Notes under the pieces: model-generated | Databases searched by the model: none | Told to the model about the DNA's origin: nothing | The model's input: only the letters and a program-made list of their open reading frames with translations | Program-made: the position numbers and the translations under genes | Shown here: piece by piece, positions 1 to 64,000 of the stretch | How positions within the stretch are numbered: the stretch's first letter is position 1 | Layout: every line of letters starts with the position of its first letter | Virus record (IMG/VR): IMGVR_UViG_2519899535_000001 | Span: 3,526 to 67,525 of that record | Length of the DNA: 64,000 nt | Strand: one strand, 5' to 3' | DNA from: a virus | Taxonomy: Duplodnaviria > Caudoviricetes

Positions 1-511
1 GCTGCACGGCTTCGGCTGGGGCGCTGTCTGCCTGGGGCGTGGGGGAGGGCTGGGGTGCTGCAGCTTGCGCTAAGGCCCAATCGCGCAGCGTGCGCAGATC
101 GTCGGTCACCTCACCTTCTTCGTCGCTGAAATGGGCTGTGTCGCGCAGGCTTGAGATAACGCACATCAATGCATGAATGCCCGGCGGCTCCTGGCCCGCG
201 CCTGCCGCAGCCGATGGGGCGGGCTGCTTGCAAAGTGCGCGTTGGTCGGAACTACCGCAAGTGCCAGTGAATGGGTCATCTGAACCGCAGATCACGCATG
301 GCCCCGCAGCCGATGGGGCGGGCTGCTGTGCCTCTACCAGGGCGGCAAGGCGATTCCAGCCGTTGGTGAATGCCGCTTCATAGATGCGCGATTCAGTCTG
401 CGTCAGGTACACGACGCGGCTGTAGGCATCCAGGCTGGCATTGCGCTCGCCTACCATGATCGCGCGCTGATGCTCGTAGCTAGGCGCTTCTGGCGCTTGT
501 TGGTTTGTCAT
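1..511 (-). CDS. Early-operon hypothetical protein, partial (runs off window), MTNQQAPEAPSYEHQRA...
   Basis: Read by hand: ATG at 511, open to position 1; not in ORF track because there is no stop inside the window. Confidence 0.7.
   Translation of the reverse strand, partial: MTNQQAPEAPSYEHQRAIMVGERNASLDAYSRVVYLTQTESRIYEAAFTNGWNRLAALVEAQQPAPSAAGPCVICGSDDPFTGTCGSSDQRALCKQPAPSAAAGAGQEPPGIHALMCVISSLRDTAHFSDEEGEVTDDLRTLRDWALAQAAAPQPSPTPQADSAPAEAVQ
205..327. repeat. 24-bp direct repeat CCGCAGCCGATGGGGCGGGCTGCT (205-228, 304-327)
   Basis: Exact duplication; encodes part of the QPAPSAA linker twice. Confidence 0.9.
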
Positions 512-521
512 GATGGGTCTT

Positions 522-767
522 TCAAAACGGGATTTCATCGATTTCACCGCTTGCAACCTGCTTGCGGTATCGGTAGTCGCTGAGGCGATAGCGCAGCGGT
601 CGCAGTAGTGGGTCGTCGCGGTATCCGGCCAGCGAATCCATTTGCGCTTTGGCCTGCCAGTACGCCAGCAGCAAAGGCGTCTCGCGCCGGTCGTAGTAGC
701 CCTGCCATGCGTCCTGCCCGCGAGCCATCTTCCAAAGGCGCTTTGTCCATCGGATTGGCTTGCCCAT
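522..767 (-). CDS. Small hypothetical protein ending DEIPF; paralog of 10769-10978
   Basis: ORF track; shares RWT..L, DDPL and IPF motifs with the paralog. Confidence 0.75.
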   Translation of the reverse strand: MGKPIRWTKRLWKMARGQDAWQGYYDRRETPLLLAYWQAKAQMDSLAGYRDDPLLRPLRYRLSDYRYRKQVASGEIDEIPF

Positions 768-768
768 A

Positions 769-1029
769 TCACTCCCCCTTTCTGCTATCCGCAGATGAGG
801 TGGGCGGGGCGGCGGCGAGCGCTACGTCAATCGCCCTACCAACTTTGTAGAGGCAGGAATCGCACAGGTCGAGTTTGCGAGTGGCGTCGGCGCAGGCATG
901 GCCGTGCATGTCCAGCGCGTGGGCGTTCAGCGTCAGCTTGCCCTCTTGGCGAGAGTTCTGCGCATCAATCGTGACGCCGCAGCCATCGCAGGTTTTGATG
1001 ATCTGCGCGGGAATGGTCTTGGTGCTCAT
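769..1029 (-). CDS. Zn-finger-like hypothetical protein (CDGC...CDSC)
   Basis: Start MSTKT with GGAG RBS; two CxxC motifs. Confidence 0.7.
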   Translation of the reverse strand: MSTKTIPAQIIKTCDGCGVTIDAQNSRQEGKLTLNAHALDMHGHACADATRKLDLCDSCLYKVGRAIDVALAAAPPTSSADSRKGE

Positions 1030-1631
1030 GGTTTCTCCAGCGGGCCAAGAGGCCACGGGTCAACGATTTCTGTGATTTCGGTCATGGCGTCGTGGGCAGT
1101 GGGCCCATCTGGGGGCAGGTATCGCTGCACCACTGACAGCACCTTGCGCAGTGCTTGCTCGGCCACCATTCCCTCTGGGGGAGAGGGGTGGAGGTACAGC
1201 GGACCGACTAGAAGCCATGTGGCACACGCATCTACCACCATGTCAGGCATCACAACCCGCGTGCGGCCTGTTTCGCTGTGCTGCCAAAGATGCGCCACTG
1301 GCTCACTCCCCGCACTTGCCACGCCATCCCGCAGCCCCTGCGCATCAACACCAGCCCATGCCTTCGCCCCGCGCTCTGTCAGTGCTGACAGGTCGGGCAT
1401 TTCTTGCGGCTTGCCCATCAGCGGCCCACTCACTCCACCTGCGCCGATGGATTCGGCCCAGCACTCCAGCGCAGCAGCTGCGCCCATGTGTTCGTCGTAG
1501 GCGGCCTTGGCTTCGGGCTCTCCGGTCCAGTCGTTGGGCGTTGTGCGCAATGTGTGGCCCTGCTGCAGCTCTTGCGCTGCTTCGCGCAACAGGCGTGCAG
1601 CGTGCGCGATAGGGTCTGTTTTATCGGTCAT
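1026..1631 (-). CDS. Phage hypothetical protein (201 aa)
   Basis: ORF coupled to the downstream gene by a 4-nt overlap. Confidence 0.7.
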   Translation of the reverse strand: MTDKTDPIAHAARLLREAAQELQQGHTLRTTPNDWTGEPEAKAAYDEHMGAAAALECWAESIGAGGVSGPLMGKPQEMPDLSALTERGAKAWAGVDAQGLRDGVASAGSEPVAHLWQHSETGRTRVVMPDMVVDACATWLLVGPLYLHPSPPEGMVAEQALRKVLSVVQRYLPPDGPTAHDAMTEITEIVDPWPLGPLEKP

Positions 1632-1656
1632 GGTTTTCCAATCAAATCAGGTCGCG

Positions 1657-1697
1657 GCGCTTTATAAATAAGCGCGAGTAGCTATCAATGCGATAGC
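1657..1697. repeat. Intergenic palindromic element GCGCT-N9-AGCGC-N5-GCTATCAA
   Basis: Same spaced motif at host position 61868-61899. Confidence 0.55.
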
Positions 1698-1706
1698 GCT
1701 GCGGGT

Positions 1707-1734
1707 AAAAAAGAGCCCGCGTGGTGCGGGCTCT
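1707..1734 (-). terminator. Intrinsic terminator
   Basis: AGAGCCCGC-N5-GCGGGCTCT hairpin followed by T6 on minus strand. Confidence 0.8.
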
Positions 1735-1767
1735 GTGTGGTGGGGTTGCGGCTGGCCTTTGTGTCCG

Positions 1768-2400
1768 TCAGTACCCGCGCCAGTCTGGTTTTTCGGGGAT
1801 GAGCCCGTAGCGGATCGCGGCAGCTAGATCGCTGCTGGGGCGCTCGCGGTTCACCCCAGGCCCGCACTCGTATTCAGCGGCCAGAATTTCCAGCGCCAGA
1901 CTCGCGGTGCGCTCGGTGCTTTCCATTCCAGCGATGTCTGCACGAGCGGATGCAATGCGCGCCTCAATCACATCCAGGTACACATTGCGCTCGGTCTTGG
2001 CCCTCACGCGGTTGCGTTGGGATTCCAGGCGGTTGATAGATCGGCGCAGCATGGTGGCCTTGACGGCAGCGCCAGTCCGGCCTGTTTGCAGCGCCTCGCG
2101 TACACCTTCCACGGGGTCATCCTTGTTGACGTCCACGGCTTCGGCGAACAGTTGGAGGATCAGCGCGCGGGCCGCTTCTTCCTCGGTGCTGGCCTGGCCA
2201 TCTTCACCAGCGTCGTACCGCGCCCGCCGGGCTGGGTCAGTGAGCACGTCCTTGGCCTCGTTCAGTGCCTGCATGCGCTCATGGTTGCCGCCACGGTCAG
2301 GGTGAGCATGGCGCGCCGCGCGCCGGTAGGCCCGCTTGATGTCGTCTACGCTGGCATCAGGGGCCACGCCAAGCGTGGCGTAGTGGTCTGGGCGGCTCAT
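1768..2400 (-). CDS. J-domain (DnaJ-like) co-chaperone protein
   Basis: DHYATLGV...IKRAYRRAARHAHPDRGG...LNEAKDVLTDPARRARYD; intact HPD motif. Confidence 0.9.
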   Translation of the reverse strand: MSRPDHYATLGVAPDASVDDIKRAYRRAARHAHPDRGGNHERMQALNEAKDVLTDPARRARYDAGEDGQASTEEEAARALILQLFAEAVDVNKDDPVEGVREALQTGRTGAAVKATMLRRSINRLESQRNRVRAKTERNVYLDVIEARIASARADIAGMESTERTASLALEILAAEYECGPGVNRERPSSDLAAAIRYGLIPEKPDWRGY

Positions 2401-2996
2401 GCCTGCAGCAGGCGCGCGGCCAGTCGGTCAAACGCCGGGGATGGTGTCTCGCCCAGCTTCTTCATGATCGTGGACAGCTCGCGCACGAGGATGGCCTGTG
2501 GGTCTTTGGGTTCGTGCCAGAGCGCGGGCTCCTGCACGTTCAGGGTGGTCATCACCAGCTTCATGTCCGTCTCGTTGACGGTCGCGCCTACATGCTTAGA
2601 TGCGTCCTGCGCCAGCGCTTCCAGGCTGGCAAAGGTGACGATCTTTTGACCCTTGAGCCATTCGCAGGCGCGGTAGAAGGCCACGGGGTCGAGAGCGGGG
2701 ACGGTGGGGGCGGTGGCTTTGAGCATGGCGAGGTAGTCTTTCTTGGGGGCGGTGGTTGCGGGATGGGTGGTCTCGTTGGGCGCGGAGTTTTCACGGGCGA
2801 AACGCTTCATGGCGCCCAGCTCGTTCAAGTCGCCGCGCGCGTCGCTGCGGCTGCCCATGCTGATACTGAAAACGCGCTCGGCGCCGTTCTCTGCCAGGCA
2901 CAGCAGCGTGGCCCGGTTGGCTTTGCGCTCGTAGCGCAAGGGTGAAAGGCCGGCTTGCTCGGCCATGGTGTGGATGTCTCTCTGTCGTCGTTCCAT
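2397..2996 (-). CDS. Two-domain hypothetical protein
   Basis: ORF overlaps J-domain start; GGAG RBS before MERRQ. Confidence 0.7.
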   Translation of the reverse strand: MERRQRDIHTMAEQAGLSPLRYERKANRATLLCLAENGAERVFSISMGSRSDARGDLNELGAMKRFARENSAPNETTHPATTAPKKDYLAMLKATAPTVPALDPVAFYRACEWLKGQKIVTFASLEALAQDASKHVGATVNETDMKLVMTTLNVQEPALWHEPKDPQAILVRELSTIMKKLGETPSPAFDRLAARLLQA

Positions 2997-3082
2997 GGGT
3001 TCTCCAGGCAATCAGGACAGAGCGCGGCGCGCCCTGTGCTCATGGCCCGGCCAGCCCGCTTGATGCGGGCGGGCGTTGGGGG

Positions 3083-3889
3083 TTAGTTGCTGGGGGTGCC
3101 GTTGAGGATCTGCAGCTTGGTTTCGTCAGCGATCTGCTTGCGCAGCTCTGCCACGGCGGCCTCGATGGTCTTGTGCGGGCGGATCAGCTCAATCCACATC
3201 GTCAGGCGGCCACCGTCCTGAATGCGGTAGCGCAGGCGCACGTTGATCTGCCACTTGGCGCCGTTCTCGAACACAGGGATGCCGATGATGAATTCCTCGG
3301 GCACCTTGAGCTGGCCCTTCTGCGCGGTGCCCTGCACGTCTTCCTCGTAGGTGAACTGGTGCGAGCCGTCCGACAAGCGGATGGCGCTGGCGAAGTTCAC
3401 CTTCTTCTTGGCTTCCAGGGTGCGGCAGATTTCCAGCAGGGTTGCGCCGTCTGGGCTCACCACGTCCACCAGGTTGTTTTCGATGAACTGGGCCAGTTCC
3501 ACCTGGGACTTGTGAATGCCGTCCATGCCGTTCCAGGCCTTCCACTCGGGGGACAGCGGCGCGTTGTACTGAGCACGGTGATCGCCCCAGCCGGGTTCGG
3601 TGCCGATGTGGTTGAACACGGCGGTGAAGGTGGGCGGGTCGATGGTGCTGAACAGGCGAGTGCTGCCTTCGGTCTTCTGGTCGTTTACCACTGCGATGAA
3701 GCTCTCGGCGTCTTTCAGGGTGGTAACACCCTTCTTGCGTGCGGGAGCTGCCAGGGTGTGCTCCAGCGTTTTCAACTCGTAGCCTTCGGGCAGGATCACG
3801 GCAGGGATGCCTGCGCCAAAGGCGTAGCCCTGCTGATGACATGCGGCCAGCTCGTCGCGGGCCTGGGTTTCGGTTTTTTCTTGTCCCAT
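3083..3889 (-). CDS. yfdQ: DUF2303/YfdQ-family phage protein
   Basis: SFIAVVN...TAVFNH...GWGDHRAQY...SPEWKAW...FIENN pattern; next to YfdP-like gene. Confidence 0.8.
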   Translation of the reverse strand: MGQEKTETQARDELAACHQQGYAFGAGIPAVILPEGYELKTLEHTLAAPARKKGVTTLKDAESFIAVVNDQKTEGSTRLFSTIDPPTFTAVFNHIGTEPGWGDHRAQYNAPLSPEWKAWNGMDGIHKSQVELAQFIENNLVDVVSPDGATLLEICRTLEAKKKVNFASAIRLSDGSHQFTYEEDVQGTAQKGQLKVPEEFIIGIPVFENGAKWQINVRLRYRIQDGGRLTMWIELIRPHKTIEAAVAELRKQIADETKLQILNGTPSN

Positions 3890-3928
3890 GGGTTTTCTCC
3901 TGGTTGGAACGGGTTGAGGGAAGGGGGA

Positions 3929-4345
3929 TCAGTGGACGGCGCGCAGGGGTTGCGCGGCATCGGCGGCGGGCGCCGTGCGCAGCTCGGTTTGAGCGGCGGC
4001 TTCCTGGTCGGCGGTGCGCAGGCCGTCCAGCGTGGTTTGCCGGGGGTTCTCGCGCTGCAGGTTGTTGTCCGGCGTGGCGAACATGAGGGTCTTGCCGCGT
4101 GTGGGCTGCGGAACCTTGGCCTTCACGTCGGCCTCCAGCTCCACCTGGCCGGTGGTGCCGATGGGTTTGATCTTGATCTTGAGCGTCAGCTCGCCCGCTT
4201 TGCCGGTCTGCGTGCTGGCGTGCACGATGTCCTGCAGTGCGTCGGTGGCTTCCTGCTCCACGTTGCCGAAATCCACCTGCTTCAAGAAGTCGGTGAATGG
4301 CTTGCGCTTGGCCTGCAGCGTTGGGGATTTGAGTGTGGTACTCAT
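3929..4345 (-). CDS. YfdP-like partner protein
   Basis: PFTDFL...TGKAGELTLKIKIKP...TLMFATPDNNLQRENPRQ; usual neighbour of DUF2303. Confidence 0.7.
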   Translation of the reverse strand: MSTTLKSPTLQAKRKPFTDFLKQVDFGNVEQEATDALQDIVHASTQTGKAGELTLKIKIKPIGTTGQVELEADVKAKVPQPTRGKTLMFATPDNNLQRENPRQTTLDGLRTADQEAAAQTELRTAPAADAAQPLRAVH

Positions 4346-4408
4346 GGGGTTGCTCCAAAAGAATGGCCCGCACGTGGCGGGCCGGTTGCGGGATCTGCGG
4401 GCGGCGGG

Positions 4409-4714
4409 CTACAGGGCCCCGCCTTCGGTGTCGTCGGGCGGCAGGTGCTGGACCTGGGGAGTCGCTTCAAACTTCTGGCACTCCAGGCCCCGGATGTGGC
4501 GGGCGAAGAAGATGCCTTTCGATTCGGCGGCCATGAGGGCTTGATGCAGCTCCTTGGTCACGCCGCTGTAGTGGTACACGGCAGCGCCATTGGTGAACTG
4601 CACCACCAGCACCTCTCGGTCTGGGTCGTGCCCAATGGCCTTGATCTGGTTGCTCTCGACCGCCACCAGGGGGATGGGCGGCGTTTGCTTCTCGGCGTTC
4701 GGCATCGCGCTCAC
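4409..4714 (-). CDS. KTSC-domain protein
   Basis: VESNQIKAIGHD...LVVQF...YHYSGV...LMAAESKGIFFARHIRG. Confidence 0.85.
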   Translation of the reverse strand: MSAMPNAEKQTPPIPLVAVESNQIKAIGHDPDREVLVVQFTNGAAVYHYSGVTKELHQALMAAESKGIFFARHIRGLECQKFEATPQVQHLPPDDTEGGAL

Positions 4715-5190
4715 TTGCCTGCCAGGGAGGCGAAGGTGTGCAGCGCAGCCAGCACCGTGTTCTCCACGTAACGGATGCCGGAGAGAGTGGCGGCAGCCTT
4801 GGGGAAGGCGTTCACCGGCTGTTCGCCCAGCTTGCGCACATTGATGATGAAGGCGGCGGCCAGCAGGCGGGTATGGCCTTCCAGGCTGTCAGGATCGAAG
4901 TCGGGCTTGGTCATGCCCACCAGCTCGGCAACCTCGGGTGGGATTTCGACAGCGGCGCTCACATGGACCTGCTCAGCCGTGTCTGTCGCACCATCGCCGC
5001 CCTGCTGCTTGTCAGCGTTGGATGGGTTGCAGGCATCGCAGGTGGGGTCATCGCACTTGGCCGAGAGCAGTTCCTTGAGGCCTGGGGGAACTTGGCCATC
5101 GAGTCCGGCGCCGCTCTTGGCGGCCATATCGGCAAGAAGCAGGGCAGCGAGCAGGCCGCTAAAGGGAAGGCGGATAGGGGTTTGGGACAT
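4711..5190 (-). CDS. Hypothetical protein
   Basis: AAGGAG RBS before MSQTP; GC-rich third positions. Confidence 0.7.
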   Translation of the reverse strand: MSQTPIRLPFSGLLAALLLADMAAKSGAGLDGQVPPGLKELLSAKCDDPTCDACNPSNADKQQGGDGATDTAEQVHVSAAVEIPPEVAELVGMTKPDFDPDSLEGHTRLLAAAFIINVRKLGEQPVNAFPKAAATLSGIRYVENTVLAALHTFASLAGK

Positions 5191-5212
5191 AGGTTTTCTC
5201 CTTGAGGTGAAC

Positions 5213-5237
5213 AAAAAAATGCCCGCTGTGTGCGGGC
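5213..5237 (-). terminator. Intrinsic terminator
   Basis: GCCCGC-N5-GCGGGC + A/T7 tract. Confidence 0.75.
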
Positions 5238-5258
5238 TGTGGGGTGGGTTGGTGGCGC

Positions 5259-5543
5259 TCAGTGCTTCTTGGCCTGGCTCGCCCGCTGATCGTCATAGCC
5301 AGTAAACAGCGGTTCCAACTGCTGGCGCAGGTTCACGCGCTCGTCCAGGACTGCTCCAGTACATGCCATTGCTGAGCCAGCGGCGTACAGCACGCCGTAG
5401 AGGGCGGTGAATGCGTCATGCGCCTGGGTGCATTCGTTCATCAGGTCGATCACCTTGTCCGCAAGGGCGTCTGCGCCGCCTGCTTTGATGTCCTTGGTGA
5501 CGCGTTGCATGTCGGGCGTAGTGGCGTCGGTCGTTTCGCTCAT
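5259..5543 (-). CDS. Hypothetical protein
   Basis: AAGGAG RBS before MSETT. Confidence 0.65.
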   Translation of the reverse strand: MSETTDATTPDMQRVTKDIKAGGADALADKVIDLMNECTQAHDAFTALYGVLYAAGSAMACTGAVLDERVNLRQQLEPLFTGYDDQRASQAKKH

Positions 5544-5562
5544 GGATGCTCCTTGGGGAATG

Positions 5563-5587
5563 AAAAAGCCCGCATGTGGCGGGCTTT
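5563..5587 (-). terminator. Intrinsic terminator
   Basis: AAAGCCCGC-N5-GCGGGCTTT + T5. Confidence 0.75.
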
Positions 5588-5636
5588 GTTGTGGTGTTTG
5601 GGGTGGCCGTTTCTCGGATTTGGCGCTCATGCTTTC

Positions 5637-5749
5637 GACCGATCACGCCTTGGCCTGTTCGCCAGCGCTGAGCTTCGCGGGACGCTGGCGGCAGACATCC
5701 GAGACTTGTTCCCCAGTGGCCTGGCTGGAGTGAAAGGTCTTGATCGGTC
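5637..5749 (-). ncRNA. Candidate structured RNA (closing stem + internal hairpins)
   Basis: GACCGATCA..CCTT / AAGG..TGATCGGTC closing stem enclosing a CGCCAGCG/CGCTGGCG stem; intergenic. Confidence 0.35.
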
Positions 5750-5758
5750 CCGTGATAG

Positions 5759-6874
5759 TTAGGCGGCAGCCTTGGCCTGCACGGCCTCGATGTGGCGCAC
5801 CATAGCGGCCAGGATCAGAGGGAAATCGGCCTCGCGGTACACGCCGTGGGCTCCCACCTTGCCAGCGGGTTCAAAGCCCAGAATGCGCAAGCCCTCGGCG
5901 CTGGTGGTGATGGCGCCGCCCAAGCGCTCGTTGATCGTGCCCAGCTTGAGGACAGGAGTTGCAGCTTGCGCGACAGGTGCGGGGGCGGGGGCGTTGCGCG
6001 CAGCGGCCCAGCTGCTCACGCGCTGGCGGGCTGGTTCGAGCGCGTCCACAGGCTCGGCAGCAGGCTGCACCAACTGATCGGCTGTGGGCCCATCCCATGG
6101 CTCCACCTCGAAGACCGTGGAATTTGCGGCTTGCGCCGGAGCTTCTTCGGTTGGCTCCACCGCGGCGGGGGCGGGCGCGGGTGCCTGTGCGGCCAGCGCT
6201 GCGCGGGCGGCTTCCAGTTCTTTCTGCAGGCGCTCGTTTTCAATGCGGCGCTTCTCGCTCTCCACCATGGCCAGCAGGCGCTGCACGGTGGCCAAGCACG
6301 CGGCCTCGGCTTCCTGGGCGAATTCTTCCCATTCCTCGCCAAAGGTCATTTCGCCCAGCGTGGCAATGGCCTTTTCAATCACATCCACCGGCTGGCCCTC
6401 GGCCTGCTCCACGTAGGCCTTGAGCTGTTCGATGTTGGCGCGGTGGGCGCCAACACGCTCGGCCTCCTTGCGGTCGCGCTCGGCCTTCTCATCGGCCTTG
6501 CGCTTTTCCTCGGCCTTGATCTGGGCATCAATGGCGTCTTCGACCGGCTTCACGATGGCAACAAGGCGCTCCACTTCATCGCCCATCACCTTCTTGAGTT
6601 CGTTCACGTCCGCTTTCACGGCGGCCTCGGTGCGGGTGAGCATGCGCCGGCCATCGTCGCGCAACTCGGCGCGGGCAGCCTTGGCCTCGTTCATTCCCTT
6701 GGTGGTGGTCACGTCGTAGACCACATTGCGGTACTTTTCGGCCATGGCCAGCAGCCCGGCCTCGGTTTCCTTGAACTGCGCCAGCACGGTGTCCTTGATG
6801 GACATGGGCTTGGTGGCGACGTTGGCGGCCTGCTGTTGCGCCACTGCGGTGGTGGGGGTTGCGGTTTCAGTCAT
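5759..6874 (-). CDS. Coiled-coil phage protein associated with recombination module
   Basis: 371 aa, E/A/K-rich helical; follows the exonuclease gene. Confidence 0.8.
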   Translation of the reverse strand: MTETATPTTAVAQQQAANVATKPMSIKDTVLAQFKETEAGLLAMAEKYRNVVYDVTTTKGMNEAKAARAELRDDGRRMLTRTEAAVKADVNELKKVMGDEVERLVAIVKPVEDAIDAQIKAEEKRKADEKAERDRKEAERVGAHRANIEQLKAYVEQAEGQPVDVIEKAIATLGEMTFGEEWEEFAQEAEAACLATVQRLLAMVESEKRRIENERLQKELEAARAALAAQAPAPAPAAVEPTEEAPAQAANSTVFEVEPWDGPTADQLVQPAAEPVDALEPARQRVSSWAAARNAPAPAPVAQAATPVLKLGTINERLGGAITTSAEGLRILGFEPAGKVGAHGVYREADFPLILAAMVRHIEAVQAKAAA

Positions 6875-6883
6875 GAAAACTCC

Positions 6884-7618
6884 TCAGAAAAGGGTGGGCA
6901 GCCGTACGCGCGAGGCGGCTGTGCTGGAAATTTGTGGGGTTGGGGTGACAACCTTGGCCTGAACGTCGATCACGTCCATGCTGTGTGTGTCGTCAAACTC
7001 GCGGATCAGCTGCTCGTAGTACGCGCTGGCAGCCTCACAGCGATGGCGGATCAGCGATTCCTTTTGGAAGTCGCGTTCTATGACCCAGGTGGTCAGGCGG
7101 TGGTGCGGCGGGATGTGGTCAACCAGGTGCTGATCCATGGGCTCGTTGCGGATCAGGTCGTGCGGGGTGTTCACCATCACGTAGTTCACCTCCCACTCGT
7201 CCGCGTCCCAAAGCATCATGTAGCCGCGCATCTGCCAGTCGTAGAGCGGGTCGATGGCGTCCACGGTCCAGGCCGGGAAGGTCTTGAGGGACCAGGGCGC
7301 TTTGATGTCGTGCCCACGGCGCCGGGGTGCGTCGAACAGGTCGCACTCGCCGGTGATCCATTCATTGCGGCGGCGCTCGGTGTTCTTCGCCAGATTCAGG
7401 CCGCGCACCTTGTTCAGCAGCGCGATGGCGGTGTTCTCCACCGCAATGCCCTTGTCGGTTTCCTTGCTGGAAACCTCAAACTCCACGCTGTACAGTTCTT
7501 CCTTGACCAGCTGGCGGATGTAGGAGCGTGCCCCTATGGACAGGTCGCCCTCGGCCTTGGTGCGCGGGTCCGTCATCAAGTGCCCCAGGCTGGAGCACCG
7601 GAACAGGATTTCACGCAT
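6884..7618 (-). CDS. YqaJ/lambda-exo-like PD-(D/E)xK exonuclease
   Basis: FRCSSL...KG...E...ITGECDL...DIKAPW...YDWQMRGYM; adjacent to ERF. Confidence 0.8.
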   Translation of the reverse strand: MREILFRCSSLGHLMTDPRTKAEGDLSIGARSYIRQLVKEELYSVEFEVSSKETDKGIAVENTAIALLNKVRGLNLAKNTERRRNEWITGECDLFDAPRRRGHDIKAPWSLKTFPAWTVDAIDPLYDWQMRGYMMLWDADEWEVNYVMVNTPHDLIRNEPMDQHLVDHIPPHHRLTTWVIERDFQKESLIRHRCEAASAYYEQLIREFDDTHSMDVIDVQAKVVTPTPQISSTAASRVRLPTLF

Positions 7619-8450
7619 GGGCGGGCTGGGCTGGTTGCGCTGGTGGATCTGCGGGCAGGCTGTTGCCGTGCTGGGTGATGATGTGCATCAGGGACTGGTA
7701 GCCCGCAAAGTCGTTCGCAACCTTGAACGCATCCTTCGCCTCGCGCATCACCTGAGTGAGCACTGCGCGCGTCTTGGTGGTCTTGACCTTCTCCGTCCAC
7801 TGCTCCAGCATGGATTTTTCGGGCTCCTGGCTGTTCCCGGCGCTGTTGCCGTCGTCGTCGTCCTCGCCAATGGCCACGTTGAAAATGTCCTTGAGCAAGT
7901 AGCGTTTGGCGTAGGTCTTGCCTGAGCCCACGGCGTGCGTCTTTGTCATCACGTCGCCGCCCTTGGCGCCCTTGCCATCAGCCGGTATGTCGCACCGGTA
8001 GGTGCGCGTGTGGCCAGCGATGTGCGACACGTAGCAGAGCACCCGGATATGACCATCTGGGGCCCCATCGGCCTGGTCAAAGCTCAAGGCAAACCCATGG
8101 CTTGTGTAGATTGGCCGGATGTGGCGGTCAAGCTGCGCATAGGAGGCATACAGGCTGCGGGTCTGCGGGTTGACTGCATCAGCAGACACGCGACCCATGC
8201 GGCTTTGGGCTGCCGCCATGGCCGCATTGAATTGCTGCTCTGCATCCCGCGCGGCGATGTGCTCGTGCATTCCTAGCAGTCGCTCCATCTTCTCTATGTT
8301 CACGCTGGGGTCGTGTGCGGCGGCAATGATCGCCTGCGTCAGCGCCGAAGAATCGGATCGGGCTGACTGAGCGGGCCCCTGCTGCATCGGGACTTGATGC
8401 GCTTCAACGGGCGCCAGTGTCAGCACGTCGGCTGTGTCTGTTGCGTTCAT
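7611..8450 (-). CDS. erf: ERF-family single-strand annealing protein
   Basis: FNAAMAAAQ...YASYAQLD..IRPI...HGFALSF...H..GH....Y...GSGKTYAKRYLL. Confidence 0.85.
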   Translation of the reverse strand: MNATDTADVLTLAPVEAHQVPMQQGPAQSARSDSSALTQAIIAAAHDPSVNIEKMERLLGMHEHIAARDAEQQFNAAMAAAQSRMGRVSADAVNPQTRSLYASYAQLDRHIRPIYTSHGFALSFDQADGAPDGHIRVLCYVSHIAGHTRTYRCDIPADGKGAKGGDVMTKTHAVGSGKTYAKRYLLKDIFNVAIGEDDDDGNSAGNSQEPEKSMLEQWTEKVKTTKTRAVLTQVMREAKDAFKVANDFAGYQSLMHIITQHGNSLPADPPAQPAQPAHA

Positions 8451-8546
8451 GTGAACCTCAAATAAACGGTTGATGCACCCAGGCCATGTAGAGGGCCAGG
8501 GCTGCGGATGTGGAAAGGAGCCAGGCGGCGAAGGCGAGGGCGGCTC

Positions 8547-8768
8547 TCATGGCAGCCTCCACTGCACCCAGGCGCCGCGCACATACACCGCGCTGTAGGC
8601 CAGCGACAGGGCCAGCAGGCCCCAGGCCGATGACTGCAACGCGAAGGTGATCCAGAACGGTTGCCCGCAGAGGCCCACCAGGGGCGCCCAACGCCGTGCA
8701 CGCGCGTTGTGGCCCGTGGCCATGTAGAGCGCTGTCAGCCCAAAAAAAGCAAGTGCGAGTTGGATCAT
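8547..8768 (-). CDS. Small multi-pass membrane protein
   Basis: MIQLALAFFGLTALYM...GLCGQPFW...WGLLALSLAY; three hydrophobic segments. Confidence 0.65.
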   Translation of the reverse strand: MIQLALAFFGLTALYMATGHNARARRWAPLVGLCGQPFWITFALQSSAWGLLALSLAYSAVYVRGAWVQWRLP

Positions 8769-8950
8769 CTGGCGCGCCCCCATACATGCCGCGTGCACAC
8801 AGGGCAGATGACGAACCAGAGCGCGCCGTCGCGCGGGTCTGGCGACCACTGCACCTCGGAGTGCTTGAATTCCAGCTCGCTCTTGCAGTGGCCGCAGGTT
8901 TCGCGGTGGATCTGGTCCTCCGGCGGCTGGCCTTGTTTGATGACCTTCAT
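8765..8950 (-). CDS. Small Zn-ribbon protein
   Basis: TCGHCKSELEF...ICPVC; 4-nt overlaps on both sides. Confidence 0.7.
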   Translation of the reverse strand: MKVIKQGQPPEDQIHRETCGHCKSELEFKHSEVQWSPDPRDGALWFVICPVCTRHVWGRAR

Positions 8951-9576
8951 GTCAGCCTCCGAAATTCGACCACCCAAACCCAGGGGTTGGCGGCCCAGGC
9001 GCCGGCGCCGTTGATCTGGTCCCACAGTTGGGCGTACCAACTGCGCGGGAAGTCCGCATAGCCGAACTCGCGCGAGATTCGGTCGATGCTTGGATGGCTC
9101 GGTGGGGAGCCCTCGGCCATCGCATCCGCCTCGCTGATGTCCTGCAGGCGCTCCACGCGCACGTTGGTGACTTCCAGGGTGATGCGGCTGGCCCAGCGGG
9201 GCATGTGGATGCTGGGCTTCCACGATCCGTAGACGTACGGGTCAGGCGTTAGGTTGTCGGCCATGTATGCGACATCCTCGGGAGCCCGCTTTTCGGGCTG
9301 CGCGTTGTCTCGATACATATGCGCAAAAGACTCACGCACCCAAAGCCGGTCGCCGCGCTGTCCGTATGGGCATGGCAGCGGGTTACCACCCGCGCGCAGT
9401 GGGACTGCCGGGGCTGGCCTGTAGCCCCACACGCGATAGCCGCCGATGAACCAGTAGGGCTCCCCGTCGTGCGCGGTGTCGGGCTGTGGCTTCACCACTC
9501 GCCGGGTCTGCGTCTTGCTGCCATCCAGCAGCGCGCGGACCATGGGCCTGCTGAAAAGGATGGGGCGCTCTTTCAT
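8947..9576 (-). CDS. Conserved phage protein, ASCH/PUA-like
   Basis: MKERPILFSRPMVRALLDGSKTQTRR...GDRLWVRE...WKPSIHMPRWASRITLEVT..ERLQDISE. Confidence 0.75.
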   Translation of the reverse strand: MKERPILFSRPMVRALLDGSKTQTRRVVKPQPDTAHDGEPYWFIGGYRVWGYRPAPAVPLRAGGNPLPCPYGQRGDRLWVRESFAHMYRDNAQPEKRAPEDVAYMADNLTPDPYVYGSWKPSIHMPRWASRITLEVTNVRVERLQDISEADAMAEGSPPSHPSIDRISREFGYADFPRSWYAQLWDQINGAGAWAANPWVWVVEFRRLT

Positions 9577-9776
9577 GGCTGCTCCTTGAAGCAAACCAGC
9601 ACATCCCCCTGCCACTCAAACGGCTTGCCTTCGCAGGCACGGCGAGCGGCGAAGTCGCGGGAGTGGTGGGCCTGCTGCAGCTCGGTGGGTTCGGCCGCAG
9701 CGTCGGATTCGTGCGCGGCGACTGCGGCCATGCCAAGGCCGATCACCACGGCGATCAGGCTGATGACGTAGTTCAT
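9573..9776 (-). CDS. Small exported/membrane hypothetical protein
   Basis: Hydrophobic N-terminus; overlapping start/stop. Confidence 0.6.
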   Translation of the reverse strand: MNYVISLIAVVIGLGMAAVAAHESDAAAEPTELQQAHHSRDFAARRACEGKPFEWQGDVLVCFKEQP

Positions 9777-10036
9777 GGTGCGGCTCCTGCGGGCTCTGCA
9801 TCTGGTTGGCGCAGGGCTTCGTCAATCACCTCGCGCAGTGCCAGCAGACCGGCGCGGCTGTTGATGGTCACGCTCTGTGCTGGTGTGTGCGCACCTTCGT
9901 CGGTGTCGGCCGATGAAGTGATGCACACCGATGGTTCCCACTTGCCATCGCTGCGACGGCGGTAGCTGGCCATGAGGCCGTAGTACCCGAGTGCGCGGGC
10001 GCCTATTTGAAAAGTTGGGGTTGCACTGTTGCTCAT
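9773..10036 (-). CDS. Hypothetical protein
   Basis: Operon-packed ORF. Confidence 0.6.
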   Translation of the reverse strand: MSNSATPTFQIGARALGYYGLMASYRRRSDGKWEPSVCITSSADTDEGAHTPAQSVTINSRAGLLALREVIDEALRQPDAEPAGAAP

Positions 10037-10227
10037 TACGTCACCTCTGCTTGTTCAATGGATTCCGGGTCCAGCTCCGCGCCAATGGCGGCAGCCTCTG
10101 CCCTGAGTGCAGCCGCACGGGCGGCCTCGTCGTTGCGGCGCTTGGCCTCTGCCTGGGCTGCAATGGATGCAGCCAGGGCATCGCGGCGGGCGGTGGTGAA
10201 GTGCGGGGCGGTCATGTGGTCGTTCAT
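10036..10227 (-). CDS. Hypothetical protein
   Basis: Operon-packed ORF. Confidence 0.6.
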   Translation of the reverse strand: MNDHMTAPHFTTARRDALAASIAAQAEAKRRNDEAARAAALRAEAAAIGAELDPESIEQAEVT

Positions 10228-10517
10228 GGCTTGCCTTCAAAAACTAACTTCCGCATGTCCTGCAGATGGCGCTCTGTCGCCGCCAAACTTCCAGCGCTGC
10301 CGGTGCCTTCGGTGGGCCGCAGGCCGCAGTGCCACAGTTCATCCATGAGCATCTGTGCAGCCGTGAAGTCCAGCCGCATGAATGGGTCGTGAAGTTGCGT
10401 CTCGTCGGCCGCCTTCATCACCACCGGTTGCGCGACAGAGAGCACGCCTTCTGAACGCACGGCCATGTGCAGTTCAATGGAGGTATTCCACGGGGCCCGG
10501 GTGGCTTGAAAAATCAT
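10224..10517 (-). CDS. Conserved phage hypothetical protein
   Basis: Start MIFQA; AQMLMDELWHCGLRPTEG.GSAG...HLQDMR. Confidence 0.7.
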   Translation of the reverse strand: MIFQATRAPWNTSIELHMAVRSEGVLSVAQPVVMKAADETQLHDPFMRLDFTAAQMLMDELWHCGLRPTEGTGSAGSLAATERHLQDMRKLVFEGKP

Positions 10518-10522
10518 CGTGC

Positions 10523-10720
10523 TCACGACCACACCCCCATGTGCGCGTTGTGCTGCACCTGATCCACCAGGGCGCGGTGGTAGCGGCCGTCGCTGGCCTC
10601 GATGGCGGCCACCTCTGCCCAGGCCTGATTGCGCAGGCGCTGCAGCTCTTGCGGGGAAATCGGCGGCGGTGCGCCAGGGATGCGCAGCAGCGGCTGCACA
10701 GTGGGGTGTACGTTTTGCAT
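10523..10720 (-). CDS. Hypothetical protein
   Basis: AGGAGG RBS. Confidence 0.6.
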   Translation of the reverse strand: MQNVHPTVQPLLRIPGAPPPISPQELQRLRNQAWAEVAAIEASDGRYHRALVDQVQHNAHMGVWS

Positions 10721-10736
10721 TGCGCCTCCTGGGCGG

Positions 10737-10760
10737 AAAAAAGCCCGCTGGGTGCGGGCT
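10737..10760 (-). terminator. Intrinsic terminator
   Basis: AGCCCGC-N5-GCGGGCT + T6. Confidence 0.75.
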
Positions 10761-10768
10761 GGGTGAAT

Positions 10769-10978
10769 TCAGAACGGGATTCCGTCGTCTGGCTGGTATC
10801 GCTGCCAGTGGGGCCGCGTCAGCGGGTCGTCGTGCTGCGGGTGCTGGTCCCACAGCTCGCGCCAGCGCCGGACTAGGGCAGGCTCACCGTGGTACATGAA
10901 CCCGTAGCCGTCATAGACACGGGCCTCGCGGTGCGCGCGGCGGTAGAGGGCGCGCGTCCAGCGGAACTTGCGGGCCAT
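10769..10978 (-). CDS. Small hypothetical protein ending DDGIPF; paralog of 522-767
   Basis: Shared motifs with 522-767. Confidence 0.75.
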   Translation of the reverse strand: MARKFRWTRALYRRAHREARVYDGYGFMYHGEPALVRRWRELWDQHPQHDDPLTRPHWQRYQPDDGIPF

Positions 10979-10979
10979 G

Positions 10980-11324
10980 TCAGGCTTCTACGACGTGCTC
11001 AATCGCCAGCAGGCTCTGTATCTGGCCTTCGATGCGGGTGGCTTCTGCCTGTGCGGTGGCAAGAACCTGCTCCTTCTGCTGGCGCAGCGTGGCCACAGCT
11101 TTCGTGGTGATTTCCTTCTGCGGCAGCAGCTCGATCTCAATGCGGGCCATGCCGACCAGGATGTAGCCATCTTTTGCCCAATGAGCGCGCAGTGCACCTT
11201 CCTTGGTCAGGTTGTCTTTGCTCACGATGCTGAACTCATCGGCAGCGGTCTTCTCCGGGTTGGCTGGGTCGAAGCGCGTGTATTTGCTGACCAGCGCGAC
11301 GGCATCACCGGTGATTTTTGTCAT
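10980..11324 (-). CDS. First gene of PL operon, hypothetical with C-terminal coiled coil
   Basis: GGAG RBS before MTKIT. Confidence 0.75.
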   Translation of the reverse strand: MTKITGDAVALVSKYTRFDPANPEKTAADEFSIVSKDNLTKEGALRAHWAKDGYILVGMARIEIELLPQKEITTKAVATLRQQKEQVLATAQAEATRIEGQIQSLLAIEHVVEA

Positions 11325-11338
11325 TGCAGGCTCCAAAG

Positions 11339-11448
11339 AAAAAGCCCACGCGGTGGTGGGCTGGTGGGGAAGAAAAAAGCCCCGACAGGCGGGGCGAACC
11401 CCTGCGCAAGGCAGGAGGGGAGGGAATAAAAGCCCTGCCGAAGCAGGG
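11339..11448 (-). terminator. Three tandem intrinsic terminators
   Basis: Hairpins 11343-11362, 11379-11395 and 11433-11448 (C-UUCG-G loop), each followed by a U-tract on minus strand. Confidence 0.75.
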
Positions 11449-12040
11449 AAGGGCACAGGATGGCGTCCTGCACCGGAGCTACTGGTGGGCTACTTGCCAG
11501 GGGGATCACGCACCGGTTCAAAGTTTGTGAAGTGGCTTTTGCCCGTATTGGTTTGATGGCCGAACACAGGCCCGCAGGGATACAAACCCGAGGCAGATAC
11601 GCTGCCTGTTCACTGCCGTACTTCCGGCCCGCGCCACTCCAAGGCAACGGGCGCCTGCGCTGACCATCACATCACCCCGCTGCCAAATGTCCCGCGCAGA
11701 GCGTGAGCCTTTGCTTGGACAGCAGGGTGATGTGATGGCCCTCGTTGGAGGGCATCTTTGAATACCGTGTGGCGCATCAACCGGGACAAGGAGCACTCCC
11801 CCCGCATGCGCGACACGCAGACCTTTCCTGTTCCTGGGCGCTGTATGCACTGCGCTGGTCCACCTCACCACCGTCTAACGCCCGGTGTTCGCGCCCACTA
11901 CCTGATTCACAGTCGCGCTTGCCTGCGCTGTGACGGCTTCCACCGTTGCCGGTGATCCGCGGGGATAGCTGATTTAAGGAACCCACCGGTGTGCGCCAAT
12001 CCACCCACCTGAGCCGCTGCTTGTGTGCTGCGATGGGTGT

Positions 12041-12069
12041 AATTTAGCGATACGCAAAATGAATGTCAA
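12041..12069 (-). promoter_or_regulatory. PL sigma70 promoter
   Basis: TTGACA-17 bp-TAAATT. Confidence 0.85.
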
Positions 12070-12089
12070 TAGCGAAACGCAAAATGAAT
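12045..12089. promoter_or_regulatory. OL operators: two 20-bp direct repeats TAGCGAWACGCAAAATGAAT
   Basis: 12045-12064 and 12070-12089 differ at 1 nt; palindromic core GCG-WWW-CGC; overlap PL. Confidence 0.85.
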
Positions 12090-12126
12090 TGCTAAACTGT
12101 GCCAACGCCCAATCCGGGCGGGCAAC

Positions 12127-12149
12127 AAAAAACCGCCTCAAGGGCGGTT
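12127..12149 (-). terminator. Terminator closing the cI/accessory operon (tImm-like)
   Basis: AACCGCC-N5-GGCGGTT + T6. Confidence 0.7.
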
Positions 12150-12160
12150 GGGAGTTGGAT

Positions 12161-12379
12161 GTGAACGATGGTGCACCACTCAGGCTAAGGCCAGGAACAA
12201 CCTTCGCTGTTTGTCATGGTGACGAAGATGACCTTGAGCCTGTGACGATCAGGCAGGTGAACAGCACGCACGTGCTACTGGAAAGCAGGGGCGACCTTAA
12301 CGGTTGGAAGCCGCGTGGGTTGATTGAAGGGGCTATAGCTGAGGCCAGCGCGCAGCAATCTCCTCGCATGCCGCCGTGA
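12161..12379 (+). CDS. Possible small hypothetical protein
   Basis: GGAG RBS + GTG; convergent with accessory operon and overlaps its last gene's 3' end. Confidence 0.35.
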   Translation: MNDGAPLRLRPGTTFAVCHGDEDDLEPVTIRQVNSTHVLLESRGDLNGWKPRGLIEGAIAEASAQQSPRMPP

Positions 12380-13007
12380 TTTCTATCATGCGCTTGGTTG
12401 TGCTGCGGGGCGCAGAAACTGTTGCAGATCTAAAAACATCCACGCATAGGCAGTGCGTGTGCGAGGGCGTGGTGCCATCGGGCCCGTAAATTTCGAGCCA
12501 TTGTCGCAACAGCGTCGAGACGTACTCTGATCCAGATTTCGTGAGCGCAGAGTCGGGGTTTTTGATGAAGTGAAACTTAAGCGCGCCCGTGTATTTTTTC
12601 CCTCGCTTTTCAAAGCTGATCAAGAAGTCAGGTCGGATGCTGATGTCAACTCCAGCAATGGCCAACTTAGGTGCGTTCTGCTCGCCCTGCTGGTATTCCT
12701 CTCCATCCTTTGATGGTATGAGGTCGGACATTTCCAGTAGTTTTTCCAACGCATCAGCAGTGTTCCATCGGTCGTCAATTGCCCACTCAGTACCGCTTCT
12801 GTCATCGCGCAATTTGGCTATAGCGTCTTTCAGTTTCGCTTCATCCCGGCCATTTGTGAGGAACTGGTTAATGGGGTCTTGTGCGAGTCGATAGCGGGCG
12901 ACGATTGGAGCATTCGGATACTTCTGATCCTGCAAAATTCGGCGGCGACGCGCTGGGTTTGCACTCACAAGAAGCTCTGCTAACTTGTTGACCGAGATTT
13001 TTGCCAT
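12333..13007 (-). CDS. Accessory protein, putative PD-(D/E)xK-like nuclease fold
   Basis: GGAGG RBS; lower GC; ISIRPDFL...GALKFHF motif. Confidence 0.7.
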   Translation of the reverse strand: MAKISVNKLAELLVSANPARRRRILQDQKYPNAPIVARYRLAQDPINQFLTNGRDEAKLKDAIAKLRDDRSGTEWAIDDRWNTADALEKLLEMSDLIPSKDGEEYQQGEQNAPKLAIAGVDISIRPDFLISFEKRGKKYTGALKFHFIKNPDSALTKSGSEYVSTLLRQWLEIYGPDGTTPSHTHCLCVDVFRSATVSAPRSTTKRMIEITAACEEIAARWPQL

Positions 13008-13083
13008 GGCTTCCTCCAATCTCTAGCGCCGTTGCTTACGGCATTCCCTCACATCCACCAGCGTAGTAAGCGGTGGTCCCAAT

Positions 13084-13293
13084 TCATTCAGACTGCTTCG
13101 GTTCCAGCTCAGACAGCGTTTCCTCTAGTGTCTTGATGAGCCGCCTGACGGTTTCTGGCGGCATCTCGACCCAAGCAGTTGTGACCGGCATGTCCCCTGC
13201 TGCCTTGGCTCTGTGGCGCAAGCCGATCAATGGCTTGCCGTCCACCAGGCGGGTGCGAACGTCGGAGTATTGGAGGCGGAGTGTTGTTGTCAT
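13084..13293 (-). CDS. Small hypothetical protein (accessory operon)
   Basis: 3 nt after the upstream stop. Confidence 0.65.
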   Translation of the reverse strand: MTTTLRLQYSDVRTRLVDGKPLIGLRHRAKAAGDMPVTTAWVEMPPETVRRLIKTLEETLSELEPKQSE

Positions 13294-13296
13294 GAT

Positions 13297-13566
13297 TCAG
13301 CCTTTCAGGGCTCCATGCAGGGTCATCAGGCGCTGGGCGATGCCCTCTGGATCAATTCGCATGTTTGACATCGGAATCGTCCCTGCGCAGACGTGCTCGT
13401 ACCAGATGTGAAACCCTGAGAGGTCAGGCATCTGCGCTTGGCTGCACTGCCTGATCGCGGCAGCAATACCATTGGCGCCAAACTCGTCCAGTTCCTCCCG
13501 GCCTTCTAGAACCCGGGCGCGATAGTTGCCAGGCTCAATCTTGTCGATCTTCAGTGTCAGAATCAC
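13297..13566 (-). CDS. Small hypothetical protein (accessory operon)
   Basis: GTG start overlapping the HNH stop (GTGA); GGGAG RBS. Confidence 0.65.
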   Translation of the reverse strand: MILTLKIDKIEPGNYRARVLEGREELDEFGANGIAAAIRQCSQAQMPDLSGFHIWYEHVCAGTIPMSNMRIDPEGIAQRLMTLHGALKG

Positions 13567-13877
13567 CGATTCTCCCTCTTCATTTTTCTGCATTCGCGCA
13601 CATCAACCAGCGTCTTGAACCGGTGGTCCTCCCTAGCGATCCACTGCATATTGCCGGGCCTATCGGCGCCCCCGGCACACAGAGGCGTTATGTGGTCAAC
13701 GTGATATCCCGGGCAGGCCCCGCGCGTGCGGCCGGTGGCGGGGCAAGGATGCTCTGCGCGGAAGGCGCGCACCTGGGCGCGGTCGCGCTCAGCACTGGCA
13801 TCGGCGTTCCATGCCAATGCCGTGAACAAGAGCAGGGCAGCTTGTAGCCTTGCTCTAGACGAAGTGTTCTGGGGCAC
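13563..13877 (-). CDS. Signal-peptide-bearing HNH nuclease-like protein (start approximate)
   Basis: ALLLFTALAWNADA signal then HPCPATG...CPGYHVDHITPLCAGGADRPGNMQW. Confidence 0.75.
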   Translation of the reverse strand: MPQNTSSRARLQAALLLFTALAWNADASAERDRAQVRAFRAEHPCPATGRTRGACPGYHVDHITPLCAGGADRPGNMQWIAREDHRFKTLVDVRECRKMKRENR

Positions 13878-14274
13878 GCGCGACAGCCCAGGAATAGAAC
13901 TCAGGCGTCCAGCCATTGGCAGGTGTGAGTTGATGCTGCGGGAATTCCAATGGAAGGCGCCAATGGAGCCACTGGTCAATCGTTGCAATACCGTCTGGCG
14001 CGACGTACTTGTTGCCAAGCACGCGGCTTTCGATCACAGAAATTTGTGAATCTATGGTCCACCTCCTGAGGCCAATCCACTCTTTGAGGATGCGGGCGAG
14101 CACCGCTTCTGGCGAGGCTGCATTCCCTATACCGGTGAGGCCAAGCCCATACAGGATGCCCTGGCCAGATCCACTTGGAGCAATTTGCAACGGGGTACGT
14201 TGACGCTGCAAGATCTTGGTGAATGAATTGACCTGAGCATCAAGCGCGCCAGAAACCATTCTCAGGAGGGACAT
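13855..14274 (-). CDS. Hypothetical protein co-transcribed with cI
   Basis: GGAG RBS; ATG 15 nt after cI stop. Confidence 0.7.
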   Translation of the reverse strand: MSLLRMVSGALDAQVNSFTKILQRQRTPLQIAPSGSGQGILYGLGLTGIGNAASPEAVLARILKEWIGLRRWTIDSQISVIESRVLGNKYVAPDGIATIDQWLHWRLPLEFPQHQLTPANGWTPEFYSWAVARAPEHFV

Positions 14275-14289
14275 ACCTGCTCCAGTTAC

Positions 14290-15045
14290 TCAGTACTGCT
14301 CACTGCGCCACACCGTCAGCACCTTACCAAGCACCTCGAAATGAGGATTTTTTGGTGATATGTCGTAGGGTGGGTAGTCGGGGTTCTTGGAAATGATGCG
14401 AAGGGCAAACCCAGGGCCGTCGAACTCTGGAACACGCTGAATGATTTTGATGAACCCCTCATCGCCCACGCGGAAAAAGTAGACACCCTCGTGGTTGATG
14501 ACCTTGACGCCAGTGTCCACTAGCAGTGGATCGCCGGGGTTGAACATGGGTCGCATGGATGGGCCGAATCCGGTGACGATGCATAGATTTCGCACCCCGG
14601 TGTGGTGCGGAACATTCAGGCGAAGCCACTCGTGACTGACTTTCCAGCTCCTGATGATGCCTGGTTGATCGTCCAGCAGTAAGCGCCCGGTGCTATCCAT
14701 GCCGCCGCCAGATGCGAACTGGGTGATGACCAGATCAGGCGGCATGCCCGGTGACTCGCTTGGCGATTCATAGGGCGCTGGTGCCGCCGGTGGTGTCCCA
14801 TCGTTTTCGGAGGTGTGATCGACATCGAGCCAGCCAGCGGGCTTTTTCGCTGATTCTTCGATTCGACGTGCCGTCTCTTTTCGCATGCCGCGTTGCTTGC
14901 CGGTTTTTGAGTCTTTGGCTCCGTCGCGCAGATTGATGAACTGGGAGGGGGACATCCCGCAGAGAGTGGCGGCCTCAGTTGTGCCTCCGGCCTCCTTTTC
15001 AATCAGGCGCATGTTGTCGCGTCGAATGGCGTCGATGTCTTTCAT
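14290..15045 (-). CDS. cI: CI-like repressor (HTH + S24 autopeptidase)
   Basis: IRRDN...ARRIEE....GWLD HTH; GPSMRP (Ser) and FIKII (Lys) S24 motifs. Confidence 0.95.
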   Translation of the reverse strand: MKDIDAIRRDNMRLIEKEAGGTTEAATLCGMSPSQFINLRDGAKDSKTGKQRGMRKETARRIEESAKKPAGWLDVDHTSENDGTPPAAPAPYESPSESPGMPPDLVITQFASGGGMDSTGRLLLDDQPGIIRSWKVSHEWLRLNVPHHTGVRNLCIVTGFGPSMRPMFNPGDPLLVDTGVKVINHEGVYFFRVGDEGFIKIIQRVPEFDGPGFALRIISKNPDYPPYDISPKNPHFEVLGKVLTVWRSEQY

Positions 15046-15054
15046 CTTGTGAAT

Positions 15055-15124
15055 TTCATAGCAATACGCAAAGTCGGTCTATGCGCGTAACGGTGTTGAC
15101 TCATTTTGCGAAACGCGAAACAAT
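15055..15124. promoter_or_regulatory. OR region with PR (TTGACT-17-AACAAT) and operator copies
   Basis: TAGCAATACGCAAA (15059) and TTTTGCGAAACGCGAAA (15104) match OL core. Confidence 0.75.
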
Positions 15125-15130
15125 CGCGGT

Positions 15131-15388
15131 ATGGAACTCGCAACATACTTCGCCGAAACCCGTGGAGCGCAAGCTGAGCTTGCTCGAACTCTGGGTGTGC
15201 CGCAGTCGCTGCCAAGCGCCTGGGCAGCTACTGACCCAGAAAAGCGGCGCCCCGTACCCGTTCGCTACTGCAACGCGATAGAGCGCGCAACCAGTGGAGC
15301 CGTGAGCCGCCGCGACCTGCGCCCCGACGACTGGCACCTGATCTGGCCCGAACTGGGCACCCCGACCGAAACCAAGGAGGCCGCATAA
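15131..15388 (+). CDS. cro: Cro-like (YdaS-type) repressor
   Basis: GAQAELARTLGV...W...IERATSGAVSRRDLRPDDWHLIWPEL; divergent from cI. Confidence 0.9.
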   Translation: MELATYFAETRGAQAELARTLGVPQSLPSAWAATDPEKRRPVPVRYCNAIERATSGAVSRRDLRPDDWHLIWPELGTPTETKEAA

Positions 15389-15802
15389 ATGCCCGCCCCC
15401 TTGAATCGCAAAGAGCAGGCCATTGCGGACCAGATTCGCGCGCTCCTGGCCCAGCTCCCCCCCGATGGTGTCACCCGCGTTCTCGCGGATGTGGAGGAAC
15501 ACCTCTACGCCGAGGATGACCAGGGCCCGGCATTCAGCCGTGGCATTGCAGGCCCCCTGGGCAAGCTGGAACACCCCCTCAAGACGAAGGTGGACGAGCA
15601 CACCCATGCGCTGTTCCTGCGCCAGTGCGCCATGCAGAACACGGATGCCTCGAACGAGCTGCGCAACTGCGTGTACGCCATCGTTCACGGTAAGAGCTAC
15701 GACCAAATGGTGATTGAGAAACTGAGCCATGCCGTGCAGCGTACCGAGGCGCTGACAAAGCTCATAGGGTCTTTTGGGGCCCCCGAATCGGAGGTGCGCT
15801 GA
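15389..15802 (+). CDS. Putative CII-position regulator
   Basis: Position after cro; AAGGAGG RBS. Confidence 0.65.
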   Translation: MPAPLNRKEQAIADQIRALLAQLPPDGVTRVLADVEEHLYAEDDQGPAFSRGIAGPLGKLEHPLKTKVDEHTHALFLRQCAMQNTDASNELRNCVYAIVHGKSYDQMVIEKLSHAVQRTEALTKLIGSFGAPESEVR

Positions 15803-15993
15803 TGAGCCTCTGGAACCCCGCCAAGCCGTTGAACCAACCGCCTGGCTTTCGCCGCGTAGGTCACACCAACACCCATTCCGCTCTGGCAGACACGCCAGAG
15901 CATCACGCCGCCCGCGCGCTGCAGGCTGCCCAGCATGGGCGCGAGCTGGCCGTGAGCCGCCAGGGCGGCCGCCGCGCCGTCGTGCGGGAGTAG
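15802..15993 (+). CDS. Small hypothetical protein
   Basis: GGAGG RBS, stop/start overlap. Confidence 0.55.
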   Translation: MSLWNPAKPLNQPPGFRRVGHTNTHSALADTPEHHAARALQAAQHGRELAVSRQGGRRAVVRE

Positions 15994-15999
15994 GCGCAG

Positions 16000-17055
16000 A
16001 TGAGCCTTTTGTTCAGCAAAGACGAAATCCTGCTGGTGAACCGCAAGCTCGCGGCCCTCATCGGCCTCAATGAAGCCATCGTTCTGCAGCAGATCCACTA
16101 CTGGATCAAAAAGAAGGGCGGCGGGGTTGAGCACGCCGGTAGTCGCTGGGTTTTCAACTCCCTTGACCGCTGGCATGAACAGTTCCCCTTTTGGTCGCCT
16201 GACACCATCAAGCGCACCTTGGCCGCACTCAAAAACAAGGGTCTGGTGAAGGTCGAAAAACTGTCGGAAGTCGGCCGCGACCGGACCAACTACTACACCA
16301 TCGACTACGCGCAAATTGCACTGATGGAAGCGGGCAATTTGCACCAATGCATCGGTGCAAATTGCACCAATGGATCAGGGCAATCTGCACCGATGGATCA
16401 GGGCAAGTTGCACCAATCGATCAGTGCAAATTGCACCGATGACTGTATAGATACAAAGACTACAACAAAGACTACAACAAAGAATATTACGGCCAAGGCT
16501 GACGCCATGGCCGAGCCGATGCGGGTGACGGACAAGAAGGGTGTCGTCCACGAAATCCCCGCCGATCTGCGCTACCCCGGCAGCAAGACCAAAACCCACG
16601 ACGCATGGTGCGCCTACGCCATCGCGTACCGCACTCGCCACGGGGCATGGCCCGTCTGGAATGCCACCGTCGCCGGGCAGGTGTCCCAGTTCATCGACCG
16701 CGTGGGCGCCGAGCGTGCCCCCCGGGTGGCCTACCACTACGTTGCCAAGGTGCAGGAGCCTTTCGTGGTGAAGCAGATGCACCCCGTGAAGCTGCTGCTG
16801 TCGGACGCGGAGAAGTGGGCAACCCAGTGCCAGACCGGTGCAGCTGGGGCACCCGCAACGCCTGACGCGCCCACCGAGACATTCGCCCAGCGCGCTGCCC
16901 GCCAGCGCATGGAAGAGGCCGCGCCCGGGGTAGCCCGCAAGGCCCCCGGCGCTGAGAGCGGCTTTGAGGCGGCACAGCGCTTCATGGCCGGTGGGCCCGT
17001 CATCGACGTTCCGGCGCGCGAGGCCGCGCCGCGCATTGAAGGAGCAGCAGCATGA
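16000..17055 (+). CDS. Replication initiator (lambda O-like, wHTH)
   Basis: LAALIGLNEAIVLQQIHYW...WVFNS...FPFWS..TIKRTL..L...GLV; internal iterons. Confidence 0.9.
   Translation: MSLLFSKDEILLVNRKLAALIGLNEAIVLQQIHYWIKKKGGGVEHAGSRWVFNSLDRWHEQFPFWSPDTIKRTLAALKNKGLVKVEKLSEVGRDRTNYYTIDYAQIALMEAGNLHQCIGANCTNGSGQSAPMDQGKLHQSISANCTDDCIDTKTTTKTTTKNITAKADAMAEPMRVTDKKGVVHEIPADLRYPGSKTKTHDAWCAYAIAYRTRHGAWPVWNATVAGQVSQFIDRVGAERAPRVAYHYVAKVQEPFVVKQMHPVKLLLSDAEKWATQCQTGAAGAPATPDAPTETFAQRAARQRMEEAAPGVARKAPGAESGFEAAQRFMAGGPVIDVPAREAAPRIEGAAA
16332..16486. repeat. Replication origin: five ~23-bp iterons + A-rich 12-bp repeats
   Basis: RGKGCAANYTGCACCRATNNATC at 16332/16354/16377/16400/16423, then ACAACAAAGACT-type repeats. 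Confidence 0.9.
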
Positions 17056-17519
17056 CCAACCCCGATTTCATGGTCGTCATCGACGCGATTTTCGACAAGC
17101 TGGCCGTGCGCTACGGCCACGAGTGGCTGCGCCAGTGGGATGGCGTGGACATGGCATTCGTCAAGGCGGACTGGGCCGAGGAACTGAGCGGCTACGCCAA
17201 CAACCTGGAACCCTTGCGCTACGCGCTGCGCCACCTGCCCGAGCGCTGCCCCAATGTGGGCCAGCTCAAGAAGATCGCCAACCTCTGCCCCCCGCCCGTG
17301 TTCAAAGCGCTGCCAGTGCCGAAGGCTGATGAGGCGGTGGTGTCTGCGCAGGTGGCAAAGCAGCTGGAACTCAAGCAGGCGCTGGCGCCGAAGGCCGACG
17401 AGAAGGGCTGGGCCCGCGCATTGGTCACTCGCAGCGAAGCGGGCGAGAAGATCCCGCCCTACAGCCTGCAGTGCGCACGCCAGGCCTTGGGCCTGGAAGG
17501 ACGCCAGTCATGGCAGTGA
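17052..17519 (+). CDS. Putative helicase loader (P-like)
   Basis: Directly after initiator; IFDKLAVRYG..W..QW...WAEEL...PN..Q pattern. Confidence 0.6.
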   Translation: MTNPDFMVVIDAIFDKLAVRYGHEWLRQWDGVDMAFVKADWAEELSGYANNLEPLRYALRHLPERCPNVGQLKKIANLCPPPVFKALPVPKADEAVVSAQVAKQLELKQALAPKADEKGWARALVTRSEAGEKIPPYSLQCARQALGLEGRQSWQ

Positions 17520-18217
17520 CGAAGACGTTCCGCCGCGACCGCGTGCTGGCCAAGATTCAGCAGGGCCCCATTCGCTATGCCGATCTGGCGGGCTCCCACT
17601 CCTATGCGATCCGCAAGCGCCTGCGCCCCCTGATCGACCGCCTGGTGTCCGAAGGCTTGATCCGCGAAACCTACATCGACCGCTTCCCCTACTACGTGGC
17701 GGCCGATTGGGAGCTGACCGATGAGCAGCGCCTGGAAATCATGAAGGGGCGTTGCAAGCCTGTGCACGGATGCATGGTGTGGACCGGCTACGTGGACCCG
17801 AAGCGCGGCCCCATAGTGCGTTTTGGTGACGAGTCGCCCACCCCGGCGCGTCGTGCGGTATGGCAGATCAAGCGCGGCCCTCTGGGCTATCAGCAAACCG
17901 TGCGCATGCAGGCCGATTGCGAGCCCGACTGCATCGAATACACGCACATGAAGCTGGGGCGCCGCGAAGACCCAGCCAAGGGCAAGAACATTTCGGTGCT
18001 GCACCGCCAGCGGATTGCTCAGGCGCACCAGGTCACGCGCGGCAAGCTGGATTGGGAAAAGGTGCGCGTGATCCGCGCGAGCACCGAGTCCGATGCGGTG
18101 ATGGCCGAGCAGTTCGGTGTCAGCAAGGCCACCATCGGCCAAGTGCGCCGAGGTGAAACCTGGAAGGAGTTTGGCGGGCTCTTCACTTCGCTGCTGCCGG
18201 GGAGGGCTTTCGCATGA
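17510..18217 (+). CDS. wHTH + degenerate HNH + C-terminal HTH protein
   Basis: GCMVWTG...KLDWEKVRVIR...FGVSKATI..VRRGETW; HNH His/Asn not evident. Confidence 0.7.
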   Translation: MAVTKTFRRDRVLAKIQQGPIRYADLAGSHSYAIRKRLRPLIDRLVSEGLIRETYIDRFPYYVAADWELTDEQRLEIMKGRCKPVHGCMVWTGYVDPKRGPIVRFGDESPTPARRAVWQIKRGPLGYQQTVRMQADCEPDCIEYTHMKLGRREDPAKGKNISVLHRQRIAQAHQVTRGKLDWEKVRVIRASTESDAVMAEQFGVSKATIGQVRRGETWKEFGGLFTSLLPGRAFA

Positions 18218-18642
18218 GCCTGATCTTGGGTATGGACCCGGGCGCCAGCACAGGCGTTGCGCATTTCCTCGATGGCCAGCTCGTTCGCCTGGACACCATC
18301 ACGCCGGTGGAGATCGAGCGCACCATCCGCGAGGTGATGCCAGCGCGGGTGATCTTTGAGGACTCCCGCCTGGAGACGCGCGCCTGGAATGCGCGGACCA
18401 AGGGTGCCTACGGTGCCGCCCTGGCCACCGCTCGCAGCCTGGGCCAGGTCGATGCATGGTGCCGCCTCATCACCGAGGTGTGCGCCGAGCTGGACATTCC
18501 TGCCCACGGCGTGAGCCCGACCGCCAAGGGCGCGAAGCGCGGCGCGGAGAACTTCGCCATCTACACCGGCTGGACCGAGCGCAACAACCAGCACGAGCGT
18601 GACGCCGCCATGGTGGCGTGGCCATACCGGGGTGCGCGATGA
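18214..18642 (+). CDS. RuvC-like Holliday junction resolvase
   Basis: ILGMDPG..TGVA...VIFED...HERDAAM. Confidence 0.75.
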   Translation: MSLILGMDPGASTGVAHFLDGQLVRLDTITPVEIERTIREVMPARVIFEDSRLETRAWNARTKGAYGAALATARSLGQVDAWCRLITEVCAELDIPAHGVSPTAKGAKRGAENFAIYTGWTERNNQHERDAAMVAWPYRGAR

Positions 18643-18854
18643 CGCTGCGCTGCGCTTTCTGTAACCGCCCCATGCTGGCCGCCGCTGTGTTTGTCGGCGC
18701 CAATCCCATCGGGCCCACCTGCGCACGCAAGGCGGGACTGCTGGAGCTGGCGCGCAAGAAGGCGGGCGTGCTGCGCCTGGCCCGACCATGCACCAGCCCA
18801 CGCCGCCCGGACCCCCAGACGATGGATCTGTTCGCGGAGGTGGAGCGTGTCTGA
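18639..18854 (+). CDS. Small Zn-finger protein
   Basis: RCAFCNRPM...IGPTCARK. Confidence 0.7.
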   Translation: MTLRCAFCNRPMLAAAVFVGANPIGPTCARKAGLLELARKKAGVLRLARPCTSPRRPDPQTMDLFAEVERV

Positions 18855-19179
18855 GCCGGTGGACCCACAACGCGCCGTCGATTTCCTGATCGAGCACTCG
18901 CGCCAGTACGCCCAGGCCAAGGCCGACCGCGTGCATCTGGAGCACTTCCGCAAGAGCAAGAAGGCGCTGCTGATGAACGCCTGCCAGGAGAAAGCCGTGG
19001 CTGCCCGCGAGCAGTACGCCTACAGCCACCCCGAATACATCGCGCTGCTGGAAGGCCTGCGCGAGGCCGTGCGCGTGGAGGAGGCGCTGCGCTGGCGCCT
19101 CACCGCCGCCCAGCTGCGCGTGGAGGTGTGGCGCAGCGAGAACGCCAACAACCGCCGCTTGGAAGGAGCCACCCGGTGA
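18847..19179 (+). CDS. Conserved phage helical protein
   Basis: AREQYAYSHPEY..LL.GL..A...E..LRW..........WRSE.AN.R. Confidence 0.75.
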   Translation: MSEPVDPQRAVDFLIEHSRQYAQAKADRVHLEHFRKSKKALLMNACQEKAVAAREQYAYSHPEYIALLEGLREAVRVEEALRWRLTAAQLRVEVWRSENANNRRLEGATR

Positions 19180-19418
19180 AGCCTGCAACCCCATTCCAAA
19201 AGATGCGCGAACGCCGCATTGCGCGCGAGCAGCTGGCCCGTGAAGTGGCAATGGCCGAAGTCACGGCCGATCTGCGTGGGTGTGAAGTCAACTGGAGAGC
19301 CGCGCTTTTAGGTCTTGAGCCGCCCCACCGGTCAGCGAGCAACTACCAAGAGTGCTTGGAAGTGTTCGCCACTGCGCAGAAGAAAGTCAAACCGCAGCCC
19401 GTATGGAGGCGGATGTGA
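19176..19418 (+). CDS. Hypothetical protein
   Basis: GAAGGAG RBS, GTGA overlap. Confidence 0.55.
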   Translation: MKPATPFQKMRERRIAREQLAREVAMAEVTADLRGCEVNWRAALLGLEPPHRSASNYQECLEVFATAQKKVKPQPVWRRM

Positions 19419-19930
19419 AGCGATCCACCCCACTCAAGCGCACCGGCTTCAAAGCGCGGCCGCACGTCCCTAAAACAGATGCAAATCGGGAGCTAGCGCT
19501 TATGCATCGTGCGCAAGCAGCTATGAATTCTGTAGTGCCGCGCGCCGCCGTGATGGGCGGCAGCTGCACCGGCGCCAGCGTGCCCAAGGATGCGCCGCTG
19601 CGCAGCGAGAAGTTCCGCCGCGCAGTTGCCAGCCTGCCGTGCGCTCACTGCCACATCGCAGGCTACAGCCAACACGCCCACGAGAACGAAGGCAAGGGCA
19701 AGGGCGTGAAGCTGGACGACCGGCGCGCCATGCCGTTGTGCTGTGCACGCCCAGGCATCGAGGGCTGCCACGCCGCTTTCGACCAATACCGCCTGGTTCC
19801 GGGTGGGCGCCAAGCCCACATCGAGCTGGGCCGCGCCATGGCCGCGCAAACGCGCCGCCAGCTCAACGAATTGGGCCTTTGGCCCGCAGGAATCCCGCAG
19901 TACCCCAACGACCGTCAAGGATCGCAATGA
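19415..19930 (+). CDS. DUF968/NinG-like Zn-binding putative nuclease
   Basis: LRSEKFRRAVASLPCAHC....QHAH...GKG.K.DD..AMPLC......CH..FD. Confidence 0.7.
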   Translation: MKRSTPLKRTGFKARPHVPKTDANRELALMHRAQAAMNSVVPRAAVMGGSCTGASVPKDAPLRSEKFRRAVASLPCAHCHIAGYSQHAHENEGKGKGVKLDDRRAMPLCCARPGIEGCHAAFDQYRLVPGGRQAHIELGRAMAAQTRRQLNELGLWPAGIPQYPNDRQGSQ

Positions 19931-20724
19931 AGACCATAAAGATGACGCCGCAGCAGTGGCATGCCGTTCTTCCAAATCCACGGCAGCGCGATACCGAGGG
20001 CCGTGCCTCTCGTGCGCTCCACTTGCGCATACCGCAGCCGACCCACAGTACCGTGTTTGCAGCCGAATTGCCCGGTGGTGATCTTGTAAAGCTGGACGGG
20101 CACACGCGCGGCCACATGTGGGCCAATGGCATGGCCAGCCCTGCGCCGAGCGCCGTTGATGTGCATGTGATACCCGTCAAATCCATGTCCGAGGCCAAGG
20201 AGTTTTACAGCCACTACGACAGCGCAACGACTGTCGAAAAGGCCAGAGACAAGGTTTTCGGCGCCTATCGGGAGTGCTGCATTTCCCCGACAAGCGGACT
20301 CATCAAGTCTGGTCCCATCACATCCGCGCTCAAGAAGCTGGGTTCTGGCGACGTGTATTCACTGGTCAAACAGTGGAAGCATGAGCTTGAGGCGATTGAC
20401 TCGCTTGGAATCCCCGCCAAGAAGTTCTCTGCTGGAATGCTTTTGGGAGCCCTGATTTTTGTGCGGGTGCGCGGTGATCGGGGGCTGGAGTTTGTTTCCA
20501 TGGTTGCTGCCGATGCTGGCACGCGCACGGCCGAGGGCAGTGATGGTGTGGACGCGATATGTCGTCATGCCTACGGTCCGGGCGCAAAGGGCGGCGAGCT
20601 GGTTATCCGCGATACCGCAGGGCGCTTCATTTCTGCAGGAGAGGCCTGGATCGCTGGCCGTCGCTACAAGCAGACCGTGAAAGCCACCGACATCAAGGAC
20701 TACTTGGCCCGAGCCAAGCGCTAA
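19927..20724 (+). CDS. ParB/Srx-like (DGHTR motif) protein
   Basis: PNPRQRD...VKLDGHTRGHMW. Confidence 0.55.
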   Translation: MKTIKMTPQQWHAVLPNPRQRDTEGRASRALHLRIPQPTHSTVFAAELPGGDLVKLDGHTRGHMWANGMASPAPSAVDVHVIPVKSMSEAKEFYSHYDSATTVEKARDKVFGAYRECCISPTSGLIKSGPITSALKKLGSGDVYSLVKQWKHELEAIDSLGIPAKKFSAGMLLGALIFVRVRGDRGLEFVSMVAADAGTRTAEGSDGVDAICRHAYGPGAKGGELVIRDTAGRFISAGEAWIAGRRYKQTVKATDIKDYLARAKR

Positions 20725-20739
20725 CAAAGAAGAGGCCGC

Positions 20740-21342
20740 ATGACCGAAACCACCCAGCAACCGCCCACCACTGCAGAGCCCGTGTCCACCGAGCCGCCAA
20801 AGGCCATCCCGAGCACAGCGCGGGTGTACGGCGCTGTACGCGATCTGCGAAGTTTGGGCCAGATCGCCACGCGCGAGACGGTTGCCGAATTGACCAGCTT
20901 GAAGATGTCGGTGGTCGATGACCGCCTGCGTGCCCTGGTGGACGACGGCAAGCTCAAGCGTTTGCTGCGTGGCGTGTACGAGCTGGTGGAGGAATACCCG
21001 TCAACCCGCAACATCAGCAAGACGATCCTGGAGGGCGGGTACGTGATGATTGAAATCACGGGCCGCAAGGATGTGCCCGATGTCGTGCTGCACCTGACGC
21101 CCGACGAAGACCGCGCGCTGGCCGCTCTGTCCGTGGGCGCTGCGGGCCAAGCAATCCTCATCAACAGCACAAACCAGCACCTCTATCTGGCCACTGAGCT
21201 GGCGGCGAAGGTGGAGGCGCAGGGCCGCGAGCTGAAATCCATGCGCGACCTGCTGCAAGGGAAGCTGGATTCGCGCCAACGGGATCTGTTGGGCTTCACT
21301 GGCCCGGAGGACGCCGTATTTCGTGAAGGGAGCAAGGCATGA
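20740..21342 (+). CDS. wHTH protein, candidate late regulator
   Basis: ATRETVAELTSLKMSVVDDRLRALVDDGKLKRLLRGVY. Confidence 0.65.
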   Translation: MTETTQQPPTTAEPVSTEPPKAIPSTARVYGAVRDLRSLGQIATRETVAELTSLKMSVVDDRLRALVDDGKLKRLLRGVYELVEEYPSTRNISKTILEGGYVMIEITGRKDVPDVVLHLTPDEDRALAALSVGAAGQAILINSTNQHLYLATELAAKVEAQGRELKSMRDLLQGKLDSRQRDLLGFTGPEDAVFREGSKA

Positions 21343-22040
21343 ACACACTGATGACCCTCGCCAGCAAGCCGCTGACGATGAGCAGCCGCGAGATCGCCGT
21401 CCTGGTGGGCAAGGAGCATTTCCACGTCATGCGGGACATCCGCACCCTGCGCACTCAGCTGGGCGAACTGTTCGGCGGGTCCATCCAAACCTGGAGACAC
21501 CCCCAGAACGGGCAGACCTACGACGAGTTCGCCCTGGACAAGGACACCTGCCTCACCCTGCTGCTGGGCTACGACCCCGTAGCGCGGTTGAAGGTGGTCA
21601 AGCGCTGGCAGGAGCTGGAGGCGGGCGCCGTGCCCAAGAGTTTCGCCCAGGCCCTGCGCCTGGCTGCCGAGCAGCAGGAGCAGATCGAAATGCAGCAGGC
21701 CGCCCTGGCCGCCGCCCGCCCGAAGGTGGTCTACGCCGACGCCATGCTGAACGCTGATGGCACGGTCCTGGTGCGCGACGCGGCAAAGACCATCGGCGTG
21801 CCCGTGCGCAAGCTGGAGAAGGCGCTACGCCAGAAGGGCGTGATCCTGCCCGACAACTCCCCGGCCGCGCGCTACGTCACGCAGGGCTATTTCAAGGAGT
21901 CGCTGCACACCTTCGACACGAACACCCGGGGCCGCCAGCTTAGCCGCGTGGCGCGCGTGACCGGACGGGGCCTGGAGTTCCTGCGCCGTTTTGTGGAGCG
22001 CCACGCAGACTTGTTCGGGCAGAGCCGACGCCCAGCATAG
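21339..22040 (+). CDS. Rha + KilAC(ANT) antirepressor-type protein
   Basis: MSSREIA.LVGKEH.HVMRDIR; KSFAQALRLAAE; RPKV.YAD...V.DAAK. Confidence 0.9.
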   Translation: MNTLMTLASKPLTMSSREIAVLVGKEHFHVMRDIRTLRTQLGELFGGSIQTWRHPQNGQTYDEFALDKDTCLTLLLGYDPVARLKVVKRWQELEAGAVPKSFAQALRLAAEQQEQIEMQQAALAAARPKVVYADAMLNADGTVLVRDAAKTIGVPVRKLEKALRQKGVILPDNSPAARYVTQGYFKESLHTFDTNTRGRQLSRVARVTGRGLEFLRRFVERHADLFGQSRRPA

Positions 22041-22072
22041 GGTTAGGCCAATCGCCCATGCCCCGGAAGACT
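22037..22072 (+). promoter_or_regulatory. Late promoter motif 1 (terS)
   Basis: ATAGGGTT at 22037, AAGACT at +30. Confidence 0.7.
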
Positions 22073-22079
22073 CCCGGGC

Positions 22080-23090
22080 ATGGCCAAACCCCCAGCGGGC
22101 AAGAAGTCCGCGCCCCCCAGTAAGAAGACCCCCACCAAGCCTGCAGCCCCCAAGAAGGCCGCAGGCTCAGTCGCACCTGCGCGCAAAGCAGCACCAGCCA
22201 AGAAGGCGCCCGCAGCAAGCACCAAGCCTGCCAAGCCCGTAAAGGCCGCAGCACCACCCAAAGCCAAGGCGCCAGCCAAACCCCCGGCCAAGGCGGAATC
22301 GCCCCCCACAACCCCAGCACCCACCGACTCGGTACTGACCGACAAGCAGCAGCGCTTTGTCGATGAGTACATGGTGGACATGAACGCTACCCAGGCCGCC
22401 GTTCGGGCCGGATACAGCCCGCACACGGCTAATGAACAGGGCTCGCAGCTGTTAGCGAAACTTAGTATCCAGCGGGCTTTGAACGCCGCCCGCAAGGCGC
22501 AGCAAGAGCGCACCCAGATCACCGCCGATGGCGTCCTGCGCGAGGCGTGGAACATCGTCACGGCCGACACCCGCGAGCTGGTGGAGCTGAAAACCGGCTG
22601 CTGCCGCTGCTGCTATGGCGAGGGCCACAAGTGGCAGCGCACCGTGGGCGAAATGAACCGCGACCGCGAGAAGTGGGTGGAGAAGGGCAACAACCCCGCC
22701 GAGTTCGATGAGCAAGGCGGCATTGGCTTCAACCCACTGCGCGCCCCACATGCCGAGTGCCCCGAGTGCGGCGGCGACGGCCATGCGCGCGTGGTGCTCA
22801 AGGACACCCGCTACCTGAGCGAGAAGGCCATTGCGCTGTACGCAGGAGCCAAGCAGACCCAGTTCGGTATCGAGGTGAAGCTGCAGGACAAGTCGTCCTA
22901 TGCCGAGCGCCTGTTCCGCCACCTGGGCCTCTACGAGAAGGACAACGAGCAAAAGACCGATCCGCTCGCCACCCTGCTGCAGCGCATTGCATCGGGCAAC
23001 GGCAATGGGTTCAAGCCCGTGGTCGATGACCCAGAGCGCCCGGCCGCCAGCATGCCCATGCAGCCGGACGACCCCGACGACGGGAACTGA
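22080..23090 (+). CDS. terS: Terminase small subunit with K/A/P-rich N-tail and Cys-rich insert
   Basis: LTDKQQRFVDEYMVDMNATQAAVRAGYS..TA..QG..LL; CCRCC...CPECGGDG. Confidence 0.9.
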   Translation: MAKPPAGKKSAPPSKKTPTKPAAPKKAAGSVAPARKAAPAKKAPAASTKPAKPVKAAAPPKAKAPAKPPAKAESPPTTPAPTDSVLTDKQQRFVDEYMVDMNATQAAVRAGYSPHTANEQGSQLLAKLSIQRALNAARKAQQERTQITADGVLREAWNIVTADTRELVELKTGCCRCCYGEGHKWQRTVGEMNRDREKWVEKGNNPAEFDEQGGIGFNPLRAPHAECPECGGDGHARVVLKDTRYLSEKAIALYAGAKQTQFGIEVKLQDKSSYAERLFRHLGLYEKDNEQKTDPLATLLQRIASGNGNGFKPVVDDPERPAASMPMQPDDPDDGN

Positions 23091-23091
23091 C

Positions 23092-24801
23092 ATGGCGAAA
23101 GCTCCCCAGGTTCAGCACGAGGAAGAGGACGAGAACGTATGGGTTGCGGGCCCAGGCGATGAGTCGTCTGGCCTGGACACCAAGATCTGGCCGCATGAGC
23201 CGCGCGACCTCAAGCGTGTGCGCGTGCTGCCATCGGTGCGCATGCCCACCGACGCGGAGGAACTGGAGCGCTGCCTTGCCGACCCGGAGTGGCGCCTGTT
23301 CAGCGGCGCCCTGTACCAGATCATCATCAAGGGCGAGAACGACGAAGAGTCGTTCGTCAAGCCGTTCATACCCAACCGTGCGCAGCGCCGTTTCATCAAG
23401 CGCCTGTGGCACCGCAACATCATCTTGAAGGCCCGCCAACTGGGCTTCACGACCCTGATTGCCATCCTGTGGCTGGATCACGCCCTGTTCAACGGGAATC
23501 AGCGCTGCGGGATGATCGCCCAGGACCGGGAGACGGCTGAATCCATCTTCCGGGACAAGGTGATCTTTGCCTACGACCACCTGCCCGAGGAAATCCGCGA
23601 GCGCTTCCCACTGGCCCGCGCGAGCACGAAGGAGATCCGATTCGCGCACAACAACTCCAGCATGCGCGTGGCCACCAGCGTGCGGGGCGGCACGATCCAC
23701 CGGCTGCACGTGTCCGAGTTCGGGAAGATTTGCGCCAAGTTCCCGCACAAGGCCAAGGAGGTGATGACGGGCTCCATCCCTGCGGTGCCGTTGTCCGGCA
23801 TCCTGGTGATCGAGTCCACCGCCGAAGGGGCGAACGGTGAGTTCTACGAGCTGTGCACGCGGGCCGAGGCGCTGCACCACGCCCACCAGAGGCTCACGGA
23901 GCGGGACTACCGATTCCACTTCTATGCCTGGTGGCAGGAGCCCAGCTACCGCATGGACGCGAGCGCGGTGGTGGTGTCGGACGCCCTGCACAAATACTTC
24001 GATGACATCGAGGTGGAGGCCGGTACCACCCTGGACATGGAGCAGCGGGCCTGGTACGCGGCGACCCAGGCCGCCGACTTCCCGGGGCGCGAAGAGCGCA
24101 TGTGGCAGGAGTACCCATCCACCCCGCGCGAGGCCTTCCAGCAGTCCACCGAGGGCCACTACCTCACCAAGGCCATCACCGAGCTGACCAAGCGCGGCGG
24201 CATCACCGCCGTGCCGATGCTGGATCTGCCCGTTTACACGTTCTGGGACATCGGCAACAGCGACGGGTGCGCCATCTGGTTTGCCCAGCAGCTGCGCGGC
24301 GAAGACCGCTTCATCAACTACTACGAAGAGCACGACGAAGACCTGCGGCACTACGTGCGGCATCTGCAGGGCCTGGGCTACGTGTTCGGCAAGCACTTCC
24401 TGCCCCACGACGCGGACCACAAGCGCCTGGGCGACACCAACCGCAGCACCAAGCAGCAGCTGCAGCAGCTCATGCCGGGTCACAAGTTCGTGATCGTGCC
24501 CCGGGTTACGCAGCTCATCACCGGCGTGAACACGCTGCGCAAGCACATGCGCGGGGCCTGGTTCGACAAGGACGCCTGTGCCTTCGGCATGGAGCGCCTG
24601 CGCGGCTACCGCAAGAAATACAGCATGGCCCTGGCCAAGTTCCTGGACGAGCCAGACAAGAGCAACGGCTGCACCGAGGGCGCGGACGCGCTGCGCCAGT
24701 GGGCCCAGGCCAAGGAGTCGGGCCTGTACCAGCCATCCGACGACGGATACGGCACCGACGACGAATTTGTTATGCCGCCAGCACCCGACTGGCGCACATG
24801 A
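23092..24801 (+). CDS. terL: Terminase large subunit
   Basis: NIILKARQLGFTT (Walker A), LHVSEF (Walker B), FWDIG..D nuclease. Confidence 0.95.
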   Translation: MAKAPQVQHEEEDENVWVAGPGDESSGLDTKIWPHEPRDLKRVRVLPSVRMPTDAEELERCLADPEWRLFSGALYQIIIKGENDEESFVKPFIPNRAQRRFIKRLWHRNIILKARQLGFTTLIAILWLDHALFNGNQRCGMIAQDRETAESIFRDKVIFAYDHLPEEIRERFPLARASTKEIRFAHNNSSMRVATSVRGGTIHRLHVSEFGKICAKFPHKAKEVMTGSIPAVPLSGILVIESTAEGANGEFYELCTRAEALHHAHQRLTERDYRFHFYAWWQEPSYRMDASAVVVSDALHKYFDDIEVEAGTTLDMEQRAWYAATQAADFPGREERMWQEYPSTPREAFQQSTEGHYLTKAITELTKRGGITAVPMLDLPVYTFWDIGNSDGCAIWFAQQLRGEDRFINYYEEHDEDLRHYVRHLQGLGYVFGKHFLPHDADHKRLGDTNRSTKQQLQQLMPGHKFVIVPRVTQLITGVNTLRKHMRGAWFDKDACAFGMERLRGYRKKYSMALAKFLDEPDKSNGCTEGADALRQWAQAKESGLYQPSDDGYGTDDEFVMPPAPDWRT

Positions 24802-24811
24802 GGCGAAGACC

Positions 24812-27085
24812 ATGAACGCTACCCAACGCACCCCCACCCTCGAAGAGCTGCAGGACGGCCGCGACGAGCCCATCACCCGGGATGAGTTCGCCTCCATCGT
24901 GCGCGAGAGCCTGGCACAGCCGCCATGGCGCGCCCAGGCCGACAAGGAGGCGGACTACGCCGATGGCAACCAGCTGAGCACTGATCTGCTGCGCAGGCTG
25001 AAGGACATGGGCATCCCACCAGCCAAGGAGAACATCATTGGCCCGGCCATCCGCGCTGTGTGTGGCTTTGAGGCCAAGACGCGCACCGACTGGCGCGTGA
25101 CGCCGGATGGCGACCCAGGCGGCCAGGACGTGGCCGATGCGCTCAACTTCAAGCTGAATCAGGCCGAGCGCCATTCCAAGGCAGACCGTGCGCTGTCGGC
25201 AGCGTTTAAGCCTGCCAGCGCCGTGGGCATCGGCTGGGTGGAGGTCGCGCGCGCCAGCAACTCGCTGGAGTTCCCCTACAAGTGCCGCTACATCCACCGC
25301 AATGAGATCTGGTGGGACATGAAGGCCATCGAGCCCGACCTGTCGGACGCTCGCTGGCTCTATCGCCGCCGCTGGATCAGCCGCACACGGGCCGCGCGGA
25401 TGTTCCCGAACCACGCCATCCTCATCATGAATGGCGCGGACAAGTGGATCGCGGAGTTCAGCATCCAAGAGCTGGAGGGCGGCCAGTCCACCGGCCTGCA
25501 AGCAGCCGCCGAGGCACACCGGGCATGGACCACGGTAGAGGACGCCTACTACAACGAGGAAAACAAGACCGTCTGCATCACGGAGCTGTGGTACCGCCGC
25601 TGGGTGACGACCGTGATGCTCAAGATGAAGGATGGGCGCGCGGTGAAGTACGACCCGGCCAACCAGCTGCACCAAGCCGCCCTGTCGCTGGGCCGTGGCA
25701 AGCTGGTGGAGGAACTGCTGCCCGTGGTGCGCCGCAGCTACTGGATGGGCCCGCATTGCCTGTTCGATGGCCCGAGCCCATACCCACATCCGCACTTCCC
25801 CTATGCGCGCGTGGTGGCCGCCCAGGAAGACCTGACCGGCATTCCCTTCGGGCTGGTGCGCGACATGCTTTTCCCGCAGGACAACCTCAACAGCACGATC
25901 TCCAAGCTGCGCTGGGGCATGTCGGCGGTGGAGACGATTCGCACCAAGGGCGCAGTGGCCATGCCGGATGCGCAGTTCCGGCAGATGGCATCCCGGGTAG
26001 ATGCAGACTTTGTGCTGGACGCCGACCACATGGCGCAACAGGGGGCAAAGTTCGAGCGCAAGCGCGACTTCCAGCTCAACGCGCAGCACTTCCAGCTCAT
26101 GCAGGACTCGCGCGCGGCGGCGGCTGGCGTGTCGGGTGTGACCCCTTCGTTCCAGGGCCAGCAGGGCACGGCCACCAGCGGCGTGCAGGAGCAGACCCAA
26201 GTGGAGCAGTCCCAGGTATCGCTGGCCGACCTGATGGACAACTTCAAGGATGCCCGCGCCCTGGTGGGCGAAATGCTGATGGCCCTCATCATCGAGGACA
26301 TCGGCAAGGAGGAAACCGTGGTGGTGATCGAGGGCGACGTGCTCAACCCGCCACGCACGGTGGTGCTGAACAGCCCTGAGGTGGACCCGCACACCGGCAT
26401 CGTGCTGCTGTCGAACGACGTGCAGCGCACGCGCCTCAAGGTGGCGCTGGAGGATGTGCCCAGCTCCAGCAGCTTCCGCGCCCAGCAGCTCAACGCTCTG
26501 TCGGAATCGGTCAAGGCCGCTACGCCGGAGATCCAGCAGGTAGTGATGCCGTTCATGATCGACCTCATGGACATGCCCCGCAAGAAGGAGGTGGTGGAGG
26601 CCATCCGCAAGGCCCAGGGCCAGGCCGATCCCGAGGCCATCCGCGCCCAGGTCAAGCAGGAGCTGATGCACGACCTCAAGGAGCGCGAGCTGGCGTTGCG
26701 TGAGCGCGAAGTGGCTGCGCGCGAAGCACTCATGCAGGCGCAGAAGGTGCAGACCGGCGTGCAATCTGCGTTCTCTGCTATGCAAGCAGGAGCGCAGGTG
26801 GCCATGAACCCAGCCATTGCGCCCGTCGCTGACGAGGTGATGAAAGGCGCGGGCTACCAGCGGCCGAACCCTGGCGGCGATGACCCGAACTTTCCCACCG
26901 CTGGCGGTCTGCCGGTGGCGCCCGGCCCGGTACCAACCGGCGGCGCGGGTGGTGCGACGGCGGAGCCAGGCGTGGCCGATGTCCGGCAGAACACCAGCCC
27001 GGAATTCCCACCCGTGCCACAAGAGGCAGGGCAGGGCATGCAGGGCATCGAGACACCCGCTGTGGCCGACAACCTGCCAGCGTGA
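24812..27085 (+). CDS. Portal protein (P22/933W-like)
   Basis: Follows terL; DYADGNQL...ENIIGP.I...G.GWVEV...YRRRW. Confidence 0.85.
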   Translation: MNATQRTPTLEELQDGRDEPITRDEFASIVRESLAQPPWRAQADKEADYADGNQLSTDLLRRLKDMGIPPAKENIIGPAIRAVCGFEAKTRTDWRVTPDGDPGGQDVADALNFKLNQAERHSKADRALSAAFKPASAVGIGWVEVARASNSLEFPYKCRYIHRNEIWWDMKAIEPDLSDARWLYRRRWISRTRAARMFPNHAILIMNGADKWIAEFSIQELEGGQSTGLQAAAEAHRAWTTVEDAYYNEENKTVCITELWYRRWVTTVMLKMKDGRAVKYDPANQLHQAALSLGRGKLVEELLPVVRRSYWMGPHCLFDGPSPYPHPHFPYARVVAAQEDLTGIPFGLVRDMLFPQDNLNSTISKLRWGMSAVETIRTKGAVAMPDAQFRQMASRVDADFVLDADHMAQQGAKFERKRDFQLNAQHFQLMQDSRAAAAGVSGVTPSFQGQQGTATSGVQEQTQVEQSQVSLADLMDNFKDARALVGEMLMALIIEDIGKEETVVVIEGDVLNPPRTVVLNSPEVDPHTGIVLLSNDVQRTRLKVALEDVPSSSSFRAQQLNALSESVKAATPEIQQVVMPFMIDLMDMPRKKEVVEAIRKAQGQADPEAIRAQVKQELMHDLKERELALREREVAAREALMQAQKVQTGVQSAFSAMQAGAQVAMNPAIAPVADEVMKGAGYQRPNPGGDDPNFPTAGGLPVAPGPVPTGGAGGATAEPGVADVRQNTSPEFPPVPQEAGQGMQGIETPAVADNLPA

Positions 27086-27095
27086 GGCAACCGGC

Positions 27096-27131
27096 ATAGG
27101 GCGCAGCGATCCGGCGCCGTGGCTTGACCAT
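27096..27131 (+). promoter_or_regulatory. Late promoter motif 2
   Basis: ATAGGGC at 27096, GACCAT at +30. Confidence 0.6.
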
Positions 27132-27195
27132 GAGGCCCTACCCGCAACGGTCAGGGTTTCGCCGCAGCCACGGCACCATCACTGGAGTACCAGCC

Positions 27196-27486
27196 ATGTC
27201 ACGCACTTCCCGCCTCTTCGCCATCGCCGCCATTGCCTGCGCTGCTGCCGCTGGCGCCTTCGCTTCGGCCGCCGTTGCCTCGCGCGACTATGTGGTGGCC
27301 GCCGTTCATCGCGCCTGGGACTTCGTGCTCGATGGCTTCCGCGTGAGTGTGGAGGTGCAGCGGATCAGCCCCAGCCAGGACAAGCCGCGCGTGCGGCTGG
27401 TGGCGGCCAAGGCCTTCATCATGCGCATGGCCAAACGCGAGCGCCCTAATGTGACCCCGCTGTGGCGCATGTGCCCGTCCACCTAA
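27196..27486 (+). CDS. Small hypothetical protein with hydrophobic N-terminus
   Basis: GGAG RBS; ends RERPNVTPLWRMCPST. Confidence 0.75.
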   Translation: MSRTSRLFAIAAIACAAAAGAFASAAVASRDYVVAAVHRAWDFVLDGFRVSVEVQRISPSQDKPRVRLVAAKAFIMRMAKRERPNVTPLWRMCPST

Positions 27487-27506
27487 GCGCATGCCGCGAT
27501 CCCCAG

Positions 27507-27533
27507 AAAGCCGCCCACCGAGGCGGCTTTTTT
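27507..27533 (+). terminator. Intrinsic terminator
   Basis: AAAGCCGCC-N6-GGCGGCTTTTTT. Confidence 0.85.
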
Positions 27534-27546
27534 GTGCCCGCCCAGC

Positions 27547-27582
27547 ATAGGGCAGAGGGTTTTCGCCACACCCGTGAATACT
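27547..27582 (+). promoter_or_regulatory. Late promoter motif 3 (scaffold/capsid operon)
   Basis: ATAGGGC at 27547, AATACT at +30. Confidence 0.7.
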
Positions 27583-27747
27583 CGTTTCCAAGCCCCCCGC
27601 TGTGAAGCGCCGGGCGAAACCGCACCGCTGTGAAGCGGCGCATATCCCGCAGCAGGAGAGCGGAAAGCCGGGGCGATGGCCCTGGCCAACCCTCGACCGC
27701 ATGCCCAGTCAGGCCCAGCCGGATAGCTGGGATGGAGCACGCAGCAA

Positions 27748-28776
27748 ATGGCACTCACACCTGCCGAACTTCTCGAAAAGGCCCTCAACGGCGAGTCGTT
27801 GGATGACGACCACGCTGACGAAGCCACAAAGACCACCACCACCCAGGAAGAGCCCACGGACAACAACACCGACGACGCAGCGGATGCTGCCAAGGCCGGT
27901 GCAGATGAACAGGGCAAGACCACGGGCGGCGCTGGCACCACCGAAGACGACGAGCCCAAGGGCGCGCCGATTGCCAGCAAGTCTGGCGCTTACACGATTC
28001 CCTACGAGAAGCTGGAGCAGGCGCGCGACCGCGCCAAAACTCTGGAGGGTGAAAACGAGTCCCTGCGCGCGCAGCTGGCAGAGCTGAACGCCAAGCAGCA
28101 GGCGAACCTGGAACAGGCCGAGGACAAAGCCCAAGCCCGCGCGGATGCCGGGAAGGCGCAGACCCAGGCCGACCAGAACCTTGAAGCCGCGAAGAAGGCC
28201 ATGGGCCAGGGTGTGGACGCATCCCTGTTCGGTGACTTCTCGGAAGAAGGTATCGCCAAGGGCATCGCCGCCCTGATGGAGCGCACTCGTGAGGAGCTGC
28301 GCGCCGAGCTGCGCGAAGAAGCCGCCCGCGAGTTGAAGCCCCTCAAGGACCGCGAGGCCCAGGAGGTCAAGGACAGCCACTACGGCGCGATCTTCGAAAA
28401 GCATCCCGATGCCAACGAAATCGTGCAGTCGTCGCAGTTCGCCGCCTGGCACGCCAGCCTGCCGGGCTTCCAGCGTGCAGCTGTCGATGCCGTGCTCAAC
28501 CCGGAAACGGGCGGCACTGCTGCGGAAGTGATTGAAGTTTTTGACACGTTCAAGGCGCAGACCGGCAAGGCCGCAGCGCCTGCCGCTCAGGACAAGGGCA
28601 AGGCACCGGAGGTGCAACGCCGCGTCCCTCACTCGCTGTCGGAGATCGCGGGAGAGCAGCACCAGGACATCGCACAGCAGGTGATGGCTTCGGCTGGCAC
28701 CGACCCCAACGCGCTCATCGAGCGCATGCAAGACATGTCGCCCGAGCAGATCGAGCGCGTGATGAACGCCGTTTAG
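27748..28776 (+). CDS. Capsid scaffolding protein
   Basis: Acidic/coiled-coil, directly upstream of capsid; TIPYEKL. Confidence 0.75.
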   Translation: MALTPAELLEKALNGESLDDDHADEATKTTTTQEEPTDNNTDDAADAAKAGADEQGKTTGGAGTTEDDEPKGAPIASKSGAYTIPYEKLEQARDRAKTLEGENESLRAQLAELNAKQQANLEQAEDKAQARADAGKAQTQADQNLEAAKKAMGQGVDASLFGDFSEEGIAKGIAALMERTREELRAELREEAARELKPLKDREAQEVKDSHYGAIFEKHPDANEIVQSSQFAAWHASLPGFQRAAVDAVLNPETGGTAAEVIEVFDTFKAQTGKAAAPAAQDKGKAPEVQRRVPHSLSEIAGEQHQDIAQQVMASAGTDPNALIERMQDMSPEQIERVMNAV

Positions 28777-28834
28777 TTTTTTGAAACCGGGCCGCTCGTG
28801 ATGAGCCGCCCCCGTCCCATTGAAGGAGGTCACT

Positions 28835-30130
28835 ATGACCATGAACAGCCACGTACCGGCCGGTTCCGATAAGGCGATGTTTGTTCAGGCTGCGGGCATG
28901 TTTGCCCTGGCCGAAAACCGCGCCTCTCGTCTGGGCCAAATGTCCGGTCCCCTGCCCAAGGGCGAGGGGAAGGTAGCGGAAATGATCCGCAAGCAGTCCA
29001 GCTCCGATTTCCCCATCGTGAAGTGCATGGACTTGTCGCGCGGCACCGGCGACGAGGTGGAATTCCACTTTGTGCAGCCGACCAAGATGCGTCCCACCAT
29101 GGGCTCGCGCATGGTCGAGGGCAAGGGTAAGGGCCTGGCATACGACAAGGCCCGCATCCGCGTGGATCAGGCGCGTATCCCCGTCAAGCTGGGCGACACC
29201 ATGACGAACATCCGTTCGGCCGTGGACTTCACCCGATTGGCACGCCCTGTGGCCCAGTCGCACGCCAATGCGTACATCGACCAGTCGATCCTGACCCACT
29301 TGGGCGGTGCTCGCGGCTTTCACGACAACATCGAGTGGCGCGTCCCCACCGAGGACGATCCCGAGTTTGCCGAAATGCTGGTGAACCCGGTGAAGGCCCC
29401 CACCAAGAACCGTCACTACCTGGCTGACGGCACCAACGGTGTGAAGGCTTTCAGCGTGAACACCGGCGATGTTGCTCTGGCAACCACGGACGACCTGAAC
29501 ATGAGCGTGGTGGATGCCGTTCGCACGCTCATCGAGTCGCTGCCCCTGCCTCCCCCCGCCGTGAAGATCCCCGGCGACATGGCCTCCGAAGACGAGCCGC
29601 TGCGCGCACTGCTGCTGTCGCCCGCCCAGTACCACGCCTTTGCGCAGGATGACAACTTCCGCAAGTTCCAGGTGGCGGCCATGAACCGCGCCGCGAACGC
29701 GAAGCGTCACCCCCTGTTCCTGGGCGAGGCAGCACTGTGGAACGGCATTCTGCTGCTCAAGCAGCCCAAGCCGATCCGCTTTTACGCAGGTAACACCATC
29801 CGCTACAGCGCCAGCAACACGACCGAGAACGAAAGCACCTGCCTGGTGCCTGCATCGTTCACCAACACCCATGCGGTGGATCGTGCGATCTTGCTGGGCG
29901 GCCAGTCGCTGATGCAAGCCTTCGCGGCCTCTGGCATGTCGGGCATGCCGTTCTTCTGGAACGAAGAAACCTTCGACCACAAGGACAAGCGCGAGCTGAT
30001 GATCGGTGTGATCCAGGGCCTGCAAAAGGTTCGTTTCCCTGTGGATCAGGGCGATGGCACCAAGCACTGGACCGACATCGGCGCCATGGCCATCGACACG
30101 GTGGTGAAGCTCATCCCCGGCGAACGCTGA
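28835..30130 (+). CDS. Major capsid protein (DUF4043/N4-gp56-like)
   Basis: AAGGAGGT RBS; PIVKCMDLSRGTGDEVEF...RIRVDQAR; LGGARG. Confidence 0.85.
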   Translation: MTMNSHVPAGSDKAMFVQAAGMFALAENRASRLGQMSGPLPKGEGKVAEMIRKQSSSDFPIVKCMDLSRGTGDEVEFHFVQPTKMRPTMGSRMVEGKGKGLAYDKARIRVDQARIPVKLGDTMTNIRSAVDFTRLARPVAQSHANAYIDQSILTHLGGARGFHDNIEWRVPTEDDPEFAEMLVNPVKAPTKNRHYLADGTNGVKAFSVNTGDVALATTDDLNMSVVDAVRTLIESLPLPPPAVKIPGDMASEDEPLRALLLSPAQYHAFAQDDNFRKFQVAAMNRAANAKRHPLFLGEAALWNGILLLKQPKPIRFYAGNTIRYSASNTTENESTCLVPASFTNTHAVDRAILLGGQSLMQAFAASGMSGMPFFWNEETFDHKDKRELMIGVIQGLQKVRFPVDQGDGTKHWTDIGAMAIDTVVKLIPGER

Positions 30131-30196
30131 TAGGCCACGCGGGGCGCCACGTGCGCCTCGCCTCCATCCCCCTCAATTCAAGAACGGAGGCCAACC

Positions 30197-30676
30197 ATGG
30201 CAACCATCAAAGTCAAGAGCGTCGGCAACGGCGTGCACCTGGGCAACACGCCGTGGGGCAATCTCACTGCGCTGCGCTACGTCGTCAAGACCAACGCCAC
30301 GGGCGCGGTCATCAACTCCGACTCCACTGCGGCCATCGCTGTCAACGACATCGTGAACCTGGGGCACCTGCCTTCTGGTTTCCGCTTCATTGACAGCCAG
30401 GTCACGGTGGTGACCGGCATGAAGGCTACCGCCACCGGCGATCTGGGCTTTGCCTACAAGGACGGCGTGGACGACACCGCTGTACCGCAGGACGCGGACT
30501 ACTTCGGTGCTGGCCTGGCTATCGCCACCGCAGCCCGTCTGCGCAACGCCACCACGAACCCCAGCATCGTGCTGCCCAAGGACGCCAACCTGCTGCTGAC
30601 CGTCAAGACGGTGGGCAACGACAAGGCCTCGGAGATCGAGGTGGTGATCTACGGCATTGCCGAAGGCGTGAAGTAA
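30197..30676 (+). CDS. Virion protein (decoration/cement-like)
   Basis: Follows capsid; beta-rich. Confidence 0.7.
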   Translation: MATIKVKSVGNGVHLGNTPWGNLTALRYVVKTNATGAVINSDSTAAIAVNDIVNLGHLPSGFRFIDSQVTVVTGMKATATGDLGFAYKDGVDDTAVPQDADYFGAGLAIATAARLRNATTNPSIVLPKDANLLLTVKTVGNDKASEIEVVIYGIAEGVK

Positions 30677-30724
30677 GGAACGGCGGGCCGGGTAACCGGC
30701 CTGCCTCCTTTTCTGGAGGCTCCC

Positions 30725-31171
30725 ATGAAATTTGAGTTGATCCGCTACGAGGGCACGGCCCCGTACACCGACCGTACCCCCATGCGCAACGCCTGGGAGC
30801 CCGGCGAAGAAAAGCTTGTGTCCGAAGCGGACGCCAAGGCGCTGATGCGCTACTTGGAGTTCAAGCGCGTTCCTGCCGAAGCCAAGAAGGCCGCAAAGGC
30901 GAGCAAAGAGCCCGCAGCCAAGGGCGACGATGGCAAGGACGACAACGCTGCGGCACTGGCCCTGGCCAAGCAGGCGGCCACCGAGCAGCAGCTGCGCGAG
31001 AAAAAGGCCGCAGAACAGACAGAGGCAACTCTTCTGGAAGTGTCGCAAATGACCAAGGCCGCATTGACGGAATTTGCGAAGGCGAACTACGGCGTGGTGC
31101 TGGATACCAAGAACAAAGTCGATGACCTGCGTAACCAGGTCACGGCGCTGGTGCATGGCGGGCTCAACTAA
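30725..31171 (+). CDS. Hypothetical protein with C-terminal helix-extended-helix-like motif
   Basis: SQMTKAALTEFAKANYGVVLD......LRNQV. Confidence 0.7.
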   Translation: MKFELIRYEGTAPYTDRTPMRNAWEPGEEKLVSEADAKALMRYLEFKRVPAEAKKAAKASKEPAAKGDDGKDDNAAALALAKQAATEQQLREKKAAEQTEATLLEVSQMTKAALTEFAKANYGVVLDTKNKVDDLRNQVTALVHGGLN

Positions 31172-31866
31172 TGACCCTCGGCGATCTGATCCGGCGCTTT
31201 CGCGTGCTTGCCGATGACAAGGTGGTGCCGTACTTCTGGTCCAACGCGGACATTGTGGACTGGCTCAACGATGCCCAAGCGCAGGCTTGTGTGCGTGGCC
31301 GTCTGCTGCCGGAGGATGCCAACCCCGACATCTGCGAGGTGGCTGTCACGGCAGGGACCCACACCTACCAGCTGCACCCCACGGTTTACGAGCTGGTGCA
31401 CACCGGCTTTCGCCCAGCAGCTCCTGGTGGTCGGCCTGGCAAGTTCTTGCTCAAGTCGCGCGAATGGCTGAACGCCAACTACCCCAACTGGCGTGATGCT
31501 GACGACTGGCATCACATGGACGGCGGCACGCGCTACCTGGTGCAGAACGACACCACGGTGCGCATCGTCCCTACGCCGGCGGAAGACGGCACATTGACCA
31601 TTGAGGCCTACCGGCTCCCGCTTGAAGAGCTGTCTGCCGACGACGTCTCCGCTTCACCAGAAATCCACGCCGCGCACCACGAACACCTGCTGCTGTGGGC
31701 GCTGCACAAGGCGTTTTCGGTTCCAGACGCGGAGCTGATTGACCCAGTACGGGCGCAGAAAGCCGAAGAGGGATTCACGGCCTATTTTGGGCCGCTCCCT
31801 GATAGCGACATGCGCCGCATCACGCGCGAGGACATTGCGCACCGCAACGAGGCGATCTTGGCCTAA
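31171..31866 (+). CDS. Head-tail adaptor-like protein
   Basis: MTLGDLIRRFR....D.....FWS...IVDWLNDAQ. Confidence 0.75.
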   Translation: MTLGDLIRRFRVLADDKVVPYFWSNADIVDWLNDAQAQACVRGRLLPEDANPDICEVAVTAGTHTYQLHPTVYELVHTGFRPAAPGGRPGKFLLKSREWLNANYPNWRDADDWHHMDGGTRYLVQNDTTVRIVPTPAEDGTLTIEAYRLPLEELSADDVSASPEIHAAHHEHLLLWALHKAFSVPDAELIDPVRAQKAEEGFTAYFGPLPDSDMRRITREDIAHRNEAILA

Positions 31867-31907
31867 GTCCCCTCCAGTCGAGCGTTCTAGAAATTAAGGA
31901 GCCAACC

Positions 31908-32315
31908 ATGGCCAACGCCCACTACGCCAAAGGCAAAGAGAAACTTCTCTCCAGCGCCGTCAACTACATGACAGACACCATCAAGGTGGCACTGGTTAAG
32001 AACAACTACGCGCAAGACCTTGCGAACGACGAGTTCTTCGGTCCGCATCTGAGCGCCCATGTGATCGGCACGCCGCAGACGCTGACGGGCAAGAGCATCA
32101 CGAACGGCGTGTTCGACGCAGCTGACGTGACCTTCCTGACGGTCGCGGCCGGCGACACCCTCGAAGGCGTGGTGATCTACAAAGACACCGGGGTTGCAGG
32201 GACATCTCCGCTGCTGCACTACATCGACACCATCACCGGCTTCCCGCTGGCGACGAACGGTGGCGACATCACGGTGCAGTGGGACAACGGCGCATACCGC
32301 ATTTTCAGCCTGTGA
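31908..32315 (+). CDS. Virion structural protein
   Basis: AAGGAG RBS; DTIKVALV...FDAADVTF...PLATNGGDITVQW. Confidence 0.75.
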   Translation: MANAHYAKGKEKLLSSAVNYMTDTIKVALVKNNYAQDLANDEFFGPHLSAHVIGTPQTLTGKSITNGVFDAADVTFLTVAAGDTLEGVVIYKDTGVAGTSPLLHYIDTITGFPLATNGGDITVQWDNGAYRIFSL

Positions 32316-32324
32316 TGAGCAGCC

Positions 32325-32717
32325 ATGCCCGCTCCAGCACAAGCGACTTACAGCGTGGCCGCCCTGGTACCGGTACACACCACCTTCCGTGACCTGATCG
32401 ATTCCGGGGCGCTCGCCGGAAGCATCAAGATCCGCAGCGCGGCCGACGTGCTGCTGGCACAGATCCCGCTGACGAAGCCCTGCGGGACGGTCAATGGCGC
32501 GACGGGGCAGCTCACGATCATGGCCTCGGGTCGCGACGATAGCGCCGATGCGTCCGGTACTGCGGCCTATGGGGAATTCTGTGACAGCGACGGCACTGTG
32601 TACCTGAGCCTTCCGACGCAGGCGGGTAGCTCTGCAGTCACCGGCAAGCTGGTGATGAACGTGCTCGCCGTCGTGGCAGGCACCCCTGTCGAAGTCGTGT
32701 CCGCGACGATCGGCTAG
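32325..32717 (+). CDS. Virion structural protein
   Basis: Tail-module position; G/T/A beta-rich. Confidence 0.7.
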   Translation: MPAPAQATYSVAALVPVHTTFRDLIDSGALAGSIKIRSAADVLLAQIPLTKPCGTVNGATGQLTIMASGRDDSADASGTAAYGEFCDSDGTVYLSLPTQAGSSAVTGKLVMNVLAVVAGTPVEVVSATIG

Positions 32718-32735
32718 AAAGAACGGAGAGTCACT

Positions 32736-33563
32736 ATGACAGTACGCTCATGGCTGGCTTCCTGCGCTGCGGTCAGCCAGAGCGGGACCTCCATCGACAG
32801 ATACGATCCTGCAGCTACATCCCACCCGCTATGGATAGAGCGCTTTTCTGAGTTCAGTACCACCGGGGCGTTTACCTCCGGGACGACCAATGCGCCTTCT
32901 GTCACCAAGACGCTGAGCCGCTTCATTCCCGGGGAGCCGTGGCGCGTCGGGGCCCGAAATACCACGTACACCGGCGATTACGCGCGTGTGGACATTGAGT
33001 TTCTTGCAGGCGCCAGTGTCGTGCTGGCGGTTTCGTTCCGCAGCCCCGCGAACTTCCAGAACGTCGTGCATGTCGGCAACACGCTGGGCACGATGACCGC
33101 AAAGGCATCGACTGGGTCCTACCCGTCCGTGGACGGCATACTCATTGCCAGCGCAGACGGTGTGCGCTACACGCCGAACCCGGGCAGCGCCTCGTCCAAC
33201 ACGAATGCGTTCTTCCACGCCAAGGACCTGTCGTCCGTGACGGCGGTGCGCTTCGGCGTTCAGGCGACCACTGGGTACACAGCGGCCCTGACCGTCGCGG
33301 CTTTCGGTTACGTCCAGCTCATGGGCCGCCTGAAGGGCACCGTCGTGGACTCGGCTGGCAACCCCGCCGCGAGGACTGTCATCGCTATCGAAGAGGCAAC
33401 GGCAAACCCTGCGAACAGTATCGTCAAGACCATCACCAGCGACGCGGTGACTGGCGCGTACTCCATGCCTACAGACTACGGCGGTGCGCACAGCGTCATC
33501 GCCTACCCCGCTTCCGGCGAGAGCCTGCAGGCCATCATCCTCAACGGGGTGACGCCAGTATGA
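32736..33563 (+). CDS. Putative tail fibre/receptor-binding protein
   Basis: Aromatic beta-rich N-domain; C-terminal LKGTVVDSAGNPAAR.V..... prealbumin-like domain. Confidence 0.55.
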   Translation: MTVRSWLASCAAVSQSGTSIDRYDPAATSHPLWIERFSEFSTTGAFTSGTTNAPSVTKTLSRFIPGEPWRVGARNTTYTGDYARVDIEFLAGASVVLAVSFRSPANFQNVVHVGNTLGTMTAKASTGSYPSVDGILIASADGVRYTPNPGSASSNTNAFFHAKDLSSVTAVRFGVQATTGYTAALTVAAFGYVQLMGRLKGTVVDSAGNPAARTVIAIEEATANPANSIVKTITSDAVTGAYSMPTDYGGAHSVIAYPASGESLQAIILNGVTPV

Positions 33564-34447
33564 GCTACACGCCGCCGTCCGGGAGCGCTGCGAACTTTTC
33601 GTGGGTAGGCGCCAGCGCATACACCGCGCCGTCCGGGGGCGACGCCAACCTGGTGTGGCCCCTGGTGATCGCCTCGATCCTCACGGAGGCCGCTGCAGCG
33701 ACACCGCTCGGTAGCCCAGCTGCGTTTGTGCTGGTTCACACCACCGCCGCCGCGAGCGGGTTCGAAACCACGACGTTCGGCACCCCCACTGGGCGTGTGC
33801 GCCTCAGCGCGACGGGTATCTACAGCACGAGCCACGGCACCCCATCCAGCCCGGTGCCCCAGGTCGCCACCGCATCGGGGTTCGGCGCCGAGAAGATTGG
33901 CGTGCCGACCAGATATGTGCCGCCTGTCGCCGGCGCCCACCAGTACGTGGCTGCAGCGCCGTTTCTATCGGGGGCCTACGGCCTCGCGTCCGTGGCAGCC
34001 AGTGTCGCTGCGCAGGCCCAGGGATACGCACCGGGGCAGTTCGGTGTACCAGTCGCCCGGGCCCGTATGGGCGCGCAGTCTATTGGGCCGACGCTGTATT
34101 TCGGCGCCCCCTCACTGATGTTGTCGCAGCGCGCAGTGAGCCTACCGAACACCGTGTTCGGCACCCCGGTGGTGGCGCGAGTGCAGCTGGCGGCGGGCAT
34201 CCACGCCCCGACAAAGTGGGGCCGCCCCACCACCGAGCGCAGCGACACCTACCGGGCCCGCAGCCTGATCGGCGCCGCGCGCTTCGGCCGCGCGGCGGCC
34301 TACAAGATCAACGCCTACCAGGCGGCTCATCTGCTTGGCCCCGGTGGCTTCGGCACACCGGCTTGCGCGCAGCGGTACCGCGCGACGGGCCTGCATGCTT
34401 CCGCCCGCTTCGGCAAGCCCCTACTGTCCAGGAGCAGCGCATGCTGA
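33560..34447 (+). CDS. Tail-associated protein with FG(T/A)P repeats
   Basis: YTPPSG x2, repeated FGTP/FGVP/FGAP. Confidence 0.65.
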   Translation: MSYTPPSGSAANFSWVGASAYTAPSGGDANLVWPLVIASILTEAAAATPLGSPAAFVLVHTTAAASGFETTTFGTPTGRVRLSATGIYSTSHGTPSSPVPQVATASGFGAEKIGVPTRYVPPVAGAHQYVAAAPFLSGAYGLASVAASVAAQAQGYAPGQFGVPVARARMGAQSIGPTLYFGAPSLMLSQRAVSLPNTVFGTPVVARVQLAAGIHAPTKWGRPTTERSDTYRARSLIGAARFGRAAAYKINAYQAAHLLGPGGFGTPACAQRYRATGLHASARFGKPLLSRSSAC

Positions 34448-35616
34448 CGTTCGAGAAGTTCTCCGGCATCAACAACGTGCTCGCATCCCACCGGCTCGGT
34501 GGCAGTGAGCTGGCTGCGGCCACGAACGTTGACGCCGGCCTATCTGGCGACCTCATCCGCCGCGTAGGCTACGACGAGGCGCTGGACACCTGCCACAAGA
34601 ATCTGCACCAGGCGGATGGGTTCATGCTGGCCACGGTCGATGGCGGGGACTTGATCGCCATGGACGCGGCCGGCGGCTCGCGCACCACCCTGTACCCGTC
34701 GCTCGGCCCCAGTCGAGTCTGGTACTGCAACTTGCCGGATGGCCGCACCACGTTCAGCAACGGCCTCATCAACGGAATCGCGAGCGGCTCCGCGGCCACG
34801 GCCTGGGGCGTACCGATTCCGGCCGATCTTGGCGCACTGACACCTTTGTCCGGGGACCTGTTCCCCGGCGACTATCAATACCAGCTCACCTACGTCCGCC
34901 TGAGCGATGGCCTTGAGGGTGGGCCGATCTACTCCAACCCCACGCCCGTGCCGGACGGTGGCATCCTGCTGACGGGCCTGCCCGTGCTGGAAGGCCACAA
35001 GATCAATGTCTACCTGACCAGCGCAAACGGCGACCAGGCATACCTGGCCGGCAGCGCCTTCAACGATTCTTTCGCCTACCTGGGCAAGAACGAGGCCCTG
35101 GTGCTGCCGTGCCGAACCGACTTCCTGCAGCCGATGCCGGTGGGCACGGTCACGGCATTTTGGCGCGGCCGGGTGCTGACCGCCGTGGGCCCTGTGCTTT
35201 ACGCCTCCAAGACCAACAGTTGGGAGCTGTGCGACATGCGCCGGGACTTCAAGCAGTTCTCGGGCGACCTCACGCTGATCCAGCCCGTTGACGGCGGCAT
35301 CTTCGTGGGCACCACGAAAGAACTGGCGTTTCTGGCCGGGACCGAGTTCGACAAGCTGGCCTACACCCGCGTGCTGGATGGCCCCGTGGTGCTGGGCTCT
35401 GGCGTTGCCGTTCGCGGCGAGTTGGTGCAGCGCGGGCAGGGCGCAGGGCAGGGCGCGGCCATGGTCTGCATCGCCGGGCGCGGCATCGTTGCGGGGTTCA
35501 GCGACGGCGGTATCTCCCGCATGACCGAGGGCCGCTACGCCACCGACGTGACTGAGGTGGCCGCCACGTTCCGCATGGTCGGCGGCGCCCCACAGTACCT
35601 GGCGGTCCCGCAATGA
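34441..35616 (+). CDS. Tail/nozzle-like protein
   Basis: MLTFEKFSGINN...N.D...G.L.RR.G. Confidence 0.7.
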   Translation: MLTFEKFSGINNVLASHRLGGSELAAATNVDAGLSGDLIRRVGYDEALDTCHKNLHQADGFMLATVDGGDLIAMDAAGGSRTTLYPSLGPSRVWYCNLPDGRTTFSNGLINGIASGSAATAWGVPIPADLGALTPLSGDLFPGDYQYQLTYVRLSDGLEGGPIYSNPTPVPDGGILLTGLPVLEGHKINVYLTSANGDQAYLAGSAFNDSFAYLGKNEALVLPCRTDFLQPMPVGTVTAFWRGRVLTAVGPVLYASKTNSWELCDMRRDFKQFSGDLTLIQPVDGGIFVGTTKELAFLAGTEFDKLAYTRVLDGPVVLGSGVAVRGELVQRGQGAGQGAAMVCIAGRGIVAGFSDGGISRMTEGRYATDVTEVAATFRMVGGAPQYLAVPQ

Positions 35617-38192
35617 ACCTGCGCAACCACAACTGGACCGACCTGCAGGGTGACCCGATCACAGGGCGCGCGCCACCGCGCTTGGTGGTGATGAATGACG
35701 TGCGCCCGACGCCAGGGCAGATGGGCATGGTTGCGCACCATTACCAGCTCATGACGTACGCACTGAAGGTGTCCATCATCCCGTATATGGTGCAGGAGCG
35801 GACGCTGACAGACGGCACGCGCATCCGTATGGTGTCGAACTATGGCCAGGACACCGTGTTCGTGTGGCCTGCTGGGGGCGGCGATGTGGGTGTCGAGCTT
35901 GCGCATGGATTTTGTGTTGAGGGCAGCTGGATCTCCCCGCAGATCATCGGGAAGGAGAAGACCGTCTACAACGTCGCCCAGGCAAGAAACGGGATCGTTG
36001 GCGGTGCGCACTACGCAGAGGACATGAAGCCTGACCGCCTGGGCGACACCGGGATCAACGTCTACCCGCTAGTTGCCACAGGTGAGGCTGGCAAGCCCGC
36101 CGGGCTCTGGGACTTCAAGCACCACCCGGGGCTGTCTGGCGCGATCAAGCCGGTTGCGTTGAAGTATGGCGGCAAACCTCTGTGGCAGTGCATTCACCCG
36201 GCGCACTTTTCAGACGGCAAGACCATCCGCAACGCCAAGAACACGGCGCTGGTCACAACCGCGCTCAGTACGACCGCGACCGGCGACAACCCGACTGAGG
36301 TGACAGTGTTCCCGCTGACCATGGACAACCGTGGCAACGCCGGCCTATTTCAAGTCCTGAAGAAGGAGAGCGTTGGCCTGGGCAGCACATTCTTCTCGGT
36401 GGCGCGGCAGGCAGTCACGCGCACGGGCAAGGAGAGTTACTCGCTAGGCGGCGCCGCCACGACAGAGTTCTGGCACCCGCTGCCTGTTGCCGCCGACGAT
36501 GCGGTCGCCAATTTCACGAACTTGGTGGACGATATCGACGCGAACCTGTCCGCGATCAGTATTACTCGGGACGATGTGCCTTTTACCAGCGACACCCGCA
36601 CTTTCGGGACTTATCAACTCACCTTGACTGGCGGGTTCGGGTGGGAGGAGTACCCACCCGGCAACGTGCAGTCCGTGGGGGCCCGGCAAAACATGACGGA
36701 GAAAGTAGTCCCTCTGAACATACTGTCTGTGGGCGCCGGCGGCGATGCGTCGAGGACTATCACGACCCCGCACAAAAGCGCCCCGCAGCAAATCCCCATC
36801 ATCGCAGTCTCCAACTGCGACGGCACTGAAGAGGTTCAGTACACCCACGACATTTGCTACCCCGTAAGCGGGAGGCTCATTTTCGGGAACCAGACCTACG
36901 GGTACGGGCTGCGTCCGTGGGGGGCCAGCAGTATTTTTCCGCAGTACAACGCGGCAGGCTACGGCGTCACCTCAGAGGAGCTGGCCCGCCGTGAGTGTCA
37001 CCACATAGTGGATGTGTCCAACTCTGCGGAGTTTGATTTCGGGTGGGCCAAACTACGGTCTTTTGAAGGTACCACCGTCGGCGGGATGGTGGGGTTCAAG
37101 CAGTCCCAGCGCCTGTACAAAGAATTTAGCTCGTACTATTTTGCGTACAGCCTTTTTGACAGCCCCAACATCCCAGGCGAACTACCCGCACAGCAACAGC
37201 TTCCGTCAGGCGGCTCCCTTGGGGATATATACACCACCGCCGACATCTACTCGTCGACGATCGACAGCTCTGACCAGAACCCCCGCTGGGCAGGCATCAG
37301 AGATCAGTACGTCGCGGACAACGCCAAGCCCGCAGAAGAAACGGAGCGGGGCCGGGAAAACACGCTGGACTATGACTACACCAGCCGCTTCGTTATTGAC
37401 TACGACCACAAGAGTCGCTTCATCGCCGCCATCAAGGTGCGGGTCACATGCTCTGGCGCACGGTGGACTGAGCCAGTGGGCTCGACCATCCCTGGCAAGG
37501 TTGCTCTCTCCACCCCGGGCGACTACACATACACCATCAGCTTTGAGGCCAACTGGAACGGCAACGTCATCAACAAGCAGCTGCTGTTCGGGGAATGCAC
37601 ACGGGAGCCCTTTGAGGCCTTCAAGACGCTGTACCCGAACGTGTACCTCTGGCCAAGCATCGCCATGTACGACCCCATCAACGCCATCACGGTCTACACG
37701 GCACCGCAGGTAAACCCGACCGTGGCCTCGTTCAAGCAGTTGCAGAACATCGGGACCACGCAGGACACCAACCCGCACTTTGCGGCGCAGGACGTAGAGA
37801 CGCTCGGCGGTTTTGCTGGGATCTCCAGCAGCAAGAACATTGAGTTTTCCCGCATGGAGAACGGTCGGGAGTATCCGCACCACAAGACGACCACCGGGCT
37901 CCGCTATTCCCGGACGTTCAAGATCAGCGAACTATCCGGGGCGACCTGGCTGCTGGACATGGTGCAGGCCGGTGTCAGCCTGACGGGCGCCAACGATGGC
38001 TCCTACGAGTGGATGCCGGCGTTCCGGGACGACCTCATCAACAAGGTGTTCACCGTCGAGATCCTGGATGGCGAGTTCGTCGATTGGTCTGCAGACCTCC
38101 AGGGCGCGCTGGACACCACGGTGAGGCCTCCAGTCCGCAAAACGCGCCCAATCAACGCACTGCTTCGGAACATCAAGATCAACCGGGTATGA
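35613..38192 (+). CDS. Large tail-module protein (859 aa)
   Basis: Long ORF with 4-nt overlaps on both sides. Confidence 0.75.
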   Translation: MNLRNHNWTDLQGDPITGRAPPRLVVMNDVRPTPGQMGMVAHHYQLMTYALKVSIIPYMVQERTLTDGTRIRMVSNYGQDTVFVWPAGGGDVGVELAHGFCVEGSWISPQIIGKEKTVYNVAQARNGIVGGAHYAEDMKPDRLGDTGINVYPLVATGEAGKPAGLWDFKHHPGLSGAIKPVALKYGGKPLWQCIHPAHFSDGKTIRNAKNTALVTTALSTTATGDNPTEVTVFPLTMDNRGNAGLFQVLKKESVGLGSTFFSVARQAVTRTGKESYSLGGAATTEFWHPLPVAADDAVANFTNLVDDIDANLSAISITRDDVPFTSDTRTFGTYQLTLTGGFGWEEYPPGNVQSVGARQNMTEKVVPLNILSVGAGGDASRTITTPHKSAPQQIPIIAVSNCDGTEEVQYTHDICYPVSGRLIFGNQTYGYGLRPWGASSIFPQYNAAGYGVTSEELARRECHHIVDVSNSAEFDFGWAKLRSFEGTTVGGMVGFKQSQRLYKEFSSYYFAYSLFDSPNIPGELPAQQQLPSGGSLGDIYTTADIYSSTIDSSDQNPRWAGIRDQYVADNAKPAEETERGRENTLDYDYTSRFVIDYDHKSRFIAAIKVRVTCSGARWTEPVGSTIPGKVALSTPGDYTYTISFEANWNGNVINKQLLFGECTREPFEAFKTLYPNVYLWPSIAMYDPINAITVYTAPQVNPTVASFKQLQNIGTTQDTNPHFAAQDVETLGGFAGISSSKNIEFSRMENGREYPHHKTTTGLRYSRTFKISELSGATWLLDMVQAGVSLTGANDGSYEWMPAFRDDLINKVFTVEILDGEFVDWSADLQGALDTTVRPPVRKTRPINALLRNIKINRV

Positions 38193-38632
38193 CCATGAAC
38201 ACCATCACATTCAACACCCTCACGGGCGCTGTCACCGAGTACACCGGGTTCGGGTTCCAGTCCATCACACCGACGCACGCCGGTTCGGCCGCCGGCCTGT
38301 TCACGCTGGGTGGCGACACCGATGCGGGTCAGCCTATCGTGGCCCAGGTCACCACCGGCAAGCAGTTGTGGGGCGGATCACTCAAAAAGACCGCACTGAT
38401 GGTGTACTTCTCGCTCAAGGGTGAGGGCACCAGCACCCTGACTGTGACCGGCGAGGAAGACAGCTACAGCTACCAGTTCCCTGTGCGCGCCACCGGCGAG
38501 TCGCGCTGCAAGCCGGGGCAGGGCATCCGTGAGAACTACCTCGCCTTCGGGTACAGCAACACCGATGGCGCACCTTTCCAACTCGACCGCATTGAGGTGC
38601 TGGTCGCCGAATCCAAGACCCGGAGGGTTTAA
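38189..38632 (+). CDS. Tail-module protein
   Basis: FNTLTGAVTEYTGFGF...GIRENYLAFGYSN.DG..F.LD. Confidence 0.75.
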   Translation: MTMNTITFNTLTGAVTEYTGFGFQSITPTHAGSAAGLFTLGGDTDAGQPIVAQVTTGKQLWGGSLKKTALMVYFSLKGEGTSTLTVTGEEDSYSYQFPVRATGESRCKPGQGIRENYLAFGYSNTDGAPFQLDRIEVLVAESKTRRV

Positions 38633-38634
38633 CC

Positions 38635-40470
38635 ATGGCATCCGCAGCAGAACTCGTCAACCAGTCGTTCGCTCTCGCGCAGGATTACGCGCAGAACGCG
38701 CAGCAGCAGCTCGATGGCTTCGCCTCCGCGCTTTCATCCAGCGTCTACGCGCCGCCGACCATCAGCGTGACGTGGAACAGCCTGGCGGCGCCATCGTTGC
38801 CGGGCCTGCCCGCGGTACCGGAGATGCCGACCATCGCATTCGTCGCCCCGACAGCGCCGGGTGAGTGGGCGCTGGCCGAGCCCGTCATCGACATCGCGGA
38901 CTTCACCGAAGCGTCGCCGACGTTGAACTTGCCGACCGCCCCAGCGCTGTCGTACGGCGCGGCCCCAGTCATCCCGGACGTGAACGATGTGACCGTGCCA
39001 GATGCCCCGACCCTCCCCGTCGTGGATGCGCCCACGTACCTGTCGTTGAGCACGCCCACGTTCGGCGGGGTGGACCTGCACCAGGAATACCTGGACAAGC
39101 TGACTGACATCCCGACGCTGGAGCTGGTGGCGCCGACCCCGTACAGCTACATTGCCGGCCCGCAGTACGCATCCGATCTGCTGAACACCCTGAAGTCGGT
39201 GCTGACCGCGCGCATGGCGGGGGGCACCGGGCTGCCAGCTGCTGTCGAGCAGGCCATCTGGGACCGTGCCCGCAGCCGCGAAACCCAGGTGGCTCTTGGC
39301 AACGAGGCCGAGATCATGCGCGCCAGCGAGGCCATGGGCTTTCAGCTGCCCAGCGGCGTGCTGGCGGCGCAGCTGCGTGAGGCCCAGCAGAACTACTACG
39401 ACAAGCTCAGCGGGCTGTCGCGCGACGTGGCCATCAAGCAAGCCGAGCTGGAACAGGAAAACCTGAAACAGACCATCGCCTCGGGCATGCAGCTGGAGGG
39501 CCAGCTCATCGACTACAGCTTCAAGCTGGAGCAGTTGACGTTCGAGACGGCGAAGGTGACGGCCGACAACGCCGTTCAGGTCTACAACGCACAGGTCGAG
39601 CAATTCAAGGCCCTGCTGTCTGCGTACAACACCTACGCGACCGCCTACAAGACCATCATGGACGCCGAGCTGTCCAAGGTCGAGGTCTACAAGGCAGAGC
39701 TGCAGGCCGAGCAGACCAAGGCTGATGTGAACCAGGCGTTGGTGCAGCAGTACAAGGCCCAGATCGAAGCGGGGTTGTCCCAGGTGGAGATCTACAAGGC
39801 CCAGGTCGGCGCGGCCAACACCCTCATCCAGTTGGAGCAGGCCCGGATTGGCGCAGCCGGAGAACAGATCAAAGCCTACGTCGCCCAGGTCAACGCGGAG
39901 ACATCCAAGGTGGAGGCCTACAAGGCAGGCGTGCAGGCCGAAGCGACCAAGGTGGAGGTCTACCGCGTCAAAGCCCAGGCGTTCAGTGCCCGCACAGGCG
40001 CGCAGGCGGAAAAGGCCCGCGCTGAAATCAGCCGCTACAGCGCGCTTGCGCAGGCCAAGGAGGCGCAATGGCGCGGGTATGCCGCACAGGTCGAAGCCGA
40101 GCGTAGCCGCATCGCGGCGCTGGGCACGCAGTCCACCGCGCTGCTGGAAGGGTACAAGGCGGGGGCCGCAGCGGTCGAGTCGTCTGCGCAGATGCACACG
40201 AAGGTCTGGGAGTCGCAGATCCGCCAGTACGAGGCGAGCCAGAACATCGTAGTGCAGACTGCGAAGATCAACGGCGACTGGGCAATCCAGGCCAACAACG
40301 CCCGGATGGAAGCCGCCAAAGCGGGAACCCAGGTTTACGCGCAGCTCACCTCGTCGGCGTACGGGATGATGCACACCAGCGCTGGCATCAGTGGCAGCGC
40401 GTCCATGTCTGTCGGATACAGCTACGGCGGCGACGTATCTGGCACTGTGTCGCCACGGGAGTCCCTCTAG
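38635..40470 (+). CDS. Virion protein with long coiled coil (putative ejection/core protein)
   Basis: Pro-rich N-half, A/Q/E heptad C-half. Confidence 0.75.
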   Translation: MASAAELVNQSFALAQDYAQNAQQQLDGFASALSSSVYAPPTISVTWNSLAAPSLPGLPAVPEMPTIAFVAPTAPGEWALAEPVIDIADFTEASPTLNLPTAPALSYGAAPVIPDVNDVTVPDAPTLPVVDAPTYLSLSTPTFGGVDLHQEYLDKLTDIPTLELVAPTPYSYIAGPQYASDLLNTLKSVLTARMAGGTGLPAAVEQAIWDRARSRETQVALGNEAEIMRASEAMGFQLPSGVLAAQLREAQQNYYDKLSGLSRDVAIKQAELEQENLKQTIASGMQLEGQLIDYSFKLEQLTFETAKVTADNAVQVYNAQVEQFKALLSAYNTYATAYKTIMDAELSKVEVYKAELQAEQTKADVNQALVQQYKAQIEAGLSQVEIYKAQVGAANTLIQLEQARIGAAGEQIKAYVAQVNAETSKVEAYKAGVQAEATKVEVYRVKAQAFSARTGAQAEKARAEISRYSALAQAKEAQWRGYAAQVEAERSRIAALGTQSTALLEGYKAGAAAVESSAQMHTKVWESQIRQYEASQNIVVQTAKINGDWAIQANNARMEAAKAGTQVYAQLTSSAYGMMHTSAGISGSASMSVGYSYGGDVSGTVSPRESL

Positions 40471-40528
40471 GGTAGACGGCGGCAGCAGCCGCCCCCCCCA
40501 ACATGGTTTGGCGGTATTGGCGCCATGT

Positions 40529-40564
40529 ATAGGGTTTCTTCTGCGGGCATCTTCTGCGAAGAAT
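40529..40564 (+). promoter_or_regulatory. Late promoter motif 4
   Basis: ATAGGGTT at 40529, AAGAAT at +30. Confidence 0.7.
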
Positions 40565-40592
40565 CACGGCATTGAATCTACGGAGGCTCCAC

Positions 40593-42716
40593 ATGCGAGG
40601 CTTTCAACCACAAAAATTTGCGGATGGTGGCCTGGTGCAAGGCCTCAAGCGTGTCTTCGGTATGGACGAGGAACGCAATGCGCGTGTGGCCGCGTACCGC
40701 GCGCAGGCTGCGCAAGAGAAACCTGCCGAGACACCAGCGCCAGCCCCCGCACCTGCGGTGAGCGACTACGCTGGAATGGGCGCGATGAAGCGCCGCGAGA
40801 AGGCTGCTGGCCTGGCTGATGGCGGCACGGTCAAGCCGCGTGGGTTCAAGGCAGGTGGCCTGATCCGCGGGCCTGGGACGGGCACCAGCGATTCGATCAA
40901 AACCGAAAAGCGCCCCGGCACCTTCATCATGCCCGCCGACAGCACCCAGGCCATTGGCCCGGAGGCGCTGGAGGAAATGGGTGAAATGGACGACGGCGAC
41001 ATGGAAGAGCAGGGCGAAAAAATGCCCGTGCGCCTGAGTGCCGGTGAGTTCGAGCTGCCGCCCGAGCAGGTTCAGGCGCTGGGTGAGGCTGTGCTGACAG
41101 TAATGCGTGATGCCACTCATAAGCCGGTGCGCGGCTTCGCCCCCCAGGCAGAGACGGAGGAGCCGCGCCAGTTCTTTGCCGACGGCGGCGTTGTGGACGA
41201 TGAGCAAAAGAAGCGGTTGGCCAACCAGACCTCCATGTACGTGCAGGGCGCTCAGGCTGCCGCAGCAAATCGGCCTCCGGCGCCAACCGCACCGCCACCG
41301 GCAGCGCCGCCGCCCGAGCCGCAAGCAGCCTTCGGCGTGTTCCCGCAGATGGGGCGCAATACCGCTGGCGGTCGCCCGGCACCTGCGCCTGTCGTGCCCC
41401 CTCCTGCGACCGAGGTGGAGGGCTGGCGCACGAAGGCAGTAATGGATGGCGCGGCCCAAGACGCACAGGCTTCATGGGACCGTGGCGGTGTCGATGGAGT
41501 CGCTGGCGCGGCCGGCGCAGTGGCGCGCGGTGCTATCACCGCCATCCCAACGGCCGTTGGCGAATTCGCATACAACACCGTTGCCCCGCTGGGTGGAGTA
41601 GCGAGAGGCTTCTGGAATGGCATCACCGGTGGGGATTCGGCACCGGAGGCGCCTGCGACTACCCAGGCGTCGCCGAGCCCAGCTGCACCCCGTGCACCTG
41701 ACGCCCAAGGCGGCCAGGCCCCCGCATCCGGTACCCAGGCAGCGCCGCCAGTACAGGCTACCGCTGCGCCCATTTCCGGCGCAGCTGAGGTGGCCGCTTC
41801 CACGGGGGGCAACACCGGCCAGGTGATGCCAGGTGTATTCCGCTCAGGCAACAGCTATTCCGATTCCGCACAAGGGGTCGTGAACGGTGCCGCGCCACGT
41901 GGCATGCCCTCTGCCCAGAACGTTGCCGCGGCTGATGCGCTTTACGCCCGTCAGCAGCAGGACACGGTGCCGCGCGTTGCCGGGTTTCAACCTACAGGCA
42001 TCACTGCGCCTGTCATCCGCAACTCCACCAATGACTGGGCCGCACGCAACAACCTGCGCAATCAGGCAGTCAGCGCCAGCAGCATTACGAATCGGCCGGG
42101 CTGGAGCGGAGGCGGGCGCGGTTTTGTACCGCCTGATGTGCTCTCGTACCAGGAAGCGCTCAGAGCCGACCAGGCGCTGCAGCAAGCCCAGCCCGGACTC
42201 GATCAGACTGCAATGCGCGAGAACGGAGGTCTCCAGCGCGAAGCCGTGCAGCAGGCCGGCGGGCTGCAACGTGAGCAGGTGCAGCAGGCTGGAGCGAACA
42301 CCCGCGCCAACGCGAGCAATGCTGTTGACCAGCGCCGCGTGGGGCTGGAAGAGCAGGTGCGTGGTTTCGACATCCGCGAGGGGCAGCGGAAGGAGCAGCT
42401 ATTCGCGCGCTACAACGCGGCGAAAACAGCCGAGGAAAAGGCCGCAGTCGCCCAGCAGATCCGTGACCTGTCTGGAAAGCAGCCGGAGTCGCCTTGGAAG
42501 GTACAGGTGACGCCGACGACGAAGAACGCTGATGGGTCCACTACCGATGGCAGCGTCTATCGGTACAACACCCAGACGGGCGTGGTCGAGCGGGTGGATG
42601 CAGCCGCCACAGCACCATTGCCGTTGCCTGCAAAGGATCAGCTCAAGGCAGGCCAGGTGTACCAGACGCCCCGAGGACCGGCACGCTGGGACGGAAAACA
42701 GTTTCAAACTGCATAA
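40593..42716 (+). CDS. Internal virion/ejection protein (low complexity)
   Basis: GGAGG RBS; repeated (F/L)ADGG and RGF motifs. Confidence 0.75.
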   Translation: MRGFQPQKFADGGLVQGLKRVFGMDEERNARVAAYRAQAAQEKPAETPAPAPAPAVSDYAGMGAMKRREKAAGLADGGTVKPRGFKAGGLIRGPGTGTSDSIKTEKRPGTFIMPADSTQAIGPEALEEMGEMDDGDMEEQGEKMPVRLSAGEFELPPEQVQALGEAVLTVMRDATHKPVRGFAPQAETEEPRQFFADGGVVDDEQKKRLANQTSMYVQGAQAAAANRPPAPTAPPPAAPPPEPQAAFGVFPQMGRNTAGGRPAPAPVVPPPATEVEGWRTKAVMDGAAQDAQASWDRGGVDGVAGAAGAVARGAITAIPTAVGEFAYNTVAPLGGVARGFWNGITGGDSAPEAPATTQASPSPAAPRAPDAQGGQAPASGTQAAPPVQATAAPISGAAEVAASTGGNTGQVMPGVFRSGNSYSDSAQGVVNGAAPRGMPSAQNVAAADALYARQQQDTVPRVAGFQPTGITAPVIRNSTNDWAARNNLRNQAVSASSITNRPGWSGGGRGFVPPDVLSYQEALRADQALQQAQPGLDQTAMRENGGLQREAVQQAGGLQREQVQQAGANTRANASNAVDQRRVGLEEQVRGFDIREGQRKEQLFARYNAAKTAEEKAAVAQQIRDLSGKQPESPWKVQVTPTTKNADGSTTDGSVYRYNTQTGVVERVDAAATAPLPLPAKDQLKAGQVYQTPRGPARWDGKQFQTA

Positions 42717-42769
42717 GTCAGCTGGAAAATCGCCACGCAACCGCCCATTGAGGGCTTTGTGCTATCAAT

Positions 42770-43363
42770 TTAGTTGCAATTCCAGACTGTTCCAGCTCTG
42801 TGACACGGCCTGCCGGTGGGGCTTGTCATGAAGTCAGGACCAGCCTTGTGATACACGCCACCATGGTTGTCGTAGCAAAAGGCTTTATCGCAGTGGGTGA
42901 GGATAGGCTGCAAGGTGGTTTGTGCGGCGCGCCGCCGTGCATCGTCCTTATGTTCTGCTTCAGGCTTTGTGTTCCAACGTCCCTGCTTGTTGGTGATCGA
43001 ATTGGCGGAGGTCGCGGCGTTCTCTCGCTCCTTTCGTGCCTGCCAGCTTTCTTGCCCTTGCTGCGTGGCAATGGCGGGAGGCACCATTTGCCCCTGTCGG
43101 GCATTCCATTCGCGCTCCTGTTCCGCAGCATTGCGCTGCTGCTTGCGCATTTCAGCGTCATAGGCCTCTTGGCGCTCACGAAGTATTTCTTCTCTGGAGC
43201 GCTGGCGCTCAATTTGGCCGCCTTGCTGCCCCTGCGCGCACGGTCGGTCTGAGTAAATGATCTTGCCGGCCTGATCCTGGCACCGATGAACCTGCGCATG
43301 AGCTGTGCTGGCGAAAAGAGCAGCGGCGGCAGACAGGATTGCAATGGCGTGTCGAATGTTCAA
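42770..43363 (-). CDS. Moron: secreted DUF4124-like protein
   Basis: Signal peptide ...AHA|QVHRCQDQAGKIIYSDRPC; opposite strand inside late operon. Confidence 0.8.
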   Translation of the reverse strand: MNIRHAIAILSAAAALFASTAHAQVHRCQDQAGKIIYSDRPCAQGQQGGQIERQRSREEILRERQEAYDAEMRKQQRNAAEQEREWNARQGQMVPPAIATQQGQESWQARKERENAATSANSITNKQGRWNTKPEAEHKDDARRRAAQTTLQPILTHCDKAFCYDNHGGVYHKAGPDFMTSPTGRPCHRAGTVWNCN

Positions 43364-43452
43364 GGTGACTCCCTCCGCACATCACTCTATCAGCAGTCCC
43401 AGCACAAGCGTTGGTGGTGCCGACGCGGCTGGTGAAGGGTGGCGCGCCCCGT

Positions 43453-43488
43453 ATAGGGTTCGGCGCTTTCAGCTCTGCACGCGAGCAT
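43453..43488 (+). promoter_or_regulatory. Late promoter motif 5 (giant gene)
   Basis: ATAGGGTT at 43453, GAGCAT at +30. Confidence 0.7.
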
Positions 43489-43494
43489 GCGTGC

Positions 43495-46400
43495 ATGAGC
43501 GATACCTTCTCCTACGAAGACGCCGCAAAGCCGGCACCCTCCACTAAGTCCGAATCGGCTAAGCCGTTCAGCTACGAAGAGGCGACGGGGCAGACCCCAT
43601 CGCGTGGCTTCAAGGGCTGGGCGCAGGATGTTGCAGGCACAGCAATCAACAGTGCCATCAGCGTGCCCGAGGCCGTCGTGGGCCTGGCCGACATCCCCAC
43701 GGGCGGTGCCGTAGGCAAGTTCTTGGAGAACGAGGGCGGCTCCGTAGGCTTCCGGCCCAAGCAGGCCAAAGAGTTTGTCAATGAAACGATCAAGTCTGAT
43801 GCTTCGCGCGAAGCCCACCGGAAGTTCAATGAGGCCGATGGCATCGTGGATAAGACGGTTGCTGCCATCCAAAACCCGAGCCTGATCCTTGAGGGTGTAG
43901 GTGAGTCTCTGGGCGCCATGGGTGCCGGTGGTGTTGCCTCGCGCGGTCTGATGGCCGCCACGAAACTCGGACAGATGGGCGCCAAGGGCGCTGCGCTGGC
44001 TGGCGCTGCTGGTGAGGGCATCACCATGGCGGGCTCTGCGGCCGAGCAGATCCGCCAAGAAACCCCGGATGGTTCGCTCACGCCTACTCAATCGGGCCTT
44101 GCTCTTGCGACCGGCCTTGTGGGTGGTGCCATCGGCGCATTCAGCGGGCGTGTCGCCAACAAACTGGGTATCGGTGACGCCGAAACCATGCTCGCCCAGG
44201 GCACAAAGGGTATGGCCAAGACAGAAGCGGACGGCGCAGCACGTGCAGCCGCGAACCCGCTGGTGCAGCAGCTGGCGGCCAAGAGCATCCCGCGCCAGGT
44301 GATCTCGGGGGCAATCTCCGAAGGCTTCCTCGAAGAACTGCCGCAGTCCGTGGCCGAGCAGATTTTCCAGAACGTGGCCCTGGGCAAGGACTGGCTGACG
44401 GATGTGGATTCAGCCGTGGTCATGGGCGTGCTGTCTGGTGGCGCTATGGGCGGCGCAGCCGCTGGCTACCACGGCATCAGGCAGCCGAAGGGCGGTGCTG
44501 GTGATGCGCCAACCGCCCAACCTGGCGCGGTACCCGCCGATGGCGGTGCGCAGCCGGGTGCCGCCCCCACCAACCCGGGCATGGAACGCATCCAGCAGGC
44601 ATTCGCTGCCCAACTGGCGGCGCTGCAGCAGCAGGAGCAGGGCGATCCGCCCGTGCCCCAGACCGCGCCACCCGATGGCGCCGCCGCGCTGGCGCAGCAG
44701 CAGGCCCAGGCCGAAGCCCAGCGCCAGGCTGCCATTGATGCCTCGCGCGCTGTGCAGAGCCCTGACGACGAGATTTACCAGTCCACGGGCATGCAGTCCA
44801 GTCAGAACGTGACGCGCGATGAAAATGCCGCGCCATCCATAGCGGACATGCTGGACACCGACGCCGTATACCGAGCCTGGAGCAATCTGCGGGATGGATC
44901 TGACCGCTCAACCATGCGTGGTCAGATGGACTATGTGGAGCGCACCTACGGCGGAAAGGTGAGCCCTGAAAACCGCGCATCCGCAGAGAAGGAACTTGCG
45001 CAGCAGTTCAAGTGGTTCCGCGCTGCCACGCCGGAGCAGCGTGCGGCCACGATGGACCGCCTGAGTGCACCCGATCCTGTCAAGCCTTCCGTCGCCATGG
45101 GCCTGAACCCTGCCGCAGGCCCGCTGTCTGCTGGTGCTGCACTGGCTGTCGATACCGGCGTATCTGACCAGGTGCAGCAGGCTGCCGCGCTGGCCCAGGC
45201 CGCCGAAGTGGCGCAAAAGCAGGGCAAGAAACCTGCCCAAAGCAATCAAAAACAAGAGCGGCAAGCGCTTACGCAGCAAGGTGTGAACCAAGAAACCGGC
45301 GAAATTTCGCAGGGCTTGCCCATGGAGAGCTGGAGCGATGCCCAGTTGTCCAACACCTTCCGTGGCGCTCAGTCGCGCGAGGTCCGCATGCAACTGGCCC
45401 AGGAACTGGGCCGACGCCGCGCACTGCGTGAGCAGCAGGAGCTGCAGGCCGAGCTGGATGCCGAACAGCGCGCCAGCGTGCCCGGTGCCGAGCGCGCCGA
45501 TGCCGCTTTTGCCTCCCTGACGGAAGACGCCGGCCCCGTACCGGCCGATCTGACCATTCCCGCAACCACAGAAGGAAACCGCAATGGCCCTCAAGCCGCC
45601 CAAGCCCAGCAAGGTAGCGCGCAACCGTCGCAAGTCGGAGCAGCGCCAGCAGTCGCACGTGGAGCACCAGATGCTCAAGGACGCTCAGGCGCGGATGGCG
45701 CGCAGCAAGCAGCCGCTGCAGGCCTGATCGATGGCGCCCCGACTGCGAACCCTGGAATGCAAGCAGCGGCAGCGCCAGGCGCGCAAGTTGCGCCGCAAGC
45801 AGAAGGCTCTGCACAGCGCGTAGCCAGCACTGGCGATGCATGGACGCGTATGCCCACTGCCGAACGCCAGGCCCTGGCCCAGCGGGCGGACCTCAAGCCC
45901 ATCGTGCGCAAGAACGTCCACCGCGCGGCCTGGGCCGATCTGAACCGCGATGTTCAGCGCAAGCTGGCCGAGGCGATGGAGCCCAGCGCGAAGAATGATG
46001 CAACCTACACCAAGGCTCTGGAGTTGGTGCGCAGCGCAGGCGTAGTGAAGCGTCCGGCTATTCAGGATGCCCTGGGTATTGGTTTCGATGAAGTCAATGC
46101 GCTGATGGAGCGCATGGAGCGCGAGGGCGTTGTGACTGCCGCCAAGGCGAATGGCGAACGTGCTTTGCTTTCCGTCGGCACATCGCCCACGGGCGAGGCT
46201 GCGCCAGTCGCAGCACCATCCGTATCCCGTCAGGATGCGGAGCAAGAGCAGGCCGGTACCAGCGCCGAATCTGCACCAGCAGCTATCAATTCAGAAGCGG
46301 ACAAGGACGGAAACACTATCGTCGGCCGCCGCTCTGACGGCGTGATGATTCGCCAGGACAAGAACGGCGTGCGCTGGTATGCCCAGGGCGGCGTGCGCAT

Positions 46401-49400
46401 CGAGGAAACCGTGTCCATGCGCCCCACGCGCCAGGGCATGCAGGTAACGCGCGGCGAGCTGAAACCCGAGTTCATGACGGCGGCAGAGAGCGAGGCGGCC
46501 AAGTCTGCTGCCAGCCCGGCACCAGCTGCAGAAAACGCCATCAATGTTTCTGATGAAAATCAGACCGGTACCAGCACCAAAGAAGCGCCGGTAGCTACGA
46601 ATTCAGTAGCAAAAAAGGCACCTCCTGCTGCCAAGAAGCCCAGCGCTGATCAGGTGCGCGCGCAGGCCGATCTGATGAACGCCCTGGCCGATCTGGGCGA
46701 CATCCTGGGCAAGAACACCCGCATGAACATCATGCCCGAGCAGGAGCAAAAGCTGCTGCCAGTGCTCACGCGCGTGCTGGATGCCGCTTTCCGCCTGGGG
46801 TATCACAAGTTCAAGGATTCGGCCAAGTTCGCCCTGGACCAGATCCGCGCCAACCTGGGCGACGATGCGGCTGACGCCCTGACGCTGGATCACCTGCAGG
46901 GCGCCTACATCGCCATGGCGGGGGGCAAGACGGGAGCGGATACCAAGCGCGCGGTCATCGACGTGGAGAGCAAGGCAGAAATTGAGGCGCACGAGGCCTC
47001 TGTTGCTGCAGAAGAGGACGAGGCCGATAATGCACAGCAGGAGAACCCCAGCGATGAGCGCACAACTGTACGAAGCGAAAGCCCGCAAGCACTGGACGCA
47101 GTGGCTGCCCAAGAAGGTGGCCGCGCTGAAAGCGAGCGGGGAGCTGGAGCAGGCGCTGCAAACAGCGGGCAAACAGGCGCAGCAGGAAGTGCTGTCGCTG
47201 ATGGAGCAGGGTTTTCGCCAGCACGAGGCGGAGGAAGTGGCGTTGAGCCAGTACGTGCTCCTAAAACCAGAGCCCGAGGCCGAGCTGGAGCCGTGGGAGC
47301 GCAAGGAGCTGGCGCAACTGGAGAGCCAGTACCGCAAGCAGATGGGCGCGTAGCCGTCCCTGGGGGCGAGGCCAGCGCCCCGAACATTCCTGCCGCCGAC
47401 TTCCAGATCACCGACGAGGTGGGCCTGGGCAAGGGCGGTGAGGTTCAAAAGTTCACCGACAACCTGGCCGCAATCCGCACCCTCAAGGCTATCGAGGCTG
47501 CCAACCGCCGCGCAACCCCGGAAGAACAGGCAATGCTGGCCCGCTATGTGGGCTGGGGTGGCCTGGCCAATGCATTCCCCGACCCCGGTACCGGCCAGTT
47601 CAAGGACAAGTGGCGTGCGCGTGGTGAGGAACTGCGCGATCTGCTGACCAAGGAGGAATACACCGCCGCGCGCCGCTCGACGCGAAACGCGCACTACACC
47701 TCCCAGACCGTGGTGTCGGCGATGTGGGATATGGTGCGCCGCCTGGGCTACCGTGGCGGATTGGTGCTGGAATCCTCGATGGGCTCCGGCAACTTCCTGG
47801 GCCTGGCCCCCAAGGACATGCCCAATCGGTTCGTGGGTGTCGAATACGACAGCCTGACCGCGCGCATCGGCCAAGCCCTGTACCCGCAGGCGACGGTGCT
47901 GCATTCCGGTTTCCAGAAGGTACCGGTGGCCGACAACGCTTTCATGCTGAACATCGGCAACCCGCCGTTCGGCAGCGAGTCCCTGCGCTTCCAGTTCAAG
48001 CCCGAGCTGCAGGGCGTGTCGATTCACAACCAGTTTTTCCGCGCTGGCATGGATGCGCTGCGCCCCGGCGGCATTCAGGCCATGGTGGTGTCGCGCTTCC
48101 TCATGGACGCGCAGGACAAGAGCAGCCGCTTGGCACTGGCCGCGCAGGCGCGCTTGGTGGCCGCGATCCGCTTGCCTGACACCGCATTCAAGGAGAACGC
48201 GCGCACGGAGGTGGTCACTGACATCCTGATCTTCCAGAAGATGGATGCGGGCGACCAGGCCGCGATGCAGGCCGCCATCACGGAATACAACAAGCTCAAG
48301 GCCAACAAGAAGGGGGCGGACGCAGCCGCCGCCGCGCTGGTGCCCTCCTGGGTGGAAACGGTCAAGGTGCCCGACCCGCTGGGCGGCGAGGCCATGAACG
48401 TCAACGCCTATTTCGCAGAGAACCCGGCGAATGTGCTGGGCGTCATGGAGCGCTCCGGTTCCATGCAGCATGGCGCAGACATCACAGTGCGCTTGGACAA
48501 TCCTGCAGAACTGGGCGAGCTGCTGCGCGCCGCTGTGCAGCGCCTGCCAGAAGGCATCCAGAACTTCCAGCAGGATGTGCTGGACGCTACCGCCGCGCGC
48601 CACAAGTCCATGAGCGACGCTCTGCGCATCGCCGTGGCCAACGAAGAGGCCGGGCACATCAAGGCCAGCCCGGACGGCAAGCTGCAGCGCGTGATCGAGC
48701 GCGAGACGCCGGAAGGCGATTTCGAGTTTGCCTACCAGGAGATTGACGAAAACAGCCCCTGGCATGAATCCCTGAGCCAGAACGCAGAGGGCCAGTGGTA
48801 CAGCATGGAGCCCGTGCTGGACGAGCAAGGCAAGAACGTCAAGGCCATGAACGCCAATGGCGAGGCCACGCGCAAGAACCTGTACGAGCGAAAGGTCTAC
48901 GCCAAGCCCGAGGACGTGCCCGAGAAGCTGCGCCTGGGCAAGCTGGGCATGAAGCGCCTCAGTGGGCTGGTGGGCCTGCGCGACCTGCTCAAGCGCCAGC
49001 TGGTGCTGGAAACGGCCGACGCCGTGCCCGCCATGATGGAGGGCAACCGCAAGAGCCTGGCCGCTGCCTACGAGGCATTCGTCAAGGCCAATGGCCCGGT
49101 GGGGCGTGCCACCAACATGAGACTGGCGATGACCATGCCGGACGGCGGCCTGATCGCCGCCCTGGAGGTGGACTACCAGCCCGAGCGCACCGCAGAGCAG
49201 GCTGCGCGCTCCGGGCTGGAGGCGCAGAAAGAGAAGGCCACGCCGGCACCGATCCTGCGTGAGCGCGTGGTGCCCAAGTATGAGCCCGCGACCAAGGCCG
49301 CCAGCCCATCGGACGCCCTGGCCATCACCCTGGCCGAGTCCGGCCGCGTGGACATGGACCGCATCGCCAGCCTCCTGGATATTAGCCCGGAGCAGGCTGG

Positions 49401-52400
49401 AGAGGCCTTGCAACAGGGCACTGACCCGTTGGTGTTCAAAGACCCTGAAACCGGCCTGTGGGAGACGGCCGACGCCTACCTGTCGGGCATGGTCAAGCGC
49501 AAGCTGAACGCTGCGCGCGCCGCTGGCATGACCAAAAACGCTCAGGCACTGGAGAAGGTCATTCCCGCCGACTGGACCGCAGAGAACGTGGCTGTGACCA
49601 TGGGCGCCACCTGGGTGCCGCCTGAAATCTATGCAGATTTTGTGCGCCATCTGGTGGGCGGCAAGGCGCGGGTGAGCTTTTCGGCTCTGACCAACAGTTT
49701 CAGTGTCAGCGTGGACGGCGCCGAGCGCACCAGCATGTCCAACTGGAGCAGCGAGGGTGCGCCAGCCGACTACATCATCACCCGCATCCTGAACAGCAAA
49801 GCTGTGACCGTCACCGCCCGCGATGCGGACGGCAACACCTTCATCGACAAGGAGCGCACCGCCCTGGCTGGGCTCAAGGCCCGCGAGATTGAGGCCGAGT
49901 TTGGCGACTGGGTTTTCAAGAATGGCGAGCGCCGCCAGCGTCTGGTGGATGTGTTCAACGAGAAGTTCAACACGCGCGTGGTGCGCCAGTTCAATGGGCA
50001 GCACCTGCAACTGCCCGGCAAGGTGCCCGACGCCATCCTCAAGATGCGCCGACACCAGATGAATGCCATCTGGCGCGGTATCTACGAGCGCTTCATGCTG
50101 GTGGACCACGCCGTGGGCGCGGGCAAGACCTTCACCGCCATCGCGCGTGCGATGGAGCGCCGCCGCATGGGGCTTTCGCGCAAGCCCATGGTGGCTGTCC
50201 CCAATCACCTGGTGGAGCAGTGGGCCGCCGATGTGTACCGTCTGTACCCTGGCGCCAAGGTGCTGGCCGCCGGCAAGAAGGATTTCGAGGCCAAGCGCCG
50301 CCGCCGCCTGTTCGGCAAGATCGCCACGGGCGACTGGGACATCGTGATCGTGCCCCATTCGTCCTTCGGGTTCATCGGCATTGCCCCGGAAACGGAGTCT
50401 CGCTACCTGGAGCTGGAAATGGCCCAGGCGCAGGCCGCCATCGAGGACGCCTGGGAGCAGGCCAAGGAGGACGGCACCGACAACGGGCGCCGCAAGCCCT
50501 TCAACGTGAAGGAGGCCGAGCGCCTGGCCGAGAAAATTCAGGCTCGCATGGATCGCCTGGCGGAGGGAGTGCGCGACCGCCTGCTGACCTTTGAGCAGCT
50601 GGGCGTGGATGACCTGACCGTGGACGAAGCCCATGAGTTCAAGAACCTGTACTACTCGTCCAACCTGACGGGTGTGCGCGGCATGGGCGACAAGACCGGT
50701 TCGCGCAAGGCCAACGACCTCTACAACAAGGTGCGGGTGCTGCGCGAGCAGCCCACCGGTAGCGTCACTTTCCTGACTGGCACACCGATCAGCAATAGCG
50801 CCGTGGAAATGTTCACGATGCTGCGCTACCTGGCGGCCGACGCGCTGGACGAAATGGGCCTGTCCCACTTCGACGCCTTCCGCGCGCAGTTCGTGGAGGC
50901 CACGCCTGCGTTTGAGCCCACCGAATCCGGCCGCCTCAAGCAGGTCACTCGCCTGGGCCGCACGTGGTCGAACATGCGCTCGCTGATGGACCTGTACTAC
51001 CAGGTCACGGACGCCGTGAGCCTGGACGACATCAAGCGCTTCTACGCCGAGGACAACCCCGGCCGCGAATTCCCTGTGCCCAAGGTGGCCGGTGGGAAGG
51101 ACCGCAACCTGGTGGCCATCAAGCCCACGCCAGCACAAGAACAGGGCCTCAAGGAGGTGATGGACGGATTCGACGGCCTGGACGGCATCGAAGACCCCTA
51201 CGAGCGCAACGCAGAGCGCCTGCGCCTGATGGACCGGGCGCGCAAGCTGTCTCTGGACATCCGTGCAGTGGACCCGCGCAGCACCAGCGCCGAGGAAGGC
51301 GGCAAGCTGCAGGTGGTGAGCGAGAACATCAAGCGCATCTACGACAAGTGGGATGCCGACAAGGGCACGCAGCTCGTATTCCTGGACCGCTCTGTTCCCA
51401 AGGCCAAGGGTGACGACGCGATCATCAAGGCCTACGATGACCTGATCGCCAAGCGTGATGCCGCACTGCGCGACGACAACCAAGAGGCGTTTGACGAGGC
51501 GCAAGAAGCCCTCGACCGCTACGATCCCCAGGAGATTGCCGAGCTGCGTATGGCGCAAACCTCCCCATGGAGCGCCTACCAGCAGATCAAGGACAACCTG
51601 ATCGCCGCTGGCATCCCCGCCAACGAAATCCGGTTCGTTCAGGAGGCCAACAACGACGAGCAGAAGGCCGCACTGTTTGACGCCGTGAACGGCGGCAAGG
51701 TGCGCGTAATGATCGGTTCGACCCCGCGCATGGGCGCCGGTACCAACGTGCAACAGCGCATCGTGGCACTGCATCACGTTGATGTGACCTGGAAGCCCAG
51801 CGACATCGAGCAGCGGGAGGGCCGTGCCATCCGCCAGGGCAACCTGCTCCTGGAGAAGTACGGCGATAGCTTCGAGGTGGAAATCCTGGCCTACGCCACC
51901 GAGCGCACGGTGGACGCCAAGATGTGGGACTTGAACGCGACCAAGCTGCGCACCATCAACGGTATCCGCAAATACGACGGCGCGTTTTCCATGGAGTTCG
52001 ATGACGAGGAAGCCGTGGGCATGGCCGAAATGGCTGCCCTGGCCTCCGGCAACCCCCTGTTGCTGGAGCGCGTCAAGACGGAATCGGAAATCACCACGCT
52101 GGAGCTGCAGGAGCGCGCTTTCCGCCGCAGGATGTTCGGCATCGAGGACGCGGTGGACAGCGCAGAGCGTGCTATCGAGCGCAACCCCGGCCGCATTGCC
52201 GACGAGCGCGCCAAGAAGGTAAAGGCGAATGCGGCCATGGAGGCGGCCGACGCGCGCAAGGCCGCGCGCCGCGTGACCATCGAGGGCAAGGAATACGACA
52301 ACCTGCGCGACGCTATGACCGCCGTGAACGAGGCCATCGAGCAGCAGCAGGGCGGCAAGCCCACGGCGCGCTACTCGATTTCCGTGGACGGCGCGCGCCT

Positions 52401-55400
52401 GACCAACAAGGACGGCATCGACACTGCGATTGGCGCTGCCCTGGGCGATGCATCCCTGTTCGATGTGACCATCGACGGGCGCCTGATCGCCCAACACACC
52501 GTTGCCGCACGTGAACTGGCCGCCAAGTTCAACGAGCTGACCAAGGGCATCCAAGCTGGCGACTCGCGCACCGCCACTGTGGGCGACATGCTGGGCTATG
52601 ACCTGGTGCTGGACGCCCAGGCCCGCGAAACCGGCAAGGGCGGCGCCCAGATCGACGCCTCGGTGTCGCTGGTGGACGCGGACGGTACCACCGTGACCAG
52701 CCGTGGATTGAATTCATTCGCAGTCAATCAGTCCGTGGTGCCCGCCAATGTTCGCAATCTGGTGACTGATCTGTTCGATGACATTGGCCGCCTGGCCAAC
52801 AGCAGCACCGACTACCTGGAGCGCCAGCTTGCGCGGGCGAAGGCAGATCTGCCGGCACTGCGCGAGCAGCTGAACCAGACGTTCCCCAAGGCGGCCGAGC
52901 TGGTTGCCAAGCGTGAGCGCCTGCGGGAGCTGGTGGGCATGCTGGAGGGCAAGCCGCAGAGCGCCGTTCAAACGACCCCTGAAGAAGCCGAGGCGGGTGA
53001 CGGATCTCCGGGGGGCGACGTGGCGGCATTCCGACGCGACGGTGCCGAAAGCTCAGAGCGGGCGACCGAGTTCGACGTGGATTCGTTCCTCAAGGCCATG
53101 GGGCGCCCAGCGGCCTACTCCGAGGCCGCGCAGCGGCAGGCCATAGACTCCGTTTCAGCCACGGTGGATGCCATCCGCACTGCCTGGGGCCCGAACGCGC
53201 CAGAGGTGGTGGTGGCCTTCGACATGCAGGATGAGCGCATCCCAGAGGCCGCCCGCAAGGCCGACCTGCGCCAGCGCAGCGGCGGCGCACGCGGAGCGCC
53301 CGAGGGCTTCTACTACCGTGGCAAGGCCTATCTGGTGGCCTCTCGCCTGAACACGCCAAATGATGCGGCGCGCGTGCTGTACCACGAGGTGCTGGGACAC
53401 CACGGTCTGCGCGGTAAGTTCGGCCGCGATCTGGACCAGGTGCTGAACCAGATCGCCACCATGCGCAAAGCCGAGGTGGCCGCCAAGATGCAGGAGTACG
53501 GCCTGCGGGGCGTGAACAGCCTGAGCGTGCGCGAGGCGGCCGAGGAAGTTCTGGCGGAAATGGCCGAGAAGAACCCCCAGCTGCCGTTTGTGCAGCGGGC
53601 GATTTCAGCCATCCGCAACTTCCTGCGCACCCATGTGCCGGGCTTCCAGAGCCTGCGCCTGACGGACAGCGACATCATTCAGGCGTACATCATGCCGGCA
53701 CGCGGATGGGTGGAGCGCGGTGGCCCCGGTGGTCCTGGTGGTGGTGTCAGTTTCAGCCGAGACGCGGGCCGAATGGAGGCGGACGCGCTCCGGCTGCTGG
53801 CCGCCGCAGCTCGCTCTTCCGGCAACGAGAACACCACGCTTGTCCTGGGGCCGGTGACAGACGATGCCTTGGCCATGCTGCAGCGCGAGGGCGTTCCTGT
53901 GGAGTCAGGCTATCGGCACACTGCCGACATGTATGCGGTGCGCCACGCCCTAAGTCGTCACGGCGATGCGCAAGTGGAGGCGAAGCAGGGCCAGCTGCCA
54001 CTGAGTGATGCGGACATCGCGGCCATTCCAGAGGCCATTGCAGCGCCGGATGCTTGGATTCTTGGGGCCAAGACGCCGCGCGGGCAAGACATCGTGGGCA
54101 ACCTAAAGCGATTGCCTGATGGAACGGTGCTGTATTTGGAGGAAGTGCGCTCGGGGCGCAAGGCGCTGGCGATGACCAGCATGAGAAAGTACCCCGGTAC
54201 GACGGATTTTGAAACGATCAGGAATCGAATCGTGCCGTCCTACGCCCAGAGCGATACCGGGGATTTGCGTATTGTCTATCCAGCCGGCGCTGCCGGTCAA
54301 GGAGAGGTCCTGTTCAGCCGCTCCAGCATGGCGGACTTGAAGGACAGTGCGCTGCAGCAGATCCACCAGACCCTGTCCCACCCCGGAAAGGTGTCGTTGT
54401 GGGATAAGACAGTGGGCACCATGCGCAACCTGGCAGAGCGCTCGCCGGTGTTCAAGCCGGTGTACGAGGCTGCGCAGCGCTTCATTGATGACGTTTCCAT
54501 GCTGGGCAACGATGCGGCCGACCGCGCGCCGCGCTTGCTGCCCCGGGTTGAAACGCTGGCCGACCTCAAGAAGAAGCCCATCACCGCCGCCGACAACCAG
54601 GCTGTGGCCAAGCCCCTGTTCGAGGGCACGCTGCTGTGGGCGCGCGATGTGGACGGCAAGCCAGTGACCACCGAGGCGCTGAACGCGAAGTACCGCAACA
54701 CCACGCCCGACGAAAAAGCGCAGATCCTGCTGCGCACCGGCAAGATTCAGGAGCAGATGCTCAAGGTATGGCGCGGCCTGCCGGTGGATCAGTACAACAC
54801 CATCATCAACAACAAATTTGATAGCACCATCCTCAAGCCGGGTGTTGTCTGGACGGCGAAAGAGCTGAAAGACTTGTTCGACCTGAGCGCCCAGCAGGTG
54901 AGCCTGTACCAGGAGGCGCGGGCCGCGATTGACCGATCGATCGACATGACCGCCCGCGCCGACATGCTGCGCGCGCTGGGTGCCGGATACGCTGGCCTGC
55001 GTGAGGCAGTGCTGGCGCAGGCCAGCGTGGAAGACGCGATGGTGCTCATCACGGACACGCTGCAGGCCGAGGCGCGCGAGCAGCCTGACCAGGCCGACCG
55101 CATCCTGAGCCTGAACAACGCCGTGGTGAAGAGCTACGAGCGCGCCCAGGCGCTGATGGAGGCCGGCTACGCGCCGCTGTCGCGCTTTGGCCGCTACACC
55201 GTGGACGTGGTGGGCAAGGACGGAACGCGCGAGTATTTCGGCATGTTTGAGTCGATGTACGAGTCCAACAAGATGAAGGCCGCCATGGAGAAGGAATTCC
55301 CAGGCGCGACCGTCACCCAGGGCACCATGAGCGATGAGGCATTCAAGCTGTTCCAGGGCATCACCCCGGAAAGCCTGGAGCACTTCGGTGAAATGTTGGG

Positions 55401-57183
55401 CTTGAGCGGCGATGGCAGCGATCCGAAGGACAAGGCATTTCAGGCATACCTGCAGCTGGCCAAAAACAACCACAGCGCGCTCAAGCGCCTGATCCACCGC
55501 AAGGGCATCAGTGGCTACAGCGAGGACGTGGGCCGCGTGCTCGCCAGCTTCGTGTACTCCAATGCGCGCCTGGCGGCCGGCGGTCTGAACGCAGGCACGC
55601 TGGAAACGGCCATCGAGGGCATCCCCAAGGAGCAGGGCGAGCTGCGCGACGTGGCGATGGGCCTGCGCAGCTACATCCAAGACCCGCAGGAGGAAGGCCA
55701 GGCCGTGCGCGGCATGCTCTTCGCGCAGTACCTGGGCGGCTCCGTGGCTTCGGCCATGGTCAACATGACCCAGCCTTTCCAGATCACCATGCCCTGGCTG
55801 TCCCAGTTCGGTGGCATGCGTAGCGCCGCATCGCACCTGGCTGCCGCAGTGCGCGACATGACCCGCCGCAGCAGCTACGAGCCAGACCTGGCCAAGGCGC
55901 TGCAAACGGCAGAGGCCGAGGGCATCGTTTCGCCCCAGGAAATTCACCAGCTCATGGCCCAGGCGCGGGGCGCGGGCTCGCTGCGCACGGGCGATGGCAC
56001 CAAGCTGGGCGACGCACGCGCCGCGGCGGCCAACAACTGGGAGCGGGTGAAGGTGGCATGGGGCCAGCCATTTGCACTGGCAGAGCAGTTCAACCGCCGC
56101 AGCACCTTCATCGCCGCCTATCGCATCGCCAAGGAGCAGGGCATGGCCGACCCGGCGAAGTTTGCCGAGCGTGCAGTGCAGGAAACGCAGTTTGTGTACT
56201 CCAAGGCGAACAAGCCGAAGTGGGCGCGCGGTGCCATCGGCGGCACGCTATTCACCTTCAAGACCTATTCGGTCAGCTACCTGGAGCTGATGCACCGCAT
56301 GTGGAGCCAGGGCGGCCCCGAGGGCAAGCGCGCCGTGGGCTGGGCCGTGGCCATGCTGCTGCTGATGGGTGGTGCTGGCGGCCTGCCGTTCATGGAGGAT
56401 GCCGAGGATCTGATCGACGGCGCCGGCCAGCTCATGGGCTACAACATCAGCACCAAGCACTGGCGCAAGCAGGCGCTGCGCGACGTGGTGGGCAAGGAGC
56501 TGGCCGACTTCATGGAGCAGGGTGTGTCCGGCTTGCCCGGTGCGCCCATCGACGTGTCCGGCCGCCTGGGCATGGGCAACCTAATCCCCGGCACCGGCCT
56601 GCTGCTGGCCAAGCAGAACCGGGAGCGGGACCTGCTGGAGGTGGCTGGGCCCGCGGGCGACCTGGTGGCGCGCGGCTTCACTGGCGCGCGCAAGCTGCTG
56701 ACCGGCGACGTGGTCGGCGCGGCGCTGGAGGTGTCGCCAACGGCGGCGCGCAATTGGGCCAAGGGCATCGACATGGGTACCAGCGGTATCTACAAGGATG
56801 CCAAGGGCTACAAGGTCATCGACACCACGCTGGAAGAGGCCATTGCGAAGTTCGCGGGCTTCCAACCCAAGAGCGTGGCCGAGGTGCAGGAGGCCAACTC
56901 CTTCATGCAGCGCTCCAAGAGCTTCTACATCCAGACCAGCAACGACATCAAGGCGCAGTGGGCACAGGCGGTGTTTGAGAAGGACGACGCCGCGCTGCAG
57001 CGAGTGCGCGACCGACTGGCCGCCTGGAACCGCAACAACCCGGACCAGCCTATCGTGGTGAAGATCCCGGACGTGATGAAGCGCGTGCGCGAAATGGGCA
57101 AGGACCGTACCCAGCGGATTGCCGACACCGCGCCCAAGGCCCTGCGGGATCAGATGCGGAGCATGGCCAAAGAGAACGGGTAG
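43495..57183 (+). CDS. Giant DarB-like polyvalent virion protein (~4,562 aa): N6-MTase, SNF2 helicase, HExxH peptidase-like, PBECR-like, PLxRFG, LPD38-like
   Basis: VLESSMGSGNF (47764), IGNPPFG (47953), HAVGAGKT (50107), DEAH (50623), QREGRAIRQGN (51811), HEVLGHH (53383), PLSRFG (55174). Confidence 0.9.
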   Translation: MSDTFSYEDAAKPAPSTKSESAKPFSYEEATGQTPSRGFKGWAQDVAGTAINSAISVPEAVVGLADIPTGGAVGKFLENEGGSVGFRPKQAKEFVNETIKSDASREAHRKFNEADGIVDKTVAAIQNPSLILEGVGESLGAMGAGGVASRGLMAATKLGQMGAKGAALAGAAGEGITMAGSAAEQIRQETPDGSLTPTQSGLALATGLVGGAIGAFSGRVANKLGIGDAETMLAQGTKGMAKTEADGAARAAANPLVQQLAAKSIPRQVISGAISEGFLEELPQSVAEQIFQNVALGKDWLTDVDSAVVMGVLSGGAMGGAAAGYHGIRQPKGGAGDAPTAQPGAVPADGGAQPGAAPTNPGMERIQQAFAAQLAALQQQEQGDPPVPQTAPPDGAAALAQQQAQAEAQRQAAIDASRAVQSPDDEIYQSTGMQSSQNVTRDENAAPSIADMLDTDAVYRAWSNLRDGSDRSTMRGQMDYVERTYGGKVSPENRASAEKELAQQFKWFRAATPEQRAATMDRLSAPDPVKPSVAMGLNPAAGPLSAGAALAVDTGVSDQVQQAAALAQAAEVAQKQGKKPAQSNQKQERQALTQQGVNQETGEISQGLPMESWSDAQLSNTFRGAQSREVRMQLAQELGRRRALREQQELQAELDAEQRASVPGAERADAAFASLTEDAGPVPADLTIPATTEGNRNGPQAAQAQQGSAQPSQVGAAPAVARGAPDAQGRSGADGAQQAAAAGLIDGAPTANPGMQAAAAPGAQVAPQAEGSAQRVASTGDAWTRMPTAERQALAQRADLKPIVRKNVHRAAWADLNRDVQRKLAEAMEPSAKNDATYTKALELVRSAGVVKRPAIQDALGIGFDEVNALMERMEREGVVTAAKANGERALLSVGTSPTGEAAPVAAPSVSRQDAEQEQAGTSAESAPAAINSEADKDGNTIVGRRSDGVMIRQDKNGVRWYAQGGVRIEETVSMRPTRQGMQVTRGELKPEFMTAAESEAAKSAASPAPAAENAINVSDENQTGTSTKEAPVATNSVAKKAPPAAKKPSADQVRAQADLMNALADLGDILGKNTRMNIMPEQEQKLLPVLTRVLDAAFRLGYHKFKDSAKFALDQIRANLGDDAADALTLDHLQGAYIAMAGGKTGADTKRAVIDVESKAEIEAHEASVAAEEDEADNAQQENPSDERTTVRSESPQALDAVAAQEGGRAESERGAGAGAANSGQTGAAGSAVADGAGFSPARGGGSGVEPVRAPKTRARGRAGAVGAQGAGATGEPVPQADGRVAVPGGEASAPNIPAADFQITDEVGLGKGGEVQKFTDNLAAIRTLKAIEAANRRATPEEQAMLARYVGWGGLANAFPDPGTGQFKDKWRARGEELRDLLTKEEYTAARRSTRNAHYTSQTVVSAMWDMVRRLGYRGGLVLESSMGSGNFLGLAPKDMPNRFVGVEYDSLTARIGQALYPQATVLHSGFQKVPVADNAFMLNIGNPPFGSESLRFQFKPELQGVSIHNQFFRAGMDALRPGGIQAMVVSRFLMDAQDKSSRLALAAQARLVAAIRLPDTAFKENARTEVVTDILIFQKMDAGDQAAMQAAITEYNKLKANKKGADAAAAALVPSWVETVKVPDPLGGEAMNVNAYFAENPANVLGVMERSGSMQHGADITVRLDNPAELGELLRAAVQRLPEGIQNFQQDVLDATAARHKSMSDALRIAVANEEAGHIKASPDGKLQRVIERETPEGDFEFAYQEIDENSPWHESLSQNAEGQWYSMEPVLDEQGKNVKAMNANGEATRKNLYERKVYAKPEDVPEKLRLGKLGMKRLSGLVGLRDLLKRQLVLETADAVPAMMEGNRKSLAAAYEAFVKANGPVGRATNMRLAMTMPDGGLIAALEVDYQPERTAEQAARSGLEAQKEKATPAPILRERVVPKYEPATKAASPSDALAITLAESGRVDMDRIASLLDISPEQAGEALQQGTDPLVFKDPETGLWETADAYLSGMVKRKLNAARAAGMTKNAQALEKVIPADWTAENVAVTMGATWVPPEIYADFVRHLVGGKARVSFSALTNSFSVSVDGAERTSMSNWSSEGAPADYIITRILNSKAVTVTARDADGNTFIDKERTALAGLKAREIEAEFGDWVFKNGERRQRLVDVFNEKFNTRVVRQFNGQHLQLPGKVPDAILKMRRHQMNAIWRGIYERFMLVDHAVGAGKTFTAIARAMERRRMGLSRKPMVAVPNHLVEQWAADVYRLYPGAKVLAAGKKDFEAKRRRRLFGKIATGDWDIVIVPHSSFGFIGIAPETESRYLELEMAQAQAAIEDAWEQAKEDGTDNGRRKPFNVKEAERLAEKIQARMDRLAEGVRDRLLTFEQLGVDDLTVDEAHEFKNLYYSSNLTGVRGMGDKTGSRKANDLYNKVRVLREQPTGSVTFLTGTPISNSAVEMFTMLRYLAADALDEMGLSHFDAFRAQFVEATPAFEPTESGRLKQVTRLGRTWSNMRSLMDLYYQVTDAVSLDDIKRFYAEDNPGREFPVPKVAGGKDRNLVAIKPTPAQEQGLKEVMDGFDGLDGIEDPYERNAERLRLMDRARKLSLDIRAVDPRSTSAEEGGKLQVVSENIKRIYDKWDADKGTQLVFLDRSVPKAKGDDAIIKAYDDLIAKRDAALRDDNQEAFDEAQEALDRYDPQEIAELRMAQTSPWSAYQQIKDNLIAAGIPANEIRFVQEANNDEQKAALFDAVNGGKVRVMIGSTPRMGAGTNVQQRIVALHHVDVTWKPSDIEQREGRAIRQGNLLLEKYGDSFEVEILAYATERTVDAKMWDLNATKLRTINGIRKYDGAFSMEFDDEEAVGMAEMAALASGNPLLLERVKTESEITTLELQERAFRRRMFGIEDAVDSAERAIERNPGRIADERAKKVKANAAMEAADARKAARRVTIEGKEYDNLRDAMTAVNEAIEQQQGGKPTARYSISVDGARLTNKDGIDTAIGAALGDASLFDVTIDGRLIAQHTVAARELAAKFNELTKGIQAGDSRTATVGDMLGYDLVLDAQARETGKGGAQIDASVSLVDADGTTVTSRGLNSFAVNQSVVPANVRNLVTDLFDDIGRLANSSTDYLERQLARAKADLPALREQLNQTFPKAAELVAKRERLRELVGMLEGKPQSAVQTTPEEAEAGDGSPGGDVAAFRRDGAESSERATEFDVDSFLKAMGRPAAYSEAAQRQAIDSVSATVDAIRTAWGPNAPEVVVAFDMQDERIPEAARKADLRQRSGGARGAPEGFYYRGKAYLVASRLNTPNDAARVLYHEVLGHHGLRGKFGRDLDQVLNQIATMRKAEVAAKMQEYGLRGVNSLSVREAAEEVLAEMAEKNPQLPFVQRAISAIRNFLRTHVPGFQSLRLTDSDIIQAYIMPARGWVERGGPGGPGGGVSFSRDAGRMEADALRLLAAAARSSGNENTTLVLGPVTDDALAMLQREGVPVESGYRHTADMYAVRHALSRHGDAQVEAKQGQLPLSDADIAAIPEAIAAPDAWILGAKTPRGQDIVGNLKRLPDGTVLYLEEVRSGRKALAMTSMRKYPGTTDFETIRNRIVPSYAQSDTGDLRIVYPAGAAGQGEVLFSRSSMADLKDSALQQIHQTLSHPGKVSLWDKTVGTMRNLAERSPVFKPVYEAAQRFIDDVSMLGNDAADRAPRLLPRVETLADLKKKPITAADNQAVAKPLFEGTLLWARDVDGKPVTTEALNAKYRNTTPDEKAQILLRTGKIQEQMLKVWRGLPVDQYNTIINNKFDSTILKPGVVWTAKELKDLFDLSAQQVSLYQEARAAIDRSIDMTARADMLRALGAGYAGLREAVLAQASVEDAMVLITDTLQAEAREQPDQADRILSLNNAVVKSYERAQALMEAGYAPLSRFGRYTVDVVGKDGTREYFGMFESMYESNKMKAAMEKEFPGATVTQGTMSDEAFKLFQGITPESLEHFGEMLGLSGDGSDPKDKAFQAYLQLAKNNHSALKRLIHRKGISGYSEDVGRVLASFVYSNARLAAGGLNAGTLETAIEGIPKEQGELRDVAMGLRSYIQDPQEEGQAVRGMLFAQYLGGSVASAMVNMTQPFQITMPWLSQFGGMRSAASHLAAAVRDMTRRSSYEPDLAKALQTAEAEGIVSPQEIHQLMAQARGAGSLRTGDGTKLGDARAAAANNWERVKVAWGQPFALAEQFNRRSTFIAAYRIAKEQGMADPAKFAERAVQETQFVYSKANKPKWARGAIGGTLFTFKTYSVSYLELMHRMWSQGGPEGKRAVGWAVAMLLLMGGAGGLPFMEDAEDLIDGAGQLMGYNISTKHWRKQALRDVVGKELADFMEQGVSGLPGAPIDVSGRLGMGNLIPGTGLLLAKQNRERDLLEVAGPAGDLVARGFTGARKLLTGDVVGAALEVSPTAARNWAKGIDMGTSGIYKDAKGYKVIDTTLEEAIAKFAGFQPKSVAEVQEANSFMQRSKSFYIQTSNDIKAQWAQAVFEKDDAALQRVRDRLAAWNRNNPDQPIVVKIPDVMKRVREMGKDRTQRIADTAPKALRDQMRSMAKENG
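45584..45727 (+). CDS. Nested +1-frame basic peptide (47 aa) MALKPPKPSKVARNRRKSEQ...
   Basis: AAGGA RBS at 45572; GC-rich third positions in the +1 frame, A/T-rich in the main frame. Confidence 0.55.
   Translation: MALKPPKPSKVARNRRKSEQRQQSHVEHQMLKDAQARMARSKQPLQA
45731..45823 (+). CDS. Nested +1-frame basic peptide (30 aa) MAPRLRTLECKQRQRQARKLRRKQKALHSA
   Basis: Starts 3 nt after previous nested stop; same codon-bias shift. Confidence 0.4.
   Translation: MAPRLRTLECKQRQRQARKLRRKQKALHSA
47054..47353 (+). CDS. Nested +1-frame gene (99 aa) MSAQLYEAKARKHWTQWLPKK..., TnpV-like helical protein
   Basis: AGGAG RBS at 47039; typical codon usage and globular sequence while the main frame is G/A/R-rich. 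Confidence 0.75.
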   Translation: MSAQLYEAKARKHWTQWLPKKVAALKASGELEQALQTAGKQAQQEVLSLMEQGFRQHEAEEVALSQYVLLKPEPEAELEPWERKELAQLESQYRKQMGA

Positions 57184-57189
57184 CCCGGT

Positions 57190-57225
57190 ATAGGGTTGGG
57201 GGAAATGAGCGCGAGCCGGAAAACT
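57190..57225 (+). promoter_or_regulatory. Late promoter motif 6 (lysis)
   Basis: ATAGGGTT at 57190, AAAACT at +30. Confidence 0.7.
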
Positions 57226-57233
57226 CCGGGCTC

Positions 57234-57533
57234 ATGAAAACAGAAACCATCGACGCTCTTGCCACGGCTGGCGGTCGCACCTCCGGCGGCGGCGCTGTCG
57301 TTGGCTTTCTTGGCTGGCTCGCCTCATCCCAGGCAATCGGTCTGTTCGGCGTGTGTATTGCGCTGCTGGGCGCCCTGGTGAGCTGGTACTACAAGCGCGA
57401 AGCAAACCGCCGCCTGGCCGCCGAGCACGCATTGCGCCAGCAGGAGCGCCAGATGCGCATTGACATCATGCGCAACACCGGGCGCGTGGTTTCAGGCAAT
57501 ACCGACTTGGGCGAGCTGGGAGCCGACGAGTGA
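57234..57533 (+). CDS. Holin (HP1-like)
   Basis: Two hydrophobic segments then SWYYKREANRR; precedes endolysin. Confidence 0.8.
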   Translation: MKTETIDALATAGGRTSGGGAVVGFLGWLASSQAIGLFGVCIALLGALVSWYYKREANRRLAAEHALRQQERQMRIDIMRNTGRVVSGNTDLGELGADE

Positions 57534-58168
57534 GCCGCGTTCCCGCCCAGCTGCGCACCAGCCTGGCCGCCCTGGTCATGCTGATGGGCGCCGGTGGTGG
57601 GGCCTACTACGTGGACGAGGCCGCCACACGCGAGGCCAACGCCAACGCCTACATCCAGGCCGTGGCCGCTGATCCCGAGGTATCGGACGGCATCCGCATT
57701 GCCATGGTGATGGCCAGCTACTACGAATCCAGCAATCGCCACATCGGCACGCCCTACGTGGACAAACTGGGCAAGGGCCAGCCGCTCACCGTCTGCAATG
57801 GCCTGACCGGGCCCGAGGTGGTGGCGGGTCGCATCTACACCCCCGCCGACTGCTACCGGCTGGAGAAGCGCCAGTACATCGGCTACGAGGTCGAAGCCAA
57901 GCGCCTGCTCACGCACTGGGCCAGTTACGACCCGTTCCAGCAAGCCACCTTCCTCGACTTCCTGCACAACAAGGGCGAGGGCCATTTCATCGGCAGCACC
58001 ATGCGACGCAAGGCCAATGCCGGGGACTGGGAAGGCGCCTGCCGCGAAAACCCGCGCTGGAACAAAGGCACGGTCAAAGGCGTTTCCACCGTGCTGCCGG
58101 GCCTGCAGCTGCGCGGCGACTCCAACGAGGAAATCTGCACATCCTGGCGCCTTGGGGTTAAAAAATGA
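57530..58168 (+). CDS. SAR endolysin (GH24 lysozyme)
   Basis: N-terminal A/G-rich TM; YES...PYVD...TVCNGLTG; RWNKG. Confidence 0.9.
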   Translation: MSRVPAQLRTSLAALVMLMGAGGGAYYVDEAATREANANAYIQAVAADPEVSDGIRIAMVMASYYESSNRHIGTPYVDKLGKGQPLTVCNGLTGPEVVAGRIYTPADCYRLEKRQYIGYEVEAKRLLTHWASYDPFQQATFLDFLHNKGEGHFIGSTMRRKANAGDWEGACRENPRWNKGTVKGVSTVLPGLQLRGDSNEEICTSWRLGVKK

Positions 58169-58245
58169 TCTGCTTTGTACGCATTTCATTCTTTTTGCTC
58201 ATTTTGTGTATCACGGGTTGCGCTGTGCTCCGCAACAGTAAGTAA
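58165..58245 (+). CDS. Hidden 26-aa lipoprotein MICFVRISFFLLILCITGCAVLRNSK
   Basis: ATGA overlap with endolysin stop, TAATG overlap with spanin ORF, lipobox ITGC. Confidence 0.6.
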   Translation: MICFVRISFFLLILCITGCAVLRNSK

Positions 58246-58823
58246 TGCGAGGCTATGCCGTGAACTTCACCCTCATCACCCATCTGATCGCCGCGGCGGT
58301 GGCCGCTGCAGCAGCCTGGTTCTACCAGGGCGCGCAGATGGATGCGGCCGTGGCCAAGCTCAACGCCACCCATGCAGCGCAGGAGTCGGAGCGCCACCGC
58401 GTTGCGCTGGATGACGCCCGCGCCACTTTCCGCAAGGGCGAGATCCACGCCCGCAACCAACAGGAGATTGCCGATGCCCACGCTGCCCAAGAAAAGCGCC
58501 GTCTTGCTCGCCTTGCTGCTGCCGCTGCTGACGGTGAGCGGCTGCGCAAACAAGTCGCTGAATACGCCGCCACCTGTGGTGGGGGAGAAACCGACAGCCC
58601 AGCCGTTGTCCTCCAGCGTTGCCGGGATCGCGCCGCCACCCTCGGGGTTCTATACGGAGAAGCTGACAGCCAGGCGGAAGCGTTCGCAGGAGCTGCTGAA
58701 CAGCACGCCGATGAAGTCCGCACCCTGATGCGCGTGATCCAGAACGACCGCACCCTGCTGCCACCGGCTGGTGGCCTGGGACTCAAAGCGCCGAACCGGC
58801 CGGATGCCGGAACCACACCCTGA
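58245..58823 (+). CDS. i-spanin (Rz-like); start 58245 or 58260
   Basis: N-terminal TM (LIAAAVAAAAAWFYQG) + coiled coil. Confidence 0.85.
   Translation: MRGYAVNFTLITHLIAAAVAAAAAWFYQGAQMDAAVAKLNATHAAQESERHRVALDDARATFRKGEIHARNQQEIADAHAAQEKRRLARLAAAAADGERLRKQVAEYAATCGGGETDSPAVVLQRCRDRAATLGVLYGEADSQAEAFAGAAEQHADEVRTLMRVIQNDRTLLPPAGGLGLKAPNRPDAGTTP
58474..58728 (+). CDS. o-spanin (Rz1-like lipoprotein), embedded in i-spanin
   Basis: CAGGAG RBS; lipobox VSGC; Pro-rich mature part. Confidence 0.85.
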   Translation: MPTLPKKSAVLLALLLPLLTVSGCANKSLNTPPPVVGEKPTAQPLSSSVAGIAPPPSGFYTEKLTARRKRSQELLNSTPMKSAP

Positions 58824-58831
58824 GTACCACC

Positions 58832-59236
58832 ATGCCCTCTACCACCATCAAATACTTCGCCTTCGCCCACCTGCCGCCCAAGCTGCAGGCCGTGAGCAAG
58901 CCCCTCGGTGAGCTGGCTGAAAAGCTGGAAGACCTGTTACCGGACGGCCCCGAAAAGAGCGCAGGCATGCGCAAGCTGCTGGAGGCCAAGGACTGCTTCG
59001 TGCGCTGCGCTATCGACCTGCCTGAGCCTGTCGCCAGCACCGTGCCTCCCCATCAGCAGCGCGTCATCGACGAGAAGGCCGCCCGCGACGGCGAAATCAC
59101 CCGCCTCAATGCCTTCATCGGCGGCAATCCCGTGTTCACCACCTTGCCTGCCGAAGAACAGGCCCGCCTGCGCCGCCAGCTCGATGTGATGCGCGAGCTG
59201 TCCGTGATCCTGGGCGAGCGCATCGCGGCTTTCTGA
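58832..59236 (+). CDS. Two-domain protein: helical hairpin (Acb2/Tad1-like?) + crAss001_48-like domain
   Basis: YFAFAHLPPKLQAVSKP...LPDGPEKSAGMRKLLEAKDCFVR; PPHQQRVIDEK...L..QL.VM.....IL.ERIA.F. Confidence 0.7.
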   Translation: MPSTTIKYFAFAHLPPKLQAVSKPLGELAEKLEDLLPDGPEKSAGMRKLLEAKDCFVRCAIDLPEPVASTVPPHQQRVIDEKAARDGEITRLNAFIGGNPVFTTLPAEEQARLRRQLDVMRELSVILGERIAAF

Positions 59237-59261
59237 CCACCACCCCCCCCAAGAGCACACC

Positions 59262-59948
59262 ATGACCCAATTCCGCAAGAAGCCTGTCGTCATCACGGCA
59301 ATCACCTTTGACCAGCTCGTGACCCACGGCACAGAGCGATGCAAGGCCGAAGGCCGTGAGTCGAACATCGTGAATGGCATGCCCTGGTCGTTCAGCTACG
59401 CGGGCCACCCGATCACCCACGAGAACGACGATTGCTACCTGATCCCCACACTGGAAGGCACCATGAAGATGGGCCGCGATGACATGCTCATCACGGGCGT
59501 GAAGGGGGAGATCTACCCGTGCAAGCGGGACATTTTCGAGGCCACCTACGACTTGGCCCCTGCCGATCTGGAGCAGGAGATCCAGGCCAAGGCCGACAAG
59601 GGCCCGCGTGTGACGCCCGCAGCGCTGCAAGCCGAAATCGTCAGCGCCCACTACTTCACTGCATATCAAGGCGCCGTCATGGCTACGAGCGGCCCGGTGC
59701 CCGGCGAACTTGGCCTTCTGACCTTCTGCGTCCTGGTCCTGCGCAATGGCTTCACCGTCATCGGCCACAGTGCCTGCGCCAGCCCGGAGAACTACAACAA
59801 GGAAATCGGGGAGCGCATAGCCCGCGAGAACGCAGAGCGCGAAATCTGGCCCCTGCTGGGCTTCCGTCTGCGCGACGAGCTAGCCCGCCCGGTGCTGACC
59901 GATGCAGATGCCGCTGCGGATCTGGCCGGCACCCCACGCCCCACCTGA
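59262..59948 (+). CDS. Two-domain protein: RKKPVVI..A/YPCK.DIF SH3-like domain + Phage gp49/66 (Acb4-type) domain
   Basis: FRKKPVVITA...TLEG...GVKGEIYPCKRDIFEATY; RVT...LTFCVLVLRNGFTVIG.SACASPENYNKEIG..IA.ENA...IWPLLG. Confidence 0.8.
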   Translation: MTQFRKKPVVITAITFDQLVTHGTERCKAEGRESNIVNGMPWSFSYAGHPITHENDDCYLIPTLEGTMKMGRDDMLITGVKGEIYPCKRDIFEATYDLAPADLEQEIQAKADKGPRVTPAALQAEIVSAHYFTAYQGAVMATSGPVPGELGLLTFCVLVLRNGFTVIGHSACASPENYNKEIGERIARENAEREIWPLLGFRLRDELARPVLTDADAAADLAGTPRPT

Positions 59949-59982
59949 TTACGGCTGCATGGCCCGCAGCAATCCGCCAATG

Positions 59983-60017
59983 AAAAAGCCCCGCCGCAGT
60001 GATGCAAGCGGGGCTTT
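59983..60017. terminator. Bidirectional terminator
   Basis: AAAGCCCCGC / GCGGGGCTTT stem between convergent genes. Confidence 0.75.
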
Positions 60018-60021
60018 GTGT

Positions 60022-60345
60022 TTATGCAGTGGGCATCTTGTCGTAGTCAGCCAGCGGCATTTCCGTCCCGTCATGTGCCACCAGCACGCCCGCTGTCGTG
60101 GCTGACACCTCCACAGGGCGGTCATTGAACTTGCCCACCTCGGGGGCGTACCCAGGTATGGAGACACCCCCATACAGCTGCGTCAGCCGCAGGTCGTCGG
60201 CCTGTTTCTGGGTCAGAATCAGCTTCTGCGGTTTCTTATCTGGGTGCTTGATCCAGTGCGTGCGGAAGGCGTTCGACACCCTGCGGTGGAGTTCTGCCAT
60301 TCCGGGGTGGTGTGGGGGTAGGTCAACGATGTTTTGGGCGGCCAT
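60022..60345 (-). CDS. Hypothetical protein downstream of int
   Basis: 107-aa ORF with normal codon usage. Confidence 0.65.
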   Translation of the reverse strand: MAAQNIVDLPPHHPGMAELHRRVSNAFRTHWIKHPDKKPQKLILTQKQADDLRLTQLYGGVSIPGYAPEVGKFNDRPVEVSATTAGVLVAHDGTEMPLADYDKMPTA

Positions 60346-60384
60346 GGATGTTGATTGTCCACGGTCCAGAGGGGGTGCCCCAGC

Positions 60385-61662
60385 TCATGCCACCCTGCGC
60401 AACCGGACCACGTTCGCCTCACCATCGCGGCCGGGTGGGGCGCTGTTCTCGCACCCCACCAGGTAGTCGGCCCAGAGTTTCAGGGCCCTGCGGCGCTCCG
60501 GTATTTCCTCCCGCACGTCATAGACCCCCTCCATGCCCTTGAGTGTGTGGTTCAGGGCGATCTCGGAGATTTCGCGCGACACCCCCATGTTCATGAGGTG
60601 GCCCTTGGCCGTGCTGCGCGTGTCGTGGGGGGTGAATTTACGGATGTCCATGTCGCCGCGCTCAAACGCGCGCCGCAGTGCCGCCCAAAGGGTTGTGCGC
60701 CCGATAGGTACATCGCCCAGCTCTTTGGAGCGGTCAGCGCGGCGAGTGGGCAGCACGTACATGGAGTCGCCAGAAAGGGCGATCAGCTCGTGGAACCAGT
60801 CAACGACGACCGGGGCGAGGGGCACCAGGAAGCCGGCGCGGGTTTTGACGGACTCTGCTGGCACCCACCAGGTGCCAGCCTCCAGATCCAGGTGTTCCTT
60901 CTTGGCCTTCACCAGCTCCACCCCGCGCACGCAGGTGGCCAGCAGGATGCGGAAGGCCAGGGCGTTCTCGCGGCCGATGAAGTCGATGCCCGGCAGCAGG
61001 GATTGCAGCTCCTTGTTCTCCAGCATGACGCGCTGGCGTGTCTTGGGGCGAGGACCCTTGAGCGCGGACAGCTTGATGCCGGTGCACGGATTGGCCGCAA
61101 TGAGAGTCAGCCCGCAGGCGTGGTCGAGAACCTTGGAGATAGAGGTGAGCAGCCGCTTTGTCATCAGCCACGTTCGGCCGCTCTCTTTGAGGACTTTCAC
61201 GACATCAATGCTTGTCACCTTGTCCACCTGCCAGGAACCCAGGCGCGGAAGGATCACCTGGTCGATGTCGGCATTGCGGTAGTAGATGGTGTCCTCTGCG
61301 AACACATCCGGGCGGAGCACCTTCTCTCGATAGTCGGCAACCAGCTCGCGCATGGTCCATGCTGCTGCGGTGCGCGACTTGCGCTCCTGCTTTTCGGCCG
61401 CCGGGTCCGCGCCACCGTCGATGGATGCGCGCAGCGCGCGGGCTTTCTCCCGTGCCGCCGCGAGTGTCACGTCCGGGTAGCTGCCGATGGTCAGCTCGCG
61501 CCGCCGCCCGCCCTGCACGCGATACCGGAGCACCCAGGTTGCGGTGCCGCCTTTGGAGAGGGTGAATGTCAGCCCATCGCCATCCGACTTGGCGACCGCC
61601 TCACCTTTTGAGATCCAGCGCTTGATCTGTATGTCGGTGAGCGTGTGACTGATTTTGGGCAT
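60385..61662 (-). CDS. int: Tyrosine integrase with N-terminal arm-binding domain (P4-like)
   Basis: LTDIQIK...SDGDGL...W..RYR..G.RR..TIG.YP..TLA.AR; R, HDTRST, LNH, GVYD catalytic motifs. Confidence 0.95.
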   Translation of the reverse strand: MPKISHTLTDIQIKRWISKGEAVAKSDGDGLTFTLSKGGTATWVLRYRVQGGRRRELTIGSYPDVTLAAAREKARALRASIDGGADPAAEKQERKSRTAAAWTMRELVADYREKVLRPDVFAEDTIYYRNADIDQVILPRLGSWQVDKVTSIDVVKVLKESGRTWLMTKRLLTSISKVLDHACGLTLIAANPCTGIKLSALKGPRPKTRQRVMLENKELQSLLPGIDFIGRENALAFRILLATCVRGVELVKAKKEHLDLEAGTWWVPAESVKTRAGFLVPLAPVVVDWFHELIALSGDSMYVLPTRRADRSKELGDVPIGRTTLWAALRRAFERGDMDIRKFTPHDTRSTAKGHLMNMGVSREISEIALNHTLKGMEGVYDVREEIPERRRALKLWADYLVGCENSAPPGRDGEANVVRLRRVA

Positions 61663-61678
61663 CGGCAGTCCTTTTTTT

Positions 61679-61714
61679 GGGTAGCTAGGAGTGTAGCTAC
61701 CCACCTAGCTACCC
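61679..61714. repeat. TAGCTACCC repeats (arm-type/Xis sites)
   Basis: Direct at 61694 and 61706, inverted at 61679. Confidence 0.6.
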
Positions 61715-61822
61715 GGAGTTGATGCGCCAATGAGAATCAGTGTGCGACAGTGTGAATCAAAAAACCCAATGAAAACAACGGCTTGCGATACTGGCTGAGA
61801 CGTTGTGATCCACTCTGAAACA

Positions 61823-61852
61823 CTAATTGAAATTCCAGGTGGCAATTTGCAT
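61823..61852 (-). pseudogene. xth: 5' remnant of exodeoxyribonuclease III gene (MQIATWNFN*) = probable att junction
   Basis: ATG CAA ATT GCC ACC TGG AAT TTC AAT TAG matches the ExoIII N-terminal IATWNVNS motif, then diverges. Confidence 0.7.
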
Positions 61853-61867
61853 GGTTTTTGGCCGGTA

Positions 61868-61899
61868 GCGCTAGTGGATCAAGCGCTGGCAGCTATCAA
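61868..61899. repeat. Host intergenic palindromic element
   Basis: GCGCT-N9-AGCGC-N5-GCTATCAA. Confidence 0.6.
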
Positions 61900-61931
61900 A
61901 ATGTGAGTAGAAGAGTGATGGGGCTGCGCCG

Positions 61932-62420
61932 TCAGCTGCGGCGCACACGGGTCACAAAGCTGAACGACAGTCCGTTGGTGCTGACATGGTGCTCGCGGGC
62001 GGTTTCTACCCATTCTGCGCCCAGCACGGGGGCATAGGCATCGCCGTCAAAGTCTTGCGCAATCTCCGTCACCTCCACGCAGTCCGCCAGGGGCAGGGCC
62101 TCGGCATAGATCTGCGCGCCACCGATGATCCACACGGTCTTGCCCGTGTCGCAAAGCGCCAGGGCTTCCGCCAGGCTGCCAGCGCGGTGGGCACCCTCGG
62201 CCTGCCAGTCGCCCTGGCGCGTCACCACGATGTTGGTGCGGCCGGGCAGTGGGCGAAAGCGCGGGGGCAGCGAGTCCCAGGTCTTGCGGCCCATGACCAC
62301 CGGGCAGCCCTGCGTGAGCTGCTTGAAGTGCGCCATGTCCTCGGGGATGTGCCAAGGCAGGCGGTTGTCCTTGCCGATGACGCCGTTGGCCGCGCGGGCG
62401 TAAATGAGGTGCAGGGGCAT
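61932..62420 (-). CDS. folA: Dihydrofolate reductase
   Basis: IYARAANGVIGKDNRLPWHIPEDMAHFK..T.G.PVVMGRKTWDSLP..PLPGR.N; IIGGAQIY. Confidence 0.97.
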   Translation of the reverse strand: MPLHLIYARAANGVIGKDNRLPWHIPEDMAHFKQLTQGCPVVMGRKTWDSLPPRFRPLPGRTNIVVTRQGDWQAEGAHRAGSLAEALALCDTGKTVWIIGGAQIYAEALPLADCVEVTEIAQDFDGDAYAPVLGAEWVETAREHHVSTNGLSFSFVTRVRRS

Positions 62421-62452
62421 GGGGCTCGCTCGGTGCTTGAGTGGGGAGGGGA

Positions 62453-63061
62453 TCAGATGTGCAGGAACGCCAGCGCGCCCACGCCCAGGCCCACGGCGGC
62501 CACGCCGTACATGCCGTATTCCAGCCACTTCTTCTTGGTCAGCAGCGCAATGGCAGCCAGGGCAATCGCTACCTGCAGCGCGGTGGTGGCCTGGGCCCAG
62601 CGGTGGTGCTGGTGCATTTGGGCTTCGCTTTGCTGGTCGAACGCGTGGGCGTCGGCCTCCAGCTTCTCGGCCACAGTCTTGATCTCGTTCTTTTCTTTTT
62701 CGTAGCGGTCGATCTTGCCCTGGTACTTGGCCTTTTCGGTCTCGGCGGGGGTCAGGTCACGCGCCAGCTCGGCCAGGCTTTGTTTGGTGCTTTTGGACTG
62801 AAAGTAATTCCACTGGTTGGAGGCCTCGGTCTTCTTGATGGCCGCGTCGTTCTTCATCAGGCCGGCATTGGCCTGCGTGGCGCCGCCCATGTAGGCAAAG
62901 ATGGCGCCTACCGTGGCCACGATGGCCGTGAACATGGCGATCTTGTTGGTGGACGAGCTGCCGCCGTGGTCAGCGCCGTGGTGTGCAGCATCGTGGCCGT
63001 GGGTGGCATGTTCGACCGCGTGGTCATGGGGGCCGTGTACGTGGAATCCGCCGGAAGACAT
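62453..63061 (-). CDS. DUF4337-like membrane protein
   Basis: FHVHGPHD...IAMFTAIVAT...ASNQWNYFQSKSTKQ; three TM segments. Confidence 0.8.
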   Translation of the reverse strand: MSSGGFHVHGPHDHAVEHATHGHDAAHHGADHGGSSSTNKIAMFTAIVATVGAIFAYMGGATQANAGLMKNDAAIKKTEASNQWNYFQSKSTKQSLAELARDLTPAETEKAKYQGKIDRYEKEKNEIKTVAEKLEADAHAFDQQSEAQMHQHHRWAQATTALQVAIALAAIALLTKKKWLEYGMYGVAAVGLGVGALAFLHI

Positions 63062-63130
63062 GGATAGAAACTCGTTGTATTGGTTATGGGGGAAGGCAGG
63101 GCAGGTGCAGCTGGCGCACCGGGGCGGTGA

Positions 63131-64000
63131 TCAGACCGCCACTGGCGCCTTGATGGCCGGGTGGCACTGGTAGTCCAGCACCTCAAAGTCTTCGTACTCG
63201 TAGTCGAAGATGCTGTCCGGCTTGCGCTTGATGTTCAGCACGGGGTAGGGGTAGGGCGTGCGTGCCAGCTGCGTCTGCACCTGTTCGTGGTGGTTGCTGT
63301 AGATGTGGCAGTCGCCGCCCGTCCAGATGAAGTCGCCCACGTCCAGGTCGCATTGCTGGGCCACCATGTGGGTCAGCAGCGCGTAGCTGGCGATGTTGAA
63401 GGGCACGCCCAGAAAGATGTCGGCACTGCGCTGGTACAGCTGGCAGCTCAGCGTGCCACGCCCGCCTGACGCTTGCGCCGGGGCCACGTAGAACTGGAAG
63501 AACGCGTGGCAGGGCATCAGCGCCATCTTGTGCAGTTCGGCCACGTTCCAGGCGCTGACGATGATGCGGCGCGAGTCGGGATTGGTTTTCAATGTCTTGA
63601 TGACGTCGCTGATCTGGTCGATGTGCCCGCCGTCTGGTGTGGGCCAGCTGCGCCACTGCACGCCATACACGGGGCCCAGGTCGCCGTCCTCGCGTGCCCA
63701 TTCGTCCCAGATGGTCACGCCGCGCTCTTTCAGCCAGTTGTTGTTGCTGGAGCCGGTCAGGAACCACAACAGCTCCTGGATGATGGACTTGAGGTGCACC
63801 TTCTTGGTCGTGACCAGCGGAAAACCTTCCTTCAGGTCAAACCGCATCTGGTGGCCGAAAACGCTCTTGGTGCCGGTGCCCGTGCGGTCCGACTTGTCCA
63901 CGCCGTGCGTGAACACATGGCGCATGAAGTCTTCGTATTGGGAGCGCACAGGGCGGGTGGGCAAGGCAGGGGCTGCCGGGGCGGCAGAAGGCTGGGTCAT
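63131..64000 (-). CDS. thyA: Thymidylate synthase (start at window edge uncertain)
   Basis: [38 protein letters not shown]. Confidence 0.97.

Follow-up and report, generated by a model that had tools for sequence, protein, structure and literature searches.

The late genes of an F116/Bcep22-like prophage in an Acidovorax genome are preceded by six copies of a two-part DNA element, in which a conserved box is followed at a fixed distance by a -10-like hexamer. These copies are very probably the switches for the late (virus-building and lysis) genes and, judged from sequence, they probably act as activator-dependent promoters of a temperate podovirus. The likely activator is a 200-aa winged-helix protein encoded just before the late region. 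The preliminary description of this DNA had recognized the repeated element but lacked three of its features, namely the candidate activator gene, the longer form of the box and a hairpin that encloses the hexamer at three leaderless-type sites.

Six two-part elements in an Acidovorax prophage

The window, by which we mean the whole 64-kb stretch of DNA that was analysed (G+C 64%), is part of a 5.2-Mb single-contig genome and holds a prophage spanning about 12-60 kb, with head genes at about 67% DNA identity to those of the Pseudomonas phages F116, LKA5 and phiC725A. The gene layout obtained from PHROG and Pfam scans is given in Table 1 together with the six elements, numbered P1 to P6; an Rfam scan of the window matched no family. 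As had been claimed, ATAGGG occurs on the plus strand at 22037, 27096, 27547, 40529, 43453 and 57190, in each case intergenic and ahead of a late unit, and a hexamer follows each copy exactly 30 nt later. The other plus-strand copies (1609, 5174, 14770 and 15764) are without a hexamer. The combined pattern ATAGGG-N24-RANMMT matches six times in the window, against 0.02 matches expected from 100 dinucleotide shuffles. In the looser form ATAGGG-N24-NANNNT there are 31 matches on both strands of the whole genome, six of which fall in this 35-kb stretch, all on the plus strand, a local excess of about 35-fold over the rest of the genome. Bare ATAGGG is not significantly enriched in the window (13 seen, 9.5 expected) and was rejected as the signal, which is instead an extended box with the hexamer at a fixed distance. 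Alignment of the six sites gives the longer box gCC(C)nGYATAGGGY, and with this box no further site in the genome resembles the six.

Table 1. Elements, inverted repeats and genes of the prophage, with positions in the window
Feature	Position	Strand	Details
cI-like repressor	14290-15045	-	PHROG/Pfam scans
Replication genes	from 16000		PHROG/Pfam scans
Candidate late activator, 200 aa	20740-21342	+	phrog_8117 match
Rha + KilAC (Ant-like) gene	21339-22040	+	Pfam PF09669, PF03374
P1	22030-22072	+	box CCCAGCATAGGGTT, hexamer AAGACT (22067-22072); leaderless-type, terS ATG 22080
Inverted repeat enclosing P1 hexamer	22054-22085	+	3' arm holds terS ATG; MFE -19.7 kcal/mol, z -3.9 (flank shuffles)
terS, then terL, then portal	22080 (terS start) to 27085 (portal end)	+	
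P2	27089-27131	+	box ACCGGCATAGGGC, hexamer GACCAT; ahead of SD-led 96-aa gene
96-aa protein	27196-27486	+	signal-peptide-like N-terminus; SD GGAG
Intrinsic terminator	27507-27533	+	GCCGCC-CACCGA-GGCGGC + T6, read from sequence; closes P2 unit
P3	27540-27582	+	box CCCAGCATAGGGC, hexamer AATACT; structured leader of about 158 nt
Scaffold/capsid unit	from 27748	+	SD-led
Major head protein	28820-30130		PHROG/Pfam scans
P4	40522-40564	+	box CCATGTATAGGGTT, hexamer AAGAAT; SD GGAGG, ATG 40593
707-aa virion/ejection protein	ATG 40593	+	SD GGAGG
P5	43446-43488	+	box CCCCGTATAGGGTT, hexamer GAGCAT; leaderless-type, giant-gene ATG 43495
Inverted repeat at P5	43472-43500	+	core GCACGC/GCGTGC, P5 hexamer is the loop; runs into ATG; MFE -19.3 kcal/mol, z -4.8
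4562-aa DarB-like giant protein (13.7-kb gene)	43495-57183	+	
P6	57183-57225	+	box CCCGGTATAGGGTT, hexamer AAAACT; leaderless-type, holin ATG 57234
Inverted repeat enclosing P6 hexamer	57210-57236	+	GAGCCGG/CCGGGCTC; ends at holin ATG; MFE -12.6 kcal/mol, z -2.1
Holin	ATG 57234	+	

It had also been proposed that late transcription is split into several units. The P2 unit is closed by an intrinsic terminator, and a new copy of the element (P3) follows 14 nt later; the units therefore appear to be re-initiated rather than read through. Canonical sigma-70 promoters between 21.5 and 41 kb number one, against 2.6 expected. The proposed separation from lambda-type Q control is likewise borne out by domain searches. 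The lambda-Q family (covered by PF06530) and the Ogr/Delta family (PF04606) have no match in the genome, a six-frame genome search for Mor (PF08765) found a single match at 3.96 Mb, outside the window, and no Sigma70_r2 domain was found in the window.

Several observations concern individual units. The gene for the 96-aa protein, with a putative late promoter and a terminator of its own between the portal and scaffold genes, forms a moron-like unit, and a paralog (58% identical) is located near the lysis end of the prophage in the closest relative, G020. The leader that follows P3 (27590-27747) is strongly structured (MFE -71.9 kcal/mol) without an Rfam match, and holds two CGCU-GUGA-AGCG hairpins with GNRA loops, the first of which is kept in G020 and several viral contigs. 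Just upstream of P4, a GC hairpin (GGCGGC-AGCA-GCCGCC) followed by eight C and no T-run lies at 40477-40500, after a gene that ends at 40470; this may be a non-canonical 3'-end structure. The giant protein encoded downstream of P5 has Pfam matches to a PBECR3 nuclease domain (residues 3463-3570) and FtsK-gamma (833-892) and weak ones to SNF2 and ResIII; the Pfam scan found no RNA polymerase domain in it.

Conservation of the element and its candidate activator

Prophages were fetched from related genomes via terS, extended and scanned for the element, and further loci were fetched via the 200-aa protein (46 viral contigs and 23 genome contigs), with hosts including Acidovorax, Comamonas, Ottowia, Alicycliphilus, Paracidovorax, Pseudomonas and Acinetobacter. 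The fixed spacing asserted in the preliminary description withstood this comparison, with the two-part element kept in phages whose terS shows only 55-60% identity. G020 contains eight copies. G051a and G048, with terS 52-55% identical, contain six and five copies, respectively, of the variant GCGCGC-N4-5-TAGTGTT at the same spacing, and G088, G051b, G065 and LKA5 have the variant CCCCC-N2-3-TAGGGTT with the hexamer at the same distance. Orthologs of individual window sites were also found, that of P1 in G020 and many contigs and those of P4 in G051a and G048. A search of viral contigs for more phages of the TAGTGT type returned only the same phage again.

Across 1.35 Mb of related F116/Bcep22-like loci, non-redundant sites number 96 on the coding strand against 4 in the opposite orientation. 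Of 138 boxes, 88 have NANNNT at offset 29, counted from the T of TAG; each of the remaining offsets between 20 and 39 accounts for only 0-8. A logo of 81 sites places the information in CCCnGyATAGGGTT and in R-A-C-A-C-T, with CCC-R-G-Y-A-TAGGG-T-T as the full box and RACACT as the hexamer consensus. Offset, orientation and logo thus indicate strong selection on both spacing and orientation, and these sequence statistics mark the two-part element as a DNA signal rather than a chance repeat. The bases that follow TAGGGT in many sites (TTCGAC) resemble a weak -35 located 17-18 bp from the hexamer. SD-led sites have a conserved CAAGC 6-7 nt after the hexamer, where a transcription start would be expected; at P3 the motif is CAAGCC, at the same distance 3' of the hexamer, and is kept in the orthologous sites. 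A T7-like promoter (TATAGGG) was considered and dropped, there being no conserved 23-bp block and no polymerase gene.

The gene for the 200-aa protein is the only early-right gene common to all six relatives. The protein matches no Pfam family above cut-off, and its AF2 model (pLDDT 80) comprises a winged helix (residues 25-82, modelled with pLDDT about 90), a small beta domain and a 50-residue coiled-coil-like helix. Residues 22-86 superpose on IdeR (Z 10.8, rmsd 1.7 Å, 65 aligned), and the winged helix also matches TtgV, PefI and MarR (Z about 10). Foldseek matched the wHTH domain only (rmsd 1.3-1.4 Å over about 61 residues), with no match at E <= 0.001 for the whole model, and the regulator profile, searched against PDB chains, gave nothing meaningful (best E 0.15). 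In the model, a three-helix bundle with a beta wing lies on solved wHTH domains, as expected of a winged-helix DNA-binding protein.

Homologs are present in all six relatives, in LKA5 (gp037; hhalign 99.9%) and in the 46 viral and 23 genome contigs. The element lies downstream of this gene in most high-GC loci, and in most contigs the regulator stop codon falls within about 100 nt of the terS site. Presence of the two also largely coincides: in G092 a site is present at the regulator-bearing locus and absent from the terS locus that lacks the regulator, and G103 has neither, yet G106 has a canonical terS site and no detectable regulator. Three regulator clades differ in the recognition helix together with the box. 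Those with VDDRLRAL have the box CCCRGYATAGGG, those with VDDH(L/V)xR have CCCCC-N2-3-TAGGG and those with VDER(L/I)RVL have GCGCGC-N4-5-TAGTG, a covariation across three clades only that fits direct readout of the box by the helix. Through these associations, the 200-aa winged-helix protein is the likely late activator.

Three further groups of loci deserve mention. The G106 site, at 8662 in L126:5582-9432 (G106:C81), is a canonical box-hexamer-ATG arrangement in a locus that also encodes a primase-helicase and a 254-aa terS-like product and may be a satellite that borrows the late activator of a helper phage. In Giesbergeria and Simplicispira prophages, a leaderless-type element stands directly before the regulator gene itself (L111:7936-7980 and L113:4748-4792), which suggests positive autoregulation of the regulator. 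AT-rich Acinetobacter-type phages (L090-L098, L120 and L122) encode a regulator homolog that is 37-39% identical with a similar recognition helix; the canonical box is mostly absent from this clade and was seen only in L097.

Two other candidates for reading the element were weighed against the 200-aa protein. The Rha/KilAC gene is an insertion between the 200-aa regulator gene and the terS promoter, with its stop codon overlapping the first box, so its product, which contains a Rha-type DNA-binding domain, adjoins the first promoter; as the activator it is scarcely credible, because the gene was found in only two of the seven element-carrying phages compared (the window and G020, among the window and six relatives). 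It is also unlikely that a specialised initiation factor, either an alternative sigma of the host or a sigma-like phage protein that escaped recognition, reads the element with no separate activator, leaving the winged-helix protein to do something else. RACACT is more specific than TATAAT and unlike it, and the fixed 23-bp gap has the look of a two-block sigma-type motif, but such a gap is too long for known sigma-70-family spacing, the prophage has no Sigma70_r2 domain, and in Comamonadaceae and Pseudomonas phages the element accompanies the winged-helix gene.

Leaderless-type starts and the hairpin around the hexamer

At three of the six sites, as the preliminary description had noted, the ATG follows shortly after the hexamer, by 7 nt for terS, 6 for the giant gene and 8 for holin, without a purine-rich SD; the other three precede SD-led genes (27196, 27748 and 40593). 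No in-frame start lies upstream of terS or holin in the window. Downstream, terS has no alternative in-frame start within about 150 nt, and the next one in holin is a GVG-type GTG about 117 nt away that would leave a 60-aa protein, so that later starts would truncate both proteins and neither gene appears to have a plausible alternative start. The start assigned to the giant gene (43495) gains support from relatives, with the N-terminus xSYEDA conserved from that ATG in G088 and G051b. Among the 81 non-redundant sites, 43 have the start codon of a long frame 6-9 nt after the hexamer and no SD. The commonest distance in these leaderless-type sites is 7 nt, and all of the starts are ATG apart from one GTG. 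The spacing is invariably 6 nt at giant-gene sites and 8 nt at the holin sites of G020, G065, G051a and G048. SD-less start codons at a fixed distance from the hexamer, located where the promoter would start transcription, fit leaderless mRNAs.

The inverted repeats found at P1, P5 and P6 are a general property of the leaderless-type sites, in all 43 of which the hexamer is enclosed by 4 or more pairs (median 9), with a mean z of -3.0 against flank shuffles. Among the 38 SD-led sites, the mean z is +0.1 and almost none has a hairpin (Mann-Whitney p about 1e-10 against the leaderless-type sites; the sites are related by descent, and this p-value and the one given below overstate independence). 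Stems vary between sites (CATGCCCCGG, GCACGC, GCGCGCC, GTACACG, GAGCCCGG, CCGGGAG and others), indicating that pairing rather than a particular sequence is kept. The ATG usually falls within the 3' arm, and the pairing probability of the start codon in read-through RNA is 0.72, compared with 0.48 for random ATGs (p 5e-6). To our knowledge, proteobacterial phages seldom show leaderless starts so strictly linked to a hairpin that covers both the -10 and the AUG.

The possibility that the hairpin belongs to the 3' end of the preceding gene, crowded into a short gap, was considered and rejected on the distance to the upstream stop codon. Leaderless-type sites with that stop more than 60 nt away keep the hairpin (z -2.75), and SD-led sites with the stop within 25 nt have none (z +0.19), so the structure is independent of stop distance and not simply the end of the preceding gene. 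Comparing the folding energies of the sense and antisense strands gave no sign of hairpin selection at the RNA level: the sense strand is 1.1 kcal/mol less stable, and G-T or T-G pairs make up 20 of 378, split evenly. The 5' arm of the repeat is necessarily missing from any transcript beginning at the ATG, and for this reason the preferred reading is silencing of the AUG in read-through RNA, where the hairpin most likely hides the SD-less start codon. That the inverted repeat is, more broadly, a functional part of the promoter is a tentative proposal with two forms. As an insulator, it would pair with the SD-less start codon in any read-through RNA, so that terS, the giant ejected protein and holin would be translated only if transcription starts at their own activator-dependent promoters, and it would stand in for terminators between early and late units. 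Alternatively, the repeat would extrude as a cruciform in supercoiled DNA and offer the -10 to RNA polymerase as a single-stranded loop.

Since hairpins could be processing or 3'-end structures, one might ask whether the elements are promoters at all, or rather sites or structures for packaging, replication, RNA processing or operon insulation. This seems highly unlikely given the 96:4 preference for the coding strand, the intergenic location directly ahead of gene starts, the fixed distance to the ATG, the SD-led copies without hairpins and the hairpins' independence of the upstream gene end. It is improbable, too, that TAGGGT is the real -10 (TAnnnT) with a start about 7 nt later. The hexamer would then be a sigma-dependent pause or loading site, the nascent RNA would fold into the hairpin, and the winged-helix protein encoded at the Q position would be an antiterminator or elongation modifier. 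All of TAGGGT, TAGTGT and GTAGGG do fit TAnnnT, the hairpin would in that case belong to the transcript, and the regulator gene sits where lambdoid phages carry Q. However, there is no -35 or TGn upstream of TAGGGT, with the conserved CCC only 5-7 nt upstream, and SD-less ATGs 6-9 nt after the hexamer would be left unexplained. The presence of six copies, one of them directly 3' of a terminator, also speaks against it, as do the SD-led sites, which keep the hexamer spacing without any hairpin, and the protein itself, a plain winged helix with no lambda-Q family match.

Proposed mechanism and comparison with known systems

Returning to the elements as activator-dependent promoters, their design resembles that of class II activation, with a -35 that is weak or absent and a hexamer in which A2 and T6 are conserved. 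Class II activators, lambda cI at PRM and Mu Mor/C classically sit around -42, and the pseudo-dyad CCC-N6-GGG of the box is centred at about -42.5 only if the hexamer occupies -12 to -7. No hexamer has T at its first position, and agreement with TATAAT is limited to positions 2, 4 and 6, so recognition of the hexamer by sigma-70 is assumed here. From the anatomy of the elements, their statistics and their co-occurrence with the regulator gene, we infer where transcription starts, what binds, which sigma factor acts and what the hairpin does, as follows. A dimeric winged-helix protein from the early-right operon would bind the 14-bp box, a pseudo-dyad overlapping the weak or absent -35, and would bring host sigma-70 RNA polymerase to RACACT, a weak -10 hexamer 23 bp downstream of the box. 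The six promoters would drive, respectively, terS-terL-portal, the small secreted protein, the scaffold, capsid and tail genes, the ejection protein, the giant DarB-like gene and lysis. The mRNAs of terS, the giant gene and holin would be leaderless, with the A of the start codon as their first nucleotide, and the inverted repeat would pair with this codon, so that these three genes would be translated only from own-promoter transcripts.

Temperate podoviruses of the F116- and Bcep22-like kind, which carry out generalized transduction, occur commonly in Pseudomonas and Comamonadaceae and have relatives that infect Burkholderia and Ralstonia. We found no description in the literature of how their late genes are switched on. 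Publications on F116, phiC725A, Bcep22/JC1, Hollowayvirus and leaderless late promoters gave no account of the element or of a role for the 200-aa protein, with the F116 genome paper lying outside this coverage, and the LKA5 record holds ab initio promoter predictions only. With a 14-bp box, a fixed spacer and a candidate activator, late units and true gene starts, including that of the 13.7-kb giant gene, could be annotated across the group, and the lysis decision in these phages could be studied directly. Promoter and activator pairs that are tightly off by default could also be built for high-GC hosts, and the link between leaderless start and hairpin provides a simple system in which to test whether promoter choice gates translation.

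Each known system shares some of these features. As with lambda Q, the regulator gene ends the early-right operon before the late genes and a -10-like hexamer is part of the signal, but here there is no Q family match, six promoters take the place of one, and a terminator is followed by a new promoter instead of read-through. The early hairpin promoters of N4 have a stem of 5-7 bp and a 3-nt loop and are read by the virion RNA polymerase (vRNAP). A short inverted repeat in the promoter and a podovirus with a giant virion protein are common to both systems, whereas the elements here serve late genes, their loops are at least 6 nt long and hold the hexamer, and the Pfam scan of the giant protein shows no polymerase domain. 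Staphylococcal activators of the RinA/LtrC type act on a promoter directly upstream of terS and control packaging and morphogenesis genes (PMC3152322). Those proteins and hosts are unrelated to the present ones, and a single late operon promoter there contrasts with a repeated two-part code with leaderless-type starts here.

Two further known systems have activator sites near -42. Lambda cI activates PRM from a site near -42 beside a weak -35, and the leaderless cI mRNA starts at the A of the AUG. Both the activator site and the leaderless transcript would recur in the prophage; lambda, however, has one maintenance promoter for the repressor gene and not a late regulon of six promoters, and the protein fold and the inverted repeat around the -10 are different here. 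In Mu, middle and late promoters without a good -35 are activated by the small dimeric phage proteins Mor and C at an imperfect dyad centred near -43, similar to the pseudo-dyad at about -42.5 predicted here if the hexamer is the -10, and again several late promoters are involved. The window contains no Mor-family domain, the candidate being instead a winged helix with a beta domain and a long helix, and Mu late genes lack both leaderless starts and a hairpin surrounding the -10. In kind, then, this is probably an activator-dependent late regulon like that of Mu C/Mor, from which it differs in protein family, in box and in its combination of leaderless-type starts with a hairpin.

Follow-up and report, generated by a model that had tools for sequence, protein, structure and literature searches.

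A two-gene, four-module putative anti-signalling cassette in an Acidovorax prophage joins Sequestin and Acb4 domains to two widespread phage modules

Background

Behind the lysis genes of an Acidovorax prophage lie two small genes, here named geneA and geneB, that each encode two domains. Which of these four domains are likely to sequester nucleotide signals of bacterial defence, and what could the remaining ones contribute? Known sponges are often fused to one another, and the crAss001_48 family, now Sequestin, has been validated as a 3'cADPR sponge, with type I Thoeris being inhibited by 10 of 13 tested members while the other three were inactive (Tal et al., bioRxiv 10.1101/2025.07.12.664507). 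The gp49/66 family (PF13876) corresponds to Acb4, all eight tested homologs of which bound cGAMP; the authors remarked on Acb4 "extensions" that were left unstudied (Chang et al., bioRxiv 10.1101/2024.12.30.630793). Protein gp59 of Pseudomonas phage Ab09 is a natural Acb4-Sequestin fusion that has high affinity for gcADPR, low affinity for cGAMP and inhibitory activity against both systems (bioRxiv 10.64898/2026.06.04.730250). Here we explore geneA and geneB within a window of 64 kb, i.e. the whole stretch of viral DNA that was analysed, and consider the part played by the N-terminal modules, AN in geneA and BN in geneB.

Results

The two genes are co-directional, with the spanin gene on one side and a strong terminator on the other. 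Positions in the window are as follows.

57234-57533: holin
57530-58168: lysozyme
58245-58823: spanin
58832..59236, + strand: geneA, 134 aa, comprising AN module, linker and Sequestin domain (ORF list)
58832..59017, + strand: AN module, geneA residues 1-62, short helix plus helical hairpin with motif LPDGPEKSAGMRKLLEAKDCFVR (PHROG matches)
59045..59233, + strand: Sequestin domain, geneA residues 72-134, PF21825 crAss001_48 (Pfam)
59262..59948, + strand: geneB, 228 aa, comprising BN module, linker, Acb4 domain and short tail (ORF list)
59262..59561, + strand: BN module, geneB residues 1-100, beta-rich with motifs KKPVVI, TLEG and GVKGEIYPCKRDIF..TY (PHROG matches)
59610..59885, + strand: Acb4 domain, geneB residues 117-208, PF13876 (Pfam)
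59985..60024, no strand assigned: hairpin terminator flanked by an A-run and a T-run, the hairpin itself at 59985-60017 (strand folding)
60385-61704, strand opposite to geneA and geneB: integrase gene

This layout, together with the Pfam and PHROG matches, upholds an earlier note made from the letters alone, which described four small domains in two adjacent genes past the lysis cassette. Only 8 nt separate the spanin stop from the geneA start and 25 nt the geneA stop from the geneB start, and both genes close the late lysis cluster at its 3' end. The terminator (dG -22.4 kcal/mol, z -3.67, none of 200 shuffles equally stable) is placed between geneB and a convergent 107-aa ORF. The cassette occupies the prophage's cargo slot, with the lysis genes on one side and the integrase gene on the other.

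No sigma-70-like site was identified in a promoter scan of 57100-60500, and a check by eye upstream of 58740 gave nothing convincing. A position in the late cluster with no promoter-like site is an odd timing for a sponge. Separate short contigs covering geneA in RNA runs X3 and X4 hint at separate transcription, contig depth being unable to rank genes. Runs X1 and X2 are uninformative on transcription because their contigs are 21-42 kb long with even depth; all four runs stem from a single study.

By sequence, the C-terminal domain of geneA is a member of the Sequestin family. Residues 72-132 match positions 1-60 of the 61 profile positions of PF21825 with 54.3 bits (E 1.2e-14; curated cut-off 24.8 bits), and the domain shows 48% identity to SequestinC and 44% to SequestinB. 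Tal et al. list the exact geneA protein among their Sequestin homologs (Table S1; IMGVR_UViG_2519899535_000001, Acidovorax sp000302535). The view that the crAss001_48-like domain lacks an assigned function, as put forward earlier, is outdated. Four residues coordinate 3'cADPR in an AlphaFold3 model (Tal et al.), namely R8/E12/Q47/R61 in SequestinA and R7/E11/Q45/R59 in SequestinB, and mutagenesis identified E, Q and R as essential. BLASTP aligns the latter four with R77/E81/Q116/R130 of geneA at identical spacing, and in an alignment of 29 homologs these are kept in 27, 26, 29 and 29 sequences, respectively.

The AlphaFold2 model of geneA (pLDDT 89.5) consists of two folded units with a lower-confidence linker between them, and the Sequestin hairpin of this monomer model comprises helices 73-98 and 107-133 with pLDDT 96-98. 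Foldseek found no match at E<=0.001 when the model was compared with the PDB. Pfam family, helical hairpin and R/E/Q/R ligand residues are shared with SequestinB, SequestinC and T4 Y16O, whereas the 62-aa N-terminal AN is an addition, most Sequestins being stand-alone proteins of 60-80 aa.

Sequence and modelled fold both identify the C-terminal domain of geneB as an Acb4 family member. The HMM check for PF13876 that the earlier note had suggested yields a match to residues 117-206 at 97.2 bits (E 8e-28), with a curated cut-off of 27 bits. The AlphaFold2 model (pLDDT 86.7) again shows two folded units and a lower-confidence linker. It contains the Acb4 protomer fold, a dsRBD-like three-stranded sheet flanked by helices, and its match to the Acb4 crystal structure PDB 9E4W is clearly separated from unrelated dsRBD-like matches. 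The equation of gp49/66 with Acb4, made in the same note, is borne out by Chang et al. as well as by this structural match. Homologs with 78-90% identity to geneB occur in Acidovorax and relatives, and Chang et al. list the 78%-identical one from Acidovorax sp. NB1 among their Acb4 proteins (Table S3).

The domain shares only about 25% identity with SPO1 Acb4. Ligand contacts of the latter are K36, F48, E49, V56, Y57, F62, N63, I66, T70 and K81 (Chang et al.). According to the phmmer alignment, four of the seven alignable contacts are kept in geneB (F48=F164, F62=Y178, N63=N179, I66=I182), whereas E49, Y57 and T70 are replaced by T165, A173 and I186, and V56 corresponds to C172; K36 and K81 fall beyond the aligned stretch. 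Since only four of seven are kept, ligand preference may differ. In comparison with SPO1 Acb4, geneB also carries the 100-aa N-terminal BN and a 20-aa tail.

AN matches phrog_1761 (E 1e-28) and phrog_5120 (E 7e-23), and its model has helices at residues 4-9, 16-35 and 40-60. It was found in 371 phage records, with stand-alone forms of 62-68 aa, and is very highly conserved among phages of Proteobacteria, Cyanobacteria and Actinobacteria. BN corresponds to geneB residues 1 to about 105, which match phrog_419, phrog_4502 and phrog_1810; its motif can also be written KKPVVI..GEIYPCK. The BN model has six strands plus helices, and its invariant N-terminal KKPV strand is unpaired in the monomer model (pLDDT 71). 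BN is present in 750 phage records, with stand-alone forms of 80-113 aa, and in clusters built at 50% identity it accounts for at least 10,967 representatives (E<=1e-3); model phages from the SPO1 and SBSphiJ groups as well as mycobacteriophages have it. No published tests of BN were found in the literature.

Purifying selection is stronger on AN and BN than on the sponge domains that accompany them, with a mean pairwise identity of 0.80 for AN versus 0.53 for Sequestin, and of 0.73 for BN versus 0.53 for Acb4. Fusion partners of AN are Sequestin, RyR-Tad (P0246, P0253 and L038), Acb4 and BN; those of BN are Sequestin, Tad2, Acb4, the Acb2/Tad1 hairpin and Lockin. Taken together, the fusion partners and neighbours of AN and BN include Sequestin, Acb4, Tad2, Lockin, RyR-Tad and the Acb2/Tad1 hairpin. 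Both are autonomous, very widespread phage domains that repeatedly occur in fusion with, or next to, members of at least six sponge families, and this census confirms the earlier observation that the RKKPVVI..YPCK domain recurs in sponge fusions. An AN-Sequestin gene followed by an Acb4-bearing gene is found on eight viral contigs, and contig L073 has separate genes for AN, BN, Tad2-Sequestin and Acb4, all four in tandem. In relative L006 the slot of BN holds the validated sponge Tad2, and a gp68_N-like domain is found in the equivalent slot. Fusions of AN and BN without any sponge domain also exist (L025, L030).

The first helical hairpin of geneA had been likened to the Acb2/Tad1 class, an assignment that lacks statistical support. 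AN scores 12.2 bits (E 0.22) with PF24729 and the best of the AN family members scanned (43+6) 16.4 bits (E 0.0093), both below the cut-off of 27, with 71 bits for T4 Vs.4 and 64 bits for phage 716R3 as controls. Comparison of the AN profile with seven Vs.4/Acb2-type sequences by hhalign paired helices KLLEAKDCFVRA and KLKEASMWACRA at a probability of 0.1%. Likeness to the Acb2/Tad1 hairpin (PF24729; T4 Vs.4) consists of the short helix followed by a helical hairpin, a short C-terminal helix motif KLxEAxxxxxRA with equal spacing, and the hexameric state of Acb2 and Tad1, which is also predicted for stand-alone AN homologs (Tal et al.). On the other side, AN has no PDB sequence match, and stand-alone AN homologs were inactive against cGAMP-CBASS and Thoeris when screened by Tal et al. 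PDB sequence searches with geneA and the A2 profile retrieved no Acb2, Tad1 or other sponge, and fold searches for AN were swamped by generic hairpins.

BN has a possible distant relationship with PGDYG (PF14083): it scores 12.2-12.6 bits, below the cut-off of 27, and two of 94 longer BN relatives reach E 4.4e-5. In the protein atlas BN lies near unnamed viral clusters (0.84-0.85), the nearest named families, PGDYG and WDGH, being at 0.76-0.77, below lead level. No papers mentioning PGDYG were found, and the structure search lists of geneB were dominated by matches of its Acb4 domain.

Discussion

Homology to tested relatives makes it probable that geneA and geneB form a two-gene, four-module anti-signalling cassette. 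The geneA Sequestin domain would form antiparallel dimers that trap the type I Thoeris signal 3'cADPR (1''-3' gcADPR) in inter-protomer pockets, the geneB Acb4 domain would assemble into tetramers sequestering cyclic dinucleotides of CBASS, for example 3'3'-cGAMP, and jointly they would prevent the switching-on of ThsA-type and CBASS effectors. Our working view is that AN and BN are not passive linkers and may add a further activity, directed at a second ligand or a second target. The multi-specific module envisaged by the earlier note stands, by homology, in its anti-CBASS and anti-Thoeris parts; for its Pycsar part, evidence was found in neither direction.

The same two sponge families are paired against CBASS and type I Thoeris, likewise within an anti-defence hot spot, in Ab09 gp59 and YH6 (bioRxiv 10.64898/2026.06.04.730250; Fig. 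1C of Tal et al.). However, gp59 has both sponges in one 147-aa protein, while here they are encoded by two adjacent genes, each with a different N-terminal module. A second comparison is RyR Tad (gp68 of Pectobacterium phage CB1), in which a beta module also precedes a C-terminal helical gcADPR sponge; unlike in RyR Tad, an RyR domain is absent from the window.

For the partner modules two readings can be put forward tentatively. According to the first, which is that of the earlier note, AN, BN or both might be new nucleotide-signal sponges with other ligands, for instance cyclic trinucleotides, N7-cADPR, cA4/cA6 or 2'3'-c-di-AMP, which would result in a cassette of three or four sponges. Their size as autonomous phage proteins is that of sponges, they exceed the sponge domains in conservation, and their fusion partners (for BN five sponge types) are in line with the frequent sponge-sponge fusions described by Tal et al., as is the presence of Tad2 in the slot of BN in close relatives. 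In addition, the sponge-prediction pipeline of Tal et al., which selects short homo-oligomers with positively charged pockets, retained AN homologs that stand alone. This is countered, for AN, by the finding of Tal et al. (Table S2) that three stand-alone homologs led to no collapse of the culture with Thoeris I, Thoeris II, cGAMP-CBASS, cCMP-Pycsar or cUMP-Pycsar, and by its surroundings: Pfam identified no known anti-defence families in 74 ORFs flanking 40 stand-alone AN genes, these being a mixture of genes for nucleotide metabolism, capsid, portal and lysis.

The negative outcome for stand-alone AN in that screen is consistent with the second reading, also a doubtful one, that AN and BN serve as assembly or scaffold modules which oligomerise the attached sponge and raise its avidity or stability but bind no signal, much like the N-terminal beta domain of RyR Tad. 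The gp68_N-like domain in the BN slot of L006 agrees with this, and the unpaired KKPV strand is what would be expected of a swapped strand. Yet hundreds to thousands of copies stand alone with no attached sponge, the fusions of AN with BN in L025 and L030 are sponge-free, and a mere tag is not expected to exceed its cargo in conservation. Kinship of BN with CB1 gp68_N is furthermore not detectable (hhalign probability 2.4%, BLASTP E 19).

It is rather improbable that AN and/or BN target proteins, either by blocking an enzyme (TIR or CD-NTase) or effector in the way of Tad3-Tad8, or by disarming guard systems such as Panoptes, which fire once sponges remove a decoy nucleotide. Panoptes is triggered by Acb4 and Acb4-Sequestin proteins (bioRxiv 10.64898/2026.06.04.730250), the partner sponges differ in ligand specificity, as expected of a counter-measure to a sponge-sensing guard, and conservation of AN across phages of three bacterial phyla would fit a conserved target. 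That the cassette is unrelated to defence and consists of structural or regulatory proteins which merely share sponge folds is very improbable, since location at the late operon end and resemblance of the Acb4 fold to dsRBD and ribosome-hibernation proteins are set against family matches far above curated cut-offs, intact Sequestin ligand residues and tested relatives that are sponges.

Conclusions

The sponge halves of the putative cassette are ordinary and already catalogued as Sequestin and Acb4, with nothing new by themselves. In the host genome the prophage's predicted sponges face matching defence genes, namely a type I CBASS (cyclase and 2TM effector) and three ThsB-like TIR proteins. 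The CBASS maps to C1:2258.3-2259.8 kb of the host genome and the ThsB cluster to C1:3436.9-3442.1 kb. What makes the cassette interesting is its pair of partner modules, AN and BN, which are among the commonest fusion partners or neighbours of six sponge families and are frequent stand-alone genes in well-studied phages. They were missed in the fusion search of Tal et al. because only partners belonging to Pfam families were considered. Settling whether they are sponges, scaffolds or guard-breakers would annotate thousands of phage genes and would tell whether sponge fusions are multi-ligand or sponge-plus-helper devices. We tentatively suggest that BN, and possibly AN, might constitute a new, very large phage anti-signalling family, either as a sponge with a ligand beyond the five screened systems or in protection from guards such as Panoptes. 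If an anti-signalling role of BN were true, a sizeable share of the small phage genes now labelled "hypothetical" would gain a function.

Organization and transcription of the prophage end

In its 3' part the window runs through a prophage end, and the ORF layout there (spanin, geneA, geneB, hairpin) agrees with the coordinates and description that an earlier note on this DNA had given for the two-gene cassette formed by geneA and geneB.

43411-57183, virion-type giant protein of 4590 aa, upstream of the lysis genes
57234-57533, holin gene, Pfam-supported
57530-58168, lysozyme gene, Pfam-supported
58245-58823, spanin gene
58832-59236, geneA, 134 aa, start eight bases past the spanin stop
59262-59948, geneB, 228 aa, start 25 bases past the geneA stop
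59985-60017, stable hairpin with A-run and T-run flanks (dG -22.4 kcal/mol, z -3.7)
60022-60345, minus strand, ORF of 107 aa flanked by the terminator and the integrase gene

The hairpin sits between geneB and the convergent 107-aa ORF plus the opposite-strand integrase gene. Neither a Pfam nor a PHROG family was found for the 107-aa ORF, which may encode an excisionase or regulator. RNA-library contigs of runs X3 and X4 over 60117-61441 show a contig depth far above that of the prophage late genes.

No promoter-like site was found from 57100 to 60500, which by sequence would make the cassette look like the tail of a late operon. Within a single study, two RNA-seq runs show geneA and a leader of about 90 nt as separate short contigs (58744-59266 and 58738-59237), while geneB is covered by one RNA contig (59464-59944) and the lysis genes by patchy contigs only; such contigs cannot rank expression, and at most they hint that the cassette is transcribed separately in the lysogen, in the manner of a moron. 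Runs X1 and X2, labelled RNA-seq in the same study, yield contigs of 21-42 kb over 55000-62600 that span all of the prophage end at uniform depth, which points to DNA carry-over or induced phage, not transcript.

Domains of known sponge families in geneA and geneB

Residues 72-132 of geneA match PF21825 (crAss001_48) at 54.3 bits in Pfam. The earlier note knew no assigned function for this domain, which is out of date since Tal et al. named PF21825 Sequestin, having found it as the Pfam family that most often partners Tad2 and Acb4, and showed that 10 of 13 members inhibit type I Thoeris and that purified Sequestin sequesters 3'cADPR (bioRxiv 10.1101/2025.07.12.664507). With SequestinC the geneA domain shares 48% identity, with SequestinB 44%. 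In the latter R7, E11, Q45 and R59 are predicted to hold 3'cADPR, the last three being essential by mutagenesis (bioRxiv 10.1101/2025.07.12.664507); they align to geneA R77, E81, Q116 and R130, positions that are retained in 27, 26, 29 and 29 of 29 homologs, respectively.

The same note's statement that gp49/66 corresponds to Acb4 is supported: PF13876 (Phage_gp49_66) is the published Acb4 family, and residues 117-206 of geneB match it at 97.2 bits in Pfam. Acb4 of phage SPO1 forms tetramers that sequester 3'3'-cGAMP and related CBASS signals, and cGAMP binding was seen with each of eight homologs assayed (Chang et al., bioRxiv 10.1101/2024.12.30.630793). Transfer of the SPO1 ligand contacts by phmmer alignment indicates that F48, F62, N63 and I66 are retained as F164, Y178, N179 and I182, and that T165, A173 and I186 stand in place of E49, Y57 and T70. 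Thus the fold is conserved, and so is the pocket in part, but these residues do not reveal the exact ligand preference. The case is tighter for the Sequestin domain of geneA than for the Acb4 domain of geneB.

Tal et al. list the identical 134-aa geneA protein in their Table S1, assigned to an isolate of Acidovorax, and Chang et al. give a geneB homolog from Acidovorax sp. NB1 (78% identical) in their Table S3, so both genes were already catalogued by their sponge domains. From sequence, then, the cassette would be a genuine pair of anti-CBASS and anti-Thoeris sponges of known families, already contained in published homolog tables.

In some geneB homologs BN, the N-terminal module, and Acb4 are separated by an insert of about 47 aa rich in Cys (..LCADCGAVKGSRRGGL.C..), and some also carry a C-terminal extension ending in ..CDLSGDAPCEACQ; they are listed under P0011, P0035, P0040, P0061, P0070; P0003, P0009, P0019, P0071. 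Both may be metal-binding add-ons.

The window lies within a complete 5.2-Mb genome with one copy of PF13876. This host contains a two-gene CBASS (G000 C1:2258.3-2259.8 kb; L175:4322-5759), in which an oligonucleotide cyclase (PADLOC E 1e-130) adjoins a 2TM effector (E 8e-73), as well as a ThsB-type TIR cluster (G000 C1:3436.9-3442.1 kb; L174:3926-9095) of three proteins of 155, 161 and 380 aa (PADLOC E 2e-94, 2e-72 and 2e-75). A PADLOC scan of neighbouring ORFs identified no ThsA. An Acb4 and Sequestin prophage in a CBASS/TIR host is coherent, the link being circumstantial.

The N-terminal modules AN and BN

AN (geneA 1-62) is modelled as a short helix plus a hairpin (helices 4-9, 16-35 and 40-60) with the motif LPDGPEKSAGMRKLLEAKDCFVR. 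By tblastn it occurs in 371 phage records; the phages infect Vibrio, Erwinia, Acinetobacter, Rhodobacter and Microcystis and, where identity is about 45-50%, Mycobacterium, Gordonia and Brevibacterium. Most copies in viral contigs are ORFs of 62-68 aa that stand alone; longer forms have Sequestin (most), a RyR domain (RyR Tad fold), Acb4 or BN attached.

The earlier note had proposed a four-module sponge cassette; this holds for the C-terminal domains, members of the Sequestin and Acb4 families, but the proposed resemblance of AN to the Acb2/Tad1 hairpin is not statistically supported. PF24729 is the sole Pfam family touched by AN, always below threshold: 12.2 bits for the window (E 0.22, cut-off 27), 16.4 bits for a Brevibacterium phage member, and sub-threshold matches in 14 of 43 stand-alone members (best E 0.0093), with T4 Vs.4 (71 bits) and an E. 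coli siphophage Acb2 homolog (64 bits) as controls. When the AN profile was compared by hhalign with seven Vs.4/Acb2-type sequences, KLLEAKDCFVRA was paired with KLKEASMWACRA at a probability of 0.1%, and no sponge was recovered from the PDB by HMM search. AN was therefore not filed under Acb2/Tad1; the resemblance is one of a motif and a topology.

BN (geneB 1-100) is beta-rich in the model (six strands, two to three helices) and has the near-invariant motifs KKPV, TLEG and G.GE.YPCK.DIF..TY. It turned up in 750 phage records, among which are Bacillus phages of the SPO1 and SBSphiJ types and numerous actinophages, and in 10,967 cluster representatives at E<=1e-3. Among 94 representatives of at least 140 aa its partners are Sequestin (7), Tad2 (4), Acb4 (2), the Acb2/Tad1 hairpin (2) and a few others once each, about 70 having no Pfam partner; the table of Lockin homologs in Tal et al. 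also contains BN-Lockin fusions. The recurrence of this domain in sponge fusions, noticed earlier, is thus confirmed. Its closest Pfam neighbour is PGDYG (sub-threshold in the window, E 4.4e-5 in two relatives), a family without known function for which no literature was found. The predicted 3743-aa protein P0261 has 28 separate BN-like stretches (30% identity) and may represent either a giant repeat protein or an artefact of assembly.

Module swapping and possible roles of AN and BN

In eight viral contigs (L006-L013) an AN+Sequestin gene is directly followed by an Acb4-bearing gene, and the part preceding Acb4 varies. In the closest relative among viral contigs (L006, geneA 94% identical) the second gene, at 4429-5418, is a triple fusion of a gp68_N-like beta domain in BN's place, Tad2 and Acb4, which marks the slot ahead of Acb4 as a module-swapping site. 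L007 and L008 have a different beta domain there; in L009, L011 and L013 it is filled by hydrophobic segments. Contig L073 (3953-6055) has the cassette unfused, as four consecutive genes for AN (91 aa), BN (105 aa), Tad2+Sequestin (152 aa) and Acb4 (342 aa, with a hydrophobic N-terminus). AN is fused to a partial BN without a known sponge in L025 and L030. The N-modules are also more conserved than the sponge domains of the same full-length homologs (mean pairwise identity 0.80 for AN vs 0.53 for Sequestin, and 0.73 for BN vs 0.53 for Acb4). Taken together, this speaks against AN and BN serving merely as linkers or tags.

Neither module is among the seven sponge families recognised in an October 2026 review (Acb2, Acb4, Tad1, Tad2, Sequestin, Lockin as well as TadIV-1) or is RyR Tad, described in a preprint. 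It is conceivable, though less likely than not, that at least one of them acts as an additional sponge whose ligand lies outside the screened set. Three stand-alone AN homologs (61, 78 and 93 aa), chosen by a structure-guided pipeline and listed as predicted hexamers, gave no culture collapse with Thoeris I, Thoeris II, cGAMP-CBASS or two Pycsar systems, the 61-aa homolog not having been transformed into the cCMP-Pycsar strain (Table S2, bioRxiv 10.1101/2025.07.12.664507). With about equal likelihood, AN and BN may be assembly modules. The N-terminal beta domain of the RyR Tad CB1 gp68, which has the same architectural position as BN in geneB, forms a domain-swapped dimer and alone is inactive against type I Thoeris; it is not detectably related to BN (BLASTP E 19, hhalign probability 2.4%). 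An action on proteins or on sponge-sensing guards seems improbable.

With regard to position, E. coli phage vB_EcoS-716R3 has an Acb2/Tad1-hairpin protein (L166:1468-1761, 64 bits to PF24729) after its spanin gene, and Brevibacterium phage AGM16 a stand-alone AN homolog (L178:201-395) after its holin gene, which suggests that anti-defence genes recurrently occupy the slot behind the lysis genes.

Follow-up and report, generated by a model that had tools for sequence, protein, structure and literature searches.

The first seven codons of xth, the gene for exodeoxyribonuclease III, are very probably the integration site of a temperate phage (about 65.7 kb) in its Acidovorax host. The phage would have entered by conservative site-specific recombination catalyzed by its own P4-like integrase. 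All four attachment sites, attL, attR, attB, and attP, are documented in natural sequences. The DNA-repair gene is not switched off, which corrects an interpretation of the insertion as a gene disruption, and the element replaces every signal 5′ of its start codon. With this, xth joins the short list of protein genes that have a conserved attB at the 5′ end, and extends a known type of gene-restoring integration to a new target.

The xth stub and core sequence at attL

The stretch of 64,000 nucleotides that was analyzed (the window) corresponds to G000:C1:1869289-1933288, as placed by a whole-genome search with the xth family model. The prophage occupies positions 1–61832 of the window, and continues for 3,836 bp past the window start to G000:C1:1865453, where it meets attR and the rebuilt xth. 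At the opposite end, direct reading of the minus strand from 61852 to 61823 gives ATG CAA ATT GCC ACC TGG AAT TTC AAT TAG, i.e., MQIATWNFN followed by a stop, which agrees with the earlier note, where MQIATWN followed by FN and a stop had been described at the phage boundary. This xth stub (61823..61852, minus strand) contains the native start codon and codons 2–7, and then three phage-derived codons with TAG. The stub overlaps the attL copy of a 20-bp core, ATGCAAATTGCCACCTGGAA, at 61833..61852 on the minus strand, which is common to attP and attB, and is an exact direct repeat of G000:C1:1865433-1865452. In the genome of 5,196,935 bp, the core is present exactly twice, at G000:C1:1865433 and 1931121, with both copies on the minus strand, in the same orientation, and 65,688 bp apart. 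A repeat search of the window, from which the other junction is 3.8 kb removed, returned no second core copy, and the 20-mer overlapping the stub has one match in the window compared with none expected from shuffles. When the two junctions are compared ungapped, the identity is limited to the 20 core bases. Strand exchange probably takes place in the 3′ part of the core, GCC-ACC-TGG-AA, and the limits of identity in other elements (see below) narrow the crossover to codons 4–7.

The host gene directly 5′ of attB is folA (61932..62420, minus strand), coding for dihydrofolate reductase (Pfam DHFR_1, 2.6e-52). It is the last in a same-strand series of thyA, a DUF4337 gene, and folA that precedes the stub. 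The distance from the folA stop to the stub is 79 bp, and from the stub to the integrase ATG 160 bp. No tRNA or tmRNA gene was found in the window, or beside those related integrases that do not have an xth stub.

The stub is short, which is the only point in favor of a chance match, or of a partial copy of the xth start made by local duplication, with no integration at xth. Such an explanation is exceedingly improbable, since the only two occurrences of the 20-mer in 5.2 Mb coincide exactly with the ends of a block of phage genes, and a full-length xth genuinely starts at the distal one. Furthermore, empty sites and attP both exist, and the arrangement of stub and integrase recurs in other genera.

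The rebuilt xth at attR

Two outcomes of lysogeny had been considered in the earlier note: that the main AP endonuclease is disabled, as a mutator switch, or that xth is rebuilt at the other junction. Inspection of the other prophage end, as suggested there, located the rest of the gene, and it is the second alternative that holds. A complete xth of 259 amino acids without stops is present at attR, 3.8 kb before the window start (L001:1492-2271, equivalent to C1:1864673-1865452, minus strand). Against TIGR00633, the translated product scores 251 bits (cut-off 99) over model positions 1–254 of 255, with the match placed at C1:1864682-1865452, it matches Pfam Exo_endo_phos at 1.4e-32, and it is 96–97% identical to relatives. 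The gene begins with the 20 bases of the stub, and continues C GTG AAC TCC, such that the N-terminus is unchanged. Hence, the enzyme is not knocked out by lysogeny. The coding sequence of xth survives, and everything 5′ of the start codon is replaced.

The view that lysogeny disrupts xth, and thereby switches the main AP endonuclease off in a reversible way, like the comK or mutL insertions, has some appeal from within the window, where only a nine-codon stub follows the native upstream region, and such switches do exist for other genes. It is nevertheless highly improbable, and refuted at the sequence level by the complete xth with an identical N-terminus at the other junction. Rebuilding of xth is also seen in three other family elements, and the genome contains a second Exo_endo_phos paralogue (L002).

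Empty attB sites and the folA–xth spacer

The placement of attB at the 5′ end of xth, as proposed in the earlier note, is supported on both points that could have refuted it: the rest of xth is found at the other junction, and in the prophage-free relatives to which the earlier note had pointed for comparison, xth directly follows folA. Of 24 other genomes of the same genus, 14 have folA, a spacer of about 85 bp, and xth on the same strand, as an empty attB. The spacer of these empty sites corresponds, block for block, to the sequence between folA and the stub in the window (61853..61931, minus strand; 14 empty sites and the window aligned), i.e., the native folA–xth spacer has been severed from xth and now faces the stub and int. 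Conserved blocks across the genus are TTGATAGCT, TTACTCAC-TTATTGATAGCT, a palindrome AGCGCTT-N7-AAGCGCT, and GGCCAAAAAC directly before the ATG. The spacer has no Rfam match, and its hairpin shows almost no covariation in the alignment (A1), for which reason we read it as a DNA palindrome rather than an RNA element. Judging from this conservation, the spacer is possibly an operator.

In the remaining ten of the 24 genomes, the gene order is different or not readable, and seven were looked at further. Old insertions were considered for G008, G004, G009, G022, and G010, and rejected. The DNA between folA and xth in these genomes is unrelated, with neither a stub after folA nor a homologous integrase, which indicates that the gene order differs and that these are not old insertions. 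In two further genomes of the genus, no folA was found near xth within the 5–12 kb examined. The G005 contig begins 47 bp before xth. In G016 (G016:C242; L051, 6600-7080), the DNA 5′ of xth is AT-rich and foreign-looking, and the GGGTAGCC motif is found there once. Also 5′ of xth in this locus are an HTH gene, small and divergent, and an ORF of 1,094 amino acids, and folA is absent within 7 kb. A search of G016, a genome that is 75% complete, gave no integrase homologue. The region may represent another element at the xth start.

The integrase and the attachment-site arms

The integrase gene (60385..61662, minus strand) codes for a protein of 425 amino acids, identified from its Pfam domains and from homologues that adjoin xth stubs elsewhere. 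The N-terminal domain is Arm-DNA-bind_3 (PF13356, 6.8e-23, residues 8–93), and the C-terminal domain is Phage_integrase (PF00589, 3.1e-15, residues 214–377). The central domain matches Phage_int_M (PF22022) at 1.3e-05, with a score of 25.8 bits that is slightly below the cut-off of 27. Possible counterparts of the catalytic R...HxxR...Y residues can be seen in the translation as the candidate motifs VRGVE, HDTR, NH..., and GVYD. Based on the presence of both arm-binding and catalytic domains, the protein can be classified as an integrase of the heterobivalent (lambda/P4-like) type.

The P′ arm of the prophage, as read from the sequence, lies between the core and int (61663..61832, minus strand). 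At 61679–61714 it contains a block of three GGGTAGCTA-type repeats, two direct and one inverted, and repeats of this type are found in both the P and P′ arms. They are likely the arm-type binding sites of the integrase. In addition, a 19-nt motif, GGGTAGCTAGGTGGGTAGC, has only two occurrences in the genome, one just inside each end of the element, and occupies the corresponding position in the elements of Luteimonas, Lysobacter, IMG/VR, and BcepC6B. An exact match to the IHF consensus WATCAANNNNTTR, about 20 nt before the start codon, is present in only two of six P arms, and an IHF site is therefore not claimed for the Acidovorax prophage.

With a pattern built from the stubs, two contigs were found in IMG/VR that display the order expected of attP, i.e., P arm, core, P′ arm, and an integrase 96–97% identical to that of the window (IMGVR_UViG_3300024955_000001 and IMGVR_UViG_3300024966_000042). 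Blocks in these contigs align with each end of the prophage at 79–94% nucleotide identity. The former contig comprises 68,578 bp, and is apparently circular since the 30-mer at its first base recurs near the end. The same stub and attL are found beside folA in a MAG (L033), a second Acidovorax genome, with an integrase that is 99% identical.

This MAG is the only other genome among those searched that carries the element, as might be expected if it were a fixed, immobile prophage remnant with relic att-like repeats. We consider such a remnant improbable. Both copies of the core are perfect 20-mers, the arm motifs are intact at both ends, and the genes for integrase, terminase, portal, capsid, and lysis have open reading frames. 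Moreover, a phage with a 96–97% identical integrase is seen as the apparently circular attP contig.

The reaction that we favor, integration by site-specific recombination, would start from a phage attP carrying a 20-bp copy of the xth start that extends from the ATG as far as the second base of codon 7, with arm-type repeats on both sides, and an IHF-consensus site as well in some relatives. Recombination between attP and attB would yield attL, with the native folA–xth spacer, the nine-codon stub, and int, and attR, with the phage HTH_17 gene, a phage leader of 117 nt, and the complete and unchanged xth. As a consequence of this exchange, the conserved upstream region of the host would now read toward int.

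Related integrases at xth in other elements

An integrase adjoins a truncated 5′ fragment of xth in the window and in loci L033–L035, L066–L069, and L074. Beside xth stubs in other Comamonadaceae, Luteimonas, and Lysobacter, the integrases are 43–66% identical to that of the window, in elements of 6–17 kb. The integrase of Luteimonas arsenica (65% identical) follows the stub MKIASCNFF-stop, and xth is rebuilt about 17 kb away, and that of Lysobacter changpingensis (62% identical) follows MKIASWNFY-stop, with xth rebuilt about 6.3 kb away. Within the bacterial family of the host, 14 of 400 genomes contain an integrase homologue (E < 1e-60), and five of these loci have an xth-start stub directly upstream, at identities of 57–62% and 44%. 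In G162, xth is rebuilt in cis, 12.8 kb from the stub. A strict stub pattern returned only three genome records among 185,579 species representatives.

That the 5′ end of the rebuilt gene comes from the element is evident from the Luteimonas and Lysobacter elements, which supply GTG where the native xth has ATG, and from the G162 element, which changes MQF to MRL in the N-terminus. The new 5′ end keeps the xth ORF open in G000, Luteimonas, Lysobacter, and G162. In all cases, the sequence common to attL and attR is GCS-ASC-TGG-AA in codons 4–7, encoding A-T/S-W-N, which is likely the exchange region. The asparagine belongs to the conserved active-site region in enzymes of the ExoIII/APE1 family, which would explain the invariance of this site.

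In a maximum-likelihood tree of 24 integrases, with target labels assigned from the flanks read (L064 and L065 being unclear or off-target), the xth-adjacent sequences form one clade (97/95) and one basal clade. A 100/100 clade of integrases that follow the 3′ terminus of an RNase G/E-like gene nests as sister of the main xth-adjacent clade, and the basal xth-adjacent clade lies outside both. These RNase G/E-adjacent integrases (44–48% identity; L070–L073, L075, L076, and L078, positions about 1100–1500) are accompanied by GGGTAGCT repeats. The RNase G/E-like gene that precedes them ends in EQYDIVLM-stop, in agreement with the rngG adjacency reported for the integrase family of the phn island.

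Three further genomes show less regular arrangements. In L065 (G080:C42), a 64%-identical integrase is found inside a CheY-like receiver gene that ends in KLETCELN-stop about 270 nt upstream of int; the junction resembles the xth core, and may be a secondary (look-alike) attachment site. G321 (L064; L086/L087, C12:246735 and 1706) has a stub beginning MPISLASWK and an xth on the same contig beginning MLASWN. The 20-mers of stub and gene differ only at the three ATG bases, and the contig order is unlike that of a simple insertion. G065 has two integrases of the xth-associated family, an xth with an internal TAG (L079, C1:3302072-3302845), and a second partial xth copy 1.2 Mb away (L084, C1:4484590-4484940), which may reflect rearrangement between elements.

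The cultured Burkholderia phage BcepC6B (NC_005887) encodes an integrase, gp25, that is 58% identical to that of the window. Just upstream of gp25, between two sets of arm-type repeats, there is an unannotated ORF (L085, 1282-1440) with the start MKIATC (ATG AAA ATC GCA ACT TGC), preceded by AAGAGGA. We predict that this ORF is an attP core that mimics the xth start, and that xth is the integration site of BcepC6B. A BcepC6B-specific pattern found no lysogen of this phage among the 185,579 species representatives. For prophages and islands of Burkholderiales and Xanthomonadales in general, the arrangement provides a rule for locating the element border, namely at least six native xth codons that run into element sequence beside an integrase.

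Signals upstream of xth and int in the lysogen

At the far end of the prophage, a gene for a 65-residue HTH_17 protein (AlpA/Xis-like) points toward xth, with its stop 117 nt before the rebuilt start codon. The protein is a putative directionality factor. The whole left arm of the prophage reads toward xth together with this gene, and no terminator is predicted between the HTH_17 gene and the rebuilt xth on the strand that reads toward xth. Consensus scans gave no terminator at either junction, and no sigma-70 consensus promoter in the phage leader or in the native folA–xth spacer. The phage promoter that the earlier note had put forward for a rebuilt xth is a supposition. Nor is there a clear Shine-Dalgarno sequence in either of the two leaders. 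The rebuilt xth is presumably still expressed in the lysogen.

A different outcome would be that the xth ORF is rebuilt but silent, weakly expressed, or tied to early or excision transcription of the prophage, with changed repair capacity. The genus-conserved spacer blocks, including the palindrome, now face int, the phage leader contains no recognizable promoter, and the HTH_17 gene and left arm read toward xth with no predicted terminator in between, which are all in line with such a change. On the other hand, at least four elements on distant hosts share the design, and each supplies a 5′ end that follows the codons of its own host, which argues that selection keeps xth working. The native spacer is equally devoid of a consensus promoter, and xth may thus normally be read through from folA. 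On balance, altered repair capacity of this kind appears rather unlikely.

We hold with similar reserve the idea of a two-way promoter swap, in which xth would be detached from its genus-conserved, operator-like spacer and tied to prophage transcription, and the folA–xth upstream region would drive the stub and int, with physiological consequences; as it stands, this is doubtful. If it were true, lysogeny would retune AP-endonuclease levels, tolerance to oxidative damage, and mutation rate, and expression of the integrase would be linked to a housekeeping or stress promoter of the host. An integrase clade spanning Burkholderiales and Xanthomonadales would then have kept the arrangement because the ATWN-coding xth start is as invariant as a tRNA gene.

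Comparison with known systems

P4-like integrases are known for gene-restoring integration at the 3′ ends of tRNA and tmRNA genes, and phage 21 and e14 integrate in icd. As for these elements, an attP copy of the gene end keeps the target intact in the xth system, and a heterobivalent integrase acts with arm sites. Unlike in those cases, it is the 5′ end of xth that is replaced, so that the exchange affects promoter and translation-start signals and not the terminator. In active lysogeny, or regulated gene integrity, exemplified by the comK prophage of Listeria and by SpyCIM1 in mutL, a mobile element likewise resides inside a gene of DNA metabolism and its excision restores the native locus, but the gene is broken or silenced during integration, whereas xth is rebuilt intact at attR. 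We found no paper in the literature that names xth as attB. The TIGER paper (NAR 2020) reportedly lists integration target genes, and a prior listing of xth in the TIGER target-gene database is possible.

The closest known parallel is dusA, whose 5′ end is the insertion site of an integrase family in more than 200 bacteria, and is replaced by island-borne sequence (Farrugia et al. 2015, NAR 43:4547, PMC4482086). As for the dusA integrases, a conserved 5′ stretch of one housekeeping protein gene is targeted in many Proteobacteria, and a replacement 5′ end is supplied. The cargo is similarly varied, from small islands to prophages, and it is the integrase that the elements have in common. Unlike dusA, the target comprises the start codon of xth (codons 1–7), and the protein sequence is unchanged in the case of the window. 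Because the target lies at the start codon itself, the element must supply both start codon and leader. The parallel would concern the logic only, and does not imply membership in the dusA-associated integrase (DAI) clade. P4-like relatives of BcepC6B gp25 adjacent to rng have been described for the phn island (Hickey et al. 2012, PMC3318190). With 44–48% identity and the same GGGTAGCT-type arm repeats, these relatives are members of one family with the xth integrases, but unlike the latter, they follow the 3′ end of an RNase G/E-like gene.

The prophage body

Genes recognized in the prophage include those for a replication initiator, the large terminase, portal, major head protein, a head-closure protein, lysozyme, and an N4 gp49-like protein. 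A single ORF of 4,590 amino acids extends over 43411–57183 on the plus strand, and its only Pfam matches are a PBECR3 nuclease (residues 3491–3598) and a sub-threshold FtsK gamma domain (861–920). The replication initiator gene (16000–17055) is DnaD-like or O-like by PHROG. Inside this gene, at 16296–16433, there are at least five 23-bp repeats of the type CACC-AATG-N-ATC-N-G-GCAA-N-TTG, which by analogy with lambda O are probably iterons of the phage origin.
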